Source: an uncultured Sulfurovum sp.
GTDB taxonomy: Bacteria > Campylobacterota > Campylobacteria > Campylobacterales > Sulfurovaceae
Assembly (NCBI GenBank): GCA_964527805.1
Contig: CAZGNT010000006.1
Span: forward strand, 1,540-65,539
Direction: 5' to 3'
Length of the DNA stretch: 64,000 nucleotides
Part shown: positions 1 through 64,000 of the stretch, in pieces
How positions within the stretch are numbered: position 1 is the stretch's first letter
Layout of the letters: each line of letters starts with the position of its first letter
Notes under the pieces: model-generated
Told to the model about the DNA's origin: nothing
The model's database searches: none
Seen by the model: only the letters and a program-made list of their open reading frames with translations
Position numbers and translations under genes: made by a program

Positions 1-41
1 CACGACTTGGTCAATGCCGGCATAAAAAGCTAAGGAAAAAT

Positions 42-830
42 ATGCGAATAAATAAATATATATCTCACCACACAAAATATTCACGAAGAGATGCCGATGA
101 ACTTATCAAGGCAGGAGAAGTTAAGCTAGGCCGTCAAATTTTGGATGATTTGAGCTATGAAGTACAGCCTGATGATAATATTTATGTCAAAGGAAGATTG
201 GTCGAAAAACGTACCGAGATCACTGTGATAGTTTATAACAAACCAAAAGGCGTGCTTGTTACCAAAAAAGACGATAGAGGCAGAGCTACTATATATCATA
301 AACTCTCGGGCAAATACAGACACTTTATCCCCGTAGGCAGATTAGACTATGCATCTGAGGGCCTTTTGATACTAACCGACACTCCAAGAGTAGCCGAGAT
401 CCTAATGAACAGTTCACTGCCAAGGGTTTATAACATCAAAATAGACAAGCCTTTCACGCAGGAAATGGCCGAAGCTATGAATAACGGCCTCATACTTGAT
501 GATGCCAGAGCCGGCGGCCATGAGAAAAGCAATATCACCGATATGTCGTTTGCACCGTTTGAAAGCTACGAGATTCGCTCAGAGAGTCCAAAATCCACAA
601 AACTAAGGGTAACCATCAGCGAAGGCAAAAACAGGGAATTAAGACGTTTTTTTGCACATTTTGACGCTAAAGTCTTAGATCTAAAAAGAGTTGCTTACGG
701 AGAAATAGAATTAAACAATTTGCCTACAAACAAAACCAGGTATTTTACCCGCAAAGAGTATGATGATCTGCATAAATTTATGAAAGCTCAAGCAAAAGAG
801 ACAAACAAGAGACCGCCTAGGGAAAAATAA
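42..830 (+). CDS. RsuA/RluB-family rRNA pseudouridine synthase (S4 domain + catalytic domain)
   Basis: 262-aa ORF; N-terminal S4-like 'RRDADELIKAGEVKLG'; catalytic 'PVGRLDYASEGLLILT' (GRLD Asp motif). Confidence 0.85.
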   Translation: MRINKYISHHTKYSRRDADELIKAGEVKLGRQILDDLSYEVQPDDNIYVKGRLVEKRTEITVIVYNKPKGVLVTKKDDRGRATIYHKLSGKYRHFIPVGRLDYASEGLLILTDTPRVAEILMNSSLPRVYNIKIDKPFTQEMAEAMNNGLILDDARAGGHEKSNITDMSFAPFESYEIRSESPKSTKLRVTISEGKNRELRRFFAHFDAKVLDLKRVAYGEIELNNLPTNKTRYFTRKEYDDLHKFMKAQAKETNKRPPREK

Positions 831-2014
831 TGAATCTTGCCATCAAATATCGTCCGCTATCTCTTGATGATATCGCAGGCCAAGAACATTTGCTTGGGAC
901 TGAGGGAGTTTTAAGAAAACTTCTTGATGCCAACGCCATGTCTCATGCATTTTTTTATGGCCCTGCCGGATGCGGAAAAACCTCATTGGCAAGAATTATT
1001 GCCAAAATGATGAAAAGTCCTTTTTATGATTTGAATGCAACAACACTCAAAATTGAAGAACTTAGAACTATTTTTAAAAATCATACAAACTCACTTCAAA
1101 AACCGCTTATCTTTATAGACGAAGTACATAGGTTAAGTAAAACCCAGCAAGAGGTACTTTTGCCTTTTATGGAGAGGTATGACGGTATAATTCTAGGGGC
1201 ATCCACTGAAAATCCTTACTATACATTGACTTCTGCAGTACGCTCAAGATCTTATCTATTTGAACTTCATTATATCAATGAAGAACAAATGTTTGCTTTG
1301 CTCCAAAAGATAGTACAAAAAGAAAACATACACATAACCGACGAAGCCAAACAATATGCAGTGCATTCAAGTTCCGGGGATGCAAGGGCAATGCTGAATT
1401 TGGTTGACAGCGCCTCAAGGATCACCGACCCCATAACGCTTGATTCGCTTAAGTCTCTTCGTCCGTTTGCCCTGCAAAGCGGCAGCAGTGAAGCGGGTAC
1501 GCATTATGATCTAGCATCTGCTCTTATAAAAAGCATCAGAGGAAGTGACATTGATGCCGGACTATATTATCTTGCAAGACTTATAGAGGGCGGAGAAAAT
1601 GCCGCTTTTATAGCTAGAAGGCTTGCCATACTCTCCAGCGAAGATATAGGAAATGCAAATCCAAATGCACTCATGCTTGCTAGCAGTGTGCTAAATATTG
1701 TAGAGCACATAGGATATCCCGAAGCCAGGATCCCGCTCTCGCAGCTTGTCATATATCTAGCCTCATCTCCAAAATCAAATAGTGCTTATGAGGCTATCAA
1801 TGATGCTCAAAAATGCGTACAGCAAGGACAAATATATGCAGTGCCCTCTCATATTAAGCCAAACTCCAATGAGTACCTATATCCGCATAATTTTGGCGGC
1901 TGGTGCAAACAAAGCTACCTCCAAAGGCCGTTGTCTCTTTATAAAACAAAGCTGATCGGGTTTGAAAAAACACTTAATGAGTGGCATGACAAAATAACTT
2001 TCAAAACCAAATAG
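830..2014 (+). CDS. rarA: replication-associated recombination protein A (AAA+ ATPase)
   Basis: 394 aa; Walker A 'GPAGCGKTS', Walker B 'IFIDEVHR', conserved MgsA C-terminal 'YLYPHNF'; 1-nt TAATG overlap with the upstream gene. Confidence 0.9.
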   Translation: MNLAIKYRPLSLDDIAGQEHLLGTEGVLRKLLDANAMSHAFFYGPAGCGKTSLARIIAKMMKSPFYDLNATTLKIEELRTIFKNHTNSLQKPLIFIDEVHRLSKTQQEVLLPFMERYDGIILGASTENPYYTLTSAVRSRSYLFELHYINEEQMFALLQKIVQKENIHITDEAKQYAVHSSSGDARAMLNLVDSASRITDPITLDSLKSLRPFALQSGSSEAGTHYDLASALIKSIRGSDIDAGLYYLARLIEGGENAAFIARRLAILSSEDIGNANPNALMLASSVLNIVEHIGYPEARIPLSQLVIYLASSPKSNSAYEAINDAQKCVQQGQIYAVPSHIKPNSNEYLYPHNFGGWCKQSYLQRPLSLYKTKLIGFEKTLNEWHDKITFKTK

Positions 2015-2081
2015 CCTCCACGGTTGAATCATGTTTTTATGATATAATTTTGATTATTATAATTCAAGAAAGGATATATTT

Positions 2082-2804
2082 ATGACAAAAAAATTAAAAA
2101 CTTCACTGCTGGCATCGGGCGTTGCTATAGCGTTACTGGGAGGATGTGCTCAGCAGGGCTTGGTTGCTGATGATTCATACAATAGAACAAAAACCGGAGC
2201 AGTGGCCGGGGCAATCGGCGGCGCCATCATAGGTGCTACAACGAAAGGACACAACAAGGGACAAAGAGCACTTGTAGGCGCACTAATTGGCGGAGCACTA
2301 GGAGCAGGAATAGGATACAGCCTAGATCAACAAGCAAATGCGGTGGCAAATGCTTTGGGTACCGGTGTTAGTAATGACCCATTGGCAGAACTTGATCCCA
2401 ATAGAGAAATTATAGTAACCAAAACAAATTCGTATGTCAAAATCACATTTCGTGATAGCATGATGTTTGCTGTCAATTCTGCCACTCCAAAAGCATCTGC
2501 CCAAAACAAAATAAACAAAGTTGCCAAAGTGCTTGAGCAATATCCTCAAACCATAGTACAGGTAGCAGGATTTACCGATAATACCGGAAGCTATAGCTAT
2601 AACCAAGGATTGTCAGAAAAAAGAGCCGATAGCGTTGCTCGTGCTTTTGAAAATGCAGGAGCATCTATGGTATCAGCGATCGGATGCTCATATAATGCGC
2701 CGATTGCACCGAATACAACAGCGTCAAATAAATCGCTCAATCGTCGCGTAGAAGTATATTTGTATCCAAATGAAAATGTACAAATAAATCCTTGCCAGCA
2801 ATAA
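2082..2804 (+). CDS. OmpA-family lipoprotein with glycine-zipper region
   Basis: Lipobox 'LLGGCAQ'; Gly-zipper 'GAIGGAIIGA...GALIGGALGAGIGY'; OmpA C-terminal motifs 'GFTDNTGS..YNQGLSEKRADSVA' and 'NRRVEVYL'. Confidence 0.85.
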   Translation: MTKKLKTSLLASGVAIALLGGCAQQGLVADDSYNRTKTGAVAGAIGGAIIGATTKGHNKGQRALVGALIGGALGAGIGYSLDQQANAVANALGTGVSNDPLAELDPNREIIVTKTNSYVKITFRDSMMFAVNSATPKASAQNKINKVAKVLEQYPQTIVQVAGFTDNTGSYSYNQGLSEKRADSVARAFENAGASMVSAIGCSYNAPIAPNTTASNKSLNRRVEVYLYPNENVQINPCQQ

Positions 2805-2836
2805 AACCTATTTCTTAAATGAGGCCGATAACTTCA

Positions 2837-3625
2837 TTATCGGTCTTGCTCTTGCGGCTTGATTGTTAGGCTGGCTTGTATCGGTATATGATCTGATCTG
2901 GTGTGCCATTCTCGTCCGGATTTTACATGTGCTTCAACTATCTCTAGGCTTCGCACATAAAGTCTATCCAGTTTGAACCATGGAATAAAACTTGGAAATG
3001 TACGGCCGGGGATCGAACGCGGTAAGCGTTTTAGTTTTTTATCTCTGTGCTGTATCGTCTCTATAGCATCTTTTAATGTAAGCTCTCCTGTTAAAATACG
3101 ATGCACATGCAAATTCCAATCATTAAAATCCCCTGCTATTACCAAAGGCACATCGTGGGATACATTATGGCGCACATGTTCTATAAGAGCTTTTGCCTGC
3201 CGGATCCTGCTGCCCTTGAAAAGTCCAAAATGCGTACATATCAAATGAATATCTCCGTATTTTGGATGCTCTATAATGGCGTGCAAAACACCTCTTTGTT
3301 CAAGTTTATGATCTGAAATATCAATATTTTGCCAACTTTTAATAGGATATTTGGACAATATTGCGTTGCCGTGATGTCCATGCTCATAAAAAGCATTTGC
3401 CCCATAAGCTACATAAGGATATATCTCTCCTTGCAATGCACATGTTTGAGAATGCGTATCTTTTGGCAGAGATACCTTGCGGCGTTTTATATTTATATCT
3501 TGGACCTCTTGTAAAAATACAATATCAACATCTATTTCTGTCAAGGCCTCTTTGAGCGTATCTATACGACAACCATGAACCATAGAATAGGCCTTATGAA
3601 TATTATAAGTAGCAACTGTAATCAT
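2837..3625 (-). CDS. endonuclease/exonuclease/phosphatase (EEP) family protein
   Basis: 262 aa; 'TYNIHK', 'VFLQEV', 'AGDFNDW', C-terminal 'SDHIP' motifs typical of the EEP fold. Confidence 0.8.
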   Translation of the reverse strand: MITVATYNIHKAYSMVHGCRIDTLKEALTEIDVDIVFLQEVQDINIKRRKVSLPKDTHSQTCALQGEIYPYVAYGANAFYEHGHHGNAILSKYPIKSWQNIDISDHKLEQRGVLHAIIEHPKYGDIHLICTHFGLFKGSRIRQAKALIEHVRHNVSHDVPLVIAGDFNDWNLHVHRILTGELTLKDAIETIQHRDKKLKRLPRSIPGRTFPSFIPWFKLDRLYVRSLEIVEAHVKSGREWHTRSDHIPIQASLTIKPQEQDR

Positions 3626-3852
3626 CTATCTATCCAACCCATCAATAAAAATCTTAAGCAATATCTCATTTGTAATAATTATAGCATTAAGCTGAACAAT
3701 TTGATATAAAAATATTTTGCTCAAAATTTGTTTTTATGCAGGATAAAGACTGTCAAATCTAAAATATTGTTTATGCACAAAGCAACAATACAATAACTTT
3801 GAAAATCAAAACTGATATAAATGATGATATAATTTTTGAACTAGGAGCATAT

Positions 3853-5343
3853 ATGTCTTGGATTGCCTTATTAACAATTATACATTATACTATAGTAGCT
3901 TATGTTGTATATCGTGCCATGTTGCGCCCTTACCGTGAACCAGCCTCCAGATTGGCATGGGTGGTGGTGGCGATAACCATACCTGTCTTGGGCATCATGC
4001 TTTATTTTATGTTTGGCGAAACCAGTATAGGGTTTATTCGTGCAAAAAATATGCAAAAACTCAAAAGTGAAATATTCCAAAACCGCTTTAAAGCAACTAT
4101 CAATGAACCTATAATTGATACTGTTCCAAAAAAATATCATCATATTTTTCGCATGGGACAATCTATTAACGGCTTTTTGCCGGTAGGTGGCAATAAATAT
4201 CGTCTGCTGGAAAATTCTGAAGCTATGATAGATTCCTTGGCTGAGGATATCGACCATGCCAAGCACCATGTCCATATATTGTTTTATATCTGGTTCACTG
4301 ATAAGAGTGGACTAAAAGTCGCAAATGCTCTTATGCGTGCTGCTAGCAGAGGTGTTATATGTCGTGTTTTGGTTGATGCGGTTGGTTCGCGTAAATTGAT
4401 CTCATCGGATATTTGGAAAGATATGCAACGATCAGGCATACATGCCGTATCATCTTTGTCGATCGGCAATACGTTGCTAAGAATGATATTGGGGCGTGTT
4501 GATCTGCGAAATCATCGTAAAATTGTGGTTATTGATAATTTTATCACATATTGCGGCAGCCAAAATTGCGCCGATGCCCATTTCGACCCAAAAGACAAAT
4601 ATGCTTTATGGGTGGATGCCGTAGTCCGCTTTGCCGGACCTATAGCATTACAAAATCAGCACTTATTTATCCAAGACTGGCTGGCAGCCACCAAAGAAGA
4701 TCTGCCTCCAATGTATGAATCTGAACAGCCAAATGATATAATTGACCTGACTAATACCCAGATACCCGAATATATAGGCGACCAACCAAATGGTTCTTGC
4801 CCATCCCAAGTAGTAGGTGCCGGCCCAACTGAAAGACATGATGCAATGTCAGATATATTTCAAGTCATAATAAGTTCTGCTCGCCAAAGCCTAACGATAA
4901 CTACACCATATTTCGTTCCAAATGGACCGGTACTCAATGCGATATGTTCAGCTGCCAGAATGGGGGTAGTGGTAAAATTAATATTATCGCATAATACCGA
5001 TTCATGGTTTGTGCGCGCTGCCAGTCACAGCTATTACCCTGAATTACTAGAGGCGGGCGTGGAGATATATGAATATCAAAGCGAGGTACTGCATTCAAAG
5101 CTGTTAACGATCGATGGGGAACTTGGCATGATAGGCTCTGCCAATCTAGACCGTCGAAGTTTTGATCTAAATTATGAAAATAATATCATATACTATGATC
5201 AAAAACTCACAAAAGAGATACTCAAAAGACAACAGTCATATATAGACAAATCTTTAAATATAACCATAGAAGAAGTGAATGCCTGGAGCAAGCCTAGCTT
5301 GCTATGGTACAATGTCAATGCTACGTTAAGTCCTCTGCTTTAA
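3853..5343 (+). CDS. cls: cardiolipin synthase (PLD superfamily, two HKD motifs)
   Basis: Two HxKxxxxD motifs ('HRKIVVIDN', 'HSKLLTIDG'); two N-terminal TM helices. Start moved to ATG 3853, which has AGGAG 6 nt upstream; the track start at 3799 is TTG with no RBS. Confidence 0.88.
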   Translation: MSWIALLTIIHYTIVAYVVYRAMLRPYREPASRLAWVVVAITIPVLGIMLYFMFGETSIGFIRAKNMQKLKSEIFQNRFKATINEPIIDTVPKKYHHIFRMGQSINGFLPVGGNKYRLLENSEAMIDSLAEDIDHAKHHVHILFYIWFTDKSGLKVANALMRAASRGVICRVLVDAVGSRKLISSDIWKDMQRSGIHAVSSLSIGNTLLRMILGRVDLRNHRKIVVIDNFITYCGSQNCADAHFDPKDKYALWVDAVVRFAGPIALQNQHLFIQDWLAATKEDLPPMYESEQPNDIIDLTNTQIPEYIGDQPNGSCPSQVVGAGPTERHDAMSDIFQVIISSARQSLTITTPYFVPNGPVLNAICSAARMGVVVKLILSHNTDSWFVRAASHSYYPELLEAGVEIYEYQSEVLHSKLLTIDGELGMIGSANLDRRSFDLNYENNIIYYDQKLTKEILKRQQSYIDKSLNITIEEVNAWSKPSLLWYNVNATLSPLL

Positions 5344-5411
5344 TATATATAACACCATTAAATACCTCTTGTGATACAATACCGTTTTAACAAACAGAAG
5401 GAAAAAAATAT

Positions 5412-6389
5412 ATGAGATATTTTATAAGTTCATTTATCATAATGGCGATTGGCCTCATGACGGCCTTTTTTCTAGGAGGACTCGCAGCGATCTATGTAAC
5501 ATTTTTGCTCATAATCCTAGAGGTTTCTCTATCATTCGATAATGCAGTGGTCAATGCCAAAGTACTCAATACCATGGATGCCATTTGGCAAAAAAGATTT
5601 ATACTTTTTGGTATCCCTATAGCTGTATTTGGCATGAGATTATTGTTTCCGCTAGGGATAGTAGCGATTGCGACCGGTATGGGATTAGTCGAAACTTTGC
5701 AAGTAGCCATAGGTGAACCGGAACGCTACGAAGCAGTCCTCAAATCCACAGAAAAAAGCATCTTTGCCTTTGGTGGCGCCTTTTTGCTAATGGTATTTTT
5801 AGATTTCTTTTTTGAAGAAAAAGAGGTATATTGGATAAAAATGCTAGAAAACTCCAAATTAATATCAAAATTATCACTATTGTCCAATATAGAACTTTCT
5901 ATTGCAATAGCAGTGGGAATAGGACTGGGCCACATAACTCAAGACTTTAGTGTGCTTTTGGCATTTATGTATGGAGTGCTGCTTCATGCTTTGCTTGGCA
6001 TGGTAGACGATGCCTTTTCTACTGCAACGGTTAAAAACGGACTTGCCGGTTTTATATACCTTGAAGTACTTGATGCAAGTTTCAGTTTTGATGGAGTTAT
6101 AGGTGCATTTGCACTAAGCAGCAATATATTTATCATCATGATAGGCTTGGGGGTTGGTGCTATGTTCGTGCGTAGCATAACACTCTATTTCGTAGAGCAT
6201 AAAACCTTGTCGAAATTTAGATATCTTGAACATGGGGCTCATTATGCGATAGGCATATTAGCCGTGATCATGCTTATGAAAATCAATATTCACATAAGCG
6301 AACTTATAACCGGTACCGTGGGAATAGGGCTCATAATATTAGCGTTTGCCCACTCTATTTGGGAGAACAAACGGGAATTACTAAAATAA
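5412..6389 (+). CDS. DUF475/TerC-like integral membrane protein
   Basis: 325 aa, multi-TM; duplicated 'SLSFDNAVVNA' and 'DASFSFDGVIGAFA' motifs characteristic of DUF475. Confidence 0.7.
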   Translation: MRYFISSFIIMAIGLMTAFFLGGLAAIYVTFLLIILEVSLSFDNAVVNAKVLNTMDAIWQKRFILFGIPIAVFGMRLLFPLGIVAIATGMGLVETLQVAIGEPERYEAVLKSTEKSIFAFGGAFLLMVFLDFFFEEKEVYWIKMLENSKLISKLSLLSNIELSIAIAVGIGLGHITQDFSVLLAFMYGVLLHALLGMVDDAFSTATVKNGLAGFIYLEVLDASFSFDGVIGAFALSSNIFIIMIGLGVGAMFVRSITLYFVEHKTLSKFRYLEHGAHYAIGILAVIMLMKINIHISELITGTVGIGLIILAFAHSIWENKRELLK

Positions 6390-6399
6390 ATTAAACCAT

Positions 6400-6435
6400 A
6401 TACTCCATAAAAGACAATCGCCTTTTATGGAGTAT
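6400..6435. terminator. bidirectional stem-loop between convergent genes
   Basis: 14-bp perfect inverted repeat ATACTCCATAAAAG / CTTTTATGGAGTAT (6400-6413 and 6422-6435) with an 8-nt loop. It lies between the DUF475 gene stop and the small lipoprotein stop. Confidence 0.65.
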
Positions 6436-6440
6436 TGTAT

Positions 6441-6587
6441 TTATCTGCCTATCTCTCGAACGGTTTCTTTAGTAGCATCATATGCATTTCCAACATCGTG
6501 CTTGACACCCTTGACCGTACCCGTACAACCAGTTCCAATTATGCCAATAAAAGCGGAAATCATTAGCCAAAAAATAGTTTTTTTCAT
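6441..6587 (-). CDS. small entericidin-like lipoprotein (48 aa), absent from the ORF track
   Basis: ATG at 6587, TAA at 6441-6443. Translation is MKKTIFWLMISAFIGIIGTGCTGTVKGVKHDVGNAYDATKETVREIGR. It has a lipobox 'GTGC' and an entericidin A/B-like mature peptide pattern (GC-T-x-KG-x-G-xD-V). Confidence 0.6.
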   Translation of the reverse strand: MKKTIFWLMISAFIGIIGTGCTGTVKGVKHDVGNAYDATKETVREIGR

Positions 6588-6736
6588 GTTTGATCCTTAT
6601 ATTAAACGGTTTACATTGTTTATGTATACAAAATTTATTATATTCTATCGTGCATTTACTGCTCCTTAAAGCCCGAAGTGCACACCAAGCAAAAAAAGGG
6701 TAAAATATGAAAAAGATAAAAGAAGAGGAATTATGC

Positions 6737-7294
6737 ATGGTAAGTGAAATTTATACTTATACTACTGCGCACATGGATAAAAGCATAGAAGCTCTAAGAA
6801 GAGAGTTTTCTACACTTCGCACAGGAAAAGTAACGACAAATATAGTTGATAACATAAAAGTAGACTATTACGGCACTCCAACCGCACTTAATCAAGTAGG
6901 CAATGTTATAGTCCAAGATGCAACCACAATAGCTATCAGCCCATGGGAAAAAGCACTATTGAATCCTATCACAAAAGCTATTCAGGAAGCAAACATAGGG
7001 GTAAACCCAAATAACGACGGCAGCATAATCAAGCTGTTTTTTCCTCCGATGACTGTTGATCAAAGACAAGAAATCGTCAAACAAGCCAAAGCAATGGGCG
7101 AAAAAGCCAAAGTTGCAGTTAGAAATATCAGAAAAGAGAGCAACGACAAAGTTAAAAAGCTTGAAAAAGATAAAGCTATTAGCGAAGATGAGATCAAAAA
7201 GGCTTTGGAACAAATACAAAAGATCACAGACGAGCATATAGCAAAAATCGATGAAGCTCTAAAAACAAAAGAAATCGATATATTAAAAGTCTAA
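6737..7294 (+). CDS. frr: ribosome recycling factor
   Basis: Strong by-eye identity to Campylobacter Frr ('VDYYGTPT', 'GVNPNNDG', 'FPPMT..QR', 'KAISEDE'). Start at ATG 6737 gives the canonical 185 aa; the track start at 6707 would add 10 aa. Confidence 0.92.
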
Positions 7295-7296
7295 TT

Positions 7297-7902
7297 ATGA
7301 ATATAGAAAACATTTACAAAGAAGCCGGTGCCCTGCTAGAGGGACACTTTATACTCTCAAGCGGCAATCATTCAAACAGATACCTGCAAAGCGCGAAAGT
7401 ATTGGAAAATCCTGCTACTGCCGAAATATTGGCAAAAGCTTTGGCCGAGCAGATCAAAGCTAGCGGTATAGAAATAGACACAGTATGCGCCCCTGCCCTC
7501 GGCGGCGTGATAGCAGGATATGAACTGGCTCGCGCTTTGAAAGTGCGAAGCATATTTGCTGAGAGAAAAGACGGTCAAATGGAACTTCGCAGGGGTTTTG
7601 AGATAAAAAAAGGCGAGAAAATAATCATTTGCGAAGATATCATAACAACCGGCGGCTCAGCCATGGAAGTAGCCAAAATTATCTCTGAACTCGGCGGTGA
7701 AGTAGTAGCATTTGCTGCTCTTGCCAATCGTGGATTCTGCCACCGTGAAGGCAGCAATACTTCTCGTAAAGCTAACTGCAAATTGCTAGAAAATATTCCT
7801 TTTTATGCATTGGCTGATTTTGAATTTGCCATGTATGAACCAAATAATTGCCCTATGTGTCAAGAAGGCAGTGTTGCTATTAAGCCTGGAAGTAGAGCCT
7901 AG
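7297..7902 (+). CDS. pyrE: orotate phosphoribosyltransferase
   Basis: 201 aa; PRPP-binding loop '[13 protein letters not shown]'; '[14 protein letters not shown]' N-terminal motif. Confidence 0.9.
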
Positions 7903-10202
7903 GCTCTCCTCCAAACCAAAGCTACCAAAGATATATTTATATCACTTTTTTTTGGTTTTACCGATATGGTTTCAATAGGATAATTTTCTATTTTAAAAAG
8001 CAGATCAAGTTCATTTACCATATTTTCAAACTCTTCCCCCAACAATCTTAGGTCATTGTCTAAATTTTTAATTTTATCTTCGATCCTGTTTTTATCGTTA
8101 TTATCTTTAAATATCCTTCCCCCATGTGACAACACTTTTCCTGCTTTACTGGTATTGCTTCCTCCTCCAAACAAAGCACCCATTACTGCAACTCCTGCAT
8201 TTAGCCAAGAAGCGGTGGATTCAGATTTCTCTTTGTCAAGCTGATAATTCAACGTTTCTATTTTGTTGTTTATTGATACTTGTTTAGACTTCAGTTCACT
8301 TGTTAGTTTTTCTATTTGTTCATCTTTTTTTGCTCTTAATGCATCATTTATTTTAACTATAAAATCCGCTTTACTTTCATTTGGAGCAGATTCCATCTTC
8401 AGGCTTTTACATATAAACAATTCAATATTTTGCGTCTGATAAATATAATCTTCTAATTCTCTTTGGGTATCTTTTAAGCCTTTGTCTTTTCTGATAAAAT
8501 CAGGAACCTTCTCAAAAGAAGAGTTGCTTGGAGGAGTGGTTTGAAATCTGCTGAAATCTATATTGTCAATCATAATATTTGCAGTATCAATATGAGAACT
8601 GTCTCCATCTAAAGGAACACTTAAAATGATATCTTTGGTCTCATTTATTCCTTTTGGTTGATTATAAAATAAAATTATTCCTTTGATTCCAACGGTTGGC
8701 ACAAAATTATTTGCACCAGTTTCGAAATATTGTACTATAGATGCATCGATTGGTTGAGTTACTGTTGCAGGCTTTGACTCCATAACAGCATGGGTGATGA
8801 TTTTTTTATTACTCGAAAGAGATATGATCTCTTCTTTTTTAAGCGGTCCCTTGAGATAGCTAAGCGTCCACCTGGTGCCAAAAAGCTTTACGTCATCAAG
8901 ATGAATGCTTTTTAGAAGAAAAGTTCTTTTTGGAAGACTTAAAAGAAGTTTTTCTATCTCTTCTTTGCTAAAATTTGATCCTATTTGACCGCTTAAACCA
9001 TCTATGACTTTATTGATATCCTGAGATGTTTGAAGCCTTCCTATAAACCAAGTACCTATATTCGATAGGCCTTTATAATCCAAATCTACCGGATTTTGAG
9101 TGCTCAATATCACCCCTATTCCAAAAGCTCTAGCTTGCTTTAAAAGCAAAAGCATTGGTTCTTTGCTTGGTGGATTTTTGGTTGGAGGAAAGTAGCCGAA
9201 AATCTCATCCATATAAAGAATAGCTTTAAGAACTTCCGTGCCGCTTTGTCTTCTCATCCATGCAATATACCTATTCAAAAGAAGTGACACAAAAAACATT
9301 CTTTGATTATCATCTAGATGCGCGATATTAAATATAGCCGCTTTGGCTTTGCCATTTTCATCGTAAAGTAATTTGCCGATATCCAAAGTTTCACCTTGGA
9401 GCCATAAAGCAAATGACGGAGATGCCAAAAGCGCATTGAATTTTGAAGCAAAATCAAATCTATTTTTACTTTCAAAAAAATCTTCAAGCGGTAAAACACC
9501 TATTTTGTCAAATGAAGGCTTGATTATGCTTGCTATCAAGGTCTCCAATGAAACATTTTCTCCATTTTGCCATGCATTGGATATGATTTGGGAGAGCAGC
9601 ACATACTCTTTTGAAGTTGAATCATTCTCCACCCCTATCAAAGACAATAAACTAGATGTTGTTGTCTTGAGATAAGACATATACGTATCCATATCTTGCA
9701 AAATTTCCTCATTTGGCACTTCCAGTGAGCTTAGAATATTGATACTTACACCTGCTGTACTTCCAGGGGTATAGATAGTTTTTTCAACGCTTTGAAACCT
9801 GCTTGCTCTCTCTTTATCTTGCCCAAAACTTTCAATTCCTGCTAGCCAATTTGAGCAAACCTCTTTGGCATATTCTTTGGTCTCCTTTCCTTTCGCTACA
9901 GCTTCATCTTTTACCCAGTCCTCAAAGCTTGCTGGATTAAACTCGCTGTCAACCAAACATAAATTTCCCATATCTCCTTTTGGGTCAATTATGATAGAGG
10001 GGATATTATCTAGGCTGGCTTCTTCTATAATTCCCACCCCAAGACCTGTTTTGCCCGATCCAGTCATTCCTATAATAGCCGCATGGGTGGTAAAACTTTT
10101 GTTTTTCATTAATGTCAGCGCGTCTGTAGGCTTCATTGTATTTCTATCTAAATCTTTACCCAGATAAAACAGATCCAATTTTTCATAAATAGATGATGAC
10201 AT
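7899..10202 (-). CDS. HerA/FtsK-superfamily (DUF87-like) P-loop ATPase with C-terminal coiled coil and Gly-rich hydrophobic segment; function unknown
   Basis: 767 aa; 'FYLGK..' N-terminus, Walker A 'GMTGSGKTG', 'IIIDPKGD', Walker B '[13 protein letters not shown]', '[27 protein letters not shown]'. C-terminus has heptad-like K/E-rich segments flanking '[14 protein letters not shown]'. AAGGAG RBS before the ATG at 10202. Confidence 0.75.
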
Positions 10203-10321
10203 AAAGACTCCTTAGGATAAGAAAATTATAAATATTGTAGCCAAAATCTGTGCAAAATTTCCAACTCCTAAAACTAACCCCAAAGGTGGTACAATATCAT
10301 CATTAAATAATTGAGATACAT

Positions 10322-10774
10322 ATGAAACATACATCAAAAAAGAAAAAATCCATATCTGCTTCTACACCAAAAAGAAGATATGCTACAAAACTAACAAAGT
10401 TTAAAGCCTTTTTGATCGATAATTTTATGCTGCTTATGCCTATTATGTATGTGGTTTTTTACCTCATAATGGGTGGCCGAAGCGGTTTTGCCGAGCATAA
10501 GCTGTATGGATGGATAGCTATATTTTTACCTCTTATTTTGCTGCAAGCTATATTTTTCTATAGAAGCGGACAAACTCCGGGATACAAAGCCTACAATATC
10601 AAATTAATAGACGAAACTACGGGAGAAAAACCAAGTTTTGGTATCATTCTATTTCGAAATTTTTGTGCATTGTTGTCATTTTTTACTATATTTGGGTGGA
10701 TGATGATGTTTTTTAGAAAAGACCACAAGACTCTTCATGATCTGCTGAGCAATACAGCAGCCGTAGAAATATGA
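10322..10774 (+). CDS. RDD-family membrane protein
   Basis: 150 aa; basic N-terminus, three TM helices, 'GQTPGYKAYNIKLID' typical of the RDD domain. Confidence 0.65.
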   Translation: MKHTSKKKKSISASTPKRRYATKLTKFKAFLIDNFMLLMPIMYVVFYLIMGGRSGFAEHKLYGWIAIFLPLILLQAIFFYRSGQTPGYKAYNIKLIDETTGEKPSFGIILFRNFCALLSFFTIFGWMMMFFRKDHKTLHDLLSNTAAVEI

Positions 10775-11883
10775 AAACACACTCTATCCTTGCCGTGTGG
10801 CTTTTAAGAGGATATTATTTTTTTTATTTTGCCATGGTTGGTGTTTATATCGTATTTATGCCAAAAGTCTTAACTGATATTGGCTATACGCCGTCACAAG
10901 TAGGAATTATATTTGCTTCTGCTCCCATGATGAGATTTTTGCTACCATTTGTTTTTCGCTATTATATTACTCTAACCAATCGTATATTTCTTTCTTCTTT
11001 GCTACTAAGCGTAATTGCAGTGGTTCTTTTTTGGGGGACTATTGATAATTTTTGGAACTTTCTAGCATGCAATCTTCTCTTTGGTGCAGCTATGGGCATA
11101 TCGTTGCCTTATATAGAAACCATATCTCTCAAGTTGCTATCAAAAATACAATACGGCAAAACAAGACTATGGGGCTCTGTTGGTTTTATGGCAATCGTGC
11201 TTTGGCTTGGCAAAGTCTTAGAAGATCCCAATGATGGCTTGGCATATCTGACACTCACTGCCTTTTTGACGCTTATATTTGGCGCCGGTATATGCATAAA
11301 AGATGCTAAAACCGATACGGATACCCTAGAAGATATACACTCTTTTTCGCTAAGAATCCACGCTCCATTTTGGATTTCAATTTTTCTTTTGCAGGTAAGT
11401 TTCGGCGGTTTTTATAATTTCTTTACTATATACGAAACTTCTCACGGCATTTCTCTTGAGGTTACCAGCTGGATGTGGAGCTTTGGAGTCATTTGTGAAA
11501 TTGCGATGCTCTATTTTCAAGGACCCCTGCTCCATAGAAACCTGCTCTCTATCATCAAATTCGCTACTTTTATCACCGCTTTGCGCTGGCTTATACTATA
11601 CCTTTACCCTAGTTCTACAGAATTGATATTTGCCTCCCAGTCTTTGCATGCTTTTAGCTTTGCTCTTTATCATACTGCTGCAATTAGCTATGTTTTTACG
11701 CTTTATTCTCAAAAAAAACTGGCTCAACAGTTTTTTCTGGGCATTGCATTTGGGCTAGGAGCCTCCGTGGGTGCTTTGGTCGCCGGCAAATTTTATGGTG
11801 ATATGCTTTTTGCCATAGAAGCACTTATAGCTTTTGGGGCATTTGCTATTTTATTTATCCCATCAGCAAAAGGAACCAAATGA
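10771..11883 (+). CDS. MFS transporter (MFS_1-like)
   Basis: 370 aa, about 12 predicted TM helices; ATGA overlap with the RDD gene. Confidence 0.7.
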   Translation: MKTHSILAVWLLRGYYFFYFAMVGVYIVFMPKVLTDIGYTPSQVGIIFASAPMMRFLLPFVFRYYITLTNRIFLSSLLLSVIAVVLFWGTIDNFWNFLACNLLFGAAMGISLPYIETISLKLLSKIQYGKTRLWGSVGFMAIVLWLGKVLEDPNDGLAYLTLTAFLTLIFGAGICIKDAKTDTDTLEDIHSFSLRIHAPFWISIFLLQVSFGGFYNFFTIYETSHGISLEVTSWMWSFGVICEIAMLYFQGPLLHRNLLSIIKFATFITALRWLILYLYPSSTELIFASQSLHAFSFALYHTAAISYVFTLYSQKKLAQQFFLGIAFGLGASVGALVAGKFYGDMLFAIEALIAFGAFAILFIPSAKGTK

Positions 11884-12470
11884 AGCCATTTGATACGGCC
11901 GTTATATTTGCAGGGGGCAAAAGCAGTCGCATGGGCAGCGATAAAGCATTATTGCCCTTTGGTAGATACAGCTCTTTGAGTCAATACCAATATGAAAAAC
12001 TTCAAAAGATATTTAATACCGTTTATATATCTGCCAAACATGATAAATTTGATTTTTCGCCACCGATTATAGCCGATATCTACGAACAAAGCTCTCCTCT
12101 TGTAGGACTTATATCAATATTTGAAACAATCAATGAAGATGAAGTTTTTATACTAAGTGTAGATGCACCCATGATAGAAAAAGAAATTATCGAACAACTA
12201 TACCAAACTGCATTATCCGATCAAAATGCAGATGCCGTAATAGCTAGGAGCCCGCAAGGCCTTGAGCCGCTATGCGGCATATATCGCCGTTCCATAGTGC
12301 CGTTAGCAAAAGAGTTTCTTGAGCTGGACAATCACAAACTTGTAACGCTTCTATCAAAAAGCAAAAGCATATATCATCTATTTGATTCTGATGAACCGTT
12401 TTTAAACCTGAATCATCCAAGTGAATACGAGCAGGCAAAAAAATTATTTAGAGGCAATGGGCTCTTTTAG
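11880..12470 (+). CDS. mobA: molybdenum cofactor guanylyltransferase
   Basis: 196 aa; 'IFAGGKSSRMGSDKALLPF' nucleotide-binding motif, 'LSVDAP', 'LEPLCGIY'; ATGA overlap with the MFS gene. Confidence 0.85.
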   Translation: MKPFDTAVIFAGGKSSRMGSDKALLPFGRYSSLSQYQYEKLQKIFNTVYISAKHDKFDFSPPIIADIYEQSSPLVGLISIFETINEDEVFILSVDAPMIEKEIIEQLYQTALSDQNADAVIARSPQGLEPLCGIYRRSIVPLAKEFLELDNHKLVTLLSKSKSIYHLFDSDEPFLNLNHPSEYEQAKKLFRGNGLF

Positions 12471-14864
12471 TTTAGACTCTATTTTGCTCACGATCTGTAT
12501 GGTCTCGAGCACGGAGTCTGGATTCAAACTCATAGAATCTATCTTCATTTTAACCAAAGCTTCTGCCATTTCCGGATAATCTGAAGGCCCCTGCCCGCAT
12601 ATGCCGCTATGACGATTATTTCGCTTGGTGCCCTGCACTGCCATATCTATCATCTTCATGACTCCAGAGTCAAGTTCATCATAATCAAACGCAACAATTT
12701 CATTATCGCGATCGACTCCGAGCATAAGCTGCGTCAAGTCATTGCTGCCTATGCTAAAACCATCAAAAAATTCGCTAAACGAATCTATTTCTATGACATT
12801 ATTTGGTATTTCACACATAACATATATCTGTAAACCGTTCTGGCCGCGTTTTAACCCGTATGTTTCCATAGCTTCCACGACCTCTTTAGCTTCTTTTAGG
12901 CGTCTGCAAAAAGGTATCATGAGTATAATATTATCAAACCCCATCTCTTCTCTAGCGCGTTTCATTGACTTGCATTCTAAGGCAAACCCCTCTTGATAAT
13001 TCGGATGCGTATAGCGCGAGGCTCCCCTAAAACCCAGCATAGGATTGGCTTCTTCAGGTTCAAAGAACTTTCCTCCCAGAAGCGAAGCGTATTCGTTGGT
13101 CTTAAAATCACTCATACGCACTACGCACGGTTTTGGGTAAACCGCAGAAGCTATGCTTGCAACACCTTCAGAAAGCGTTTTCACAAAAAATTCTTCATTG
13201 CTTTCATATGCTTTGGTGAGTTTTTCTATCTCTTTTGTGGTGTGCTCATCGGTTTTTTCTGGATAAATTAGTGCCATAGGGTGAGCTTTGATCGAATTAC
13301 TGATTATAAACTCCATGCGGGCAAGCCCTATTCCGTCCACCGGAAGAGAGGCAAGCGAAAAAGCAAGATCCGGATTGCCAAGGTTCATCATTATTTTTGT
13401 TTTGGTCTCAGGAATTGTGCCTAGATCAATATGCTTGATTTCATATTGCAAAATACCCTCATAAACAATCCCAACTTCTCCCCCTGAACAGCTAACCGTC
13501 ACCTCTTGTCCGTCATGTAATGCTTCAGTAGCATTTTTGGTTCCTACGATTGCCGGTATTCCTAATTCTCTGGAGATGATAGCAGCATGACATGTCCTTC
13601 CTCCGCTATCGGTAATAATTGCCGAAGCTATTTTCATTATGGGTTCCCAGTCTGGGCTAGTAGCAGCAGCAACCAAAATATTGCCTTCTTTAAACTCATG
13701 CAGATTACTCGCATCAATAATCTTTTGTACTTTTCCGCTGCCGATTTTGCTGCCAATGGCATGCCCTTTGAGAAGTATTTTTGACTCTTCTTTTAGCGTA
13801 TACATTTCAAAAGTAGTTTCGCTTTTTCTTGATTCTACCGTCTCAGGACGTGCTTGCACAACATAAAGATGCCCATCTATACCATCTTTTGCCCACTCTA
13901 TATCCATAGGCTTATTATGCCCTGCTTTTCTTGAATAGTGCTCTTCTATACTTATGGAATATTGCGCAAGCTCTATCGCTTCATCATCCGAGATACAAAA
14001 CCGTTTTTGGTCTGCAAGCGGCGTATTGACCACCTTGGTATATTCTTTTACGGCTTTGTTTTTATTGTCGGCAAAGATCATTTTTATAGTCTTTTGTCCC
14101 AATTTTCGCTTAAGTACAGATCGATACCTTTTTTTAAAAGTAGGTTTATGTATATAAAAACTATCAGGTTCCACAGTTCCTTGCACTATAGTCTCTCCCA
14201 TGCCATATGACGCATTGATAAACACGACATCTTCAAATCCGCTTTCCGTGTCAATAGAGAACATTACCCCGCTTGTTCCAATATCGCTTCTGACCATCTT
14301 CATGATCACAACACTCATATAAACCTTCATTGCATCCAATCCATGATCATATTTATAATGGATAGAACGATCTGTAAAATTGGAAGCAAGACAATGCTTA
14401 TACGCATCCAACAATGCTTCAAGAGTATTAATATTCAAATAAGTTTCATTCTGTCCGGCAAAAGAAGCTTCCGGTGAATCCTCGGCCGTAGCCGAACTCC
14501 TAACGGCAAATGTGACATCCTTTCCATATTCATTTTTTAGCTGATCATATCCTTGTGCTATCTCTTTTACAAGTTCGTCAGAAAGTGCACATTCAGCTAT
14601 AATTTTTCTGCATTTTTCGCTTTGAGCCTGCAACTGATAGATATCATTTCTGTCGAGTTTATCAAGTAGCTCATGAAGCTTTTCCCATGCTCCATTAATA
14701 TCAAGTATGGCTTTATAGGCTTCGGAGGTAATAGCAAAACCGTTTGGTATGCGAATATTTTGTTTTGAGAGGTTTTGATACATTTCGCCCAAAGAAGCTC
14801 CTTTGCCGCCAACAAGATCTACATCTTCAAGCCCTAGCTCTCTAAACCATTTAACATATTGCAT
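12444..14864 (-). CDS. ppsA: phosphoenolpyruvate synthase
   Basis: About 806 aa; 'VGGKGASLGEM', phospho-His motif 'GGRTCHAAIISRELGIPA', C-terminal PEP-utilising 'IGSNDLTQL'. Second ATG (14864) preferred because GGAG lies 8 nt upstream. Confidence 0.92.
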   Translation of the reverse strand: MQYVKWFRELGLEDVDLVGGKGASLGEMYQNLSKQNIRIPNGFAITSEAYKAILDINGAWEKLHELLDKLDRNDIYQLQAQSEKCRKIIAECALSDELVKEIAQGYDQLKNEYGKDVTFAVRSSATAEDSPEASFAGQNETYLNINTLEALLDAYKHCLASNFTDRSIHYKYDHGLDAMKVYMSVVIMKMVRSDIGTSGVMFSIDTESGFEDVVFINASYGMGETIVQGTVEPDSFYIHKPTFKKRYRSVLKRKLGQKTIKMIFADNKNKAVKEYTKVVNTPLADQKRFCISDDEAIELAQYSISIEEHYSRKAGHNKPMDIEWAKDGIDGHLYVVQARPETVESRKSETTFEMYTLKEESKILLKGHAIGSKIGSGKVQKIIDASNLHEFKEGNILVAAATSPDWEPIMKIASAIITDSGGRTCHAAIISRELGIPAIVGTKNATEALHDGQEVTVSCSGGEVGIVYEGILQYEIKHIDLGTIPETKTKIMMNLGNPDLAFSLASLPVDGIGLARMEFIISNSIKAHPMALIYPEKTDEHTTKEIEKLTKAYESNEEFFVKTLSEGVASIASAVYPKPCVVRMSDFKTNEYASLLGGKFFEPEEANPMLGFRGASRYTHPNYQEGFALECKSMKRAREEMGFDNIILMIPFCRRLKEAKEVVEAMETYGLKRGQNGLQIYVMCEIPNNVIEIDSFSEFFDGFSIGSNDLTQLMLGVDRDNEIVAFDYDELDSGVMKMIDMAVQGTKRNNRHSGICGQGPSDYPEMAEALVKMKIDSMSLNPDSVLETIQIVSKIESKLKEPIASK

Positions 14865-14970
14865 GATCATTTCTCCATTCTACTCGTCTATCTAATTTTA
14901 ACATGATTAATGTATTTATTAATATAAAAGGAATAAAATAAAATTAATATTAGTAATAAAAGGATTTTCT

Positions 14971-16368
14971 ATGGCTATATTGCAATCATTTGGTGCGGCA
15001 GAAACCGTAACAGGATCTTGTCATCTACTAAAATTACAAAACGGGATCAAGATCTTGGTTGATTGCGGACTGTTTCAAGGATACGCGGAAGAGCGCAACC
15101 ATGATCCTTTTGGCTTTGAGCCAGAAGATATCGATTTTCTTTTGATAACACACGGCCATCTAGATCATGTAGGGCGCATTCCAAAGCTGGTCAAAGAAGG
15201 CTTCAGGGGCACCATTGTCACACACAGCTCCACAATGGATCTGGCCGAAATAGTCTTGCTCGATAGTGCGAAACTAATGAAAGAAAACTATAGCATTAGC
15301 TTCAAAAAAGCCCAAAGAAGAGGAGAAGAAGATAAAGTTGTAAAACCATTATATACCGAAAGTGATGTAAAGTCTGTTTTTAACATGTCGATGATCTTTG
15401 CATCATATGACGAAAAAATAGATCTTGGCAATAACATATCGGTCAATTTCAAAAATGCCGGCCATATTCTTGACTCGGCAATCATAGAGCTCTTTTTTGA
15501 AGAAAACGGTACGGCTAAAAAAGTGGTATTTAGCGGTGACCTCGGAAACAATGATGAGCTGGTCACTCCTCTTCCTGATATTCTTGAAGATGCTGATTCT
15601 CTGCTTATAGAATCAACCTATGGCGATAGAAATCACAAAGGCGTCAAAGAGAGCGACGAGGAACTGCGCCAAGTGATCTTGGAAACTTTTGCCAGAAAAG
15701 GGAATGTTCTTATTCCCTCTTTTGCAATAGAACGCACACAAGAGCTATTATGCCTGCTCAAGCAAATGTATTACGAAGGAGAGCTCCCCGAATGCAAAAT
15801 ATTTCTTGATTCGCCTATGGCTATTCGAGCTACAGAAGTATACAAAAAATATCACGAAGAATTAAATGAAATCTGTAATGAATTTTTAGAACGCGATGGC
15901 ACCATATTTGATTTTCCATATCTTCATTACACCTCAAAAGTAGAAGACTCCAAAAAGATCAATGAAATAAAATCACACTGTATCATAATCGCAGGAGCAG
16001 GAATGTGCAACGGAGGGCGTATACTTCAACATTTCAAGCACCGCTTATGGAATGAGAGAAATGCACTTGTATTTGTAGGTTATCAAGTAGAAGGAACGCT
16101 AGGCAGATATATAGTTGACGGTGCAAAAACGATAAAGCTTTACGGTGAAGAGATTGTCATCAAGGCCAAAGTACATACGATCAATGGCTTTTCTGCTCAT
16201 GCTGATCAAAATGGCCTCATAGATTGGATGGGTAAATTCAAAAAACTTGATAATATCTTTATAGTTCATGGAGAAAGAGATAAACAAGAGATTTTCCAGC
16301 AAGAGATAGAAAAACGATTAAATAAAAAATCACATATTGTCAAACATGGGGAGAAAATCGGAATATGA
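14971..16368 (+). CDS. MBL-fold beta-CASP ribonuclease-like hydrolase
   Basis: 465 aa; 'HGHLDHVGRIP' metallo-beta-lactamase motif, beta-CASP and RNA-specificity C-terminus ('GFSAHADQNGL', 'VHGE'). Confidence 0.8.
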   Translation: MAILQSFGAAETVTGSCHLLKLQNGIKILVDCGLFQGYAEERNHDPFGFEPEDIDFLLITHGHLDHVGRIPKLVKEGFRGTIVTHSSTMDLAEIVLLDSAKLMKENYSISFKKAQRRGEEDKVVKPLYTESDVKSVFNMSMIFASYDEKIDLGNNISVNFKNAGHILDSAIIELFFEENGTAKKVVFSGDLGNNDELVTPLPDILEDADSLLIESTYGDRNHKGVKESDEELRQVILETFARKGNVLIPSFAIERTQELLCLLKQMYYEGELPECKIFLDSPMAIRATEVYKKYHEELNEICNEFLERDGTIFDFPYLHYTSKVEDSKKINEIKSHCIIIAGAGMCNGGRILQHFKHRLWNERNALVFVGYQVEGTLGRYIVDGAKTIKLYGEEIVIKAKVHTINGFSAHADQNGLIDWMGKFKKLDNIFIVHGERDKQEIFQQEIEKRLNKKSHIVKHGEKIGI

Positions 16369-16405
16369 TTGACAACATAGATAGTAAAAGTATAAAGTGC
16401 GAAAA

Positions 16406-16804
16406 ATGAATAAAATTATAACAATTGAAAAATTAATCGAACAAGCAAAAAAAATTGTTGGAGAATACAAACTGTCTACCCCTGATTTTTCTGCAGGATC
16501 AGTAGCTGCTGCGCTTTTAACAAACAATGGAAATATATATACCGGAATTAATATCGAAGTAGCATGCGGTATCGGATTTTGTGCAGAACATTCGGCAATT
16601 GCGCAAATGCTCAAACACAGAGAAACTCAAATCGAAATGATCGTTGCATTGGATACAATATCTATCAGGCCCCCTTGCGGAAGATGCAGGGAGCTGATGT
16701 TTCAAGTTGATTATAAAAATCTCAATGCAAAAGTATATATATCCCAAAACGAGTATATGACATTAGACAAATTACTGCCTTGCCGATGGAATCCAAGCTT
16801 ATAA
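16406..16804 (+). CDS. cytidine deaminase-fold protein (homotetrameric Cdd / blasticidin-S deaminase-like)
   Basis: Zinc motifs 'CAEHSAI' and 'PCGRCRE'. Start is ambiguous between GTG 16397 and ATG 16406. Confidence 0.75.
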   Translation: MNKIITIEKLIEQAKKIVGEYKLSTPDFSAGSVAAALLTNNGNIYTGINIEVACGIGFCAEHSAIAQMLKHRETQIEMIVALDTISIRPPCGRCRELMFQVDYKNLNAKVYISQNEYMTLDKLLPCRWNPSL

Positions 16805-16805
16805 T

Positions 16806-16831
16806 GTATCCTGCGTTAAAACGCAGGATAC
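16806..16831. terminator. bidirectional rho-independent terminator
   Basis: Perfect 11-bp stem GTATCCTGCGT / ACGCAGGATAC with TAAA loop, followed by a T-rich tract (tttttatttttttt). It lies between the convergent deaminase and LysR genes. Confidence 0.8.
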
Positions 16832-16841
16832 GAAAAGATTT

Positions 16842-17735
16842 TTATTTTTTTTCCAAGATTTGAGTTATCATTTTTTTAGCAAAAAAAGTGAATTTATCAA
16901 ATAATCCGCTATGGAATTTATTTTTGTGATAGATCATATAAAACTCTCTATGACACTCGAACTTTTTAACATCCACTTTATGTAATCTGCCGTCAGCTAT
17001 CTCTTTTTCGACTGCGATTTTGGAAAGACAGGCGAAACAACGCTTGCTTTTCAATATGTTTTTTATAGATTCGGTATGTCCAAGCTCTAAAAATATATTC
17101 AAAGATTCAACTTTATCTTTGATGCAGTTAAGAAATACTTCCCTTGTGCCGCTTCCCTGTTCTCTGAGTATCCATTTTTCGTCTGCCAAAGAGTCTATAT
17201 AGCAACTCTTTGCCATTTCGGCATCTGCAGTTACTACTACCAATTCATCTATTCCGACTTTTTCTTTAAGTACTTCCGGATCATCAACTGAACCTTCTAC
17301 AAAACCCACATCAATCAATCCTTCTCTTACCATTTCGATAATATTTTTGGTATTACCGTTTTTAAGAGAAATTCTTACTTCCGGATAACTATCCATGTAA
17401 CTACATACTATTTGCGGCATAATATAGTCAACAATTGTTGTACTGGCCCCTACGCGCACAATCCCCTTGTTTGGCGTATTTTGAAACTCAGTTTGGATAT
17501 CTATCACTTTTTTATAAAGCGGTTTTATCTCTTTATGAAAAGATCTACCAACCTCATTTAGAACCAATCTTTTGTTTATGCGATCAAAAAGCGGTCTTCC
17601 TATGGTGGTTTCGAGCTCTTTGATGGACATAGAAATCGCTGATTGGCTCAAATCCATCTCTTTTGATACTTGTGTCAAGTGCCCCTTCTCGACAACATTG
17701 AGAAAAATCTCTATTTGCCTAAGTGTAATGTTCAT
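16842..17735 (-). CDS. LysR-family transcriptional regulator (YeiE-like, divergent from yeiH-like gene)
   Basis: HTH 'MNITLRQIEIFLNVVEKGHLTQVSKEMDLSQSAISMSIKELE'. Start set to the MNITLRQ ATG (17735) rather than the track start at 17774. Confidence 0.85.
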   Translation of the reverse strand: MNITLRQIEIFLNVVEKGHLTQVSKEMDLSQSAISMSIKELETTIGRPLFDRINKRLVLNEVGRSFHKEIKPLYKKVIDIQTEFQNTPNKGIVRVGASTTIVDYIMPQIVCSYMDSYPEVRISLKNGNTKNIIEMVREGLIDVGFVEGSVDDPEVLKEKVGIDELVVVTADAEMAKSCYIDSLADEKWILREQGSGTREVFLNCIKDKVESLNIFLELGHTESIKNILKSKRCFACLSKIAVEKEIADGRLHKVDVKKFECHREFYMIYHKNKFHSGLFDKFTFFAKKMITQILEKK

Positions 17736-17861
17736 TTTAATCCCCTTTTTATCACTTACACTGATATTTATCAATCCTATAATTGATTTGCTAATTATGC
17801 CATCTTTTTAATATAATCTTAATCAAATTTAATGCTTAAATACAAAAACTAAGGCTTTTTT

Positions 17862-18929
17862 ATGAAAAAACTGATTTTATCCAATAAAAATTATATTTCC
17901 GGTGTAATTTTTGTAGCAATATTTGCTGCGGCTGCAACCTTTATAGCCGATCAAAATATAATAAAAACCTTGGGATTATCTCCTTTGGTTGTTGGTATTG
18001 TTATCGGTATATTCTATGCGAATACCCTGCATAATAAATTTCCTGCCCAGTGGGAGAGCGGCATCACGTTTTCTGCAAAAAAGATTCTGCGTTTTGCGAT
18101 CGTATTTTACGGATTTAGGATCACATTTCAAGCCATAGGCTCGGTAGGGCTCGAAGGTTTTTTAGTTTCTCTTATTATGCTTTCTACCACTTTTATATTT
18201 GGAACATGGATTGGGCATAAAATTTTTGGCATGGAAAAAGATACATCAATGCTTAATGCGTCAGGAGCTGCCGTATGTGGTGCTGCAGCAGTCCTTGCTA
18301 CCGAACCGGTATTGAAATCAGAAGAATACAAAGCTGCAATAGCAGTTTCCATGGTAGTTTTATTTGGAACAATAGCGATGTTTCTTTATCCCGTGCTGTA
18401 TAGCGCTATATTTGAAAATGCTTCGGGCTTTTTGCATATGTCTCCAAGGGAATTTGGTATCTATGTGGGAGGGACTATTCATGAAGTTGCCCAAGTTGTA
18501 GCTGTACCATTTTGTATACCGGGCGCGCCTGAAGAGATGGCAAACAATGCTGTGATCGTTAAAATGACAAGAGTCATTATGATTGCGCCTATGCTGATAA
18601 TTTTAGGCATCTATTTAAGTTATGACTCTAAAAAACAAGGCAAAGAAGCAGGAGAAAAGGTCAAACTTGTCATTCCTTGGTTTGCTGTATATTTTATTGG
18701 TGTAGCGGGTTTCAATTCACTGCATCTAATCCCAGAAAATATTGTAGCTGTCATAAATGAAATTGACACTTTTTTGCTAACAATGGCCATGACGGCTCTT
18801 GGCATGGGAACGCGTTTTGCAAAATTTAAAGGCCTTGGGCTTGCGCCGATATATACATCTGCTGCAATGTTCGCATGGCTTACTGTCGGAGGTTTTGTGG
18901 TAACAAAATTTATTTGCGAAATATTCTAA
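17862..18929 (+). CDS. YeiH/UPF0324-family putative sulfate exporter membrane protein
   Basis: 355 aa, about 10 TM helices; 'GGTIHEVAQVVA' motif; classic divergent arrangement with a LysR regulator. Confidence 0.75.
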   Translation: MKKLILSNKNYISGVIFVAIFAAAATFIADQNIIKTLGLSPLVVGIVIGIFYANTLHNKFPAQWESGITFSAKKILRFAIVFYGFRITFQAIGSVGLEGFLVSLIMLSTTFIFGTWIGHKIFGMEKDTSMLNASGAAVCGAAAVLATEPVLKSEEYKAAIAVSMVVLFGTIAMFLYPVLYSAIFENASGFLHMSPREFGIYVGGTIHEVAQVVAVPFCIPGAPEEMANNAVIVKMTRVIMIAPMLIILGIYLSYDSKKQGKEAGEKVKLVIPWFAVYFIGVAGFNSLHLIPENIVAVINEIDTFLLTMAMTALGMGTRFAKFKGLGLAPIYTSAAMFAWLTVGGFVVTKFICEIF

Positions 18930-18953
18930 GATTTTAAATTATATTCCTTCTGG

Positions 18954-18983
18954 CATAAAGATACAAAGAAGCGTATCTTTATG
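18954..18983. terminator. bidirectional stem-loop
   Basis: Perfect 11-bp inverted repeat CATAAAGATAC / GTATCTTTATG with an 8-nt loop, between the convergent yeiH-like and permease genes. Confidence 0.6.
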
Positions 18984-18984
18984 T

Positions 18985-20082
18985 TCAATTACAACATTTT
19001 CCATTTGATTTCTTGATAAAATATGATGTAATTACAAAATACAAGACAAAACACCAAAGAATAATAGCACTAAATATATCAATTATGTTTACGTCTTCAT
19101 GCAAATGCATCAACGATACCGGATTTATATCATTTATGTCAAAAATATAATCCAACCCCAATCCAAAAAATAAACTCCCTGTGGCAATACTTACAAGATA
19201 TATAAATAGCGAGCGATTACCGAGCATTTTTTTAACTACGGCCATTGTAATTGTGTTTGTTGCCGGGCCCGCCGTAAGAAATGCAAAAGCAGCCCCTGCG
19301 CTGACTCCTGAAAGCATAAGAGCTGCTGCTATCGGCAAAGAAGCTGTAGCGCATACATACATTGGAATTCCTATCAAAATGGCAATAGCATATGAAAGCC
19401 AATAATATGATTTTAAAATTTCTCCCAGGTTTGCAGGAATCATGGCAGTAATTATTGCTCCTAAAATCAGCCCCCAAAATAATGGTTTTGCAATATCGGA
19501 AAATAAAGTAATAAATCCATATTTTAGAGCATTGATGATTGAAAATCTTTTTTTAATAATTTTATTTTCACAGCAATTGTCTTGCGAACAACAACTTTGT
19601 TCATCAACAAAAGTATACTCTTTGGTTGTCGAGCTATCTGGTGCTTTGCCATCAAAGATATTTGTTAAAATTCCTGCGATCACAGCAATTATAACGGAGC
19701 TTATTATACGATATAAAGTAAATATCCATCCAAAAATTCCATATGTTGCCATTATGGAATCAACACCTGTGGTCGGGGTAGAAATAAGAAATGATAGAGT
19801 TGCGCCTTTGCTCGCTCCTGATTTCTTGATAGAATTAGCCAATGGAATGACACCGCACGAACATATAGGCAGCGGTGAGCCAAAAATAGTAGCTTTTATA
19901 ACTGAGGGGACATTACTGCTGCCCAAATGCTTTGTGACTATACTCTCCGGTATGAGTTCATGCAAAATACCGGCAAATATAAGGCCAAAAAGAATATAAG
20001 GAGCCATGGAAACACTAAGCTGCCATAACGAATTAATAAAATGTGTTATTTCCATTTGCTTGTTCCTTTTTTTATTTATCAT
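18985..20082 (-). CDS. DUF318/ArsP-like permease, Cys-rich (SO_0444-type metal efflux-like)
   Basis: 365 aa; duplicated TM bundles, 'PICSCGVIPL' motif, central loop 'EQSCCSQDNCCENK', C-terminal 'GKCCN'. Start may instead be the internal Met at 20055. Confidence 0.65.
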   Translation of the reverse strand: MINKKRNKQMEITHFINSLWQLSVSMAPYILFGLIFAGILHELIPESIVTKHLGSSNVPSVIKATIFGSPLPICSCGVIPLANSIKKSGASKGATLSFLISTPTTGVDSIMATYGIFGWIFTLYRIISSVIIAVIAGILTNIFDGKAPDSSTTKEYTFVDEQSCCSQDNCCENKIIKKRFSIINALKYGFITLFSDIAKPLFWGLILGAIITAMIPANLGEILKSYYWLSYAIAILIGIPMYVCATASLPIAAALMLSGVSAGAAFAFLTAGPATNTITMAVVKKMLGNRSLFIYLVSIATGSLFFGLGLDYIFDINDINPVSLMHLHEDVNIIDIFSAIILWCFVLYFVITSYFIKKSNGKCCN

Positions 20083-20219
20083 CAGTTAAAAGGTAATATT
20101 TTAGAATAACAGATTATAGCTTAAGTTACAATAATCGTTATCGTTATCATTTAATACTAACTGTAAAATATTTAAGTTTGAATCGATATACTCTGAAAAA
20201 ATTAAAAAGGATTATATTT

Positions 20220-20783
20220 ATGAAAAAATTAATGATTTTACCTATAGCCTTGATGCTTGGAGCGTGTACGCAAACAGCCACGATCACACCTGAGAAAAAT
20301 CTAAAAAACATGGAAGCAAAAGGGGTTTCTTATGCGGATGGTCTCGTATCTGCAATAAAGCCTGTGCTTATGGAATCACTTCAAGCTGACCCGACCGGTG
20401 CATCAGGAATGATGGCTTGTGCAAATGCGGCTATGCCGCTTACTGATGAATATAACAAACAATTACCATCCAACACCAAAGTCAGAAGAACTGCCATAAA
20501 ATATAGAAATCAGGCAAACAAACCCGATGCAAAAGATATAGAAGTGATGAATAATATCGTGGCGTCCAAAAATTTTGCCCCAGTAGTAGTAGAGACAAGC
20601 GACAGCTACAGAGTATACAAGCCGCTTCCTATGGCACAACCGTGTATGGCTTGTCATGGTGATCTAAAAAATATGAATAAACAAACACGCGAAAAGATCA
20701 AAGAGTACTACCCCAAAGATCTTGCAACAGGATTTAAGCCGGGGGATTTTAGAGGTGTAGTCGTAGCAGAGATAAAAAAATAA
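20220..20783 (+). CDS. DUF3365 (Tll0287-like) c-type haem lipoprotein
   Basis: Lipobox 'LMLGAC'; single CxxCH 'CMACHG'; C-terminal 'GDFRGVVVAEI'. AAGGA RBS before ATG 20220; the track start at 20178 is TTG. Confidence 0.7.
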   Translation: MKKLMILPIALMLGACTQTATITPEKNLKNMEAKGVSYADGLVSAIKPVLMESLQADPTGASGMMACANAAMPLTDEYNKQLPSNTKVRRTAIKYRNQANKPDAKDIEVMNNIVASKNFAPVVVETSDSYRVYKPLPMAQPCMACHGDLKNMNKQTREKIKEYYPKDLATGFKPGDFRGVVVAEIKK

Positions 20784-20785
20784 GG

Positions 20786-22348
20786 CTATTTTCGTCTTCG
20801 ATAGCTAAGAGCTTCTAGCAGATCGCTCTTTGAGATCTGCTCATTTCCTTCAAGATCGGCAATTGTACGGGCAACTTTTTTGATACTGGCTATGCTTCTA
20901 TGGGTGAGTCCGAATCTACTTATAGCGCTATCTAATACTTTGGCGGCTTCACTGTCAAGTATACAAAACTTCTCTATATCTTCTTCATTTAGCTTGCCAT
21001 TTAGCTTGGATTGATTGCGACTTTTTTGGGCCATAAAAGCTTTAATGACACTTGAATGCATTGATGAGGAAGTAATATCAGACTTATCTTCGCTGCTGAC
21101 TTCTTGCATAGTCACAAAAAGATCAATCCTGTCTAAAAAAGGATCGCTTAGCCTATTTTGATAGCGCTTGATCTCGGCTTCATTACATCTGCACATTTTG
21201 CTTTTTGACAGAAGGTTGCCGCATGGGCAAGGATTCATAGCTGCTACAAACATAATATCCGATTCATAGGCTATCTTGGCATTAACCCTGGCAATATGTA
21301 CCTTTCTATCTTGCAAAGGCTCTCTGAGCGCTTCAAGTACTTGCTTTGAAAAGTGTGGCAATTCATCAAAAAAAAGTATACCATTATGAGCAAGAGCAAC
21401 TTCGCCGATTTTTGCTTGAGTAGAACCTCCGCCGAATACAGATGCACTTGTGGCTGTATGATGAGGCGATCTTATAGGCCGCAATGCTCCAAAATTTGGC
21501 AACATCCCATCTAAAAATTGATGTTTGGCAATTGAGAGTATCTCTTTTTCATCAAGCGGAGGCAAAATACTTCTTAGGCGTTTTGCTATCATGCTTTTGC
21601 CGCATCCAGGGCTGCCTTCCATAAGGAAATTATGCATGCCTGCCGCTGCTATCAAAGAGGCTCTTTTTGCTATAGGCTGGCCTTTTACATCCGCAAAATC
21701 ACTTTCAAATCTATCATCAAAATAATACTCTTTGCCGTCTATGGCCAAAGGTTTTGCATCATAAGAAAAATGTTCTATTGCTCCTGGCAGAACTTCATTT
21801 TTAATCACGCTGATTGCTTCAGCCAAGGTATCTACAGGTATAAAATCTACTCCGGAAATATAACTAAGATATGTTATTGCCTCTCTAGGTACGATCGCTT
21901 TGCTGATCAGCCCCTGCTCTTTAAGCGATAGAACAAGCGGAAAAAGCATGGAACTGCTTTTGACCTTGCCGTCAAGCCCAAGTTCGCCGAAGACAAAAAG
22001 CCCCTCTTGGGTAAATGTTTGTTTGTTTAGCGCGATCAAAAGAGCAAGCGAGAGATCAAAGTGGGTGCCACTTTTTTTAAGATCGCTTGGACTTAGATTA
22101 ATAGTGATCTTGAGAGGCGGAAATACAAATTGGTTCGTAAGCAGAGCGGACTTGACTCTTTCTTTTGACTCTTGAATATCACTACTGGCCAATCCCACTA
22201 CAGCAAAACCAGGGAGTCCTTTGGTAAATGTAGCTTCTACCTCTATAACCTTGGCATTAACTCCTTCAAGGGTAGCGCAAGTAAGACGGTTTATAACAGT
22301 AGTGCCGGCCGGTTCTTTTATTGGAAGTGTTTCATTTTCTTTGCTCAT
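20786..22348 (-). CDS. comM: YifB/ComM-family Mg-chelatase-like AAA+ ATPase
   Basis: 520 aa; Lon-protease-like N-domain, Walker A 'GSPGCGKSM', 'ILFFDELPHF', 'NPCPCG' zinc-ribbon-like insert. Confidence 0.88.
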   Translation of the reverse strand: MSKENETLPIKEPAGTTVINRLTCATLEGVNAKVIEVEATFTKGLPGFAVVGLASSDIQESKERVKSALLTNQFVFPPLKITINLSPSDLKKSGTHFDLSLALLIALNKQTFTQEGLFVFGELGLDGKVKSSSMLFPLVLSLKEQGLISKAIVPREAITYLSYISGVDFIPVDTLAEAISVIKNEVLPGAIEHFSYDAKPLAIDGKEYYFDDRFESDFADVKGQPIAKRASLIAAAGMHNFLMEGSPGCGKSMIAKRLRSILPPLDEKEILSIAKHQFLDGMLPNFGALRPIRSPHHTATSASVFGGGSTQAKIGEVALAHNGILFFDELPHFSKQVLEALREPLQDRKVHIARVNAKIAYESDIMFVAAMNPCPCGNLLSKSKMCRCNEAEIKRYQNRLSDPFLDRIDLFVTMQEVSSEDKSDITSSSMHSSVIKAFMAQKSRNQSKLNGKLNEEDIEKFCILDSEAAKVLDSAISRFGLTHRSIASIKKVARTIADLEGNEQISKSDLLEALSYRRRK

Positions 22349-22410
22349 AATGCAAGTATGGCAAAAAACTTATTATTATGACAAAAAATATGTCAAAATG
22401 TCATATTATT

Positions 22411-22929
22411 TTATTTTGCGTTCTTTTTCCACTCTTTTTCAAACTTTTTGCGTTTGATAAATGAGAGTTTTTCCACAAAAACTTTGCCATCTAGATGGTC
22501 TACTTCATGCTGGATAGCGATTGCTAAAAAATCATCATCTTCTATTTCGTGCTTATTGCCGTATCTGTCTTGGTATGTTATCTTGACATATTCAAATCTG
22601 TTTACATCTTCATAAATACCCGGAACGCTCAAGCATCCCTCTTGAAACACGGTAGAGCCATGTTTTTCTTCAAAAACCGGATTGATGATCTCTAGAGTGT
22701 TTTCTTTGGGTTGGTCTCGGCCTAGCTCTTCATCTTTGATGGGAACATTTATAATAAGTACCCTTTTGGGCACTCCTATCTGAATAGCTGCAAGCCCTAC
22801 CCCGTTTTTGGCAACCATTGTATCATACATATCATCCAACAAATCATGAAGCAACTTGTCAAACTGAGTGATCTCCTCTGAAATAAGCTTGAGTCTTTTG
22901 TCTGGATAGATTACAATTTCTCTTATCAT
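22411..22929 (-). CDS. def: peptide deformylase
   Basis: Motifs 'GVGLAAIQIG', 'EGCLSVPG', 'QHEVDHLDG'. Confidence 0.93.
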   Translation of the reverse strand: MIREIVIYPDKRLKLISEEITQFDKLLHDLLDDMYDTMVAKNGVGLAAIQIGVPKRVLIINVPIKDEELGRDQPKENTLEIINPVFEEKHGSTVFQEGCLSVPGIYEDVNRFEYVKITYQDRYGNKHEIEDDDFLAIAIQHEVDHLDGKVFVEKLSFIKRKKFEKEWKKNAK

Positions 22930-22941
22930 TAAATAATCTTT

Positions 22942-23529
22942 TTATAGGCTTTTAGTCAATACCTTGTCTATAAGACCGTATTCCATAGCTTCTTCGGCCG
23001 ACATAAAATTGTCTCTTTCAGTGTCTTGCTCTACTTTTTTGATAGACTTGCCGGTTTGCTTAGCAAGAATTTCATTGAGAGTATCTTTGAGGCGCTGTAT
23101 CTCTTTGGCCTGTATTTGAATATCTGTTGATTGGCCTTGCGCGCCGCCTGACGGCTGATGTATCATGATACGGGCATGCGGCAATGCATATCGTTTGCCT
23201 TTTGTGCCTGCTGCTAGTAAAAATGCGCCCATGGAAGCTGCTTGACCTACGCAGATAGTAACGATATCGGGCTTGATGTAATTCATAGTATCAAACATAG
23301 AAAGTCCGCTAGTCACAACTCCACCGGGAGAATTGATATAAAAATAGATATCTTTGTCAGGGTCTTGGGCTTCCAAGAAAAGAAGCTGAGCTACTATCGA
23401 AGACGATACTTGATCATTTACTTCGCCGCTTAGCATGATAATTCTATCTTTTAGCAGTCTTGAGTAGATGTCATAACTTCTCTCGCCCCTGCCGGTCTGC
23501 TCTATTACGTACGGTATAACATAACTCAT
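22942..23529 (-). CDS. clpP: ATP-dependent Clp protease proteolytic subunit
   Basis: 195 aa; '[11 protein letters not shown]' (catalytic Ser), 'IMIHQPSGG' (His), 'RD.FM.A.EA..YGLID'. Confidence 0.95.
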
Positions 23530-23554
23530 TTTTTGCCCTTATTTAATTATGTAA

Positions 23555-24847
23555 TTAATCTTCAAGACCCAAAAGTTTTGAGAATAGCTTGTCTTCTATG
23601 ATACCCATTTTGATAGCAGGAAGAAGATTATTTTTGCTGTAATATTCCATTACTTTTTGAGGATCTTGCCCTGACATTATAGCTTCATAATAGATAGCTT
23701 GAGAAACTTCTTGATCGTTTGCGCTGATCTTTTCTGCGCGCGCAAGAGCATCCACTATAAATGTAGCTTTTACGCTCATTTTGGCTTCATCTCTTACTTC
23801 ATCTCTTAGAGCATCAACTTTCTCAGGGTTGTTTTTGTAACCTTCAAGTTCTTCGGCGCTCATAGTGCCGGCTTTTTGGTTGATCTTTACGTCAACTTCT
23901 TGTTCTACTATATTACTTGGCAATGCAAAGTCGTATTTGGCTACCAAAGCATCTACTAATTGAGGTTTTAGCTCATTATTGTAAAGTTTAGAGATCTCTT
24001 CTCTTTGAAGCTGCTCTTTGATTCTCTCTTTGAGCATATCAACATTTGCGCCTTCGGCTCCATGAAGAAGTTTAGCTGCCAATTCATCATCAAGTACCGG
24101 CGTAGCTTTTACTTGAATTTCATGCAATGTAACTTCAAAATCAGCCTCTTTTCCAGCTAGATTTGCCGCACCGTATTCTGCAGGGAATGTTACTTTGATA
24201 GTTTTTGTCTCGCCCGGTTTCATGCCGATCATTTGATCTTCAAAACCAGGAATAAATTGTCCTGAGCCGATCTTAAGAGAGAAATTCTCTGCTTTGCCGC
24301 CTTCAAAAGGTACACCGTCAACACTGCCCACGAAATCGATAACTGCCATATCATCTTTTTTAAGCGCTCTTGCTCTTTTGATCTTTTCGTATGGAGCTTG
24401 AGCAGCCACTAGTCCGTCCAATCTTTCATTTATCAAATCTTCGCTGATTTCCGGTTTTTCAAACTTAGGAGCAACGCTCGCATAATCGCCAAGGTCGATA
24501 GTTGGTCTCAAAGATATCTCTACTTCAACATCTATGCCTTTATCGTTTTTCTCATATTTTTTGAAAAAAGGTTGGCCTATGATGTCATTTGGATTTAATT
24601 TTGCCTCTTTGCTGCCTTGGTCTAAAAGAGCTTTAACTGCTTCTGCTTCAGCATCATGAGCCAATTTATCTCCATGCAATTTTTTTACTACATGTGCCGG
24701 CACTTTACCCTTACGAAAACCGTCTACTTTCATGCTTTTGCCTGCTTGTGCTGCAAGAGTTTCAATATTTTTCTCTATATCTGCTTTTAAGATCATTGCG
24801 CTCATAGATACATTTGCGTCGTCTATTTTGTTTACTGTTACTTTCAC
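23555..24847 (-). CDS. tig: trigger factor
   Basis: 430 aa; N-terminal ribosome-binding 'GFRKGKVP', central FKBP-type PPIase 'DFVGSVDGVPFEGG'. GTG start with AAGGA RBS; sits in the conserved tig-clpP-def order. Confidence 0.92.
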   Translation of the reverse strand: MKVTVNKIDDANVSMSAMILKADIEKNIETLAAQAGKSMKVDGFRKGKVPAHVVKKLHGDKLAHDAEAEAVKALLDQGSKEAKLNPNDIIGQPFFKKYEKNDKGIDVEVEISLRPTIDLGDYASVAPKFEKPEISEDLINERLDGLVAAQAPYEKIKRARALKKDDMAVIDFVGSVDGVPFEGGKAENFSLKIGSGQFIPGFEDQMIGMKPGETKTIKVTFPAEYGAANLAGKEADFEVTLHEIQVKATPVLDDELAAKLLHGAEGANVDMLKERIKEQLQREEISKLYNNELKPQLVDALVAKYDFALPSNIVEQEVDVKINQKAGTMSAEELEGYKNNPEKVDALRDEVRDEAKMSVKATFIVDALARAEKISANDQEVSQAIYYEAIMSGQDPQKVMEYYSKNNLLPAIKMGIIEDKLFSKLLGLED

Positions 24848-25042
24848 TTTTTTCCTTTTGGGGTTTGGGGTATTTAATTATAGTAATTGCGTGATTTTAG
24901 CCAAAAGATGGTTAAAAAATAATTGTTATATATTTTATTGTGTTTTTATCATGGGGAGTTTCTTGCTATGTTATGCTAATATTACCAAAGAATAAATGAT
25001 ATGAATCATACAAATATATATCTTACAAGCCAAGGCATGCTA

Positions 25043-25978
25043 ATGAAAAAAGCTATATTGCTTCTCAATATGGGAGGTCCAAACAACCTAGATGAAGTCA
25101 AGGTATTTTTGGAAAATATGTTTAACGACCATCGCATCATTTATGCCCCCAAGCCAATCAGATGGCTTATATCAAAACTTATCATTTGGAAGCGGCTTGA
25201 TGAAGCAAAAGGTAACTATACAAAACTAGGAGGTAAATCTCCGCTTATAAAATACACCAATGAGCTTGTAGAGGCTTTGTCAAAAAAGGTAGATGCTGAT
25301 GTATATGCTGTTATGCGATATACACCTCCATTTGCTTTAGATGTGCTTCAAAAGTTACAAAATACTGATGAAATTTATGCTATACCGCTCTATCCTCAGC
25401 ATTCGAGCACTACTACGCTTTCTAGTCTCGATGACCTCTACAGAGCATCGAACAAACTAGGTATAACCGATAAAATAAAGACCATATCTAGCTACCATAG
25501 CCATCCCTTTTATATAAAATCAATAGTAGAGAGGATAAAAGAGGCTCTTAATGATGATAATGCAAAAGAGTTTGAACTATTGTTTTCTGCTCACGGATTG
25601 CCTCAAAAAATAGTCAACAAAGGGGATTTATATCAGCAGCACATCAGATACACACTATTTTATGTCAGAAAAATGCTGCTCAGCATCGGCATGAACTTTG
25701 CCGCGTCACACCTAGCTTACCAATCACGCCTAGGTCCAGTCGAATGGTTGCGGCCATACATGGACGAGAAACTACGGGAATTTGGCGGTAAAAAAGTCAT
25801 AGTATTTCCGATAGCTTTTACACTTGATAACTCTGAGACGGAATTTGAACTAGATATTGAATATAGACATCTAGCTAACGAGATAGGCATAGCTGATTAT
25901 CGTGTAGCCAAAGCACCAAACAGCCATCCGGATTTTGTAGCATGTTTGGCAGATTTATATAAAGAGATGCAAGAGTAA
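25043..25978 (+). CDS. hemH: ferrochelatase
   Basis: 'AILLLNMGGP', 'IPLYPQHSSTT', 'FSAHGLP' motifs. Start chosen at MKKAILL (25043); the track start at 25001 adds 14 non-conserved residues. Confidence 0.88.
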   Translation: MKKAILLLNMGGPNNLDEVKVFLENMFNDHRIIYAPKPIRWLISKLIIWKRLDEAKGNYTKLGGKSPLIKYTNELVEALSKKVDADVYAVMRYTPPFALDVLQKLQNTDEIYAIPLYPQHSSTTTLSSLDDLYRASNKLGITDKIKTISSYHSHPFYIKSIVERIKEALNDDNAKEFELLFSAHGLPQKIVNKGDLYQQHIRYTLFYVRKMLLSIGMNFAASHLAYQSRLGPVEWLRPYMDEKLREFGGKKVIVFPIAFTLDNSETEFELDIEYRHLANEIGIADYRVAKAPNSHPDFVACLADLYKEMQE

Positions 25979-26182
25979 AAATACTTATAACTTTGAAAAT
26001 TAGATAATTTATTTCTGAATATATTAACGGTTTATTTTATGATAATAATAAACAAATCAAATGTTTTGAGTATTTTTTAAAACATAATTATTATTTTCTT
26101 ATCATTTTTGTAATATATTTCAATAATTAATAACAAAGCAAATGAATAATAAATGATTTTTAAGCAAATATCGCCTAATATA

Positions 26183-26206
26183 CGTTATCTACAAAAAAAT
26201 ATAACG
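26183..26206. promoter_or_regulatory. Mo-box-like 24-bp palindrome 1 (putative ModE-type operator) upstream of modA
   Basis: CGTTATCTA-CAAAAA-AATATAACG. Fits CGnTATATA-N6-TATATAnCG with 2 mismatches; lies 76 nt upstream of the modA ATG; same geometry as the sites at 38063 and 47295. Confidence 0.55.
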
Positions 26207-26218
26207 ATATGATTTTGG

Positions 26219-26234
26219 TGGAACGATTTTTGCA
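26219..26234 (+). promoter_or_regulatory. sigma54 (RpoN)-type -24/-12 promoter-like element upstream of modA
   Basis: TGGAACGATTTTTGCA versus consensus TGGCACG-N4-TTGCW. GG and GC are separated by exactly 10 nt, with one mismatch in the specified positions. It lies 48 nt upstream of the modA ATG. Confidence 0.35.
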
Positions 26235-26281
26235 TTATGATTATGCGTTATACAAATATATATATAAAGGAAGAAAATCTT

Positions 26282-27040
26282 ATGGGGACAATTTCAAAAC
26301 TATTATTTGCCTTTGTGGTACTGATTACAACATCATGGGCGCAAACAATCACTGTAGCTGTTGCTGCTAATATGAAATATGCAGCTAATGACATTGTCAA
26401 AGCTTTCACAAAAGAAAGCGGCATAGGCGTCAAAATCATCACGGGAGCTTCGGGCAAACTGACACAGCAAATTATGAGCGGGGCTCCGTTCGATGCGTTT
26501 CTTTCTGCAGACGTAGAATATCCCGCTAAACTCGCAAAAGCCGGGTACGCTACAACTCCTGCGCAAGTCTACGCTTACGGCACGCTGATTCTTTGGAGCA
26601 ATACGGGAGTCGATTTGTCCAAAGGTGTTGCGATAGTAGCTGATCCCTCTGTCAAAAAAATAGCAGTTGCCAATCCTAAAACCGCACCTTACGGTATAGA
26701 GGCCATGAATGCCATAAAGTACTTCAAGGCAACCGCAAAAGCGCAGCCAAAACTAGTAATCGCAGAATCTATATCCCAAGTCGGCGCATATGTAACCACA
26801 AAAGCTGTTGACGTAGGTTTCATAGCAAAATCAATCGTTTTGACCCCTGAGATGAAAAATGTAGGCAAATGGATAGAAGTGGGTCCGAATACATACAATA
26901 CCATAGACCAAGCGATGGTAGGACTCAAAAACGGCACGCCGGAAAATCAAATCGCTGCTAAGAAATTTTTACGCTTTATGTCATCGCCAAAAGCAGTTGC
27001 AATTTTAAAAGCTAACGGATATGGCTTGCCAAAACAATAA
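26282..27040 (+). CDS. modA: molybdate ABC transporter substrate-binding protein
   Basis: Signal peptide, then 'ITVAVAANMKYA...ITGASGKLTQQIMSGAPFDAFLSAD...PKTAPYG'. AAGGAAG RBS before ATG 26282. Confidence 0.88.
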   Translation: MGTISKLLFAFVVLITTSWAQTITVAVAANMKYAANDIVKAFTKESGIGVKIITGASGKLTQQIMSGAPFDAFLSADVEYPAKLAKAGYATTPAQVYAYGTLILWSNTGVDLSKGVAIVADPSVKKIAVANPKTAPYGIEAMNAIKYFKATAKAQPKLVIAESISQVGAYVTTKAVDVGFIAKSIVLTPEMKNVGKWIEVGPNTYNTIDQAMVGLKNGTPENQIAAKKFLRFMSSPKAVAILKANGYGLPKQ

Positions 27041-27123
27041 AATTTGTCAAATTGGGCAACATTGTGTGCACATAAGCGCATAGATGAGATTATTCTCACA
27101 ATATAATATAAACAAGGATAAAT

Positions 27124-28506
27124 ATGACAAAGCTCAGTATCGCAACAACACTTCTTTTGGGAGCTACTGTGTTTGTACAAGCTGCGGATGATTTGGCAAG
27201 TGCGCTTAGCGAAGGCAAATGGGAAAAACGCATAAGAATGCAGTACTTTTATACAGATTGGGATGACAATAGTATAACAGGCAAAAACGGAGATGACGCC
27301 AAAGGCTTTGCTGCGGGAGGAAGCCTGATCTATAAAACTGCACCGCTATATGGTTTTAGTGCCGCGCTTGGAGCATATACCACACTCAATCCGGGACATT
27401 GGACCGATGCCGAAGACGGCGCTACTGCTACAACTAGCTTGGACCTATTCAAAAGAGCAGGAAGCCAAAAGTTCTATGGCCAAGGGTATGGAGTGCTGGC
27501 GCAATCATATCTAGAATATGATATTGCAAGAACCAAGATCAAAGGCGGCAGATTTCTCATGAAAAATCCATGGATAGACCCAAATGATACCAAAATGATA
27601 CCTATAGCCGTAGAGGGCACGCAAATAATATCGAATGATATACCAAATACTACTATTCAAATGGATTATGCCAATAGATTTAAAGAGAGAGGCGAAACAT
27701 ATTTTGGCAACATGGCAGACGGCCTAGATGTTCCAAATGCTATCAGGCTCAAATACAACACGCATTATAACACGGGAGATGAAGCTAACGGTCAAGCGCC
27801 TGATGTATTGATAGCAGGAGTTATAAATAGATCTATTGATGGATTCGAACTCAAGGTATGGGGAATGCACTGGGACGATCTAGTAGAGCAGGTGATGGTG
27901 GAAGCAAATTATGCAGTTGAAGCAGGAGATTTTATATTTGGGCTTGGAGGACGATACATTCAACAATTTGACCAAGGTGCAGGAGAACTTATCAAGCCTA
28001 TGGTCAACAATGGAGACAATGACAACAGCATAGATACATCTCTTTGGGCTTTGCGAGCAACTGCCCATTACGGTGTGGCCAAAGTATTGGTCTCCGCATC
28101 CCAAACAAGCGAAGATGGTGATATGATATCTCCTTGGCGCGGATTTTCTACAGGCGGATATACTAGAAGCAAAACCGTCACGGATTGGAATGCCAACACT
28201 AAGTCATTCAAAATATTGGGAGAATATGATTTTGATGAATATATTTCAGGTCTCAGTACTATAATAAGCTATTCACACTATGATAGGGATCCTAGCAAAA
28301 AACCATACTCTAGCGCTACCAATCGCGGATTTGCCAACGGCGACACAAATCAATGGAATCTAGATATAGTCCAAAAACTTTCGGGCAACTTTAATGGCAT
28401 AGAATTAAAAGCTAGATTTATGGACCAAGACAACAAACCAACTGTGCTATATCCATTACAAACTTCAAACCGTGAAATGCGTTTAGAAGCAAATTATAGA
28501 TTTTAA
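27124..28506 (+). CDS. OprD-family outer-membrane porin embedded in the mod operon
   Basis: 460 aa; signal peptide 'ATVFVQA/AD'; 'GKWEKRIRMQYFYTDW' N-terminal strand typical of Campylobacterota OprD-like porins; alternating beta-strand pattern; C-terminal 'EANYRF' (terminal Phe). Confidence 0.7.
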   Translation: MTKLSIATTLLLGATVFVQAADDLASALSEGKWEKRIRMQYFYTDWDDNSITGKNGDDAKGFAAGGSLIYKTAPLYGFSAALGAYTTLNPGHWTDAEDGATATTSLDLFKRAGSQKFYGQGYGVLAQSYLEYDIARTKIKGGRFLMKNPWIDPNDTKMIPIAVEGTQIISNDIPNTTIQMDYANRFKERGETYFGNMADGLDVPNAIRLKYNTHYNTGDEANGQAPDVLIAGVINRSIDGFELKVWGMHWDDLVEQVMVEANYAVEAGDFIFGLGGRYIQQFDQGAGELIKPMVNNGDNDNSIDTSLWALRATAHYGVAKVLVSASQTSEDGDMISPWRGFSTGGYTRSKTVTDWNANTKSFKILGEYDFDEYISGLSTIISYSHYDRDPSKKPYSSATNRGFANGDTNQWNLDIVQKLSGNFNGIELKARFMDQDNKPTVLYPLQTSNREMRLEANYRF

Positions 28507-28515
28507 AAAGGATAT

Positions 28516-28914
28516 ATGTTGAATAGACTCAAAGGAAAAATAGTCTCTATCCAATCATCACAGCACCTCTCGTTTCTTGAGATCGGCATAGAAGATGACA
28601 TACTGCATCTTCTTTTGCTTGAAAAACCTATCGAGAGTGTCGGCTCGGACGTGATCTTGGTATTTAAAGAAAGCGAAGTGATGCTCTCAAAAAAACCCCT
28701 GTTCTCAACTGCCAATACCTGCAAGGCCCGTATATACAAAATAGAATACGGAGAGATACTAACTTGCGTAACACTGCTTTATAAAGACAAACAGATTACG
28801 GCCCTTGCACCAACTGCTTCTTTTGAGTCGCTTAATTGCAAATTGAACGAAGAGGTTTATTGGATCATAAATCCAAGTGAAATTTCGCTTCAAAGGGAAC
28901 ATCATGGAAAATGA
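28516..28914 (+). CDS. stand-alone TOBE/Mop-type molybdate-binding protein (no HTH)
   Basis: 132 aa; 'NRLKGKIVSIQSS..LSFLEI' and second half 'NTCKARIYKIEYGEILTCVTL', suggesting two TOBE-like halves. Occupies the same position as the TOBE gene between modA and modB in Campylobacter mod operons. Confidence 0.7.
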   Translation: MLNRLKGKIVSIQSSQHLSFLEIGIEDDILHLLLLEKPIESVGSDVILVFKESEVMLSKKPLFSTANTCKARIYKIEYGEILTCVTLLYKDKQITALAPTASFESLNCKLNEEVYWIINPSEISLQREHHGK

Positions 28915-29578
28915 ATTCATAGAAACCATGGTGCTCACGTTTGAGCTGGCTTCAATTACAACGCTAATTCTTTTGTTTATCAGTATACCTTTGGCTGCTT
29001 TTTTAGTATTTACAAAAACGCGATTTAAAAGCATAGTTGAAACTATCGTGAGCATGCCTCTCGTTCTACCACCATCAGTGCTAGGATTTTATCTCCTTTT
29101 AGCATTTAGTCCTGCATCATTTATAGGTGAATTTTTGACAAATCACGGCATAAGATTGGCTTTTAGTTTCGAAGGGTTAGTGATCGGTTCAGTACTTTTT
29201 AGCCTGCCGTTTATGGTGCATCCTATCCAGTCGGCACTTTCTCAAGTCCCGCACTCTATTTTTGAGGCGGCATACACTCTGGGCAAATCAAAACTTACCA
29301 CGCTTGTACGCGTCATACTGCCGCTTATCCGTCATGGACTTATATCTGGGATCGTGTTGGCATTTGCGCATACTGTAGGCGAATTTGGAGTAATCTTGAT
29401 GATTGGTGGCAATATCCCTGATGAAACACGTGTCGCATCTATTGCTATTTATGACGAGGTAGAATCTCTCAACTATGCGATGGCACATCAATATGCCCTA
29501 ACATTGTTTATAGTTACTTTTTCTATACTGCTACTCGTATATACGCTCAATAAAAAATCACTTGAGGGGCTTAAATGA
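28904..29578 (+). CDS. modB: molybdate ABC transporter permease
   Basis: 5-6 TM helices; EAA loop 'FEAAYTLGKSKLTTLVRVILPL'. Start set to ATG 28904 (MENEFIET), overlapping the TOBE stop. Confidence 0.88.
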   Translation: MENEFIETMVLTFELASITTLILLFISIPLAAFLVFTKTRFKSIVETIVSMPLVLPPSVLGFYLLLAFSPASFIGEFLTNHGIRLAFSFEGLVIGSVLFSLPFMVHPIQSALSQVPHSIFEAAYTLGKSKLTTLVRVILPLIRHGLISGIVLAFAHTVGEFGVILMIGGNIPDETRVASIAIYDEVESLNYAMAHQYALTLFIVTFSILLLVYTLNKKSLEGLK

Positions 29579-30456
29579 TAATCGTAAATGCAACCAAACA
29601 ACTCAATACAGCCGATGGGATTTTGCAAGCACACTTTGAGCTCACGATAAATGACGGCGAGTTTCTCACTCTCTTTGGTCTTTCAGGAGCAGGGAAGACG
29701 ACACTTATGCGTATGATCGCAGGATTAGAGATCCCCGATAACGGTCGTATCGAAGTAGATGGAGAGGTGTGGTTTGATAGTGAACTTAAGATCAATCTTC
29801 CTCCGCAAAAACGGAGTGTCGGATTTGTTTTTCAAGATTATGCCCTATTCCCAACGATGAATGTCAGACAAAATCTCCTTTTTGCTGCCGAGAACAACTC
29901 TCAGCGCAAATATGTAGATACGCTGCTAGGAATGATCGAACTCACATCACTTTCTGAGCGTCTACCCGCTACTCTATCAGGAGGACAAAAGCAGCGAGTT
30001 GCCTTGGCAAGAGCTTTGGTACGTCATCCAAAGATCCTGCTTCTTGATGAGCCGCTCTCTGCACTTGATCCTGCTATGCGCCAAAAACTCCAAGATGAGC
30101 TCATGATGATCCATGATCGTTTGGGAGTAACAACGCTTCTAGTAAGCCATGATATAGCAGAAACGGTAAAGCTCTCTGATCGTCTGGCTGCTATCGAAAA
30201 AGGGCGCGTGGGGCGCGTATGCACTCCGATGGAATTTTTCACGACTCACACTCTTAGCGGTAAACTTCAGCTTATAGGAGAAGTACTTAAAATAGAAAGG
30301 GAATCGCCGATCATCATTGTGACTCTACTGGTTGGATCATCTATTGTACGGACTGTTGTCAGTCAAGACGAGGGAGAAAAGCTCCGACTTGGAGAGCACG
30401 CCCTGATATCTGTCAAAGCGTTTAACCCTATCGTGCTTCCTTTAAACGAGAAATAG
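29575..30456 (+). CDS. modC: molybdate ABC transporter ATP-binding protein with C-terminal TOBE domain
   Basis: Walker A 'GLSGAGKTT', signature 'LSGGQKQRVALARAL', Walker B 'LLLDEPLSALD'; C-terminal 'LSGKLQLIGEVLKI...' TOBE-like. ATGA overlap with modB. Confidence 0.88.
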   Translation: MIIVNATKQLNTADGILQAHFELTINDGEFLTLFGLSGAGKTTLMRMIAGLEIPDNGRIEVDGEVWFDSELKINLPPQKRSVGFVFQDYALFPTMNVRQNLLFAAENNSQRKYVDTLLGMIELTSLSERLPATLSGGQKQRVALARALVRHPKILLLDEPLSALDPAMRQKLQDELMMIHDRLGVTTLLVSHDIAETVKLSDRLAAIEKGRVGRVCTPMEFFTTHTLSGKLQLIGEVLKIERESPIIIVTLLVGSSIVRTVVSQDEGEKLRLGEHALISVKAFNPIVLPLNEK

Positions 30457-30458
30457 CC

Positions 30459-31226
30459 ATGAAACCTTTTTTCTACGGTGCATTGATAGGAATATTAGGC
30501 GGTCTAATGGGGCTAGGAGGTGCTGAATTTCGCCTCCCTGTTCTTACGCTTTTATTTGATTTTGCGACACTCCATGCAATTGTTATCAATCTTGTTATCT
30601 CGTTTGTCACTGTTGCATTTTCACTTATTTTTAGACTAGAGGGCATGGGGTGGATCATACCTTATCTGCCAATTGTTTTCACTCTGCTTATCGGCTCACT
30701 TGCCGGGGCGTCGATCGGGGTAAGCATAGCGTCTCGTATAAATGAAAAAAAACTAGACCGGATTGTCGCGATACTGCTAGGTATCATCGCACTTGTCATA
30801 ATAGGTGAATCATTTATTGATCCGCACAATGTTGTTTGGAATCCTGCTGTACAAATGACAGTCGGCATAATCGCAGGCGTTATCATAGGAATGTTTAGCA
30901 GCATGCTCGGAGTTGCGGGGGGAGAGCTTATCATTCCGACCATTATGCTCCTCTACGGTATGGATATTAAAATCGCCGGCACCCTCTCATTGGCAGTGAG
31001 CCTGCCGACTATCTTGGTCGGATTGTACCGCTACCGCACTAAAGAGCCGTTTAAGATTTTGCGTCCAAATATGAAATTCATTCTTTGTATGGCACTCGGC
31101 TCGATACTTGGTGCAGCTATCGGCAAAATGATGATGGGCTTTGTGAGCAGCGAAGCGCTTCGAGTTATATTGGCGGTTATTTTAACCATCTCGGCTATCA
31201 AACTTTATAGAAAGGCTGTGGTATGA
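30459..31226 (+). CDS. TauE/SafE-family anion exporter-like membrane protein
   Basis: 255 aa, 7-8 TM helices; duplicated 'G(L/V)xGGE(F/L)' motifs ('MGLGGAEFRLP', 'LGVAGGELIIP'); starts 2 nt after the modC stop. Confidence 0.7.
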   Translation: MKPFFYGALIGILGGLMGLGGAEFRLPVLTLLFDFATLHAIVINLVISFVTVAFSLIFRLEGMGWIIPYLPIVFTLLIGSLAGASIGVSIASRINEKKLDRIVAILLGIIALVIIGESFIDPHNVVWNPAVQMTVGIIAGVIIGMFSSMLGVAGGELIIPTIMLLYGMDIKIAGTLSLAVSLPTILVGLYRYRTKEPFKILRPNMKFILCMALGSILGAAIGKMMMGFVSSEALRVILAVILTISAIKLYRKAVV

Positions 31227-31981
31227 TTTTTTTAAACCCTGCCGTTATACTTAAAAAAATACAGCGTGATGACTCGCTATCGAGACATATCAAATCATTT
31301 ATAGCTTCGCTGGCGATATATATGATACTTGTGGCATCCATACTCTACTTAGGCTCTACTCATACGATACCTATGCCGAAATCAGAAACAAAAATCTCTA
31401 TCTCACTAACCGAGTTTGCACCTAATGCCGGAGAAATACACCACGCGGCACAAATACAAAAAAATATTGTGAAACAGTTGATAAAACCACAATCACAAAA
31501 TAAACCTTTAAAACCGGTCGAGAAAACGACCCCTCAGAAAAAGTCATTCAAATCCCCAATGGCATATTCTGAGGGGCCTGCCCCTCTAAACACACCCGTT
31601 GCCGCGCCTTCGGCTTCACATTCTACCCCCACCCCTCATTTGAATGTTTCTTCTGAAATAAAAAACGAATTGCAAAGAGATCCCCATTCTAGCAATGAGG
31701 TCGGCGGCGCGACATTGGGCCAAATTAGGGCTATGATCGAAAATGCTATTACCTACCCTGCTATAGCCCGTAAATTGAGACTCGAAGGAGTAGTCTTGGT
31801 TTTTTTTATACTCAAGCCGGATGGCTCTGTAGAAACCGTCAAAGTTCAATCAACTAGCGGCAGCAATATTTTAGATCAAAAAGCAATCCAAACGATTCTC
31901 AGCCTCAGCGGTCAATACCCGGCACTCGGAAAGACCTTTGAATTGAGTATCCCGATCGCATTCTCATTAAAGAAATCATAA
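31223..31981 (+). CDS. tonB: TonB-family energy transducer
   Basis: N-terminal TM anchor; Pro/Lys-rich spacer 'KPQSQNKPLKPVEKTTPQKK'; C-terminal 'YPAIARKLRLEGVVLVFFILKPDGSVETVKV..SSGSNILDQKAI'. ATGA overlap with tauE. No exbB/exbD in the window. Confidence 0.82.
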   Translation: MIFLNPAVILKKIQRDDSLSRHIKSFIASLAIYMILVASILYLGSTHTIPMPKSETKISISLTEFAPNAGEIHHAAQIQKNIVKQLIKPQSQNKPLKPVEKTTPQKKSFKSPMAYSEGPAPLNTPVAAPSASHSTPTPHLNVSSEIKNELQRDPHSSNEVGGATLGQIRAMIENAITYPAIARKLRLEGVVLVFFILKPDGSVETVKVQSTSGSNILDQKAIQTILSLSGQYPALGKTFELSIPIAFSLKKS

Positions 31982-31989
31982 GGAAAAAC

Positions 31990-33012
31990 ATGAATATAAC
32001 ATTACGTATTATGCTTGCGGCATTCTTGCTGTGTTTAACGCTTGATGCTAAAACTATCATTGATACGGAAGGCAAAAAGATCACATTGCCGGACAATATC
32101 AGTAGAGTTTTTGGTGCATCTCCGCCGACAAATTACCTGATTTACGCTCTTAACCCGGACAAAATGATAGGTTTAAATTTTAAGGCCAAAAATGCCCAAA
32201 ACGGTGCTGACGGGAAATTTTTAAATAAAAAATTTCTCTCATTGCCTGTCATCGGCACATTCCATGGCGGGGGGCAGGGCATAAACCTGGAAGCCCTCAT
32301 AAAACATGAACCGGAACTTATATTGGTATGGCAAGACGACATGATGGTGCAATCCATCAAAAAAGAGCTAACAAAGATCCATACTCCTACTTTGATGATC
32401 CCGTTTCGTGAAGTCACAGACATGCCTTTAGCATTCAGACTTGCCGGAAATGCCATAGGAGAGAGCAAACGAGGAGAAATACTGGCAAAATATTCACAAA
32501 ATATTATCAATGAAGTCAAAGCAAATACTTCAAAGACAAAACCTACGAGATACTATTACGCTGAAGGCTTGGATGGGTTATCGACCGAATGTGACCAGTC
32601 GTTCCATGTTGAAGCGATTAACTTTGCAGGCGGAGTTAACGTGCACAAGTGCCGCCAAAAAGATCTTTTAGGGCTTGAAAAGATTTCTTTTGAAACTCTG
32701 CTGCAATACAACCCTGATGTTATTTTTGTACAAACTGCCGTAGTTTATAACGATATCAAAGATGACCCTATGTGGAAAAACCTAAAAGCCGTCAAAAACG
32801 GCCGTATCCATCTAGTCCCCGTGCAGCCGTTTAACTGGATAGACCGTCCACCGTCATTTATGAGAGTGCTCGGCATTCAATGGCTTGCTAAGAAAATGCA
32901 TCCGCAAACATATAAAATAAACCTAAATCATCGCACAAAAGAGTTTTATGACCTCTTTTTGCATGTCAAATTGACAGACCAACAAACCAAAAATTTACTA
33001 GGAGTTAAATAA
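31990..33012 (+). CDS. FecB/class-8 periplasmic substrate-binding protein (PBP-1)
   Basis: 340 aa; signal peptide, 'PERVFGASPP', 'PELILVW', 'YYYAEGLDGLSTEC', 'PFNWIDRPPSFMRVLGIQWL'. Clear paralogue of the ORF at 37059. Confidence 0.8.
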   Translation: MNITLRIMLAAFLLCLTLDAKTIIDTEGKKITLPDNISRVFGASPPTNYLIYALNPDKMIGLNFKAKNAQNGADGKFLNKKFLSLPVIGTFHGGGQGINLEALIKHEPELILVWQDDMMVQSIKKELTKIHTPTLMIPFREVTDMPLAFRLAGNAIGESKRGEILAKYSQNIINEVKANTSKTKPTRYYYAEGLDGLSTECDQSFHVEAINFAGGVNVHKCRQKDLLGLEKISFETLLQYNPDVIFVQTAVVYNDIKDDPMWKNLKAVKNGRIHLVPVQPFNWIDRPPSFMRVLGIQWLAKKMHPQTYKINLNHRTKEFYDLFLHVKLTDQQTKNLLGVK

Positions 33013-35252
33013 TGAAATTTTTTATACCAATGATGTCTATCGCTGCTTCGACAATACTCTATGCCAATACAGTTGAGCTTGGAGAAATCGCTGTAGTTGA
33101 TTCATTTAGCACAGGAGGCCAATTTATCAATGATTCCAATATGACTGAGAGTAAACAAAAATTTACACCTAAAAGCATAGAGGCGCTAGGCACACAAGCA
33201 AACATGAACCCTTATACGGTCATTCAGTACTCGCCGTCTGTTAACTTCACTCCGGTTGACCAAGCCGGATCGAATGAGCCGTCTTATCATGACCCTATTC
33301 GAATACGGGGCAAGTCTCAATCGGGTCCAGGCGGGGTATTTATGGTTGACGGTATGCCAATTTCTAGCAACCCTGGAGGCGGCAAAGAGATGGTAGACAT
33401 GGAAAACGTCGCTTCAATAGACCTATTTAAAGGATATATACCGACAAATAAAAATCTTGGCTTTTCCAGCTTGATAGGCAAGGTAGATATCAATCTGCTG
33501 GCTCCTAGTCAGACTTTTGACGTTATGTTTTCTCAAGGTTTTGGAAGCGATAGTTTCAAGCGCACTTTTGTACGTTTAGACTCAGGCAAGATAGGCGATA
33601 TGAGTGCATTTGGATCTTTCTCTTATTTGGCAAATGACAAAAACAAAGGCGAGGGAGATTTGGAACGAATGAACGGAATGTTAGGCCTTGACTATAAGCC
33701 TAACGATAAATTTAATGCGCAGCTTTTTGCTATTTATAATTCCGACGACCACCACAACTATTACAACCTCTCATATGACGAGACCAAAGATCTAGATACA
33801 TATTTCAAAAAAGATTTTGCAACAATTCATCCGATTGCAGACAATGATGTAAATTATTTCGACTGGAATAAACAAAACTTTGATACAACGGCGCTGATGG
33901 GTAAAGTCGAATACAAACCGACATCAAACGATACAATTACCCTAAAACCTTACTACAAAAATGACAAAGGAGACTACTGGTTTTCCAAATTCGATACCGA
34001 ACCAAAAAAACAACGTGTAATGAATTGGCGCATAGACCACGATCTTTACGGAGCAACGCTAGAATACGATCATGCTTTTTCGCAAGCGCTTAAATCCAAG
34101 ATCGGATATTGGTACCACAAACAATTACCACCTGGGCCTCCAAGCGATCAGGTAAAATATAAAGTTGTAGGCGGGCAGCTTGTTTATGACGGCTATGCTA
34201 TTTTGGCAGACAACGATTATCATATCCTGCAAGCTCCATTTGCACAACTGAGCGGCGAAATAGGCAATTTCAATTATGTAGCAGGCTTGCAGTATCAGTC
34301 ATTTAAATTGGGTTCTATTCAAAGCCACACAAACGGCAACCAAACAGGAGCGGCAAATTCTGATTATGATACTGCGATTGCAACAACTGCAGTAGATCCT
34401 TGGGCGAGCGTCGATGCAAAAACATTTCACACGCTTATTCCTTCAATGTATCTAGGGTATAAATTTGATTCGTCAACTACGGGATATATCGACTATTCGC
34501 GTACTTACGGTTTTGATGTGAATCTTTTCCCGACCTATGTGTCCGGTCGCCAAGCTTTTGTAGATAAAGGCGTAACCTTGCAGCAATTATGGGATACGCT
34601 TGACCTTGAACTCTCAGACAATATAGACATAGGCGTAAAAACAAAAATAGGTGATATTACTATAAATCCCAATCTTTTTGTCTCGTTCGTCAAAAACAAA
34701 CAGGCAAATATTTTCGATCCTGATCTAAAAGTGAACTATCCAGCCAACATAGGCGATGCCCTTGGATACGGGGCTGAAATATCAGCATACGGCGAAATCG
34801 CCGATGATTTAGATTTCTTGGTAGGATTATCTTATAACAGATTTAATTTCACACAAGATTTTACAGGCCCGGGATCCACAATCGTTGAAACGGATGGCAA
34901 TCAGCTTCCTGATGCTCCAAGATATATGGCAAAAGCAGCCGTCTCTTACCATATAGGAGACTGGACGCTTACTCCGAGCGTGCGCTATAGTTCCAGCAGA
35001 TGGGGAGATGTTGCAAATACCCAAAAAATAGACAGTTATACATTGGTAGATTTTGATATTTCATATTATATGGATAACTTTATCGGATCTAAAGACGCGA
35101 TATTTAGACTCACAGCAACAAATCTTACAGACCAAGAATATATAGCGACCATTAATGCTGCCGATAACTTTCTATCGGCATATGGAACGGCAAGTACATA
35201 CCAAACAGGTGCCCCGATCGGCGTGTACGGCAGTATTAACTTGAGATTTTAA
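33012..35252 (+). CDS. TonB-dependent receptor (TBDR-1)
   Basis: 746 aa; signal peptide, TonB-box-like 'ELGEIAVVD', plug 'IRIRGKS..GGVFMVDGMPI', long beta-barrel, C-terminal 'INLRF'. Shares 'GYW...PPGPPS' with TBDR-2. Confidence 0.85.
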   Translation: MKFFIPMMSIAASTILYANTVELGEIAVVDSFSTGGQFINDSNMTESKQKFTPKSIEALGTQANMNPYTVIQYSPSVNFTPVDQAGSNEPSYHDPIRIRGKSQSGPGGVFMVDGMPISSNPGGGKEMVDMENVASIDLFKGYIPTNKNLGFSSLIGKVDINLLAPSQTFDVMFSQGFGSDSFKRTFVRLDSGKIGDMSAFGSFSYLANDKNKGEGDLERMNGMLGLDYKPNDKFNAQLFAIYNSDDHHNYYNLSYDETKDLDTYFKKDFATIHPIADNDVNYFDWNKQNFDTTALMGKVEYKPTSNDTITLKPYYKNDKGDYWFSKFDTEPKKQRVMNWRIDHDLYGATLEYDHAFSQALKSKIGYWYHKQLPPGPPSDQVKYKVVGGQLVYDGYAILADNDYHILQAPFAQLSGEIGNFNYVAGLQYQSFKLGSIQSHTNGNQTGAANSDYDTAIATTAVDPWASVDAKTFHTLIPSMYLGYKFDSSTTGYIDYSRTYGFDVNLFPTYVSGRQAFVDKGVTLQQLWDTLDLELSDNIDIGVKTKIGDITINPNLFVSFVKNKQANIFDPDLKVNYPANIGDALGYGAEISAYGEIADDLDFLVGLSYNRFNFTQDFTGPGSTIVETDGNQLPDAPRYMAKAAVSYHIGDWTLTPSVRYSSSRWGDVANTQKIDSYTLVDFDISYYMDNFIGSKDAIFRLTATNLTDQEYIATINAADNFLSAYGTASTYQTGAPIGVYGSINLRF

Positions 35253-35260
35253 GGGACAAG

Positions 35261-36280
35261 ATGACTCAAATCAAAACAATTGCCATACTCAGTGTCGCAA
35301 TGACTGCATTAATAATGATAGCTTTAGTCTCTATTCTTTTGGGGCAGTATCCAATTGATTTTATCACTTTAATGGGGTATATCGATTTTAAACTTTTTGG
35401 CGGAAACAGCAACGATACATATACGCTGCTTGACAATATTATTTTACAAATACGCCTTCCGCGTATTTTATTAGCAATTCTCATAGGTGCATCATTGGCA
35501 TCAAGCGGGGCAGCATTTCAAGCAATGTTTGTAAACCCTTTAGTCTCTCCAGGGATTTTAGGAGTTTTAGCAGGAGCAGCATTTGGTGCAGCACTTGGAA
35601 TGCTTATCAGCGAGCAGTGGTATATTGTTCAAATATTGGCATTTATATTTGGTTTTATCGCCGTAGGTTTAGCTGTTCTAATAGGCTCCATGGTGACCAA
35701 TTCACGATCAACTATCATGCTAGTCCTTGGCGGCGTTATAAGCGGGTCCCTCTTTACTGCACTGCTATCAGTTGTAAAATACGTAGCCGATCCATACAGC
35801 ACCCTTCCTGCTATAGTATATTGGCTAATGGGAAGCCTTACTATGGCAGATCTACATGGAGTATTGCTGATTTCGATTCCTATGCTGCTTGGCATATTCG
35901 GAATGATCATGATGGGAAAATATTTTGATATTTTAAGTCTAGGAGATGAGGAAGCAAAAGCATTGGGAATCAATGTTGTCATGGTAAGGGCCGTAGCAAT
36001 CATCTTGGCAACCTTGATAAGTTCACTTTCTGTGGTAATGGCAGGAATGATAGGATGGGTAGGACTCATCATCCCGCATATCATACGTATGGCGGTCGGG
36101 CCATCACACAGATTGCTGATGCCGCTATCTGCAATTATCGGGGCGATATTTTTGCTATTGGCTGATTCTGTATCTCGTTTGGCATTCAGCGTTGAGATCC
36201 CACTTGGCATCATTACTTCGCTTATAGGAATACCTATTTTTATCATTGTACTAAAAAATGCGAGGGCAGCATGGAATTAA
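35261..36280 (+). CDS. FecCD-family ABC transporter permease
   Basis: 339 aa, about 9-10 TM helices; 'RLPRILLAILIGASLASSGAAFQAMF.NPLVSPGILGV', 'GWVGLIIPHIIR'. Confidence 0.88.
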   Translation: MTQIKTIAILSVAMTALIMIALVSILLGQYPIDFITLMGYIDFKLFGGNSNDTYTLLDNIILQIRLPRILLAILIGASLASSGAAFQAMFVNPLVSPGILGVLAGAAFGAALGMLISEQWYIVQILAFIFGFIAVGLAVLIGSMVTNSRSTIMLVLGGVISGSLFTALLSVVKYVADPYSTLPAIVYWLMGSLTMADLHGVLLISIPMLLGIFGMIMMGKYFDILSLGDEEAKALGINVVMVRAVAIILATLISSLSVVMAGMIGWVGLIIPHIIRMAVGPSHRLLMPLSAIIGAIFLLLADSVSRLAFSVEIPLGIITSLIGIPIFIIVLKNARAAWN

Positions 36281-37062
36281 ATTCAATTATTGATATCAAA
36301 GATTTACATTTTGCTTATTCTAAAAACAAGATACTTGACGGCATTGACTTCAACATCAACTCTGGTGAGGTAGTTAGCTTGCTTGGTCCAAACGGATGCG
36401 GCAAAAGTACCCTTATACGATTGATATTAAAACTTATAAATTTTAGTCATGGTGAGATATTGATCAACAATAAAACAATTCATAATTATTCACATAAAGA
36501 GATTGCAGAATACATAGCCTATATACCCCAATATCACAACGTACCATTCAATTATACAGTGCTGGAGATGGTAATGATGGGACGCATCTCAAAGCTGGGA
36601 TTTTTTGCCACTCCATCAAACAGAGATAGAGAAATTGCATATGAATCTTTAAGACATATAGGCATAGATAATCTCTCGTCACGACCTTTTGGACAGCTAA
36701 GCGGGGGGCAAAAACAGATGGTACTTTTGGCTCGCGCGCTGACGCAAGAAGTTAATACTTTTATCATGGATGAACCGGTATCAGGACTCGATTATGGCAA
36801 TCAGATCCGCTTATTAGAACTCATTTCAGAACTTAGCCATCAAGGCTATACATTCCTCAAAACGACTCATTACCCTGACCATGCCCTTCTTGTATCTAGT
36901 CGTGTTGTCATAATGAACCATGGTAAAATCATAGCTAACGGCAAACCGCATGATGTTATTACTGCGCCGATGATTCAGGATGTTTATGGAATTGGTGCAG
37001 ATCTGATAGAGCATGGTGCTCATACTCGCTGTCTGCCTATTTTTAACAAAGGGCTGCAATGA
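36271..37062 (+). CDS. ABC transporter ATP-binding protein (FecE/HmuV-like)
   Basis: Walker A 'GPNGCGKST', signature 'LSGGQKQMVLLARAL', Walker B 'FIMDEPVSGLD'. Confidence 0.88.
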   Translation: MELNSIIDIKDLHFAYSKNKILDGIDFNINSGEVVSLLGPNGCGKSTLIRLILKLINFSHGEILINNKTIHNYSHKEIAEYIAYIPQYHNVPFNYTVLEMVMMGRISKLGFFATPSNRDREIAYESLRHIGIDNLSSRPFGQLSGGQKQMVLLARALTQEVNTFIMDEPVSGLDYGNQIRLLELISELSHQGYTFLKTTHYPDHALLVSSRVVIMNHGKIIANGKPHDVITAPMIQDVYGIGADLIEHGAHTRCLPIFNKGLQ

Positions 37063-38039
37063 AATTTTTTACTATTCTTATAATTTTATTGATTATGCAT
37101 AGCAATATTTATGCCAAAACGATTACTGATGGTTATGGAAGAGTTGTAACTATACCGGACAAAGTGACTAAGATCTATGCTGCATCTCCTCCTCTAGCAA
37201 TGAGTCTCGTTGCTTTTGATCCAACTCTTATGGCAGCGCTTAATTCTCCGTTCAAGCCCGATCAAAAGCCTTATGTCGGCACTGCCGCATCCAAGCCGGT
37301 TGCGGGAGGTTTTTTCGGGCAAGGCAATACACCCAACTATGAAGTGTTGGCGGCTACCAAGCCCGATGTAATTCTCGTGTGGCAGAAAGCGCCGGGCTCA
37401 GAAGATCAACTTAAAAAATTTATGGCACTCAATATTCCTGTATTGATGATACACAATGAGTCCATCGATGACCTAGTCGATCAATTTGAGCTTTTAGGAA
37501 AAATCACCGGCAATACCAAACGTGCGCACGAGCTTATCGCTTACACAAAAGAGACATTGGGGCTCATAAGGTCCCTTCAGAGCAAAATAAGTACCCATAA
37601 AAAAGTTCGCTACTATTTTGCAGAAGGACTTGACGGAATGTCGAGCGAATGCGAAGGTTCATTTCATCTTGAGCCTTTCAAATATGCCGGTGCCAAAAAT
37701 GCTCTAAACTGCAGCATGAGCTCAAACTACGGAATGGAGAAAATGTCGCTTGAAACAGTGATGTTGGCAGATCCGGATGTGATAGTCGCTATGGAATGTG
37801 CATTTGCTTTATCTGTCAAAACAGATCCAAAATGGAAAATGCTAAGAGCAGTCAAATCCGGAAACATTATAACCGTCCCATCTGTACCGTTTAATTATAT
37901 AACCCGTCCTCCATCATTTATGAGGCTTTTGGGAATACGCTGGCTGATACATTCGTTTTATCCGGATGTTCTACAAGGCTCATTGGATGATGAGACAAAA
38001 CGATTTCAAAAACTCTTTTTCCCAAGCTTTAAACCATAG
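37059..38039 (+). CDS. FecB/class-8 periplasmic substrate-binding protein (PBP-2, paralogue of PBP-1)
   Basis: 326 aa; 'YYFAEGLDGMSSEC', 'PFNYITRPPSFMRLLGIRWL', 'PDVILVW'. ATGA overlap with the ATPase gene. Confidence 0.8.
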   Translation: MKFFTILIILLIMHSNIYAKTITDGYGRVVTIPDKVTKIYAASPPLAMSLVAFDPTLMAALNSPFKPDQKPYVGTAASKPVAGGFFGQGNTPNYEVLAATKPDVILVWQKAPGSEDQLKKFMALNIPVLMIHNESIDDLVDQFELLGKITGNTKRAHELIAYTKETLGLIRSLQSKISTHKKVRYYFAEGLDGMSSECEGSFHLEPFKYAGAKNALNCSMSSNYGMEKMSLETVMLADPDVIVAMECAFALSVKTDPKWKMLRAVKSGNIITVPSVPFNYITRPPSFMRLLGIRWLIHSFYPDVLQGSLDDETKRFQKLFFPSFKP

Positions 38040-38062
38040 TCAAAAGAGTTTATCGTGCCTAT

Positions 38063-38086
38063 CGATATATTAAAAATAGTATAACG
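38063..38086. promoter_or_regulatory. Mo-box-like 24-bp palindrome 2 (putative ModE-type operator)
   Basis: CGATATATT-AAAAAT-AGTATAACG (3 mismatches to CGnTATATA-N6-TATATAnCG). Nested inside a longer inverted repeat GCCTATCG...CGATAGGC (38057-38092). Lies 34 nt upstream of ATG 38120. Confidence 0.5.
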
Positions 38087-38119
38087 ATAGGCAAAACATT
38101 AAAAAAACAAGGAGTAAGA

Positions 38120-38740
38120 ATGAACAAACACACACAAAACAATGGTTGCCAATCATGCAAAACAACATCTTTTGCACAAGTAGCACAAACAGCACCCTTT
38201 GCTCAAAACAGCCGTAATTTTGGAGGAGAAGATATCCGCATAGTAGACTCGATGATTGATTTTATCTATCCTCCGGTTCCGTTTCCTTCCAATAAAATTT
38301 TTAAAACGATGGGCGAAGAAAAAATTCGTGAAATGGTATGGCATCATCACCGATTGCTTCTAAAAACAAAGGTGGGAGACCTTTTTCCCAGAAACGAAGA
38401 AGCTTTTAAAATGGCTGTAGATAAAAGTGCCGACTTATTTGTAGAAGCACTCGGAGGAGATCCGATATTTACCGAACAGCACGGAGGGTTTCATCTGCGA
38501 ATGCGGCATTTCAAAGTTCCGATTGATGAAAATGACCGCGAAATTTGGCTCGCTATGTATAAAAAAACGCTCAAAGATATCGATTTTCCAAAAGAACATC
38601 TAGAAGAGTTCTGGAATTGGATAGAGCCGCTTTCTATCCGCATGATAAATAGACGCACTACCATGGAAGCTGTCAAACGGCACCATTGGAGCACTGTCAA
38701 AAGAGAATTGACGGGAGCAGGAAAAGATAATGAACGCTAG
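38120..38740 (+). CDS. group II (YjbI/trHbO-like) truncated haemoglobin with ~50-aa N-terminal extension
   Basis: 206 aa. 'ALGGDPIFTEQHGGFHLRMRHFKVPIDENDREIWLAMYKKTL' matches the 2/2-globin group II pattern GGP..Y...rGHP.LR.RH..F.I....D.WL, with the proximal His in 'RMRH'. The N-terminus contains 'CQSC'. No signal peptide. AAGGAG RBS. Confidence 0.65.
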   Translation: MNKHTQNNGCQSCKTTSFAQVAQTAPFAQNSRNFGGEDIRIVDSMIDFIYPPVPFPSNKIFKTMGEEKIREMVWHHHRLLLKTKVGDLFPRNEEAFKMAVDKSADLFVEALGGDPIFTEQHGGFHLRMRHFKVPIDENDREIWLAMYKKTLKDIDFPKEHLEEFWNWIEPLSIRMINRRTTMEAVKRHHWSTVKRELTGAGKDNER

Positions 38741-40913
38741 ATTAACCCTATCTTTGTGTGCATGTTTATTTTTATGCAATTCTTTGCTATATGCGCAAAC
38801 TGTCGAACAGGAGCTAAATAAAGTTGATGTTGAAGCAGAAGCATCAGACGAACCAAGCGTTGGGACAAAAACAGTAACAAACGCTAAAGAGATACAAATC
38901 TTTAGCAGTGCGGAATTAATCAACCCTTACAAAGCCATCTCGCTAGAACCCGGTGTTGATATCCGTTTTAACGATTCCTTTGGTATGGAAATCAGCCATA
39001 AGATTAGAGGCAAATCCGATCGCAACATCGGAGAAATGATGGAAGGATTGCCTCTCAAAGGTATTGGTCCGGGAGGCAGCTTGGCGACAATGGTAGATAT
39101 CGAGAATATCGAATCGATCAGCGTTGAGAAGGGAGCTATCAAAGCCGACAGCGGTTTTGGATATGGAAGCGACAACGGCATGGTGGATATGCACATGAAA
39201 AACCCTGCCGATAGTTTTGAAGCCACGCTAAAACAAGCAATAGGAACTGAAAATTTTTCGAAAACTTATCTTCGAGTAGATAGCGGTGATATCGCAGGAA
39301 AAGCTAAATTATTTGTATCCGGCTCATTGACAAACGCCGATAAATGGAAAGGAGAGGGCGAATCACCTGATAGAAAAAACTTTGCCGCAGGAATAGCAAG
39401 TACAAGCGGCCAACCTATCGAGTGGGAGCTTTATGGAATATACAACGATGAAAAAAAACATTCCTACAAAGGTCTTACTTATGCTCAAAGCAAAGATTTA
39501 AATGCAAATGGCAAGCTGGATTATCAGACAACCGATCCTTCTCTTTCTTCTTATTATGATTACAATAAGGAAAATTTTCAAACCTATACTATTTTAGGGA
39601 AGCTCAAAGTGCCTTTTTCATCTGAATCCTCACTCACGCTTAGACCATATTATTTAAATGACAAGGGCTACAGCTATTCAACAAGCGGCGACAATGTAAT
39701 GGATTGGCTAGTAGACCATGATACATATGGAGTTATCATAGAATACGCCAAAAATATATATGACGGAAAGATGAAATTGGGATATTGGTGTCAAGAAGAC
39801 GAACCTCCTGGGCCTCCAACATCCAGAAAAGTTAGAAAACCAGGAAGCTTAGACTTTGTAAAGTGGGAGCGCATCATAGGTATCAAAGAAAACCATACCT
39901 TTAGCGCACCGTTTATTACCTATGAAAAAGCATTTGGAAACACTGTCGTTGAAGCCGGTTTGAAATATTTGTGGCAAGCTTCGCCTCATTTGATAAGCTA
40001 CAACACGGCAGGTATAGGCGATGTAAGCTACAAAGAGGCTCTGTCGCTGGTTCAGAATATTGATTTCACACTGCCTTCAAATACATATGAAATATTTTTG
40101 CCTAATATCGGTGCTACATATTTTCTAGATGACAATTCTTATATAAAAACAAGTTACGGCAAAAACTATAATGTTCCCAATTACAGCTTTGGGGGAAATA
40201 TGATAAGTTATTTTAACAATCCTATAATCAACAAAAATGAAGCACTTCTCCAAAAAATGTGGGGGGATTTAAAGCCCGAAGAGTCAGATAATTTTGACAT
40301 AAGCTACACATACGAAGAGGAAAATTTCTCTGTAACTTCATCGATTTTTTACTCTTTGGTGCAAAATGTGGGCGGCACGTTTTATGATCCTGTTTTGGCA
40401 ATGTATTATCAGCAAAACACAGCAGAAGCATGCTCTTATGGCTTAGAAATTGGAGCTAGCTATAAAATATCGGACAATTTATCTTTAAATGCCTCCGCAA
40501 CTTACAATCATTATGCATTTACATCGGATATACAATCATCGGCCGGTGCATATATTCAATCCAAAGATAACCAGCTTCCTGATGTTCCTAAATTTTATGC
40601 AAACATCTCTGCTGTATACGATCTGAATGGATACAAAATAGCCCCTATATTGAGATATCTAGGAAAACGTTATGTCGATGTAGAAAACAAATACAGCGTA
40701 GATTCTCATTATCTAATCGATATATCGCTAAACAAAGAGGTAGCTTTGGAGAATAATCACAAAATCAATTTCTCAATCTCGGCTAGTAATCTGTTGGGCG
40801 AAGAGTACATATCGACAGTTTCTACATCTGAAACCAATGTGGCCGAAGTAGGCCCTACGTATATAGTTGGCTCCCCGAGAGCTATCTTTGCATCGGCACA
40901 ATATAGGTTTTAG
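38730..40913 (+). CDS. TonB-dependent receptor (TBDR-2, paralogue of TBDR-1)
   Basis: 727 aa; signal peptide 'LLYA/QT', plug 'HKIRGKS...MMEGLPLKG', 'GYWCQEDEPPGPPT', C-terminal 'SAQYRF'. Confidence 0.85.
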   Translation: MNARLTLSLCACLFLCNSLLYAQTVEQELNKVDVEAEASDEPSVGTKTVTNAKEIQIFSSAELINPYKAISLEPGVDIRFNDSFGMEISHKIRGKSDRNIGEMMEGLPLKGIGPGGSLATMVDIENIESISVEKGAIKADSGFGYGSDNGMVDMHMKNPADSFEATLKQAIGTENFSKTYLRVDSGDIAGKAKLFVSGSLTNADKWKGEGESPDRKNFAAGIASTSGQPIEWELYGIYNDEKKHSYKGLTYAQSKDLNANGKLDYQTTDPSLSSYYDYNKENFQTYTILGKLKVPFSSESSLTLRPYYLNDKGYSYSTSGDNVMDWLVDHDTYGVIIEYAKNIYDGKMKLGYWCQEDEPPGPPTSRKVRKPGSLDFVKWERIIGIKENHTFSAPFITYEKAFGNTVVEAGLKYLWQASPHLISYNTAGIGDVSYKEALSLVQNIDFTLPSNTYEIFLPNIGATYFLDDNSYIKTSYGKNYNVPNYSFGGNMISYFNNPIINKNEALLQKMWGDLKPEESDNFDISYTYEEENFSVTSSIFYSLVQNVGGTFYDPVLAMYYQQNTAEACSYGLEIGASYKISDNLSLNASATYNHYAFTSDIQSSAGAYIQSKDNQLPDVPKFYANISAVYDLNGYKIAPILRYLGKRYVDVENKYSVDSHYLIDISLNKEVALENNHKINFSISASNLLGEEYISTVSTSETNVAEVGPTYIVGSPRAIFASAQYRF

Positions 40914-40914
40914 A

Positions 40915-41949
40915 ATGTATAGGCTCACAACTAACTTCATGATCTGTGTTTCTCTGCTCTGCGGCATTGCCCTGGCAGACAATAAACAAACATGTGCAAA
41001 TAAAGTGCCGGATTTTGCCAAAAATGAAGTTTGCATTCCGCAAAAGATAGATAAGATCATTATCACTTGTTATGGCGGCGCATCACAAGAGATAGCGCTT
41101 TTTATGGGTGCTGGCAAAATCGTTGCACAACCCGATGTTAAAAAATTTCAGCAATTTCTAAAAATCTATCCGACACTGAAAAACATTCCAAACGCAGGGA
41201 CTTTTAACGATGTAAATCTGGAGTATTTATTAAAATTGAATCCCGACATCGTTTTTGCAGGAGTCACTTCGATTCCTTCCAACGAACGGATAAAAGAGAT
41301 GAATATTCCGGTATTTACCCTTGGCATCGGCAAACACAACATTTCTTCTCTTATGGAAGAGTTTTTACACGTCGGAAAAATTCTTCATAAGGAGCAAAAG
41401 GCCAAAGAACTGATCAGATATTGGCATTCCAAAATGGACATGATCCGCCTTCGGATTCCTAAGGTCAAATCATCAAAACCACAAAAAGTATTTTACACTA
41501 ATAGTCCATCATCGGGACTAAACAGCGAACACAAACAATGGTGGGGCGATGAGTTTATCCGCGCTGCCGGAGGGGTAAATGTCGCCTCGGATATTGTTAT
41601 ACAAGGACCGATTTCTGCTGAAACACTGTCAATATGGAACCCAGATATCATTATCACATCGACCAATAATAAATCCAATGCTTCGGCCGGTGGATTTATG
41701 AAAAATACCGCCTTTAAAAATCTTAAAGCAGTCAGAAACAGAGTAGTTTATCAAGCGCCTATAGGAACTTTTTGGTGGGATCGCCCATCGCCTGAATCTA
41801 TTTTAGGAATTATATGGCTAAGTAAAATTTTATATCCTGAAGCAATGCATGATATCGACTTAAAACAAGAAACAAAAGTATTTTACAAAAAGTTTTACAA
41901 CTACACTCTTTCCGACAAAGAATATGTAGAATTTTTTGTCCCCCAATAA
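40915..41949 (+). CDS. FecB/class-8 periplasmic substrate-binding protein (PBP-3, distinct subfamily)
   Basis: About 344 aa from ATG 40915 (MYRLTTNF..., signal peptide 'GIALA/DN'); 'PDIVFAGV', 'YQAPIGTFWWDRPSPESILGIIWLSK'. The track start at 40867 is TTG inside TBDR-2. Confidence 0.75.
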   Translation: MYRLTTNFMICVSLLCGIALADNKQTCANKVPDFAKNEVCIPQKIDKIIITCYGGASQEIALFMGAGKIVAQPDVKKFQQFLKIYPTLKNIPNAGTFNDVNLEYLLKLNPDIVFAGVTSIPSNERIKEMNIPVFTLGIGKHNISSLMEEFLHVGKILHKEQKAKELIRYWHSKMDMIRLRIPKVKSSKPQKVFYTNSPSSGLNSEHKQWWGDEFIRAAGGVNVASDIVIQGPISAETLSIWNPDIIITSTNNKSNASAGGFMKNTAFKNLKAVRNRVVYQAPIGTFWWDRPSPESILGIIWLSKILYPEAMHDIDLKQETKVFYKKFYNYTLSDKEYVEFFVPQ

Positions 41950-41967
41950 AAATAATAAGGAAAAACC

Positions 41968-42585
41968 ATGAAAGGCGCAACAGGCCCTAAAAATTTTGAC
42001 CGGATAGTGCGTGAAGTATTCGCACCAATCTATCCGGTCATAGCAAAACAGATCAAAGAACGCACCAAGATCACTAGCGGCAAATGCCTGGATGCCGGAT
42101 GCGGCACGGGAGCGCTCGGAAGAGCCATAACCAAGATCACTGATCTTAACATCACATTTTTTGACCAATCAGATGAAATGCTTTCTCTTGCAAAAGGATA
42201 TACGAATGATGAGAATATCGGCAACAGAAGTACTTTTTTGCAAGGAGATATTCACTCTATTCCGCTAAATGATGAGAGCATGGATATAGTAATTAGCCGG
42301 GGTTCATCTCCATTTTGGGAAGATTGGCACAAAGCATATAGAGAAATACTCCGAATTCTCAAGCCGGGAGGCATGGCATACATCGGTGGAGGATTTGGCA
42401 ACGCTGAGCTTAGAGAAGAGATCACAAGGACAATGACCAAAAATAACCCAGACTGGCGCAATTCTTTTAAAGATAAAGTCGTCGCTGAGCGTGAAGCCCT
42501 TCTGGATATTCTAAGATCGCTCAATCCTAGCCACTTTGAAATAATCAATGATGACAGCGGCTTTTGGGCTGTCATTACTAAATAA
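41968..42585 (+). CDS. class I SAM-dependent methyltransferase (MT-1)
   Basis: 205 aa; motif I 'CLDAGCGTGALG', motif II 'MDIVISRG', 'LKPGGMAYIG'. Confidence 0.8.
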   Translation: MKGATGPKNFDRIVREVFAPIYPVIAKQIKERTKITSGKCLDAGCGTGALGRAITKITDLNITFFDQSDEMLSLAKGYTNDENIGNRSTFLQGDIHSIPLNDESMDIVISRGSSPFWEDWHKAYREILRILKPGGMAYIGGGFGNAELREEITRTMTKNNPDWRNSFKDKVVAEREALLDILRSLNPSHFEIINDDSGFWAVITK

Positions 42586-42594
42586 GGAAAATTT

Positions 42595-43602
42595 ATGAAA
42601 ATAGGACTTTTTTGTCTTGCTGAACATTTCGAAGGAAAAGTACATGAAAGCATAATGGATCAGTTGAGACTTGTAGAGCTTGCTGACAAACTCGGTTTTG
42701 ATGAAGCGTGGTTTGGCGAACACCATTTTAACGGCTTTAGCGTTATCCCCGATCCATCTATTATGATGGCTTATGCTTCTGTCAAAACAGAATCTATTCG
42801 TTTGGGAACAGCCGGTTTTTTGGCTCCATTTTATCATCCGGTACGATTAGCCGAGAGCATATCGGTACTTGACAATCTCTCAAAGGGCCGAATAAATGCA
42901 GGATTTGCAAAAGGAGGATTTGCTCCTGATAATAAACATTTTAACCGCGATCCTGATAGCCTGCGCAATGCAATGTTTGAGATAGTCGAGGCTGTAGATA
43001 AGCTTTTACATCTACAAAATACTTCTTTTAAAGGAACATATGCGTCTTTTAAAAAAGTAAAATTGCATCCAAAACCATTACAAGAACGAATACCTTTTTT
43101 TGTAGCTACATTCTCGAGCCCCGATACGATCCATTTTGCCGCACGCCTCGGTTATGGTTTGCTTATGTCGCAAGGAGCTACTATAGAGGAGTGCAAAGAA
43201 GCGCAAGAGTTATATCGATCCATTGCCGGATTTGATCCAAAGATCGTACTCATGCGGGTATTTTGTATCGCAGATAGCCATGAAGATGCTTACCGCATCG
43301 CGCGGCCCTCAATTGACCATTTTGTCAAATCAATGCGCGCTGCCTCTTCTGAAGTTCCGCCTCCAAAGTGGAACAGGGAAAAATATGATGCGATAATTAG
43401 TGAGCGTGAAACATTTTTCGATGGACAAAAATTTTTTGACAATGCTATATTGGGAGCACCCCCTGAGTGCATCCAAACTATTAAAACCATAAAGAAGGAA
43501 CTGCCAAATGTACACCTTGCATTAAAGCCGTCATCAAATGATTTTAATCAAAATTACGACATGCTGATAGAATTTAACGCAAGAATTCGACCATATATCT
43601 AA
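42595..43602 (+). CDS. LLM-class (luciferase-like) flavin-dependent oxidoreductase
   Basis: 335 aa; 'FDEAWFGEHHFNGFSV.PDP', 'LDNLSKGRINAGFAKG', TIM-barrel LLM pattern. Confidence 0.78.
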   Translation: MKIGLFCLAEHFEGKVHESIMDQLRLVELADKLGFDEAWFGEHHFNGFSVIPDPSIMMAYASVKTESIRLGTAGFLAPFYHPVRLAESISVLDNLSKGRINAGFAKGGFAPDNKHFNRDPDSLRNAMFEIVEAVDKLLHLQNTSFKGTYASFKKVKLHPKPLQERIPFFVATFSSPDTIHFAARLGYGLLMSQGATIEECKEAQELYRSIAGFDPKIVLMRVFCIADSHEDAYRIARPSIDHFVKSMRAASSEVPPPKWNREKYDAIISERETFFDGQKFFDNAILGAPPECIQTIKTIKKELPNVHLALKPSSNDFNQNYDMLIEFNARIRPYI

Positions 43603-43617
43603 AAACAAGGAAAAACA

Positions 43618-45579
43618 ATGAACAAACACTTACTTATCCTCTCGTTTGCTGCTTGTGCAGCGCTTGCCGATACTTTTACGCTCGGACAGATCAGCGTTCT
43701 TGATACTGCTCTTGAAGAGAGCCCTTTTGAGCAAACTATAACTTCAAAAGAGATCGAACAACACGATTCGGAAACCATTTCGGACGCCATTGATAATATG
43801 AGCGGAATTAACCAGGATCTTCAAGGAGGCCGCGGAGAATCTACCCTATCTATAAGAGGATTTGATGCCAGGCGTATAGGGGTATTTATAGACGGAATAC
43901 CAGTCTATGTCCCATATGACGGCAATTTCGATTATGACCGTTTCCTGACTAGCGATATCGCTCAGATCGATGTAGCCAAGGGGTTCTCGTCGGTTGCATA
44001 TGGAGCCAATACGATGGGAGGGGTTATCAACATCATCTCCAAAAAACCGACAAAAGCATTGGAGGGGAATATTAAAGCAGGGATTATAAGCGATAGTGAC
44101 GGTTCTATGTCCAGACATGTCGAATCTATCAATCTAGGGACTAGACAAGACCATTTCTACGCACAATTAAGCGGGGTGTACAGTGATCGGGATCATTTTC
44201 GCCTAAGCGATGATTATAGCGCCACCCCTTCACAGCCTGAAGGTGACCGTTTGCGTTCTAAAGCAGAGGATTACAAGATAAGCTTTAAAACCGGCTATAT
44301 AGCAAATGACGGCAGCGAGATCGCCGTGGGATATGCAAAACAAAATGGTGAAAAACAGCAACCGCCAGTAACCGATAATGCTTTTAGCAAGCCAAAATAT
44401 TGGGATTGGCCGTACTGGAATAAAGAGACCGCCTATATCACAGGCCAAAAAAATCTAGACTTGGGATACCTCAAAGCAGTTGCCTATTACGATACATCCA
44501 AAAACTCTCTATATGCATATGATGATGCGTCGTATTCCACAATGAACTTCAAATCATCATTTAAAAGCAAATACGATGATTATAGTGCAGGGACACGTCT
44601 CGAATACGGGGTCGAACTAGACAAGCATTTTATCACCGCTGCAGCAAACTATAAAAAAGATTCCCACAAAGGGTATGATATCGACAAAACTACAGACATT
44701 GCAACCCTCACAGAGCATTTTGTTGACGATACGGTATCGCTTGGCATAGAAGATGTATATACCATTTCTCCAAACTGGCAGCTATTAGGAGGGATCAGTT
44801 ATGACCGCAAAGAATCCGACAAAGCGTACGACAAAAATTCCGGGAAATTTCCTTTGGCCCTAGGAGAACAAGATGCTCTCAATCCTCAAGCGGCACTTAT
44901 CTATTCTATTGACAATACCAGCAAAATGCGTGCAAGTATCTCTCGCAAAACATATCTTCCGAGCATGAAAGACCGCTATAGCAGAAAGCTTGGCACAGCA
45001 CTTCCAAATCCAGATCTTGACGCTGAGACAGCTACACACTATGAACTCAGCTATCAAAAAAATATGGGGGCTTTTAGCGGACATATCAACGGATTTTTTG
45101 ACCGGCTAGATGACACGATCCAAGCTGTGATCGTGACGCCTGACGAGACACAGAACCAAAATATAGGAAGCTTTGACCACAGAGGCATCGAAGCAGAGCT
45201 GAGTTACAAAGCCGACTGGCTGGAGATCGGAGGAAATTACACATATATTTCTGTGAAAAATCGTACCGATAATGATATCAAAAGGATAGACATTCCCAAG
45301 CATCAAATTTTTGCTTTCGCTCAATATGAGCTAGGTGATGGGATTTCTATATATGGGAATATGAAATTTCGCAAAGGAGCATATGAACAAAAAGCCGATA
45401 AATCATACGTGATCAATCCGGCTTTTACGACATTTGACATCAAAGTTATCTATCGACCGACCGAAGCTATCACTGCAGAGATCGGAGTAAAAAACCTTAC
45501 TAATGAACTCTATGCTTATGACCTTGGGTTTCCGACGGCGGGACGTGAGTTTTTCATCAACCTAGGATATAATTTCTAA
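43618..45579 (+). CDS. TonB-dependent receptor (TBDR-3, BtuB/CirA-sized)
   Basis: 653 aa; signal peptide 'AALA/DT', TonB box-like 'TLGQISVLD', plug 'LSIRGFDARRIGVFIDGIPVY', 'GANTMGGVINIISKKP', C-terminal 'FINLGYNF'. Confidence 0.85.
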   Translation: MNKHLLILSFAACAALADTFTLGQISVLDTALEESPFEQTITSKEIEQHDSETISDAIDNMSGINQDLQGGRGESTLSIRGFDARRIGVFIDGIPVYVPYDGNFDYDRFLTSDIAQIDVAKGFSSVAYGANTMGGVINIISKKPTKALEGNIKAGIISDSDGSMSRHVESINLGTRQDHFYAQLSGVYSDRDHFRLSDDYSATPSQPEGDRLRSKAEDYKISFKTGYIANDGSEIAVGYAKQNGEKQQPPVTDNAFSKPKYWDWPYWNKETAYITGQKNLDLGYLKAVAYYDTSKNSLYAYDDASYSTMNFKSSFKSKYDDYSAGTRLEYGVELDKHFITAAANYKKDSHKGYDIDKTTDIATLTEHFVDDTVSLGIEDVYTISPNWQLLGGISYDRKESDKAYDKNSGKFPLALGEQDALNPQAALIYSIDNTSKMRASISRKTYLPSMKDRYSRKLGTALPNPDLDAETATHYELSYQKNMGAFSGHINGFFDRLDDTIQAVIVTPDETQNQNIGSFDHRGIEAELSYKADWLEIGGNYTYISVKNRTDNDIKRIDIPKHQIFAFAQYELGDGISIYGNMKFRKGAYEQKADKSYVINPAFTTFDIKVIYRPTEAITAEIGVKNLTNELYAYDLGFPTAGREFFINLGYNF

Positions 45580-46382
45580 TGCGTACAATTATATTTATTT
45601 TATTATTTTGTTTTTCGTCGGTTCAACTATATGCCAAACAAGAACCTGCTTTACGTGTTGCTGTTATAGGTGGCATGACTATGAGCGGCATGTGGCAAGA
45701 GGTTTCAAAAGCATTTGAAGAAGCTTATCATATTCCCGTTGAAGTAGTAGTTTCAGGCCCAAAACACGAACTTGACAAATACAGCAGGACTCACAAAGTT
45801 GATCTGGTCACAATGCACTCAAGCGATACCATGGTAGACTTGGCAGCCGACGGGATGGTCGAGAACCTAACGCCATGGGCTCGAAATTCACAGATGCTAG
45901 TAGGCCACATGTCAAATCTTGCGCACATAGATGAAAACGACTCCCTGGAAGAAGCCATGCAAAAAATCAGTCAAACAAACTCTCCCATTCTTATACATGC
46001 CAGTGGAGGGACATTTGAGGTTTTTAATGATGTAGCCTCTTCTTATAAATTATCACCCGGCCAGATCCATTTGATTACCGCCAAGCATGGTTTTTTAGAT
46101 GATGTTGCCAAACTTAAAGGATATACATTTTTTGGCGTTATACCATTTTTGATGCAAAAACAGCATCATCCTGATATGCACGGTTTTATATTTGATGATA
46201 CCAAGCTTCGCAGGCCATATCTTGCAGCGATAGGGACCAAAGAAAACATAGGTGCGCTCCAACACCAAAATGCACAAAAACTGCTTTTATTCCTCACGTC
46301 CAAGAGAGTGCAAAACCTTATTAAAAATTTTAGGCTCAACGGATTTGACAAAACCCCTGTATTTTTTCCGGTAAAACCCTAG
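45579..46382 (+). CDS. periplasmic PBP2-fold substrate-binding-domain protein, TupA/tungstate-binding-like but divergent
   Basis: 267 aa; signal peptide 'VQLYA/KQ'; 'LRVAVIGGMTMSGMW..V...FE...HIPVEVVVSGPK' is laid out like TupA 'ATTTSTxxSGL...F......V.V.AVGTG', but the TTTS anion-binding motif is not conserved. 1-nt TAATG overlap with TBDR-3. Confidence 0.5.
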   Translation: MRTIIFILLFCFSSVQLYAKQEPALRVAVIGGMTMSGMWQEVSKAFEEAYHIPVEVVVSGPKHELDKYSRTHKVDLVTMHSSDTMVDLAADGMVENLTPWARNSQMLVGHMSNLAHIDENDSLEEAMQKISQTNSPILIHASGGTFEVFNDVASSYKLSPGQIHLITAKHGFLDDVAKLKGYTFFGVIPFLMQKQHHPDMHGFIFDDTKLRRPYLAAIGTKENIGALQHQNAQKLLLFLTSKRVQNLIKNFRLNGFDKTPVFFPVKP

Positions 46383-46388
46383 GAGGAT

Positions 46389-47189
46389 ATGATGATATTT
46401 TTAAAACAGATCGATTTTGCTAGAATGTACCGTGAACATAAAAGCGCTACCGACTTCAAGGGCAAAAGCAGCAACGACTGGGATGATAAATCCAAAGAGA
46501 TGGCAGCGTCTGTCATCAATAGCCCATACGTGAACGACTTTATCTCGCGTATGGATATTTCTGGAGACGAAGTGGTATTGGATATCGGTTGCGGGCCTGG
46601 GACGCTTGCGATCCCTCTTGCCAAAAAAGTCAAAGAGGTGATAGCTATAGACTTCTCAAAGCAAATGTTAGCCGAACTCGAAGCTTATGCCGCGCGCGAG
46701 GGAGTGACAAATATCCGTACCTATCACCTAAGCTGGGAAGACGACTGGAGTATTTTACCGTCTGTTGATATCGCAGTGGCGTCTCGCAGTACGGAGGTCA
46801 AAGATATTGATACCGCACTTGCTAAAATGTCGCATCAAGCAACAAAGGCATGTTATCTGACCTACAAAGTAGGCGGCAGTTTTGTCGACATGGATATCCT
46901 TGAGTATATCGGCAAAAAAATAGTTACTAAACCTGATTTTTGGTATATCCCTGTTTTGTTATACCAACACGGCTATCTGCCTCGTATCGACTATATAGAA
47001 ACCAAACGAGGGAGTATACGCGCAGGCAATGCTGATGAATTTGTACAATCACTTATCTGGAGTGTGCATGATCTTGACACAGAGCAGCAGCGCAAAGCCC
47101 GTGAATATTATTATAAATTTATCGCCGCACAAGATCGTCAGCCTAAACCGTTCGTTTGGGCATTCATATCTTGGAGTAGTAGAGTTTAA
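46389..47189 (+). CDS. class I SAM-dependent methyltransferase with C-terminal extension (MT-2)
   Basis: 266 aa; motif I 'VLDIGCGPGTLA', 'VIAIDFS'; AGGAGG RBS. Confidence 0.78.
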   Translation: MMIFLKQIDFARMYREHKSATDFKGKSSNDWDDKSKEMAASVINSPYVNDFISRMDISGDEVVLDIGCGPGTLAIPLAKKVKEVIAIDFSKQMLAELEAYAAREGVTNIRTYHLSWEDDWSILPSVDIAVASRSTEVKDIDTALAKMSHQATKACYLTYKVGGSFVDMDILEYIGKKIVTKPDFWYIPVLLYQHGYLPRIDYIETKRGSIRAGNADEFVQSLIWSVHDLDTEQQRKAREYYYKFIAAQDRQPKPFVWAFISWSSRV

Positions 47190-47235
47190 AGATTTTATTT
47201 TTACATCACAAATATAGATTATTATATTTTATAAA

Positions 47236-47264
47236 ATACAATGATATTTATTTTATCATTGTAT
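47236..47264 (+). terminator. AT-rich stem-loop after MT-2 (candidate terminator)
   Basis: Perfect 11-bp inverted repeat ATACAATGATA / TATCATTGTAT with a 7-nt loop, 47 nt after the MT-2 stop; a T-tract (tagttttttta) lies about 15 nt downstream. Confidence 0.45.
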
Positions 47265-47294
47265 ATTGTTCAAAAAAATAGTTTTTTTATGATT

Positions 47295-47318
47295 CGATAT
47301 ATATTTAAAGATATATCG
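47295..47318. promoter_or_regulatory. Mo-box-like 24-bp palindrome 3 (putative ModE-type operator)
   Basis: CGATATATA-TTTAAA-GATATATCG (1 mismatch to CGnTATATA-N6-TATATAnCG). Part of the perfect 11-bp-arm inverted repeat ATTCGATATAT-N8-ATATATCGAAT (47292-47321). Lies 75 nt upstream of ATG 47393. Confidence 0.6.
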
Positions 47319-47392
47319 AATAGATTCCTAGTACAATATTATAAAGTCATACTATACTCATTTATATATCAAAAAACCGCAAAGGATCGTTA

Positions 47393-48160
47393 ATGGGGTC
47401 AGCAAAAACAGAATTGGAAATATTGAATTATACAAAACTCATTGATCTGCAAAAAAACAAACAAAGGTCAAAAGCAGATTTTAGCGAGATTAGAACAAAT
47501 GATACAAACGGCACAAGGGAATTGATTCACAAAGTCAATATACTAGATGCAAAAGCATTACTCGATTTTGCATCTGCAGATACAAATATTGCTCCGAAAT
47601 TCAAACACTTATACGCAAATGACGAGTATAATTTTGGAACGGTTGAGCACCTGATAAACAATTGCGATATAAAGAATTTAAACAATATTACAACGATTAA
47701 TAATGAGTGGTATGATGAATGGAGCGATACACATCAAGTAGACATCATTGTATCTTCACAAACAGAGGATATAGAAAATATAAAATCTGCGCTCAAAAAA
47801 CTTTATAATAACAAACATAATAGAATTTATATCAATCTATCCATCAACAAACATTTCAGGGAAGAGATGATCCTGTCCCAACTAAAAAGGCATATCACTC
47901 CCAAAATTGACAATACACACATCGTAAACATACTAAAATCTATGGGAATTTGTGCTAAAATAGATTTTATTCATAGAGAAGATAAAAGATTTTTATCACA
48001 AACAGGTGATATATTTTTTGAAAAAGTACAATTAAGCCTAAAAGATCAAAGCGAAAACGAAAAAATGGATTTAAAAAAATATTTTGACAGAACCCATAAT
48101 TTTAAAAAAGATACAGCTTTTATCAAATGGGGGATATTATCTTTTGAAAACGGAAAATAA
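47393..48160 (+). CDS. hypothetical protein; apparent degenerate paralogue of MT-2 lacking the SAM-binding GxGxG motif
   Basis: 255 aa; AAGGA RBS. By-eye alignment to MT-2: 'LLDFASADTNIAP' vs 'VLDIGCGPGTLAIP', 'EWYDEWSDTHQVDIIVSS' vs 'SWEDDWSILPSVDIAVAS', 'ITPKIDNTHIVNILKSMGICAKIDFI' vs 'VTKPDFWYIPVLLYQHGYLPRIDYI', 'WGILSF' vs 'WAFISW'. Confidence 0.6.
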   Translation: MGSAKTELEILNYTKLIDLQKNKQRSKADFSEIRTNDTNGTRELIHKVNILDAKALLDFASADTNIAPKFKHLYANDEYNFGTVEHLINNCDIKNLNNITTINNEWYDEWSDTHQVDIIVSSQTEDIENIKSALKKLYNNKHNRIYINLSINKHFREEMILSQLKRHITPKIDNTHIVNILKSMGICAKIDFIHREDKRFLSQTGDIFFEKVQLSLKDQSENEKMDLKKYFDRTHNFKKDTAFIKWGILSFENGK

Positions 48161-48181
48161 CATTATTAAAACGGGAAAAAT

Positions 48182-49027
48182 ATGTTTAGATTAAACGACC
48201 AAGAATTATTAGAGTATATGAAAGAGGATGTACCATACCTTGATCTGACCACAACGCTCCAAGAGATGTCAGACAAAAAAGCCAAAATGCAGATCTTCAC
48301 TAGAGAAGATGTCATAGTAGCATGCAGCGAGGAAGCAGCGAGGGTAGCCCAGCTCTTTGGATGCGAAATACATTTTATGCTCCCTTCTAAAACAAAAGCC
48401 AAGCAGGGGGATGTTTTGATAGAGTTTGGCGGTAGCTATGAAAATGTCCAAAGCGCCTGGAGATCTACCCAACTAATATTGGAATATTCATGCAAGATAG
48501 CCACTTATGCTTACGAAATGAAACATGAAATGTCTACCATAAATCCTCATTGTGAACTCTTGGTTACCAGAAAACATTTTCCATTTGCCAAAAAGTTTTG
48601 CATCAAATCGATCATTTGCGGAGGAGCTATGCCTCATAGATTGGGCCTAAGCGAAACCGTTCTTCTTTTTGCACATCATCGCAAAGTCTATGCCAACAAT
48701 GAGGCATTTTACGAAGCTCTGCGGGATATAAAAACCAAAGCTTTAGAAAAAAAAGTAGTCGTAGAGCCAACGGATATGGATGATGCTATGGCTCTCATGA
48801 AATATGGAGCAGATGTATTGCAAATGGATAAAACCGACTTGACATCCCTTAAAAAGATCACATCGTACAGAGACGAGCACTACCCTCATATCAAAATACT
48901 CGGTGCCGGAGGTATCAATAAAAATAATGTCAAAGAATTTGTAGCAACCGGTATAGATGGTGTGGTTACAAGCAAGATATATTTTTGCGGCATGGCGGAC
49001 ATGGGAAGCAATCTAGAGATTATCTAG
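48182..49027 (+). CDS. modD: ModD protein (quinolinate phosphoribosyltransferase-fold, molybdenum-utilisation associated, function unknown)
   Basis: 281 aa; 'EDVPYLDLTT' N-terminus, 'RKHFPFAKK...GGAMPHRLGLSE', 'VEPTDMDDAM', 'GAGGIN..NV..F..TGIDGVVTS' QPRTase/ModD layout. Confidence 0.75.
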   Translation: MFRLNDQELLEYMKEDVPYLDLTTTLQEMSDKKAKMQIFTREDVIVACSEEAARVAQLFGCEIHFMLPSKTKAKQGDVLIEFGGSYENVQSAWRSTQLILEYSCKIATYAYEMKHEMSTINPHCELLVTRKHFPFAKKFCIKSIICGGAMPHRLGLSETVLLFAHHRKVYANNEAFYEALRDIKTKALEKKVVVEPTDMDDAMALMKYGADVLQMDKTDLTSLKKITSYRDEHYPHIKILGAGGINKNNVKEFVATGIDGVVTSKIYFCGMADMGSNLEII

Positions 49028-49063
49028 TAAAAAAATATATTTTTTGATACAATTGAAAAAAAC

Positions 49064-49666
49064 ATGGAACACATCACAATGGATAAAGAAACTAAATTAG
49101 AAGGCATTGCGGAAGCAACATCAAAAATATTAACGCTTTTGGGCGAGGATATCAACAGGGAAGGGCTGCTCAAAACTCCTATGAGAGTCGCTAAAGCCTT
49201 GGAATTTTTAACAAGCGGCTATCACGAAAATCCTCATGAAATTCTCAACGAAGCACTTTTTACTACAAGCAATGACGAGATGGTACTCGTGCGCGATATA
49301 GAATTTTACTCCATGTGTGAACACCACATACTTCCTATCATAGGACGAGTACATGTGGCATATATCCCGGATGGCAAGGTGGTGGGATTGTCTAAAATTC
49401 CTCGTATTGTTAATGTATTTGCAAGACGTCTTCAGATCCAAGAGCAGCTCACCGAACAAATAGCAGACGCTATAAGCGAAGTTATCAATCCAAAAGGGGT
49501 TGCGGTAGTAGTTCATGCGCGCCACATGTGTATGGAGATGAGAGGAGTTGAAAAGATTAACTCCACTACTGTTAGTTCGGCTCTTAGAGGGCTTTTTAAG
49601 AGCGACACCCGCACTAGAAATGAATTTTACAATCTCATTAATACCCACACGCCGTCAAACTTTTAG
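49064..49666 (+). CDS. folE: GTP cyclohydrolase I (type IA)
   Basis: 200 aa; '[14 protein letters not shown]', '[11 protein letters not shown]', 'HMCMEMRGV'. Confidence 0.92.
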
Positions 49667-49681
49667 ATAAAAGGGGCTTAG

Positions 49682-50329
49682 ATGCTGCAAAATATCTCTA
49701 AAAAATGGGTAAAAACTTTTGCTCTTTTATTGCCTCAAATTATACTAGCAAGTGATAACATTTCCCCTTTGGATGAATCAATAAAAAAAGAGATGAATGG
49801 TGTCAGCCATCATCGCGGGTGCCCCGTGGGGCTAAATGAGCTCAGGTTAGTCAAAGTGAAACATTTGGGATTTGATGGAGCGACCAAAAATGGAGAACTT
49901 GTAGTTCACAAAAGCATAGCCGATGAAGTGGTATCTATTTTTGACGAGCTCTACAAGATAGGTTATCCTATAAAACAAATATTACGCATCGATAAATTCA
50001 AAGGAAGTGATTTTGCCTCAATTGAAGCAGACAATACCTCTGCATTCAATTGCCGTAAAGCCACCGGCAGCGGCAAATGGTCTAAGCATTCGTATGGAAA
50101 AGCCATAGATATCAACCCTATCGAAAATCCGTACGTCTTTAGAGGCGGACGCACAGCTCACAAAGCTTCATACAAATATATAAACCGTAATATAAAAAAT
50201 ATTGATACACCCCAAGAAAAAGCCATGCTTTTGCCAAACAGCAAAGCCGTCGCAATATTCAAAAAATATGGCTGGCGTTGGGGCGGCGATTGGACAGTAA
50301 AAGATTATCAACATTTTGATAAACAATAA
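49682..50329 (+). CDS. M15-family zinc peptidase (VanY/LD-carboxypeptidase-like), secreted
   Basis: Signal-like N-terminus; 'SKHSYGKAIDINP' (HxxxxxxD), 'WGGDW...DYQHF' (second His). Confidence 0.78.
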   Translation: MLQNISKKWVKTFALLLPQIILASDNISPLDESIKKEMNGVSHHRGCPVGLNELRLVKVKHLGFDGATKNGELVVHKSIADEVVSIFDELYKIGYPIKQILRIDKFKGSDFASIEADNTSAFNCRKATGSGKWSKHSYGKAIDINPIENPYVFRGGRTAHKASYKYINRNIKNIDTPQEKAMLLPNSKAVAIFKKYGWRWGGDWTVKDYQHFDKQ

Positions 50330-50514
50330 ACTGCAGACTGCTGTATATCAAAAACTCTCATTTTATCACAGTGATGAAATTCTATGCACTCTTGCCTTCT
50401 ATTTTTAACTAAACTAGGAGTATAATTATCTTTTTTACATCTGCTTTTATAATAATTTAAGAATAAATGGTGTAATATCAAACTAATTAGGACTAATTTT
50501 GTCTTATTTATTAA

Positions 50515-51726
<1,212 letters not shown>

Positions 51727-51737
51727 AAGGTAATACA

Positions 51738-52700
51738 ATGGGAATAGATAGTTTGATAGGCGGTACTATTTGGGATCAGTACAGCGAAAAGGTAACATGC
51801 CTTATGAATAACCCTCAAAATATGGGTGAGATCACACAGGAACAAGCTGACGCAATGGGCGCCAAGCTAATTGTGGCAGATTTTGGTGCAGAAAGCTGCG
51901 GTGATGCTGTAAGGCTTTACTGGGCAGTAGATCCTAAAACAGATGTGATATTAGAGTCCAAATTCAAGAGCTTTGGGTGCGGTACAGCAATAGCAAGCAG
52001 CGATACAATGGCAGAACTCTGCAAAGGCAAGACTGTTGACGAGGCAGTTAAAATAACAAACATCGACGTCGAAAAAGCCATGAGAGACACTCCTGATGTG
52101 CCGGCTGTTCCGCCTCAAAAGATGCACTGCTCCGTAATGGCATATGATGTTATCAAAAAAGCAGCTGCACAATACAAAGGTGTAGACATGGAGAGTTTTG
52201 AGCATGAGATCATAGTATGCGAATGTGCAAGAGTAAGCCTATCTACATTACGTGAAGTAATCAGACTAAATGATCTTACATCCATAGAACAGATAACAGA
52301 CTATACAAAAGCAGGTGCATTTTGTAAATCATGTATCCGTCCAGGAGGCCATGAAGCCAAAGATATATATCTAGTTGATCTGCTAGAAGAATATCAAAAA
52401 GAAAAACTTGCAAAACAAGCTGACAGCAGCTATGATGCTCCATTTGCTCAAATGACAATAGTTCAAAGATTAAAAGCGGTCGAAAAAGTCATAGATGATA
52501 ATATTCGTCAAATGCTTATAATGGATGGTGGAAATATAGAAATACTTGATATCAAAGAAAATGGTGCAAATTTCGATATTTATATTAGGTACCTTGGAGC
52601 ATGTAGCGGATGTGCAAGTTCAAGTACGGGCACGCTTTTTGCAATCGAGAGCATTTTAAAAGAAAAATTAGATCAAAACATAAGAGTAATTCCTCTTTAG
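51738..52700 (+). CDS. nifU: NifU-type Fe-S cluster scaffold
   Basis: 320 aa; N-terminal IscU-like 'CGDA...FGCGTAIASS...MHCSV', central 'CECA...CKSC', C-terminal Nfu 'GACSGCASS'. Confidence 0.93.
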   Translation: MGIDSLIGGTIWDQYSEKVTCLMNNPQNMGEITQEQADAMGAKLIVADFGAESCGDAVRLYWAVDPKTDVILESKFKSFGCGTAIASSDTMAELCKGKTVDEAVKITNIDVEKAMRDTPDVPAVPPQKMHCSVMAYDVIKKAAAQYKGVDMESFEHEIIVCECARVSLSTLREVIRLNDLTSIEQITDYTKAGAFCKSCIRPGGHEAKDIYLVDLLEEYQKEKLAKQADSSYDAPFAQMTIVQRLKAVEKVIDDNIRQMLIMDGGNIEILDIKENGANFDIYIRYLGACSGCASSSTGTLFAIESILKEKLDQNIRVIPL

Positions 52701-52722
52701 TAGATAGGGCAGGCCCTATCTA
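52701..52722. terminator. GC-rich stem-loop between convergent nifU and small membrane-protein gene
   Basis: TAGATAGGGC-AG-GCCCTATCTA, a 10-bp palindromic arm (about 9-bp stem) immediately after the nifU stop; no clear U-tract. Confidence 0.5.
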
Positions 52723-52752
52723 TACTCACTCAAAATATATTAAACTAAATTC

Positions 52753-52980
52753 TCATTTAGAAACAAGCTTTTTAATACCTCTATATATACTTCTTACCAA
52801 AACATAAATTATATAAACAATAAATGTAAATACAAGCGGATGGATAGCTCCTAAGCCATAAGCTCCCGCAGCTGGTAGTGCCGCAATATGACTGACTGGA
52901 TGAGAAACCCACTCTTTAAAATGCATGCCGATCGCTAAAAATAAAAATATGCCTATGAATATATACAACTCTTTTTTCAT
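52753..52980 (-). CDS. small (75 aa) two-TM membrane protein, hypothetical
   Basis: AAGGA RBS about 10 nt before the ATG; two hydrophobic helices with a basic C-terminus 'RSIYRGIKKLVSK'. Confidence 0.5.
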   Translation of the reverse strand: MKKELYIFIGIFLFLAIGMHFKEWVSHPVSHIAALPAAGAYGLGAIHPLVFTFIVYIIYVLVRSIYRGIKKLVSK

Positions 52981-53050
52981 ACTTAATAGTCCTTATAAAA
53001 TATGCGGTATATTATCGAAAAAAGATTGAAAGATTTATTAGAAAATAATT

Positions 53051-53075
53051 ATTATCTGCCAAGGTGGCAGATAAT
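53051..53075 (-). terminator. terminator of psrABC-like operon
   Basis: Perfect 11-bp stem ATTATCTGCCA / TGGCAGATAAT with a 3-nt loop, 5 nt beyond the psrC-like stop; an AT/T-rich tail follows on the minus strand. Confidence 0.7.
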
Positions 53076-53079
53076 AAGT

Positions 53080-54318
53080 TTAGTGATGAGTATCACTATC
53101 GAGATTAAATAGTTTGGTTCCTACATAATATAAAGCCAAACATATACCCAAACCGCCCAAAGAAATCATAATTTCTGCAGCGCTTGGAAAATAATGCACC
53201 CATTCAGGAGGAAGCTGATAAAGCTCTTTTTTCATCATTTGAAGAGGTTTGAGCTGAGTATCGTGCACTAGATTGTAACGCATAAAGAATATCCCTATCA
53301 TACCGCTAAGAGATGCAAAAAATAATTTTTTTGTATCTTGGCCTTTGCTTTTTAAAATAAGATACAACGGGATAACCATGGCCAATATCACTTCTGCCCA
53401 AAAAGTCCAAGAGCCCAATATATGAATAGCAACTTCCGAACGATTTTCCATGCCGCCATATATATCTGTCAACATTTTCCATGTAACAAAGAAGATCAAA
53501 ATTGAAATAAGCAAACCTTGGATCTTTGCCAAGTTTGACAACATAGTTTGAACCTCTTTTGGAAAATTTATTTTATATCTAAAACCCATCATAATAAATG
53601 CTATAAAGATACCGGTAATAAAGGCTGTCAAGATAAAATATGTAGGATAAAACACGCCATTAGAGATAGTTCTAGCATTCAAAAACCCAAATACTCCGCC
53701 AAGGTTAGAGTGTGCTGCAAGCCCTACCAAAAGACCGATAAGCCCGAAAGTTCTTGCGCTTTTCATATCATTTTTAAGCAAAAATATAAACTCTATGATC
53801 ATAAAAGTAAGATACAAACCATAAAGCGTACCCATCCACCAAATAGCACTTGTAAGACCTGGGCTAATGACATTATAGATCAACATTGTTACCGGATGTC
53901 CAATCTCAAAAGCTATAACCGCAAATCCGGCCATAATGGTAACAATCGATCCGAATATCGCTCTTTTTGAGATTAGCATATAATCTTTAAACCCGAATAC
54001 ATCGCCCAAAGAACCCACTATACAAAGACCTGTTGAACTAACAACAAAAAAGATATATACAGCTATCAATAGTCCCCATGGATGTTCTCTTGTAACATTG
54101 TAAGCGTGATGCCCATGCATTAAATACATTAACACACCAATCACAAAAAGCCCCAAGAACAGCACAATGGTGCCTGCTATAATTTTATTGGCAGTCGTTT
54201 TTTCAAAAGAGAGAAGATCTTTGATCGTTATCTTATTATAAGGGATAGATGCAATGAACTCCTTTATGTCTTTTAACCTTAATTCTTTAATGTTAAATTT
54301 TTTAACTGTTTGTTCCAT
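53080..54318 (-). CDS. NrfD/PsrC-family membrane quinol-interacting subunit
   Basis: 412 aa, about 9-10 TM helices; AAGGAG RBS; directly downstream of the Fe-S and molybdopterin subunits. Confidence 0.8.
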   Translation of the reverse strand: MEQTVKKFNIKELRLKDIKEFIASIPYNKITIKDLLSFEKTTANKIIAGTIVLFLGLFVIGVLMYLMHGHHAYNVTREHPWGLLIAVYIFFVVSSTGLCIVGSLGDVFGFKDYMLISKRAIFGSIVTIMAGFAVIAFEIGHPVTMLIYNVISPGLTSAIWWMGTLYGLYLTFMIIEFIFLLKNDMKSARTFGLIGLLVGLAAHSNLGGVFGFLNARTISNGVFYPTYFILTAFITGIFIAFIMMGFRYKINFPKEVQTMLSNLAKIQGLLISILIFFVTWKMLTDIYGGMENRSEVAIHILGSWTFWAEVILAMVIPLYLILKSKGQDTKKLFFASLSGMIGIFFMRYNLVHDTQLKPLQMMKKELYQLPPEWVHYFPSAAEIMISLGGLGICLALYYVGTKLFNLDSDTHH

Positions 54319-54328
54319 ACTATTCTCC

Positions 54329-54892
54329 TTACATCACATAAAATAGTTTTGGTTTAGTGCCAAGATGTGTTTTGAGAGTAAAATGTTCTCTGGTTCTTAG
54401 CAATACACTTATTTCACTATTTGGATCATCAAGATCTCCAAAAATTCTCACTTTTGTAGGGCAAGTATTTTGACATGCTGTTGTAGTTTCTCCTCTAGCC
54501 AATCTAGTGTTTGAGCAGAAATTACATTTATCTACCGTCATTGTTCTGCTGTCAACAAATCTAGCATCATATGGGCATGCATTCATACAGTAGCTGCACA
54601 AAATACATTTATCGGGATCTACTCTCACTACGCCATTATCATCATAATAGGTTGCATGCGTAGGACATACCTCTTCACAAGGTGCTTCCTCACAATGTTG
54701 ACATTGACTTGGCATAAATGCAGCTGATGCAATATTTAAAAGCGGCCAAATCCCGTCAGGCTCATTGCCGCCAACCCAAATACGATGTTTTTCTGCGCCA
54801 AGCTCTATTCCATTTTCCTCTTTACAAGCCACTTCACAAGCTTTGCAATTAATACAATTTTTATAGTCTAAAGCCATTCCATAAGTTGCCAT
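54329..54892 (-). CDS. 4Fe-4S ferredoxin-type electron-transfer subunit (PsrB/PhsB-like)
   Basis: 187 aa; four Cys clusters 'CINCKACEVAC', 'CQHCEEAPCEEVC', 'CILCSYCMNAC', 'CNFC...C..C'. Confidence 0.88.
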   Translation of the reverse strand: MATYGMALDYKNCINCKACEVACKEENGIELGAEKHRIWVGGNEPDGIWPLLNIASAAFMPSQCQHCEEAPCEEVCPTHATYYDDNGVVRVDPDKCILCSYCMNACPYDARFVDSRTMTVDKCNFCSNTRLARGETTTACQNTCPTKVRIFGDLDDPNSEISVLLRTREHFTLKTHLGTKPKLFYVM

Positions 54893-54896
54893 TTTC

Positions 54897-57401
54897 TTAT
54901 ACCTTTCTTATTTCAACATTAGTTTCATGCATGGCAGATGCACCATATACGGGTTCTACAATATCTTCTATAACAGCATTATCATTCCCGCCATTTTTAT
55001 ATGCCCATGTAAGGGCATTACTCTCTGCTCCAAAGCCATGAATAAAAAATACTACATTTGGCGCAATCTGTTCAGTTGGATATGCTTTAATAGTCGTTTT
55101 GCCGGTTCTGCTGGAGACTTCTACATCATCTCCAAATTTTATACCCATCTCAGCTGCTACTCTTGCATTGATCCAAATATAGTTTGTATGCATCAAATCA
55201 TGTAAAGCAATATTATTTGCGGTACCACTTTGAGTAAACTGTGCATGACGGCCGGTAAGCAATCTAAATTTACCGCTAGGTACTTTAAACGCATATTCAT
55301 CTTTCCATATTGGCATAGGATCGGCTCCTTTTTCTGCCAAGTTGACTAGATTACATTCAACCTTACCGCTTGGAGTTATTGGAGCTCCTCCGTTTACAGT
55401 ATATGCTTTTTCTATTTCCGGATAGTGTTGGAATTCATTTACCGAAATTTGTTTATAAAACTGTTTCATATTCGGATAAAATACACCGTGTTCTTTGAGC
55501 GCATTAACAGCTTCTTCTCCATAAACTTCACTTACCATATGAGCATTTATCTCTTCTTGTGATTCCAAAAATGGTTTAGAGATATCGAATTCCGCAAACA
55601 CTTCCGCTTCTTTTTGTTCAGCAGTCAAAGCAGTGCTTGTTGCAGTTGCATTTGTATCGCTTGATACTGTTACATTCTCATCGCTAGTTGCCGCTGCTGT
55701 CGGAGTAAGATTTGCCAATGAATCTTGTACTTCCATATCATGCTTTTTAGTGATTTCGAACAGCGGTTTTGCCATTTTTTGAGTCAATCCTCTGAGTATC
55801 TCCATTACCGGTTTAGATTCGTACATAGGCTCAATAACCTTATTTCTTTGTGCGATTGACGGTTCTATGCCAGGAAATGTATTTACAGGATCCGTTCTCT
55901 CCAAATATGTACATTCAGGCAGTACTACATCTGCATACATAACTGTATCGCTAGGCATGGTATCTATAGCTACGACCAATTCCATTTTCTTTAACATTTG
56001 AGCAGTTTTTTTAGTATTTGGCATATTCATCATTGGATTATGCTTATATACGAACATGCCTCTTACTTTATAAGGCATTCTATTTTCTAAAAATCTATTT
56101 CTCCATGCGATCCATGAGCCGCTTCCTGTGGTTATTGCACAGTCATCATAACCTATTTTACCATTAGCTCTAGTAACTTGCTGAACTGCGCGGGACTGAG
56201 CTTGAAAGTACATCGGTTCAAGCGATTCATGGCTGCCAAGATCTAATTTCTTACCAAATACAAGTCCGCCTTTGGTATCTATACCGCCGCCCAAAGCTTG
56301 AAAAATTGCCATTGCGCGACGAAGCTGAAAATCATTTGTAGCAAACGTACTTCTGCGGCCCGGATAATAGATGGCCTTTGGAGCATGTTGCATGAACTCT
56401 CTTGCGATTGCGTATATCTCTTTTGCAGGTATAGCTGTAATTTTCGATGCCCACTCCGGTGTATATCCATTGCTTATAATATGATTTTTATAAACTTCAA
56501 AATCATTGAAATTTGCTTCAACATACTCTTTATTATAAAGTTCCTCTTTGAGCACTACATACGTCAAAGCCAACACAAAAGCCAGATCCGTTCCCGGATT
56601 TATAGGTAACCATTTATCCGATTTTGCAGCAGTATTGGTAAATCTGGGATCTATACAGACCAATTTAGCACCTCTGCCTTTTGTTCTTTTAAAAAGCGTC
56701 ATAGTATCAGGGGTTACAATAGCTTCGGCCCTATTAGCTCCTGCCATAATAACATAAGTAGCATTTTTCATATCAGCTGCCGGATATGCGCCTAGCGTAA
56801 CTCCGTAAGCCGAAGATACAGTTTGTAAACAAATTGAAGCGTGATTCAACCAGTTTGTCGAACCAAAGGCAGAATAAAATGTTTTAAATGTATGTTCAGC
56901 CATTCCTTCGCCCGCACAAAATAAGAATGAAGAACGATTATCTTCTTCTTCATCAAGTATTTTTGCAACGCCGGGAAATTTGTCAGTACCGTTTAAAATC
57001 GCATTATATGCTTCGTCCCATGTTACTCTTTTAAATTTACCTTCTCCTTTTTCTCCGACACGGATCATAGGATATTTCAATCTATCCGGATCATAAAGTG
57101 CTTGTATGCCCGCATTCCCCCTTGGGCAAAGCATATTTTTTGATTTTGGAAACATTGGATTTGGATCTAACTTGGTAATAACACCGTCTTCAACTCTTGC
57201 AATTGCTGCACATTTATTTACGCACATTTCACATAATGTTGGAACAAACTTTGCTTTCCCAGTGCCAGTTTTTGTCATCACCTCTAGTTCCCGCTCTTCT
57301 TCTTTGCCAAGAAGAGATGTAACACCAAATGATGTTCCCCCTATCACACTCAGTGCGACACTTCCTTGAAGGAATCTTCTTCTAGAAACCTCTACCCTCA
57401 T
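54897..57401 (-). CDS. Tat-exported molybdopterin oxidoreductase catalytic subunit (PsrA/PhsA polysulfide/thiosulfate reductase family)
   Basis: 834 aa; twin-arginine signal 'SRRRFLQGS', N-terminal 4Fe-4S 'CEMCVNKC...CPRG', MopB and C-terminal molybdopterin dinucleotide-binding regions; AGGAG RBS. Substrate cannot be assigned from sequence. Confidence 0.85.
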   Translation of the reverse strand: MRVEVSRRRFLQGSVALSVIGGTSFGVTSLLGKEEERELEVMTKTGTGKAKFVPTLCEMCVNKCAAIARVEDGVITKLDPNPMFPKSKNMLCPRGNAGIQALYDPDRLKYPMIRVGEKGEGKFKRVTWDEAYNAILNGTDKFPGVAKILDEEEDNRSSFLFCAGEGMAEHTFKTFYSAFGSTNWLNHASICLQTVSSAYGVTLGAYPAADMKNATYVIMAGANRAEAIVTPDTMTLFKRTKGRGAKLVCIDPRFTNTAAKSDKWLPINPGTDLAFVLALTYVVLKEELYNKEYVEANFNDFEVYKNHIISNGYTPEWASKITAIPAKEIYAIAREFMQHAPKAIYYPGRRSTFATNDFQLRRAMAIFQALGGGIDTKGGLVFGKKLDLGSHESLEPMYFQAQSRAVQQVTRANGKIGYDDCAITTGSGSWIAWRNRFLENRMPYKVRGMFVYKHNPMMNMPNTKKTAQMLKKMELVVAIDTMPSDTVMYADVVLPECTYLERTDPVNTFPGIEPSIAQRNKVIEPMYESKPVMEILRGLTQKMAKPLFEITKKHDMEVQDSLANLTPTAAATSDENVTVSSDTNATATSTALTAEQKEAEVFAEFDISKPFLESQEEINAHMVSEVYGEEAVNALKEHGVFYPNMKQFYKQISVNEFQHYPEIEKAYTVNGGAPITPSGKVECNLVNLAEKGADPMPIWKDEYAFKVPSGKFRLLTGRHAQFTQSGTANNIALHDLMHTNYIWINARVAAEMGIKFGDDVEVSSRTGKTTIKAYPTEQIAPNVVFFIHGFGAESNALTWAYKNGGNDNAVIEDIVEPVYGASAMHETNVEIRKV

Positions 57402-57480
57402 TTGTACTCCTAGATAATTAAAGGTTAAGCTTAAATAAAACTTAATATAAAATTAGCATGTAATAAGTAAGCTTTAGACG

Positions 57481-57488
57481 ATTATACA
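57481..57488 (-). promoter_or_regulatory. extended -10 promoter element (TGTATAAT) upstream of psrA-like gene
   Basis: The minus-strand sequence cttGTATAAT contains a perfect TGnTATAAT, about 80 nt upstream of the psrA-like ATG. Confidence 0.4.
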
Positions 57489-57544
57489 AGATTTAACTTA
57501 TGATAAACATAAATTACACTTATTTTCTTTAGTTTTATCGTCAT

Positions 57545-58681
57545 TCAATGAGTGGGTATTGAAATTTTATTGTTGTCAAAAATACCATTTTCAAATCCTT
57601 CATGGCATGCCCAGCAATGTGCCCTATCTTTTACTTCCTTGCTTTTAAATACGGCCGGGTCTATGTTTTCGTGTACTTTTCTCCAATAATATGTCTTTGT
57701 TATGCTTTTTGGGGCTTCATTTTTGTCGAGTGAATTAATAAGTTTAAATGCAATTTTATTGGAAGATTGTTCTGCACAATTATTAGTTAACAAATTTAAA
57801 ATTGATACTCTTGCCTCTTTACTTATGTTAGCTTCTGTTATCTTTTCACCAAAATGATTGTCCAAATTATCCATGATTCTTTCCCAAGAACGTTTTGGCA
57901 GCATAAAAGGCGGATAGGTCTTATGGCAATTTCCGCAATCAGTATAATAAGTCTTATGCTCTTGTTCAAAATCAATAGGAGTAAAGATGGATCTAGTAAC
58001 TATATTGTCATAAGTAACAACGATATAAATGAAAATAGAAAATGTTACCAATATAAAAATATAACTGACCATATTGCTAAATTTTGAAATATTAGAATCT
58101 TTGCCTTCGGCTTTTTTGTATCCCGTGATCATAGCAAATACCATGTTTGTCTTGTGGTAGAATTGCTCTATTAGAACACCAATGATATGAATACATGCCC
58201 AGACAGCAAGAAAATATGAAAGATAGAGATGCATATCAAATAACGCTATCATATGTGAATAGTGTTCTTTGTTCAAAAATGCAAATAGACCGCTGCCTTC
58301 TTGTACGCCATATAAAAGCAATCCACTAATTACTATTAATGTACCAAAAAACAAAACTAAAATAGTATACCAGCTAGAAGCAGGATTATGTCCTGCTGGG
58401 ATTTTTCTCCAACGATTAATAATTTTTTCTTTAAAATACCACTGCAAATCTTTTAGATCGAGTTTAAATGTATCAAATGTTGCATATCTTGGGCCCACAA
58501 ATCCCCATATGATACGATAAATGAGCATTACACCAAAAATCCAACCAAATGCTACATGATAATGCAGATTCGATTTGTTGAGTGAACTAACAAAAGAGGC
58601 CATAAATGAGAGTGCGATGATCCAATGGATAATCCTTGTACAGATCGGCCATACAAAAACTTTTCCTTTCTTGCGATTCAT
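57545..58681 (-). CDS. fusion protein: cytochrome b561/Ni-hydrogenase-type cytochrome b domain + dihaem cytochrome c (DHC) domain
   Basis: 378 aa; N-terminal 'RIIHWIIALSF...HVAFGW...YRIIWGF' with 4-5 TM helices. C-terminal domain has two CxxCH motifs ('CGNCH', 'CWACH') and 'SWERIMDNLDNHFGE', typical of DHC. Confidence 0.78.
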   Translation of the reverse strand: MNRKKGKVFVWPICTRIIHWIIALSFMASFVSSLNKSNLHYHVAFGWIFGVMLIYRIIWGFVGPRYATFDTFKLDLKDLQWYFKEKIINRWRKIPAGHNPASSWYTILVLFFGTLIVISGLLLYGVQEGSGLFAFLNKEHYSHMIALFDMHLYLSYFLAVWACIHIIGVLIEQFYHKTNMVFAMITGYKKAEGKDSNISKFSNMVSYIFILVTFSIFIYIVVTYDNIVTRSIFTPIDFEQEHKTYYTDCGNCHKTYPPFMLPKRSWERIMDNLDNHFGEKITEANISKEARVSILNLLTNNCAEQSSNKIAFKLINSLDKNEAPKSITKTYYWRKVHENIDPAVFKSKEVKDRAHCWACHEGFENGIFDNNKISIPTH

Positions 58682-58849
58682 ACATTCTCTTTATAATATA
58701 TAGTTATCATTAAGATAATTTTAACAGATTAATTTAAAAAAATAGTTTATAATTGTTAAAATAATGTTAAAAAGAAAAAATATGATCGTTCAATACAATA
58801 TAAAAAAAGAAGAATAATTTTTAAAATGTAGATAAATTAGAAATAGTTT

Positions 58850-58875
58850 TACCGCCACTTAAAATAGCGGCAGTA
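58850..58875 (-). terminator. candidate terminator of sqr-cytochrome c operon
   Basis: Minus-strand RNA TACTGCCGC-TATTTTAA-GTGGCGGTA forms a 9-bp stem (2 G-U pairs; strand-specific), 12 nt after the cytochrome c stop. Confidence 0.45.
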
Positions 58876-58886
58876 AAATAGAAGTA

Positions 58887-59267
58887 TTATTTTTTATTGA
58901 AATTATCATGAATATACTGTGCCATTGCATCAGTATCATAATCCATTCCCTTTTCAATGATTTTTTTCATGTTATGTTCCATAACTTCATGCTCTGTCCC
59001 GCTGGAATGTCCGCCTGAGCCACCCATTTTGATATCAGTAATACCAAGTCTAAGCTCTTGAATGGTTTGGTCATTAAGCGCTGGGCCTTTTTTCTCTGTG
59101 TTTCCTTCAGCATTTTTACCATGACATTTTGCACACATTTGCTCATAAACTTCTGCTGTACTTAATTTATACGTTATTTTCGACTCTTGCATTTCTTCTT
59201 TTTTGTCACATCCGGTCATGATAAAAAGAAGAGATGCCCCTAAAAGTAGTGATAGTGATTTTTTCAT
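58887..59267 (-). CDS. monohaem c-type cytochrome lipoprotein
   Basis: 126 aa; lipobox 'IMTGC', haem motif 'CAKCHG', distal 'MGG'/'EHEVMEH' region; AAGGAG RBS; 22 nt downstream of sqr. Confidence 0.8.
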   Translation of the reverse strand: MKKSLSLLLGASLLFIMTGCDKKEEMQESKITYKLSTAEVYEQMCAKCHGKNAEGNTEKKGPALNDQTIQELRLGITDIKMGGSGGHSSGTEHEVMEHNMKKIIEKGMDYDTDAMAQYIHDNFNKK

Positions 59268-59289
59268 TCCATGTCTCCTTATTTAATTC

Positions 59290-60756
59290 TTATGCTCTAC
59301 CAGAAAGCATACCGTATTGTGTCATTGGTTTAAGCGCATAAACTTTGAGTAGCCACCAAATCCATCTCTCTTGAGCCGGGTCAAGCGGGAAAGAAGGGGT
59401 TGGTTTAGCCGTCCAGTTAAACTCAGCAAGCATAACGGTACCTAAACTTGTAATCAAAGGACAAACAGTATAACCGTCATATTTTGCAGGCAACTCTTTT
59501 TTGCCTTCCATAACAGCTACAAGATTTTCTACCAATACTTTGTATTGTTTTCTGGCACTTCCACCTGTTTTACCCATTGGTACTGCTGCTATATCGCCTA
59601 TTGCAAAAATATTTGGATATTTTGCATGCTGCAAAGTTTCCTGCGTTACAGGTACCCAGCCTTTATCTGAACCGATTGGAGAATTTGCGATCTCTTCAGG
59701 CGCTTTTTGAGGCGGTGTGATGTGCATAAAATCATAAGGAACTTCTACTTTTTCTGATGCAGGAACCATTTCATACTCTTCTAATATATCATCCCATGCA
59801 CCTTTTTCAAGCCAGTGTTTTTTAAATGTTGCTATTTTAGCAACAGGGTCTACGGCTATCAAATTATGATTGAAATTATATTTCATATCTCTAGTTGCAA
59901 ATTGTTTTACCATTGCATCATTATATTCAGGCACACCGAATAATTTTCCGCCATTTGGATATAAAGTCAATTCTGCATTTTCTCTAGCGCCTGCTTCTCT
60001 AAGTCTGGCATCTGTTAGATACATGATCTTTTTAGGAGCACCGCCGCATTTGATCGGAGTATCCGGATCTGTAAAGATACCTTTTACTTTTTTACCGCTT
60101 TTGGCATCAGCTACAAACTTTTGCATCTGTGTCCAAGTATCAGTCGCACCATCCGCAAAATAGATAGAACAGATACCGTTTTGTCCTATTACTTTTCTAA
60201 CTGCACTGCTATCACCTCTAGAAGTAATGGTCTCTGTAATTCCTAGACCTTCAAGTCTTGCAAAATCAAGCTTTAGTCCAGCGGCAACTATCATATAATC
60301 ATAAGATATTGTTTGGCCCTTATCAGTTTTTACCGTATTTTTTTCAGGATCAAATTCAACTGCTTTTTCTTGGATCCATTTTACGCCGGCGGGCATAAAA
60401 TCAGCCGTCATATATTCTGTATCTGCATTTGTCCAAACACCGCCGCCTACAAGCGTTTGACCCGGTTGATATGAAACTGATTTCGGATTTGGCTCAAGTA
60501 TGGTAATATCAGGATTTTCAAGAGTTCGCATAAGCAAAGCCGCTGTTGCTACGCCGGACAACCCTCCGCCAACTATTAATATCTTGCCTTTAGCATTTGA
60601 ACTTGAAGCTTTCGCTTCTGTGGCAACACCGCTCCCCATCATCATGGCTGCACCACCAAGCCCCATCATTTTCATCGCATCGCGACGAGAAATACCTTCT
60701 TGCTTCAAATAAGCGTCTATTTGTTCTAAATTTTCTTTAAATAGCTTTTTATCCAA
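59290..60756 (-). CDS. sqr: type II (SQOR-like) sulfide:quinone oxidoreductase family flavoprotein with Tat signal peptide
   Basis: 488 aa; TTG start with AAGGAG RBS; 'SRRDAMKMMGLGGAAMMMGSGVATEAKA' twin-arginine signal; FAD 'VGGGLSG'. 'PIKCGGAPKKIMYL', 'HITPPQ', 'YDGYTVCPLIT' closely parallel human/bacterial type II SQR motifs (PVKCAGAPQKIMYL, HVTPPM, YDGYTSCPLVT). Confidence 0.82.
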   Translation of the reverse strand: MDKKLFKENLEQIDAYLKQEGISRRDAMKMMGLGGAAMMMGSGVATEAKASSSNAKGKILIVGGGLSGVATAALLMRTLENPDITILEPNPKSVSYQPGQTLVGGGVWTNADTEYMTADFMPAGVKWIQEKAVEFDPEKNTVKTDKGQTISYDYMIVAAGLKLDFARLEGLGITETITSRGDSSAVRKVIGQNGICSIYFADGATDTWTQMQKFVADAKSGKKVKGIFTDPDTPIKCGGAPKKIMYLTDARLREAGARENAELTLYPNGGKLFGVPEYNDAMVKQFATRDMKYNFNHNLIAVDPVAKIATFKKHWLEKGAWDDILEEYEMVPASEKVEVPYDFMHITPPQKAPEEIANSPIGSDKGWVPVTQETLQHAKYPNIFAIGDIAAVPMGKTGGSARKQYKVLVENLVAVMEGKKELPAKYDGYTVCPLITSLGTVMLAEFNWTAKPTPSFPLDPAQERWIWWLLKVYALKPMTQYGMLSGRA

Positions 60757-60790
60757 AACGAACTCCTTTATACTCTAAACTTTAAAAATA

Positions 60791-60798
60791 ATTATACA
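60791..60798 (-). promoter_or_regulatory. extended -10 promoter element (TGTATAAT) upstream of sqr
   Basis: The minus-strand sequence acTGTATAATta lies about 35 nt upstream of the sqr TTG start; same octamer as upstream of the psrA-like gene. Confidence 0.4.
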
Positions 60799-60868
60799 GT
60801 ATAATCAATAAATATATCTTAAATATAAGTAAAATAAAACGATTTTTTTAATTATAAATTATGATTAT

Positions 60869-62458
60869 CTATTTAATCAATAATTGTAATAATTCTACAT
60901 TTTTGAAAATTGACTTTCTTATCATGTATAATACTTTATCATATTTTTTTTCTTCTAATGGATTTATAGGATTAAAATGTATACCTTCTATTGTTTTACC
61001 GTTTTGATATATTTGATATCTTCTATGTTCACTATTTTTACCCATAGAAACAGCGCTTTTTATGTTGATATTGGAAGATGCAAACACCAAATGGGGATTT
61101 GCTTCGCCGTAAGGCTCAAAATTATCTAAAAGTGCAAAAAGCTTATCGTCAATTAATTCCAGTTCTATTTCACCTAAAACACTGTTCGTATCATCTGCAC
61201 AAATCTCATAATGATTTGGTAATATATCTATGAATTCCTGTAATTTATCTTCTTTTATAGAAATACCTATCGCCATCGGATGTCCGCCAAACTTTTCTAT
61301 TATATCTCTATGTGGATCAATTGATGCAAACAAGTCAAAGCCTTTTATGCTTCTTCCGCTACCCTTAAGAAGTCCCTCTTTGCTTTTGCTAAGAACAATA
61401 GCCGGTTTTTTAAAATATCTCACCATACGCGAGGCTACGATCCCCAAAACTCCCTCATGCCAATCATCTCCTCTAATAATTAGGATCAAACCATCAGGAT
61501 TAAGTATTTGATTTTTAGCTTGATTTGAAATCACTTCTTCTATAGTTTTACGTTTTTCATTTGTATCCACTAAATATGCCAACTTTTCATATGCATCAGA
61601 TATATCAATACTTTTCAAAAAATGGACAGCTTGGGATGCATCGCTCATTCGTCCTGCACTATTTAAAAGCGGTGCTATCCAAAAGGAAATATCATCACTT
61701 TTAAATTTTGATGATCTAAGATGATTTTTAAGAACAGCTACAAAAGATTTTTGAGAATTATTAAGTTCTTTAAATCCTGCGATTACAATGGCTCTGTTTA
61801 TATGAAGCAGCGGCATTACATCAGCAATTGTAGCTATTGCCACAAAAGCCAAATATGATTTTAAATTTATTTTTAATTTTAAATATTCTTTCAATCCTGC
61901 GATCAAATACCACGCTACCATGGCACCGCAAATATCCGGATATACAAATGTACAATCATCTTGTTTTGGATTAATAATAGCGTATGCATTTGGTAAATTT
62001 TTTGGAGGAGTATGGTGGTCGGTAATAATAAGGGTCTTGTTATTTTCCAAACACCAAGAAGCCACATCGGTAGCTGTGATTCCGTTATCAACCGTTATAA
62101 TCAAGTCAAACTCTTGAATATATGATAGTATTTTTGTTGAGAGCCCATATCCATGTTCAAACCTATTTGGTATAAACCATTTGACATCTTTTTTTATAGA
62201 TTCAAAAAAGTCTGAGAGAATAGTAGTAGATATAACTCCGTCTACGTCATAATCACCTACAATTATAATTTTTTCTTTATTGTTAATTGCAGTTACAATG
62301 CGCTTACATGCTTTATCCATATCTTTAAAAGTAGATGGATGAGGCAAATCAGATAGATTTAATAATCCTCCACTTTCTTCAAATCTTTTTTTTAAATAAT
62401 TTTCTATCTCTTCTAAAGTAAGTTTTGGTAATTGTTGCAATGAAATTAAACCTTTCAT
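60869..62458 (-). CDS. recJ: single-stranded-DNA-specific exonuclease RecJ
   Basis: 529 aa; DHH motifs 'IVGDYDVDG', 'TVDNG', 'ITDHHTP', DHHA1 'GGHPMAIG'. Confidence 0.9.
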   Translation of the reverse strand: MKGLISLQQLPKLTLEEIENYLKKRFEESGGLLNLSDLPHPSTFKDMDKACKRIVTAINNKEKIIIVGDYDVDGVISTTILSDFFESIKKDVKWFIPNRFEHGYGLSTKILSYIQEFDLIITVDNGITATDVASWCLENNKTLIITDHHTPPKNLPNAYAIINPKQDDCTFVYPDICGAMVAWYLIAGLKEYLKLKINLKSYLAFVAIATIADVMPLLHINRAIVIAGFKELNNSQKSFVAVLKNHLRSSKFKSDDISFWIAPLLNSAGRMSDASQAVHFLKSIDISDAYEKLAYLVDTNEKRKTIEEVISNQAKNQILNPDGLILIIRGDDWHEGVLGIVASRMVRYFKKPAIVLSKSKEGLLKGSGRSIKGFDLFASIDPHRDIIEKFGGHPMAIGISIKEDKLQEFIDILPNHYEICADDTNSVLGEIELELIDDKLFALLDNFEPYGEANPHLVFASSNINIKSAVSMGKNSEHRRYQIYQNGKTIEGIHFNPINPLEEKKYDKVLYMIRKSIFKNVELLQLLIK

Positions 62459-62498
62459 TCCAATTCAAACTTGGAATGAATAAAATATTTAAATTTTT

Positions 62499-64000
62499 TT
62501 ATTTATCTTTATGTTCCATACTAGCTTTTACAAATGCTAGTATGGATTGGTTTGGATGCTGTAATCTTGATGTAAATTCCGGATGGAATTGAACACCCAA
62601 AAACCAAGGATGGTCTTTAACTTCAACAGCCTCAATAAGGCCATTTGATTCACCGGTAATTATCATACCGTTCTTTTCAAGCATTTCTCTATATTTTGGA
62701 TTTGCTTCATATCTATGACGATGTCTTTCATAAATTGTAGCTTCATTGTAAGCTTTGCGTAGATTTGAGCCTTCTAATGTTTGACATTCATATTCACCAA
62801 GTCTTAAAGTTCCGCCTAATGGAGATTTTGTAGTTCTTATCTGCTTTTTACCGCTCGAATCTATGAACTCATCTATGAGATATATCATTGGATTTGGAGT
62901 TTGCTCATCAAATTCTACAGAATTGGCATCTTTGATTCCAAGTACATTTCTTCCAAATTCAATAATAGCAAGCTGCATACCAAGACAAATTCCTAAAAAT
63001 GGAATTTTATTTTCTCTGGCATATTTGATAGCAGCAATTTTACCTTCAACTCCTCTTTCGCCAAATCCGCCGGCTACTAAAATACCATCACAATCTTGTA
63101 AAAATTTTTCGCTTCCTTCTTCTTCGATTTTTTCACTATCAACCCATTTGATAATTACCCTGCTATCAAGATTAGCTCCAGCATGTATAAGTGCTTCAGT
63201 GAGTGATTTATACGACTCTTTGAGATCTAAATATTTACCTACAAATGCTATTTTTACTTCAGTAGAAGGCATAATAATTCTATTAACCAAATTAATCCAT
63301 TGATCCATATTCGGTTTTAACTCTCCTAATTCGAGTTGTTTTGATATAGGTTTTAATATTTCTTGAGCCATAAAATTTAATGGTACTTTATAAATTGTAG
63401 CGGCATCAATTGCATCAATTACACTATCCTCATCAACATCACAACTATATGCTATTTTTCTTTTAAGATCATTTGGTACAGGTTGTTCTGCACGTAAAAT
63501 CAACATCTGAGGAGCAATACCTATACGTCTAAGTTCTTGAACGGAGTGTTGAGTCGGTTTTGTTTTAAGCTCTCCTGCTGCTTTTATATAGGGCAACAAA
63601 GTTACATGAATATTCATAACTCTGCTTTTTCCAAGTTCGTGTTTAATTTGACGGATAGTCTCCAAAAACGGAAGGCCTTCTATATCTCCAGTGGTACCAC
63701 CGAGTTCAACGATTAAAATATCTTTACCTTGTCCGGCTAAAAATATTCTTTCTTTTATCTCATTGACAATATGCGGAACTACTTGGATGGTTTTACCTAG
63801 ATATTTTCCTTTTCTTTCATTTTCAATAACAGTTTTATACACTTGGCCTGTAGTAAAATTATTATTTTGAGTCAAAGATGTATCTATAAATCTCTCATAG
63901 TGTCCTAAATCCAAATCAGTTTCAGCACCATCTTTTGTAACAAAGACTTCACCGTGTTCAAGCGGACTCATGGTTCCAGGATCAACATTGATATATGGAT
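62499..64000 (-). CDS. pyrG: CTP synthase (N-terminus truncated by window edge)
   Basis: The frame stays open to position 64000 ('[21 protein letters not shown]'); '[11 protein letters not shown]', GATase 'GICLGMQ', 'HRHRYE'. Confidence 0.93.

Follow-up and report, generated by a model that had tools for sequence, protein, structure and literature searches.

The window, the whole stretch of 64,000 nucleotides that was analysed, belongs to a Sulfurovaceae (Campylobacterota) genome and carries an island of plus-strand genes that appear to form three transcription units (Table 1). Unit 1 would combine a high-affinity modABC system, a porin and a Mop-like protein with TonB, a TonB-dependent receptor and a MolBC-A-like importer. 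Unit 2 would add a globin, a monooxygenase, two methyltransferases, two further TonB-dependent receptors and two binding-protein-like genes, and Unit 3 an orphan gene and modD; folE, 36 nt after modD, may be co-transcribed with Unit 3. The permease of Unit 1 has a BtuC/FecCD fold and is closest to Haemophilus influenzae MolB (HI1471, 7.8e-61, versus 1.7e-46 for FhuB), and the three cluster-A binding proteins match MolA (HI_1472) at 2.6e-24 (third protein), 1.6e-13 and 4.4e-14, with only two uncharacterised structures ranked above it. The importer is a predicted MolBC-A-like type II system; the binding proteins, of low identity to MolA, may bind molybdate or tungstate. The orphan gene of Unit 3 had been labelled a degenerate methyltransferase in the initial annotation, a label that we could not confirm, as a Pfam search found no domain in its product and the AlphaFold model has a pLDDT of 36.

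Table 1. Genes and palindromic sites of the island. Predicted units: Unit 1, 26282..38039 (+); Unit 2, 38120..47189 (+); Unit 3, 47393..49027 (+). Mismatches are counted over the 16 specified positions of CGnTATATA-N6-TATATAnCG; PWM, score with a weight matrix trained on sites of other genomes.
Feature	Position	Strand	Evidence
Site 1, distal candidate ModE-type operator upstream of modA	26183..26206	.	2 mismatches; PWM 25.2
Proximal Mo-box-like fourth site, CGTTATACAAATATATATATAAAG	26246..26269	.	2 mismatches; PWM 23.2
modA	26282-27040	+	Pfam/NCBIfam; TIGR01256, 162 bits
OprD-family porin	27124-28506	+	Pfam/NCBIfam
132-aa di-TOBE/Mop-like protein	28516-28914	+	Pfam/NCBIfam
modB	28877-29578	+	Pfam/NCBIfam
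modC	29575-30456	+	Pfam/NCBIfam
TauE-family permease	30459-31226	+	Pfam/NCBIfam
TonB	31223-31981	+	Pfam/NCBIfam
Weak Mo-box-like sequence in first 15 codons of TonB (codes VILKKI), uncertain status	31243..31266	.	PWM 15.7
MolA-like binding protein (first)	31990-33012	+	Pfam/NCBIfam; MolA HI_1472 in top three PDB matches
TonB-dependent receptor	33012-35252	+	Pfam/NCBIfam
MolB-like permease	35261-36280	+	Best PDB match HI1471 MolB
ABC ATPase	36271-37062	+	Pfam/NCBIfam
MolA-like binding protein (second)	37059-38039	+	Pfam/NCBIfam; MolA HI_1472 in top three PDB matches
Site 2, candidate ModE-type operator, 80-bp gap before globin-like gene	38063..38086	.	3 mismatches; PWM 22.5
Truncated-globin-like protein	38120-38740	+	Pfam; family profile vs PDB 4NK1/4NK2, 5.9e-62
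TonB-dependent receptor	38730-40913	+	Pfam
MolA-like binding protein (third)	40867-41949	+	Full-length MolA match
SAM methyltransferase	41968-42585	+	Pfam
Luciferase-like monooxygenase	42595-43602	+	Pfam
TonB-dependent receptor	43618-45579	+	Pfam
ModA/TupA-like fold protein	45579-46382	+	TupA similarity weak only
Methyltransferase	46389-47189	+	Pfam
Second weak Mo-box-like site, 75 bp upstream of Site 3	47220..47243	.	PWM 17.5
Site 3, best-matching candidate ModE-type operator	47295..47318	.	1 mismatch; PWM 26.1
255-aa Sulfurovaceae-specific orphan	47393-48160	+	8 clusters in 5.8 billion proteins
modD	48182-49027	+	TIGR01334, 187.9 bits, above cut-off
folE	49064-49666	+	

Each predicted unit is preceded by a palindrome, and re-reading of the window gave the three sequences as initially quoted, Site 1 being CGTTATCTA-CAAAAA-AATATAACG and Site 3 CGATATATA-TTTAAA-GATATATCG. 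The distances of 76, 34 and 75 nt to the next start codon also agree with the gene starts (75, 33 and 74 intervening nucleotides). The claim that all three share TATATA holds only approximately, because Sites 1, 2 and 3 carry 2, 3 and 1 mismatches. When both strands of the 64 kb were ranked with the matrix, the top four positions were these three sites and the one at 26246-26269 (22.5–26.1); the next-best scores were 17.5 and 15.7, and all others were 12 or lower. The fourth site lies 63 bp from Site 1 and its right half reaches the Shine-Dalgarno sequence of modA, a proximal geometry that recurs in relatives (L008 512, L010 491, L011 9970, L020 6270, L025 6277 and L069 9936), where the distance from site centre to start codon has its mode at 20–30 nt. 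As to the two weaker sequences, the one upstream of Site 3 is probably non-functional and is not conserved in the other haplotype of the spacer, and the one inside TonB is kept in L014 and L015 with a closer fit to the pattern (2–3 mismatches).

The Escherichia coli ModE consensus is ATCGnTATATA-N6-TATATAnCGAT, that is ATCGNTATATA-[N6]-TATATANCGAT (PMC545781), and the sites in the window are imperfect matches to it with the same 9-6-9 geometry. In the matrix base identity is high at T6 (0.99), A19 (0.99) and C1 (0.94), a resemblance to the consensus that is partly by construction, since the training sites were picked with that pattern. The positions left unconstrained reproduce the published flanks: position 3 is mostly T (0.84) and position 22 mostly A (0.82), and outside the pattern the left CG is preceded by aT and the right CG followed by A. 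Applied to the 2.2-kb E. coli modE-acrZ-modA region, the relatives' matrix found a single match, CGTTATATTGTCGCCTACATAACG, 20 nt before modA, which scores 16.8 with a runner-up position at 0.1, and which we take to be the footprinted ModE operator. In the window, Site 1 and the 26246-26269 site likewise precede modA, and Sulfurovaceae loci have the same consensus as loci with a linked modE.

Conservation was assessed in 86 sequences (1.5 Mb), namely the window and 85 fetched homologous loci from Sulfurovaceae, Sulfurimonadaceae, Sulfurospirillum, Arcobacteraceae and some Proteobacteria. The motif occurs 141 times in 138 kb of intergenic DNA versus 33 times in 1378 kb of coding DNA, and among the 53 GTDB loci that span 15 kb or more, 43 have one or more intergenic boxes. 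The intergenic copies mostly precede the same cluster genes across loci (MolA-like proteins 21, globin 20, modE itself 17, receptors 14, TonB 7, porin 7, modA 6, modD 3), and the motif is kept ahead of orthologous units while its flanks diverge. The CG-TATA...TA-A-CG skeleton of Site 2 is invariant in an alignment of five Sulfurovaceae loci, and in L014 its core is inverted relative to the window between flanks of the same orientation, which fits a symmetric protein-binding dyad. The core of Site 3 is identical in L004–L006 and L015; its spacer is known in two haplotypes only, and as the whole stretch from the box through the ATG is conserved, the box does not stand out from its surroundings. 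The reading of the palindromes as Mo-boxes put forward in the initial annotation thus gains support from the consensus match, the recovery of the E. coli modA dyad, the conservation before orthologous units and the linkage to modE in relatives.

This linkage is frequent. Of the 91 loci searched, 31 have a ModE helix–turn–helix domain within 10 kb, with canonical modE (HTH_1 and TOBE domains, SARNQ motif) lying inside or adjoining the homologous cluster, and the domain occurs in 28 of the 53 GTDB loci that span 15 kb or more; locus L012, for example, encodes a canonical 259-aa ModE with 35% identity to the E. coli protein over its full length. The window itself was said to lack a ModE gene, and tblastn with the E. 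coli and Sulfurimonadaceae proteins indeed gave zero matches there, the only gene revealed by Pfam among its candidate small ORFs being an ordinary LysR (16842-17774, minus strand). Neither did modE appear in about 10 kb beyond the left edge, about 8.5 kb beyond the right edge or ten Sulfurovaceae loci (333 kb of Sulfurovaceae sequence searched), and a search by name identified no Sulfurovaceae ModE. A cognate regulator would presumably be encoded elsewhere in the source genome. In one relative the cluster units (L009) are boxed and modE lies elsewhere, in a boxed modE-modA-TOBE-modB-modC operon (L099), which provides a precedent for an unlinked regulator.

From these sequence comparisons, the three palindromes and the site at 26246-26269 are very probably operators of the ModE (MopA/MopB) class, through which a molybdenum/tungsten acquisition island would be shut off. 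A dimeric winged-helix regulator whose gene lies outside the window would, in its molybdate- or tungstate-bound form, bind the dyad CGTTATATA-N6-TATATAACG and turn off the three co-directional units; when molybdenum or tungsten is scarce, the sites would be free and the island expressed. The regulator would presumably act as a repressor rather than an activator, with molybdenum or tungsten as the likely effector, and any overlap of the operators with promoters is conjectural. Molybdate-bound ModE is known to repress molybdenum uptake genes (PMC11672702). A scan of the window with Rfam revealed no Moco riboswitch and no family at gathering score.

Chance AT-rich palindromes, or generic promoter or UP-element sequence bound by no specific regulator, would be favoured by the composition of the window (33–44% G+C, with A+T-rich spacers), by the likeness of TATA-like strings to −10 boxes and by the mismatches of each of the three sites. 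This explanation is effectively refuted by dinucleotide shuffling, in line with the initial remark that chance hardly explains the sites: 0.46 matches are expected in the whole window versus 4 observed (at least 4 in 0 of 100 shuffles), 0.04 versus 3 in its intergenic DNA alone (at least 3 in 0 of 200), and 1.1 ± 1.1 versus 138 in the intergenic DNA of the 86 sequences. Moreover, the same gene families follow the motif in distant taxa, including loci of 58% G+C (Janthinobacterium), and the CG pairs and their spacing are invariant while the flanks diverge. We also give very little credence to the idea that the palindromes act as RNA hairpins, that is as terminators, attenuators or processing sites between units. 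Sites 2 and 3 do fold at −9.8 and −10.7 kcal/mol (z-scores −5.5 and −3.5), and Site 2 lies only 24 nt past the stop codon of the preceding gene, but the fold of Site 1 reaches only −2.3 kcal/mol (z −1.4), a U-tract is missing from the A/U-rich stems, and a terminator scan calls none. Base identity at T6, A19 and C1 is conserved beyond mere pairing, the right half is degenerate and unpairable in many relatives' sites, and the element occurs in either orientation, as the inverted core in L014 shows.

The dyads could also be operators of another metal regulator, such as Fur or an iron or nickel sensor, since TonB-dependent receptors and FecCD-type importers are usually iron-regulated, and by Pfam content (TonB, with ExbBD in relatives, TonB-dependent receptors, Peripla_BP_2, FecCD and ABC ATPase) the island resembles Fur-regulated siderophore, haem and B12 loci; ModE, besides, was not found in the searched sequence of the source genome. 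This is nonetheless improbable. The motif is the ModE consensus, whereas the best match at the three promoters to the Fur box, taken from E. coli and possibly not that of the host, has 6 mismatches out of 19; modA and modE genes have the same motif ahead of them; the importer nearest in similarity to the permease and binding proteins is MolBC-A and not FhuB, BtuC or HmuU; and the cluster is interspersed with modD, modA and TOBE genes, unlike Fur-regulated loci. Finally, the boxes might be ModE-type relics left after loss of modE, or be bound by an HTH-only ModE-like protein that relies on another protein for sensing, for instance the 132-aa di-TOBE protein. The absence of modE from 333 kb of Sulfurovaceae sequence, when it is nearby in 31 of 91 loci, speaks for such a loss, as does the L099 mod operon, which begins with modE where the window has modA-TOBE-modB-modC without it; Campylobacter jejuni ModE, too, has no domain for binding metal and probably requires a partner (PMC3417520). 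We consider this unlikely, as relics would decay in A+T-rich spacers, whereas the CG/TATA skeletons are intact across several diverged Sulfurovaceae species and the boxes precede genes in contexts (L016, L018) that differ from that of the window. Intact sites across diverged species and contexts argue for ongoing selection and hence for a living regulator.

Mo-boxes of this kind are known upstream of mod genes in Rhodobacter capsulatus, whose MopA and MopB belong to the ModE family, and in Rhodobacter they also control mop and the alternative nitrogenase regulator gene anfA; that regulon is not known to have TonB-dependent targets. The E. coli operator at modA has the same dyad, CGTTATAT-N-ATATAACG, with 24 bp between the outer CpGs. 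However, modE adjoins modABC in E. coli and is absent from the window and examined flanks here, modA is here preceded by two sites 63 bp apart, and the boxes also head units with TonB, receptor, MolBC-A-like, globin and modD genes. C. jejuni shares its phylum with the source genome, and its mod operon presumably also holds a small TOBE protein. There a single ModE-like repressor, Cj1507c, controls both modABC and tupABC in response to molybdate and tungstate (PMC3417520), so that, as proposed here, ModE-type control extends over more than one transporter operon; its targets are two ABC systems and no TonB-dependent receptors, and it lacks the Mop domains, whereas the cluster-linked ModE of relatives is a full-length HTH and di-Mop protein. 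The island shares with the secondary molybdate system of H. influenzae, cluster HI1469-HI1475 (modA-molCBA-modD), the combination of MolBC-A genes with a ModA-like protein and modD (PMC3928620); its permease is nearest MolB, and for all three Peripla_BP_2 proteins MolA ranks above the listed binding proteins for siderophores, haem and B12. Molybdate and tungstate are ligands of MolA, and regulation of that cluster is poorly understood (PMC4031551); as described, it has no TonB, TonB-dependent receptors, globin, monooxygenase or methyltransferases.

The operator type is already known, and what is new is the content of the regulon, including a cluster of TonB-dependent receptors beside a molybdate pump. 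These receptors presumably carry molybdenum or tungsten species, and we propose, tentatively and as a possibility somewhat short of an even chance, that the Mo-boxes mark a conserved ModE regulon module for active, TonB-energised uptake of molybdenum and/or tungsten across the outer membrane. Three dedicated TonB-dependent receptors, the porin and three MolA-like proteins would serve the outer membrane and periplasm, a MolBC-like importer would serve the inner membrane, and the truncated globin, luciferase-like monooxygenase, two methyltransferases and ModD would process the cargo in the cytoplasm. Such a module may handle a form of the metal beyond the reach of free diffusion and ModABC; in sulfidic settings such as these bacteria inhabit, this could be thiomolybdate or a metallophore chelate. 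A 2024 review of the substrates of TonB-dependent transporters mentions neither molybdenum nor tungsten (PMC11658791). The content of the regulon points to an undescribed route of molybdenum or tungsten scavenging, which, if the proposal is true, would be the first TonB-dependent one described for these metals.

Each of the three apparent co-directional transcription units of the window, which together make up the island, is headed by a 24-bp palindrome of the form CGnTATATA-N6-TATATAnCG. The initial annotation had read these palindromes (Sites 1, 2 and 3, see the table) as Mo-boxes, that is, candidate ModE operators, lying 76, 34 and 75 nt before a start codon; on re-reading, their coordinates and sequences proved exact, and the distances agree with the next start codons at 26282, 38120 and 47393. 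The same pattern search yielded a fourth site, absent from that annotation, 63 bp downstream of Site 1. Its right half merges into the modA Shine-Dalgarno sequence, a proximal geometry seen again in many relatives, where the distance from box centre to start codon has a mode at 20-30 nt and a second mode at 90-100 nt, the latter fitting Sites 1 and 3. The whole window contains 4 pattern matches for 0.46 expected, and no dinucleotide-preserving shuffle reached 4. Because both the motif and the spacers that hold the sites are rich in A+T, the test was rerun on intergenic DNA only, where none of 200 shuffles reached the 3 matches observed. Matrix scores rank these four sites highest in the window, followed by two weak positions, all others scoring 12 or less. 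One of the two, Mo-box-like and internal to the TonB gene, has counterparts in loci L014 (3114-3137) and L015 (3143-3166) that match better than the window does; it may have arisen by coincidence of coding or serve as an internal operator.

Features of the island and its neighbours in the window (gene content from Pfam and NCBIfam searches; mismatches are to the Mo-box pattern)
Feature	Position	Strand	Mismatches	Matrix score	Content or location
mobA	11880-12470
hemH					upstream of Site 1
Site 1	26183-26206		2	25.2	heads unit 1
Fourth site	26246-26269		2	23.2	before modA
Unit 1, first part					modA, OprD-family porin, 132-aa two-TOBE (Mop-like) protein, modB, modC, TauE permease
Two-TOBE protein	28516-28914				between modA and modB
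Unit 1, second part					TonB, Peripla_BP_2 binding protein, TonB-dependent receptor, FecCD permease, ABC ATPase, second binding protein
Mo-box-like position	31243-31266			15.7	MIFLNPAVILKKIQR, within the first 15 TonB codons
Inverted repeat	38003-38050				AAAAACTCTTTTT ... AAAAGAGTTT, A/T-rich
Site 2	38063-38086		3	22.5	heads unit 2
Unit 2, first part					truncated-globin-like protein, receptor, third binding protein, methyltransferase
Globin-like protein	38120-38740
Unit 2, second part					luciferase-like monooxygenase, third receptor, weakly ModA/TupA-like protein, methyltransferase
Weak position	47220-47243			17.5
Site 3	47295-47318		1	26.1	heads unit 3
Unit 3					255-aa orphan, modD; then folE, M15 peptidase, nifS-nifU
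255-aa orphan	47393-48160
Molybdopterin oxidoreductase operon	53080-57401	minus			PhsA/PsrA-like (polysulfide/thiosulfate-reductase-like), with FeS and NrfD subunits

For ModE of E. coli the published consensus reads ATCGNTATATA-[N6]-TATATANCGAT (Rodionov et al. 2004, PMC545781). By exact-protein look-ups, the window belongs to metagenome-assembled genomes of Sulfurovaceae (Campylobacterota). Homologous loci were collected through such look-ups (six) and through globin alignment with one genome per species (79); together with the window, and with the same-species contigs L001-L006 excluded, they form a set of 86 sequences and 1.5 Mb. At three mismatches or fewer, the pattern has 141 matches in the 138 kb of intergenic DNA of this set, against 33 in 1378 kb of coding DNA, and the consensus drawn from the non-window sites, of which 133 are distinct, is atAtCGTTATATA-ttaaaa-TATATAACGAaaa. 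The specified positions of the matrix are partly circular, as its training sites were chosen with the pattern; the pattern-free positions, which are not circular, reproduce the published extended consensus (T3, A22 and AT/A flanks outside the CpGs). When the 2.2-kb modE-acrZ-modA region of E. coli was scored with the matrix, a single match was found, CGTTATATTGTCGCCTACATAACG, 20 nt before modA, with a score of 16.8 against 0.1 for the runner-up position. We take this dyad to be the footprinted ModE operator. The gene directly 3' of an intergenic box is in most cases modE itself or a cluster gene (MolA-like 21, globin 20, modE 17, receptors 14, porin 7, TonB 7, modA 6, modD 3), and the box consensus of modE-linked loci is indistinguishable from that of Sulfurovaceae loci. 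The association of boxes with the cluster is also found in Sulfurospirillum, in Arcobacteraceae and in one Janthinobacterium locus at 58% G+C, and therefore base composition cannot explain it.

Site 2 precedes the globin gene in five other Sulfurovaceae loci (L014, L015, L016, L018 and L069), of which L016 and L018 have a different gene upstream of it. Across an alignment of five sequences whose mean column identity is 73%, the CG-TATA...TA-A-CG skeleton does not vary. The Site 2 core of L014 (9944-9967) is the reverse complement of the window core with 1 mismatch, compared with about 9 mismatches in the same orientation, while the orientation of the flanks is kept. An inverted core between unturned flanks is expected of a symmetric protein-binding dyad and speaks against an RNA or promoter element with a fixed direction. 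Site 3 has the same sequence in L004-L006 and in L015, and is uninformative as a footprint because the whole stretch from box to ATG is conserved and the spacer exists in only two haplotypes. Just upstream of Site 2, an A/T-rich inverted repeat that flanks the stop codon of the binding-protein gene is kept in L014 and L015.

The rival explanations of the boxes are weak. Chance is excluded by the counts in shuffled intergenic DNA, with 1.1 +/- 1.1 matches expected and 138 observed in the 86 sequences, and 0.04 expected against 3 observed in the window. That the boxes are Fur-type operators is not supported, as a scan against the E. coli Fur box found no convincing Fur box at the three promoters. 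Nor is there support for a role as RNA hairpins: the folding energy of Site 1 is only -2.3 kcal/mol, the boxes are without U-tracts, and what is conserved is base identity, not pairing. As for a Moco riboswitch, none is present, an Rfam scan of the window having given no matches. Reading the palindromes as ModE operators, as initially proposed, is in turn supported by the published consensus, the E. coli check, the enrichment, the conservation and the linkage to modE in relatives.

The PDB entry nearest to the FecCD permease is MolB HI1471 (7.8e-61, against 1.7e-46 for FhuB), and all three binding proteins match MolA HI_1472 ahead of the listed siderophore, haem and B12 proteins. MolB and MolA belong to MolBC-A, the type II molybdate/tungstate importer of H. 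influenzae, and by these similarities the inner-membrane system seems to import molybdate or tungstate and not iron. H. influenzae likewise groups molABC with modA and modD, in what serves as its secondary Mo system (PMC3928620, PMC4031551). The globin-like protein has only 232 homologues among 5.8 billion proteins, mostly in Sulfurovum, Sulfurimonas and Sulfuricurvum, and is thus well suited as a marker of the cluster; its gene almost always adjoins TonB-dependent receptors and a MolBC-like importer. His and Cys residues are conserved in the family, and its profile matches PDB 4NK1/4NK2, 'hemoglobin-like protein', at 5.9e-62. The 255-aa orphan, labelled a degenerate methyltransferase in the initial annotation, is represented in a collection of 5.8 billion proteins by only 8 clusters, each of them Sulfurovaceae-like, with no Pfam match and an AlphaFold pLDDT of 36. 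ModC of the window is short (293 aa) and has no TOBE domain by Pfam, and the 132-aa two-TOBE protein may supply this function in trans; a 132-aa two-TOBE protein also lies between modA and modB in a Sulfurimonadaceae mod operon that starts with modE (L099 7549-7947). The matrix scan of the window gave no Mo-box at the molybdoenzyme operon or at mobA.

In another Sulfurovaceae genome (L069 8711-17321), a shorter island occupies the same chromosomal site (tig-clpP-def ... hemH); it lacks modABC and begins at once with two boxes and globin-TonB. The content of the island is therefore mosaic between species. Absence of the island from L003 and L005 was considered and rejected, both being truncated contigs colinear with the window. 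In the right flank, dnaA and dnaN (L095 4933-7487) lie about 2-5 kb past the end of the window, so that some 15-20 kb would separate the island from the probable origin of replication.

The initial annotation had found no ModE gene in the window, and tblastn with E. coli and Sulfurimonadaceae ModE, full-length and HTH-only, bears this out. The sole match, with weak HTH_1 similarity, is an ordinary LysR beside a YeiH-like gene. No modE was detected by tblastn in the flanks (about 10 kb past the left edge and about 8.5 kb past the right edge) or in ten Sulfurovaceae loci, 333 kb being searched in total, and the members of ModE protein clusters bear names from Wolinella, Sulfurimonas/Sulfonitrofixus, 'Campylobacterales' and Proteobacteria, none from Sulfurovaceae. 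Among relatives, 31 of the 91 loci searched by tblastn with the HTH domain of the L012 ModE carry a modE no more than 10 kb from the globin gene. The L012 protein is canonical (259 aa, HTH_1, two TOBE domains and a SARNQ motif) and shares 35% identity with full-length E. coli ModE. The organism of locus L009 provides a precedent for a regulator unlinked to the boxed cluster: its cluster units are boxed with no modE nearby, and its modE, found on another contig of that assembly, heads a modE-modA-TOBE-modB-modC operon with its own box. In the database the longest contig listed for each of the two proteins is 2,193,480 bp, which suggests that in another assembly a single chromosome-sized contig carries both. 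The maintenance of the boxes across diverged Sulfurovaceae argues that a cognate regulator exists, and we infer that this genome would encode one.

In E. coli, the DNA-binding domains change orientation when the Mop domains take up molybdate, and the activated dimer binds and represses uptake genes (PMC11672702), and in C. jejuni a ModE-like protein represses mod and tup (PMC3417520). Most likely, a ModE-type regulator loaded with Mo or W would repress all three units of the island, and scarcity of Mo or W would derepress them. Repression rather than activation, the unit boundaries and the overlap of operator and promoter are features that we infer; a scan of the three spacers for sigma-70 promoters and terminators gave nothing above shuffles, the sigma-70 model being ill-suited to this phylum.

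The operator is of a known, textbook kind, in a lineage for which the literature searched holds no description of it. What is new is the regulon, in which TonB, receptors, a MolBC-A-like importer, the globin, the monooxygenase, methyltransferases and modD form a conserved module under ModE boxes. Among 53 GTDB loci of at least 15 kb, 52 have receptors, 50 MolA-like proteins, 46 MolB, 43 boxes and 28 modE. In sulfur-oxidising Campylobacterota and some Proteobacteria, an entire cluster for TonB-dependent transport and associated enzymes appears to be under the control of the molybdate sensor; that the receptors carry a Mo or W species, and which one, is speculation. Literature searches on TonB-dependent Mo/W uptake, molybdophore receptors and thiomolybdate uptake returned no description of this cluster. 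A review of TonB-dependent transport gives neither Mo nor W as a substrate (PMC11658791), and how MolBC-A and ModD are regulated, and what role they play, has been called poorly understood (PMC4031551). In the one related mention, the nif cluster of Zymomonas reportedly contains modD, modE and two TonB-dependent receptors annotated as iron-associated (PMC8594446), and in a Sulfurimonas locus (L010 19041-20600) nifT and a NifA-like activator directly adjoin the cluster; these neighbourhoods hint that the module is linked to nitrogenase and its need for Mo.

Annotation pipelines call this cluster iron, siderophore or haem uptake, and the present reading would allow several hundred genes labelled 'globin', 'iron ABC transporter' or 'TonB-dependent receptor' to be re-annotated. 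That Mo is limiting in sulfidic waters is an idea of long standing in geochemistry. A ModE-controlled, TonB-dependent pathway of Mo/W acquisition is a testable hypothesis, and the ModE-boxed gene set, being defined and conserved, offers a direct handle on how these chemolithotrophs acquire Mo or W for the enzymes that handle nitrate, polysulfide or thiosulfate, and formate.

Follow-up and report, generated by a model that had tools for sequence, protein, structure and literature searches.

Molybdenum uptake in bacteria is, in its textbook form, a passive entry through porins followed by import by ModABC. The binding protein MolA of the Haemophilus influenzae importer MolBC-A binds bare molybdate and tungstate, with an affinity of roughly 100 µM for free molybdate, and no methyltransferase is encoded in its operon; thus a MolBC-A importer needs in principle no tailoring enzymes. 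Cytoplasmic enzymes are part of the chu/hut haem uptake operons, which encode ChuW (a radical-SAM methyltransferase), ChuS, ChuX and ChuY. We know of no precedent for methylation in the uptake of molybdenum or tungsten. The H. influenzae cluster has the order modA-molCBA-modD (PMC3928620), MolBC-A imports molybdate (PMC4031551) and its expression is repressed by molybdate (PMC4031551, PMC3928620). Anaerobes were recently shown to use tetrathiomolybdate by a mechanism that is unexplained, and how molybdenum is acquired where sulfide turns molybdate into thiomolybdate is a stated open question (PMC11484787).

Here we describe a locus in a 64,000-nucleotide stretch of DNA (the window) from a 65%-complete metagenome-assembled genome of an uncultured Sulfurovum sp. 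An earlier note on the window had pointed out five tightly packed genes for a methyltransferase (MT-1), a luciferase-like flavin monooxygenase (LLM), a TonB-dependent receptor (TBDR-3), a TupA-like periplasmic binding protein and a second methyltransferase (MT-2). It regarded the enzymes as cytoplasmic and interleaved with uptake components, and suggested that they process the imported molecule, for example by freeing metal from a chelate, by inactivating or recycling the carrier, or by methylating an oxyanion or metalloid. The five open reading frames are indeed found in this order, all on the forward strand, with gaps of 18 nt between the preceding binding protein gene and MT-1, 9 nt between MT-1 and LLM, 15 nt between LLM and TBDR-3 and 6 nt before MT-2, and with an overlap of 1 nt between TBDR-3 and the TupA-like protein.

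An island with a MolBC-A-type importer

The gene arrangement places these five genes at the distal end of a predicted eight-gene operon behind a ModE-type Mo-box (truncated haemoglobin, TBDR-2, MolA-like binding protein, MT-1, LLM, TBDR-3, TupA-like protein, MT-2). The operon is part of a predicted 23-kb island that spans modA to modD and is flanked by the housekeeping genes hemH and folE:

26237..27040, + strand: modA, molybdate-binding protein (SBP_bac_11, 170 bits); true start probably 26282, signal peptide beginning MGTISKLLFAF
27124..28506, + strand: OprD-family porin within the mod operon (PF03573, 52 bits)
28516..28914, + strand: TOBE (Mop-like) protein (PF03459, 37 bits)
28877..30456, + strand: modB and modC (BPD_transp_1, ABC_tran)
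30459..31226, + strand: TauE/SafE-family anion permease (PF01925, 106 bits)
31223..31981, + strand: TonB (TonB_C, 55 bits)
31990..33012, + strand: MolA-like binding protein 1 (PDB 4PAG, E 3.6e-81; MolA, HI_1472, 3PSA, E 1.6e-13)
33012..35252, + strand: TonB-dependent receptor 1 (PF00593, 94 bits)
35261..36280, + strand: MolB-like type II ABC permease (2NQ2, HI1471, MolB, E 7.8e-61)
36271..37062, + strand: MolC-like ATPase (ABC_tran, 110 bits)
37059..38039, + strand: MolA-like binding protein 2 (4PAG, E 4.4e-54; MolA, E 4.4e-14)
38120..38740, + strand: truncated haemoglobin-like protein with N-terminal extension (Bac_globin, 40 bits, cut-off 21)
38730..40913, + strand: TonB-dependent receptor 2, TBDR-2 (Pfam search)
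40915..41949, + strand: MolA-like binding protein 3 (MolA, 3PSA/3PSH, E 2.1e-24, full length)
41968..42585, + strand: MT-1, class I SAM methyltransferase of the PDB 3DLC family (205 aa; 3DLC, E 8.3e-54, full length)
42595..43602, + strand: LLM (335 aa; Bac_luciferase, 179.7 bits, cut-off 27.9)
43618..45579, + strand: TonB-dependent receptor 3, TBDR-3 (653 aa; Plug, 79.9 bits; TonB_dep_Rec_b-barrel, 125.9 bits)
45579..46382, + strand: divergent TupA-family periplasmic binding protein (267 aa; SBP_bac_11, only 28.1 bits, cut-off 25)
46389..47189, + strand: MT-2, class I SAM methyltransferase (266 aa; Methyltransf_25, 51.4 bits)
47393..48160, + strand: MT-2 paralogue, pseudo-methyltransferase (25% identity over 126 aa, C-terminal part only, E 8e-14)
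48182..49027, + strand: ModD (TIGR01334, 187.9 bits, cut-off 178.85)

The ABC transporter components look "iron-type", but their sequences are closest to Haemophilus MolBC-A, a type II importer for molybdate and tungstate. Among the solved relatives of the permease MolB (2NQ2) scores best with 209 bits, followed by FhuB (162), HmuU (152) and BtuC (138), and all three class III binding proteins match MolA (HI1472). Genes linked to the system include modABC, modD and Mop as well as those for a tungsten-type AOR and a molybdopterin oxidoreductase, and the operon probably imports molybdenum or tungsten. Shared with H. influenzae HI1469-HI1475 are the MolB-closest permease, MolA-related binding proteins, the ATPase and modA/modBC with modD in one cluster. 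Beyond these, the window encodes components that have not been reported for the H. influenzae system: TonB and three TonB-dependent receptors, three paralogous binding proteins, a truncated haemoglobin, MT-1, MT-2, the pseudo-methyltransferase, LLM, and the TupA-family protein that lacks the oxyanion loop.

Inspection of the translations showed N-terminal signal peptides for TBDR-3 and the TupA-like protein, and none for MT-1, LLM and MT-2, which confirms the earlier assignment of exported components and cytoplasmic methyltransferases. The name TupA-like holds at the level of the fold family. The protein is not a TupA tungstate-binding protein (NF041772, 17.3 bits, cut-off 400): the TTTS loop of TupA is replaced by IGGMTMSG, a substitution kept in 12 orthologues, so that a hydroxyl-rich oxyanion loop is swapped for Gly and Met. 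The globin (PDB 4NK1, E 1.4e-46) has a Bac_globin domain and retains the His of an RHF motif that aligns with the proximal His of YjbI, which classifies it as a predicted truncated (2/2) haemoglobin.

A related operon is located in Escherichia coli CFT073 between ymgE and treA (C_RS07695-C_RS07720), with the order PBP-MolB-MolC-MT-ModD-TBDR and a perfect Mo-box ahead. It has a MolA-like binding protein, MolB- and MolC-like proteins, ModD, an orthologue of MT-2 (32% identical, E 2e-44) and a receptor resembling TBDR-3 (29% identity over 623 aa, E 1e-70). It differs in that it is without MT-1, LLM, globin and TupA-like protein and has one receptor/binding protein pair only. A literature search found neither a study of this operon nor a paper describing MolBC-type operons with methyltransferases.

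Predicted molybdenum-dependent control

A search with the pattern CGWTAT-N12-ATAWCG found three exact matches in the window (expected 0.67) and one with a single mismatch:

26183..26206, no strand: Mo-box 1 (CGTTAT-N12-ATAACG), upstream of modA
26246-26269, no strand: second copy near Mo-box 1, 1 mismatch
38063..38086, no strand: Mo-box 2, 33 nt upstream of the globin gene, predicted operator of the eight-gene operon
47295..47318, no strand: Mo-box 3, perfect palindrome, 74 nt upstream of the pseudo-methyltransferase and modD genes

In 40 related loci the pattern was found 45 times (7.8 +/- 2.5 in shuffled sequences), with matches preceding globin, MT-1, pseudo-methyltransferase, binding protein, TonB and modA genes. 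The consensus from 46 sites is tCGTTATAT-N8-ATATAACGa; the positions that the search pattern leaves free are 72-93% conserved and palindromic, including the flanking AT. Mo-box 2 is kept before the globin orthologue in loci L013, L014, L015, L016, L019, L020, L024-L028 and L054, and Mo-box 3 in L013 and L014, both of which were recovered a second time (as L025 and L027). In loci L040-L042, L044 and L061 a Mo-box lies 37-57 nt upstream of MT-1.

Another contig of the genome encodes a ModE-like protein (L023, 907-1683) with HTH_1 and TOBE domains; its Mop domain scores 65.7 bits (cut-off 55) and its ModE_repress domain 89 bits, slightly under the cut-off of 98.5. In another family (L017) the ModE gene adjoins a TonB-globin-LLM-PBP-MolB-MolC-TBDR operon. 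Predicted ModE-type operators thus head modA, the eight-gene operon and the pseudo-methyltransferase/modD pair in a genome with a ModE-like regulator, and molybdenum shortage probably turns on the operon. As in the ModE regulon of E. coli and others, whose modA operator is an example, a 24-bp inverted repeat (CGnTATAT-N8-ATATAnCG) lies a short distance ahead of the first gene of each unit, and the genome has a gene for a ModE-like HTH plus di-Mop protein; in contrast, the putative targets here go beyond modABC and cofactor genes and include receptors and enzymes. Five Firmicute loci carry a Moco riboswitch ahead of the MT-1 operon, four times upstream of a MolB-MolC-PBP-MT-1 cluster (L066, L070, L081, L082) and once directly ahead of MT-1-modABC (L083). 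The Mo-boxes and the MolB-closest permease point to a putatively ModE-controlled, MolBC-A-type uptake island for molybdenum or tungsten and not to a generic metal-chelate operon; the earlier note had not identified the system.

The enzymes and their company in other genomes

MT-1 (Methyltransf_11, 77.5 bits) is a clear member of the family of PDB 3DLC, a structural genomics entry described as putative SAM-dependent methyltransferase. The family is rare, with only 98 representative clusters at E<=1e-30. The 38 Campylobacterota loci with MT-1 contain a MolA-like binding protein in 37 cases, a TonB-dependent receptor in 37, LLM in 31 and MT-2 in 22, which argues against chance adjacency of the five genes. 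MT-1 adjoins MolBC-A-like importer genes in three bacterial phyla (Campylobacterota, Firmicutes, Desulfomicrobium), and MolB, MolC and MolA homologues are found beside it in 15 of the 16 bacterial loci outside Campylobacterota with enough flanking sequence. Nearly all named carriers come from sulfidic or anoxic habitats. Homologues at 38-41% identity (Methanoculleus; a Trichlorobacter plasmid) have no adjacent transport or molybdenum genes, and the archaeal 3DLC-family members examined are, unlike MT-1, not adjacent to transport genes.

The position after MT-1 is occupied by LLM in 31 of the 38 Campylobacterota loci and by a fusion of a radical-SAM domain with a MolA-like domain (Peripla_BP_2) in the anaerobes of loci L065-L069, L071, L074 and L082; the same fusion adjoins an MT-1-like gene in L080. 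Within the genus, LLM was found in only 7 of 16 genomes and is thus an accessory gene. The nearest solved relatives of LLM are polyketide-tailoring LLMs and luciferase (about 1e-27), giving no specific pointer to its function.

For MT-2 the AF2 model (pLDDT 88) predicts a small-molecule methyltransferase fold with fold neighbours of that kind, the top TM-score being 0.64 to the thiol (dithiol) S-methyltransferase TmtA/GtmA. No SAM-binding motif was detected in the paralogue encoded downstream, and a Pfam search with it gave no match. A ModD homologue directly follows MT-2 in L029, L030, L032 and L039.

Compared with curated families, housekeeping families included, MT-1, MT-2 and LLM reach no cut-off. 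MT-1 was rejected as UbiE/MenG quinone methyltransferase (TIGR01934 and PRK00216 models, 55.7 bits, cut-off 158), as ArsM (49 bits, cut-off 263) and as tRNA methyltransferase CmoM (29 bits, cut-off 366), and MT-2 as UbiE/MenG (27 bits, cut-off 158), TehB (22.5 bits, cut-off 218) and rRNA/tRNA methyltransferase (RlmD and RsmA models; 38.5 bits, cut-off 183, and 25.9 bits, cut-off 171). LLM falls into none of the named subfamilies (SsuD, LuxA, MupA/Atu3671, MsnO8, F420 classes): MupA/Atu3671 is best with 126.6 bits (cut-off 244), followed by LuxA with 107.5 (cut-off 600) and SsuD with 19.7 (cut-off 518). The alternative named in the earlier note, quinone or tRNA methylation families with orthologues unlinked to transport, is therefore not what was found, since no housekeeping model matches and the orthologues stay with transport genes across phyla. 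Judged by sequence and gene neighbourhood, MT-1 and MT-2 represent two methyltransferase families that travel with MolBC-A-type importers across phyla under predicted Mo-dependent control.

A proposed step of molybdenum and tungsten acquisition

Since relatives of both methyltransferases accompany the same pump type in distant bacteria, including E. coli, MT-1, MT-2 and LLM probably belong to a previously undescribed step of molybdenum or tungsten acquisition. We consider it likely that the eight-gene operon, located in an island for molybdenum or tungsten starvation, combines MolBC-A-type uptake with a cytoplasmic methylation or release step. Under shortage, TonB-powered receptors would carry a molybdenum or tungsten species across the outer membrane and the MolA-like proteins would pass it to MolBC. 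In the cytoplasm MT-1 would methylate an S or O donor atom, either in the imported species or in its carrier. Another enzyme would then complete the step: here LLM, which would depend on O2 and FMNH2 and might receive its O2 from the haemoglobin, and in strict anaerobes the fusion of a radical-SAM enzyme with a MolA-like domain. MT-2 would act together with ModD, and the freed metal would enter cofactor synthesis. The suggestion of the earlier note that the enzymes may process the imported molecule gains support from the predicted shared Mo-dependent control (Mo-boxes, Moco riboswitches), from the fusion protein in the position of LLM in anaerobes and from Gram-positive operons that contain MT-1 and little besides the importer.

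Our leading guess is that the enzymes set the metal free where it arrives thio-bound or bound to organic matter. More specifically, MolBC-A-type systems with these partners might import, instead of free molybdate, a form of molybdenum or tungsten that ModABC cannot use, such as the thiomolybdate or thiotungstate found in sulfidic waters or metal in organically bound form. The S or O donors would be alkylated by MT-1 and MT-2, and LLM with haemoglobin (where O2 is present) or the radical-SAM fusion (in anaerobes) would finish the release. This version is possible, and we propose it tentatively; the evidence is circumstantial and consists of the sulfidic or anoxic habitats of nearly all named MT-1 carriers, Gly and Met in place of the TupA-type oxyanion loop and the fold similarity of MT-2 to a dithiol S-methyltransferase.

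It is unlikely that ModD, MT-1, MT-2 and LLM instead make a small secreted compound that binds molybdenum or tungsten, is exported by the TauE-family permease and reimported as a complex by the receptors and MolBC. Such a permease is present in the island and in its relatives, several receptor/binding protein pairs look like siderophore systems and ModD is a phosphoribosyltransferase-like enzyme; however, no scaffold-forming enzyme (NRPS, NIS synthetase, opine-type) is encoded between hemH and folE, some Firmicute MT-1 operons contain only the importer, DUF364 and the radical-SAM fusion, and the only enzymes of the E. coli operon are MT and ModD. Detoxification of look-alike oxyanions or metalloids (such as arsenite, selenite or tellurite) that enter through derepressed high-capacity molybdenum uptake, in the manner of ArsM or TehB, seems quite improbable. 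Arsenite methyltransferase models are among the weak top matches of MT-1 and its relatives (49-63 bits), and MT-1 of L083 stands directly with modABC behind the riboswitch, but these scores are far under the cut-offs, the matches span little more than the SAM-binding core, and neither the LLM/radical-SAM partner nor the MT-2/ModD pairing would be explained.

Database labels suggest uptake of iron, haem or siderophores, with enzymes that degrade haem or siderophore, and ChuW offers a precedent. The PGAP name of the E. coli binding protein is "iron ABC transporter substrate-binding protein", TBDR-3 matches TonB-hemin best among the NCBIfam subfamily models (154 bits, cut-off 317) and a globin of haem-binding type comes first in the operon. 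The Mo-boxes here, the Moco riboswitches of the Firmicute counterparts, a permease nearest MolB rather than HmuU, FhuB or BtuC and the linkage to molybdenum and tungsten genes make this reading very improbable. That these are unrelated housekeeping genes lying by chance among transport genes is scarcely credible: enzymes of the class I methyltransferase and LLM types abound in bacteria and some distant homologues of MT-1 stand apart from transport genes, but synteny across three or four phyla contradicts it, as do the tight packing behind a single predicted operator, the accessory nature of LLM and the lack of a match to any housekeeping model.

The proposed methylation or release step resembles chu/hut haem uptake in its logic, with receptor, class III binding protein, type II ABC importer and cytoplasmic enzymes that open a carrier and free the metal, and in both cases O2-dependent and radical-SAM alternatives occur. 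The enzymes are non-homologous, metal and regulation differ, and any carrier is hypothetical here. Together with its relatives, which range from E. coli to Moorella, the island points to a second and widespread uptake route, probably under molybdenum control, in which crossing of the outer membrane is energised and a MolBC-type pump is combined with cytoplasmic enzymes dedicated to the pathway. With the E. coli operon, this can be tested in a standard laboratory organism. If the version with thiometal or organically bound metal is true, it would represent the first known case of enzymatic metal release for molybdenum or tungsten and account for the puzzling affinity that MolA shows for free molybdate. 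The use of tetrathiomolybdate by anaerobes (PMC11484787) would then have a mechanism as well. Should the enzymes free metal from a non-molybdate form, many genes labelled "iron ABC transporter" or "class I SAM-dependent methyltransferase" would be reassigned, and the finding would bear on molybdenum supply in sulfidic settings (PMC11484787).

Composition of the island

The five genes lie one behind the other on the plus strand, and the order and coordinates assigned to them in the earlier note agree exactly with the open reading frames in the window:

41968-42585, + strand: MT-1, class I SAM methyltransferase (Methyltransf_11, 77.5 bits)
42595-43602, + strand: LLM, luciferase-like flavin monooxygenase (Bac_luciferase, 179.7 bits)
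43618-45579, + strand: TBDR-3, TonB-dependent receptor (Plug and barrel domains)
45579-46382, + strand: TupA-like periplasmic binding protein (PBP) (SBP_bac_11, 28 bits, barely above the cut-off)
46389-47189, + strand: MT-2, class I SAM methyltransferase (Methyltransf_25, 51.4 bits)

The domain labels proposed previously are in agreement with these Pfam matches, the TupA-like label denoting a fold family only. The tight spacing claimed is likewise found, with gaps of 18 (from the preceding PBP gene to MT-1), 9, 15, -1 and 6 nt. Inspection of the translations revealed no signal peptide in MT-1 and MT-2, as had been noted, nor in LLM; TBDR-3 and the TupA-like PBP each carry one.

The five genes are the distal end of an eight-gene unit that starts at 38120 and encodes a globin, TBDR-2, PBP-3, MT-1, LLM, TBDR-3, the TupA-like PBP and MT-2. 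This unit is contained in an island (26183-49027) that begins with modA, an OprD-family porin gene, a TOBE protein gene, modB, modC and the genes for a TauE-family permease and TonB, followed by PBP-1, TBDR-1, a FecCD-family permease, an ATPase and PBP-2. Downstream of the eight-gene unit it ends with a degenerate MT-2 paralogue and ModD. The genes on either side are housekeeping ones: hemH precedes the island, and folE, a peptidase gene and nifS/nifU follow it. The island lacks genes for scaffold-building enzymes, be it NRPS, NIS or another type, and it is less likely that the enzymes build a metallophore. The porin gene (27124-28506) is located between modA and TOBE-modBC; in L016, a locus compared with the window, it lies between modA and modB. 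The source genome is a metagenome-assembled genome that is 65% complete; homologues with names assign its owner to Sulfuricurvum/Sulfurovaceae-like Campylobacterales.

Relation to Mol-type importers and probable molybdenum-dependent control

The best solved relative of the permease is HI1471 (MolB; E 7.8e-61, 209 bits), compared with 162 bits for FhuB, 152 for HmuU and 138 for BtuC. PBP-3 aligns with MolA (HI_1472) along its whole length (E 2.1e-24); PBP-1 and PBP-2 match MolA with E values of about 1e-13 and show a very strong match to the Sulfurospirillum structural-genomics protein 4PAG. MolBC-A is an experimentally studied low-affinity type II importer for molybdate and tungstate, the expression of which is repressed by molybdate (PMC4031551), and in H. 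influenzae the genes are arranged as modA-molCBA-modD (PMC3928620). Together, the MolB/MolA relatedness and these reports argue that the window encodes an elaborated Mol/ModD system; an iron or haem system is less likely.

The TupA-like PBP scores 17 bits with the TupA model (cut-off 400), and its best solved relative is the uncharacterised protein 3MUQ (E 3e-5). In all 12 aligned orthologues, IGGMTMSG stands in place of the TTTS oxyanion loop. The motifs AVIGGMxxSGMW, TMHSSDT and HxSGGTFEV are conserved where oxyanion-binding residues would be, and the protein has no ABC partner of its own.

Three exact sites for the ModE-type operator motif (Mo-box) CGWTAT-N12-ATAWCG are present in the window, with 0.67 expected:

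upstream of modA
33 nt upstream of the globin gene
74 nt upstream of the pseudo-methyltransferase gene

The sites recur at orthologous places in relatives. Altogether, 40 Campylobacterota loci (676 kb) contain 45 matches, compared with 7.8 +/- 2.5 in local shuffles, and in five Sulfurimonas-type loci the Mo-box precedes MT-1 by 37-57 nt. Alignment of 46 sites gives the consensus tCGTTATAT-N8-ATATAACGa, with the positions outside the search pattern being 72-93% conserved and symmetric; ModE operators have this architecture. A Mo-box at modD, described in a first-reader note, was not recovered, since no site with one mismatch or less is found directly upstream of this gene. Another contig of the source genome carries the gene for a ModE-like protein with an HTH and two TOBE/Mop domains. 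In L017, a locus from a genome of another family, modE is divergent from and adjoins a TonB-globin-LLM-PBP-permease-ATPase-TBDR operon, which abuts genes for a NarJ-like chaperone and a molybdopterin oxidoreductase. A promoter and terminator scan of 37900-49800 gave counts no higher than chance and thus speaks neither for nor against internal units, and no riboswitch was detected with Rfam in the whole window.

A Moco riboswitch (RF01055, 52-78 bits) is located upstream of the MolB-MolC-PBP-MT-1 cluster in four other loci (L066, L070, L081, L082) and immediately 5′ of MT-1-modABC in L083, which points to a second, independent kind of molybdenum-dependent control. The L083 riboswitch (Alkaliphilus, 3205-3326) lacks the P3 hairpin, which is retained in the riboswitches before the MolBCA-MT-1 operons. 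The P3-less variant has been proposed to sense the tungsten cofactor (PMC2408646).

The two methyltransferase families

MT-1 is a member of the PDB 3DLC family (E 8.3e-54) and stays below every curated cut-off, with 56 bits for UbiE/MenG (cut-off 158), 49 for ArsM (263) and 59 for BioC (185); that the enzymes detoxify look-alike oxyanions is less likely. A corrinoid reading, based on weak CpaM matches (44-67 bits, cut-off 180), was rejected; the operons have no cobalamin riboswitch. The family is rare, with 98 representative clusters at E<=1e-30 among 1.84 billion.

A neighbourhood survey with one genome per species found 130 MT-1 relatives, and 80 loci were retained. Among the 38 Campylobacterota loci with enough flanking sequence, 37 contain a MolA-like PBP and 37 a TBDR, 31 an LLM and 25 a globin. 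The 16 loci of other bacteria (Syntrophomonas, Sporomusa, Desulfosporosinus, Desulfotruncus, Pelotomaculum, Moorella, Alkaliphilus and Desulfomicrobium) contain homologues of MolB, MolC and MolA in 15 cases and parts of modABC in seven; an adjacency by chance is the less likely explanation. The Desulfomicrobium locus combines two modABC sets with DUF364, TonB, a TBDR, FmdE and an MT-2-like gene. Methanoculleus homologues (38-41% identity) have no molybdenum or transport neighbours. A homologue with 40% identity on the Trichlorobacter lovleyi plasmid pIAE1 (L104, 11986-12648) also lacks such a link and is surrounded by tatA/tatC, a c7-type cytochrome gene and ribBA; thus, the family has at least one other context. 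The motifs R15, FAPIYP, SRGS, FW and GG(G/S)FG are common also to the Methanoculleus and Trichlorobacter homologues.

Several of these loci show further features. The Moorella operon (L082, 714-10589) consists of a Moco riboswitch, DUF364, MolB, MolC, a MolA-like PBP, MT-1, a radical-SAM fusion, a ferredoxin and a tungsten-type aldehyde ferredoxin oxidoreductase, a layout that points to tungsten supply. In Desulfosporosinus (L070, 1163-9926) the Moco riboswitch heads MolB, MolC and two nitrogenase-component-1-like (NifE-like) proteins, together with DUF364, a PBP, DUF4213, a phenolic-type O-methyltransferase and MT-1. The diderm Firmicute Sporomusa ovata (L065) has a TBDR gene (7260-9263) within a cluster of MolBCA, two MT-1 and radical-SAM genes, which also encodes a 234-aa P-loop protein (3156-3860). 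In some database proteins of 523-548 aa, MT-1 carries in addition an uncharacterised domain of approximately 330 aa (VWPEDGA, LGWDFI), which in L065 (1813-3159) and L070 (45-809) is encoded by a neighbouring gene of its own; a search for PDB sequence matches to it gave none, and its AF2 model has a pLDDT of 35. In the Sulfurimonas-type loci L041-L046 and L061, a ModD-like gene (about 30% identity) is part of a MolB-MolC-ModD-(TauE)-PBP unit, and an additional divergent TBDR gene precedes MT-1. An Arcobacteraceae island (L054) has the order modABC, TauE, globin, TBDR, MT-1, ExbB, ExbD, TonB, TBDR, two LLMs, PBP, MolB, MolC, MT-2-like and, as the last gene, a di-TOBE molbindin (Mop, 19780-20193).

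MT-2 reaches no curated family. Its AF2 model (pLDDT 88) resembles small-molecule methyltransferases, and the fold search returned only generic neighbours of this type with TM-scores <=0.64; the best one (0.64), the dithiol S-methyltransferase TmtA/GtmA, is weak evidence. The gene 3′ of MT-2 is a paralogue of the C-terminal part of MT-2 and has no detectable SAM motif. In four other loci (L029, L030, L032, L039) a ModD homologue follows directly 3′ of MT-2. The ymgE-treA interval of E. coli CFT073 encodes a PBP, a FecCD permease, an ATPase, a class I methyltransferase, ModD and a TBDR. The methyltransferase encoded there is orthologous to MT-2 (32% identity, E 2e-44). Its receptor is similar to TBDR-3 (E 1e-70), and the permease is 41% identical to the MolB-like protein of the window. 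A perfect Mo-box, CGCTATATATTTACATATATATCG, precedes the first gene of the operon by about 25 nt. Thus, MT-1 and MT-2 are both conserved members of Mol-type systems with probable molybdenum control.

Partner enzymes and a possible mechanism

In Campylobacterota, LLM usually lies directly 3′ of MT-1. In eight other loci (L065-L069, L071, L074, L082) this slot is occupied by a radical-SAM::Peripla_BP_2 (MolA-like) fusion of about 600 aa; in L080 the fusion gene lies beside an MT-1-like gene of opposite orientation, and L017 and the end of L077 carry it as well. Examples are:

L082, 5452-7260: radical-SAM fusion
L071, 10579-12390: radical-SAM fusion
L065, 10594-12393: radical-SAM fusion
L017, 15560-17341: radical-SAM fusion

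The radical-SAM domain is AmmeMemoRadiSam-like, below the cut-off, and the Peripla_BP_2 domain is cytoplasmic. The fusion, which comes immediately 3′ of MT-1 in many Firmicute loci, may be an anaerobic counterpart of LLM. That microaerophiles have an oxygen-dependent enzyme and strict anaerobes a radical-SAM enzyme in one and the same slot suggests two solutions for one chemical step, and the MolA-like domain on the fusion suggests that this step targets the ligand of the MolA-like proteins.

LLM is accessory: seven of the 16 genomes of the genus have a close orthologue, two more have a 35%-identical paralogue, and LLMs with about 52% identity in two other families again adjoin a globin gene. 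LLM matches no named LLM subfamily at the curated cut-off; among solved structures, polyketide-tailoring LLMs and luciferase are closest to it. The globin is close to PDB 4NK1, retains the proximal histidine and might supply oxygen to LLM. In searches with LLM, MT-1 and MT-2, the best 120 matches were all Campylobacterota proteins with generic names.

The observations comprise the order of the genes, their families, their association with operators and riboswitches and the synteny across phyla; going beyond these, the following mechanism can be proposed. Upon shortage of molybdenum or tungsten the island would be derepressed, and the receptors would, together with TonB, bring a Mo/W species into the periplasm, where the MolA-like proteins would hand it to MolBC. 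In the cytoplasm, MT-1 with LLM and the globin, and MT-2 with ModD, would act on the Mo/W species or its carrier. Two candidate methylation targets jointly fit best. The first is thiomolybdate or thiotungstate, which would be methylated on sulfur. Tetrathiomolybdate reacts well as a nucleophile with alkylating agents. The named MT-1 carriers come nearly all from sulfidic or anoxic habitats, the hydroxyl-rich loop is lost in the TupA-like protein, and tetrathiomolybdate can be used by an anaerobe by a route that is not known (PMC11484787). The second is the oxygen donors of an organic chelator, for example catecholates, for which the several receptor/PBP pairs, the secondary-metabolite-type LLM, the phenolic-type O-methyltransferase of L070 and the radical-SAM enzyme, which normally requires an organic substrate, speak.

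A literature search (Mo, TonB, ModD, methyltransferase) found nothing on the methyltransferase and LLM partners or on the E. coli operon. Both the transport core and the way it is controlled are of known kinds, MolBC-A, ModD and ModE; the coupling of a Mol-type system to TonB-dependent receptors, two conserved methyltransferase families and an LLM or radical-SAM partner appears to be undescribed.
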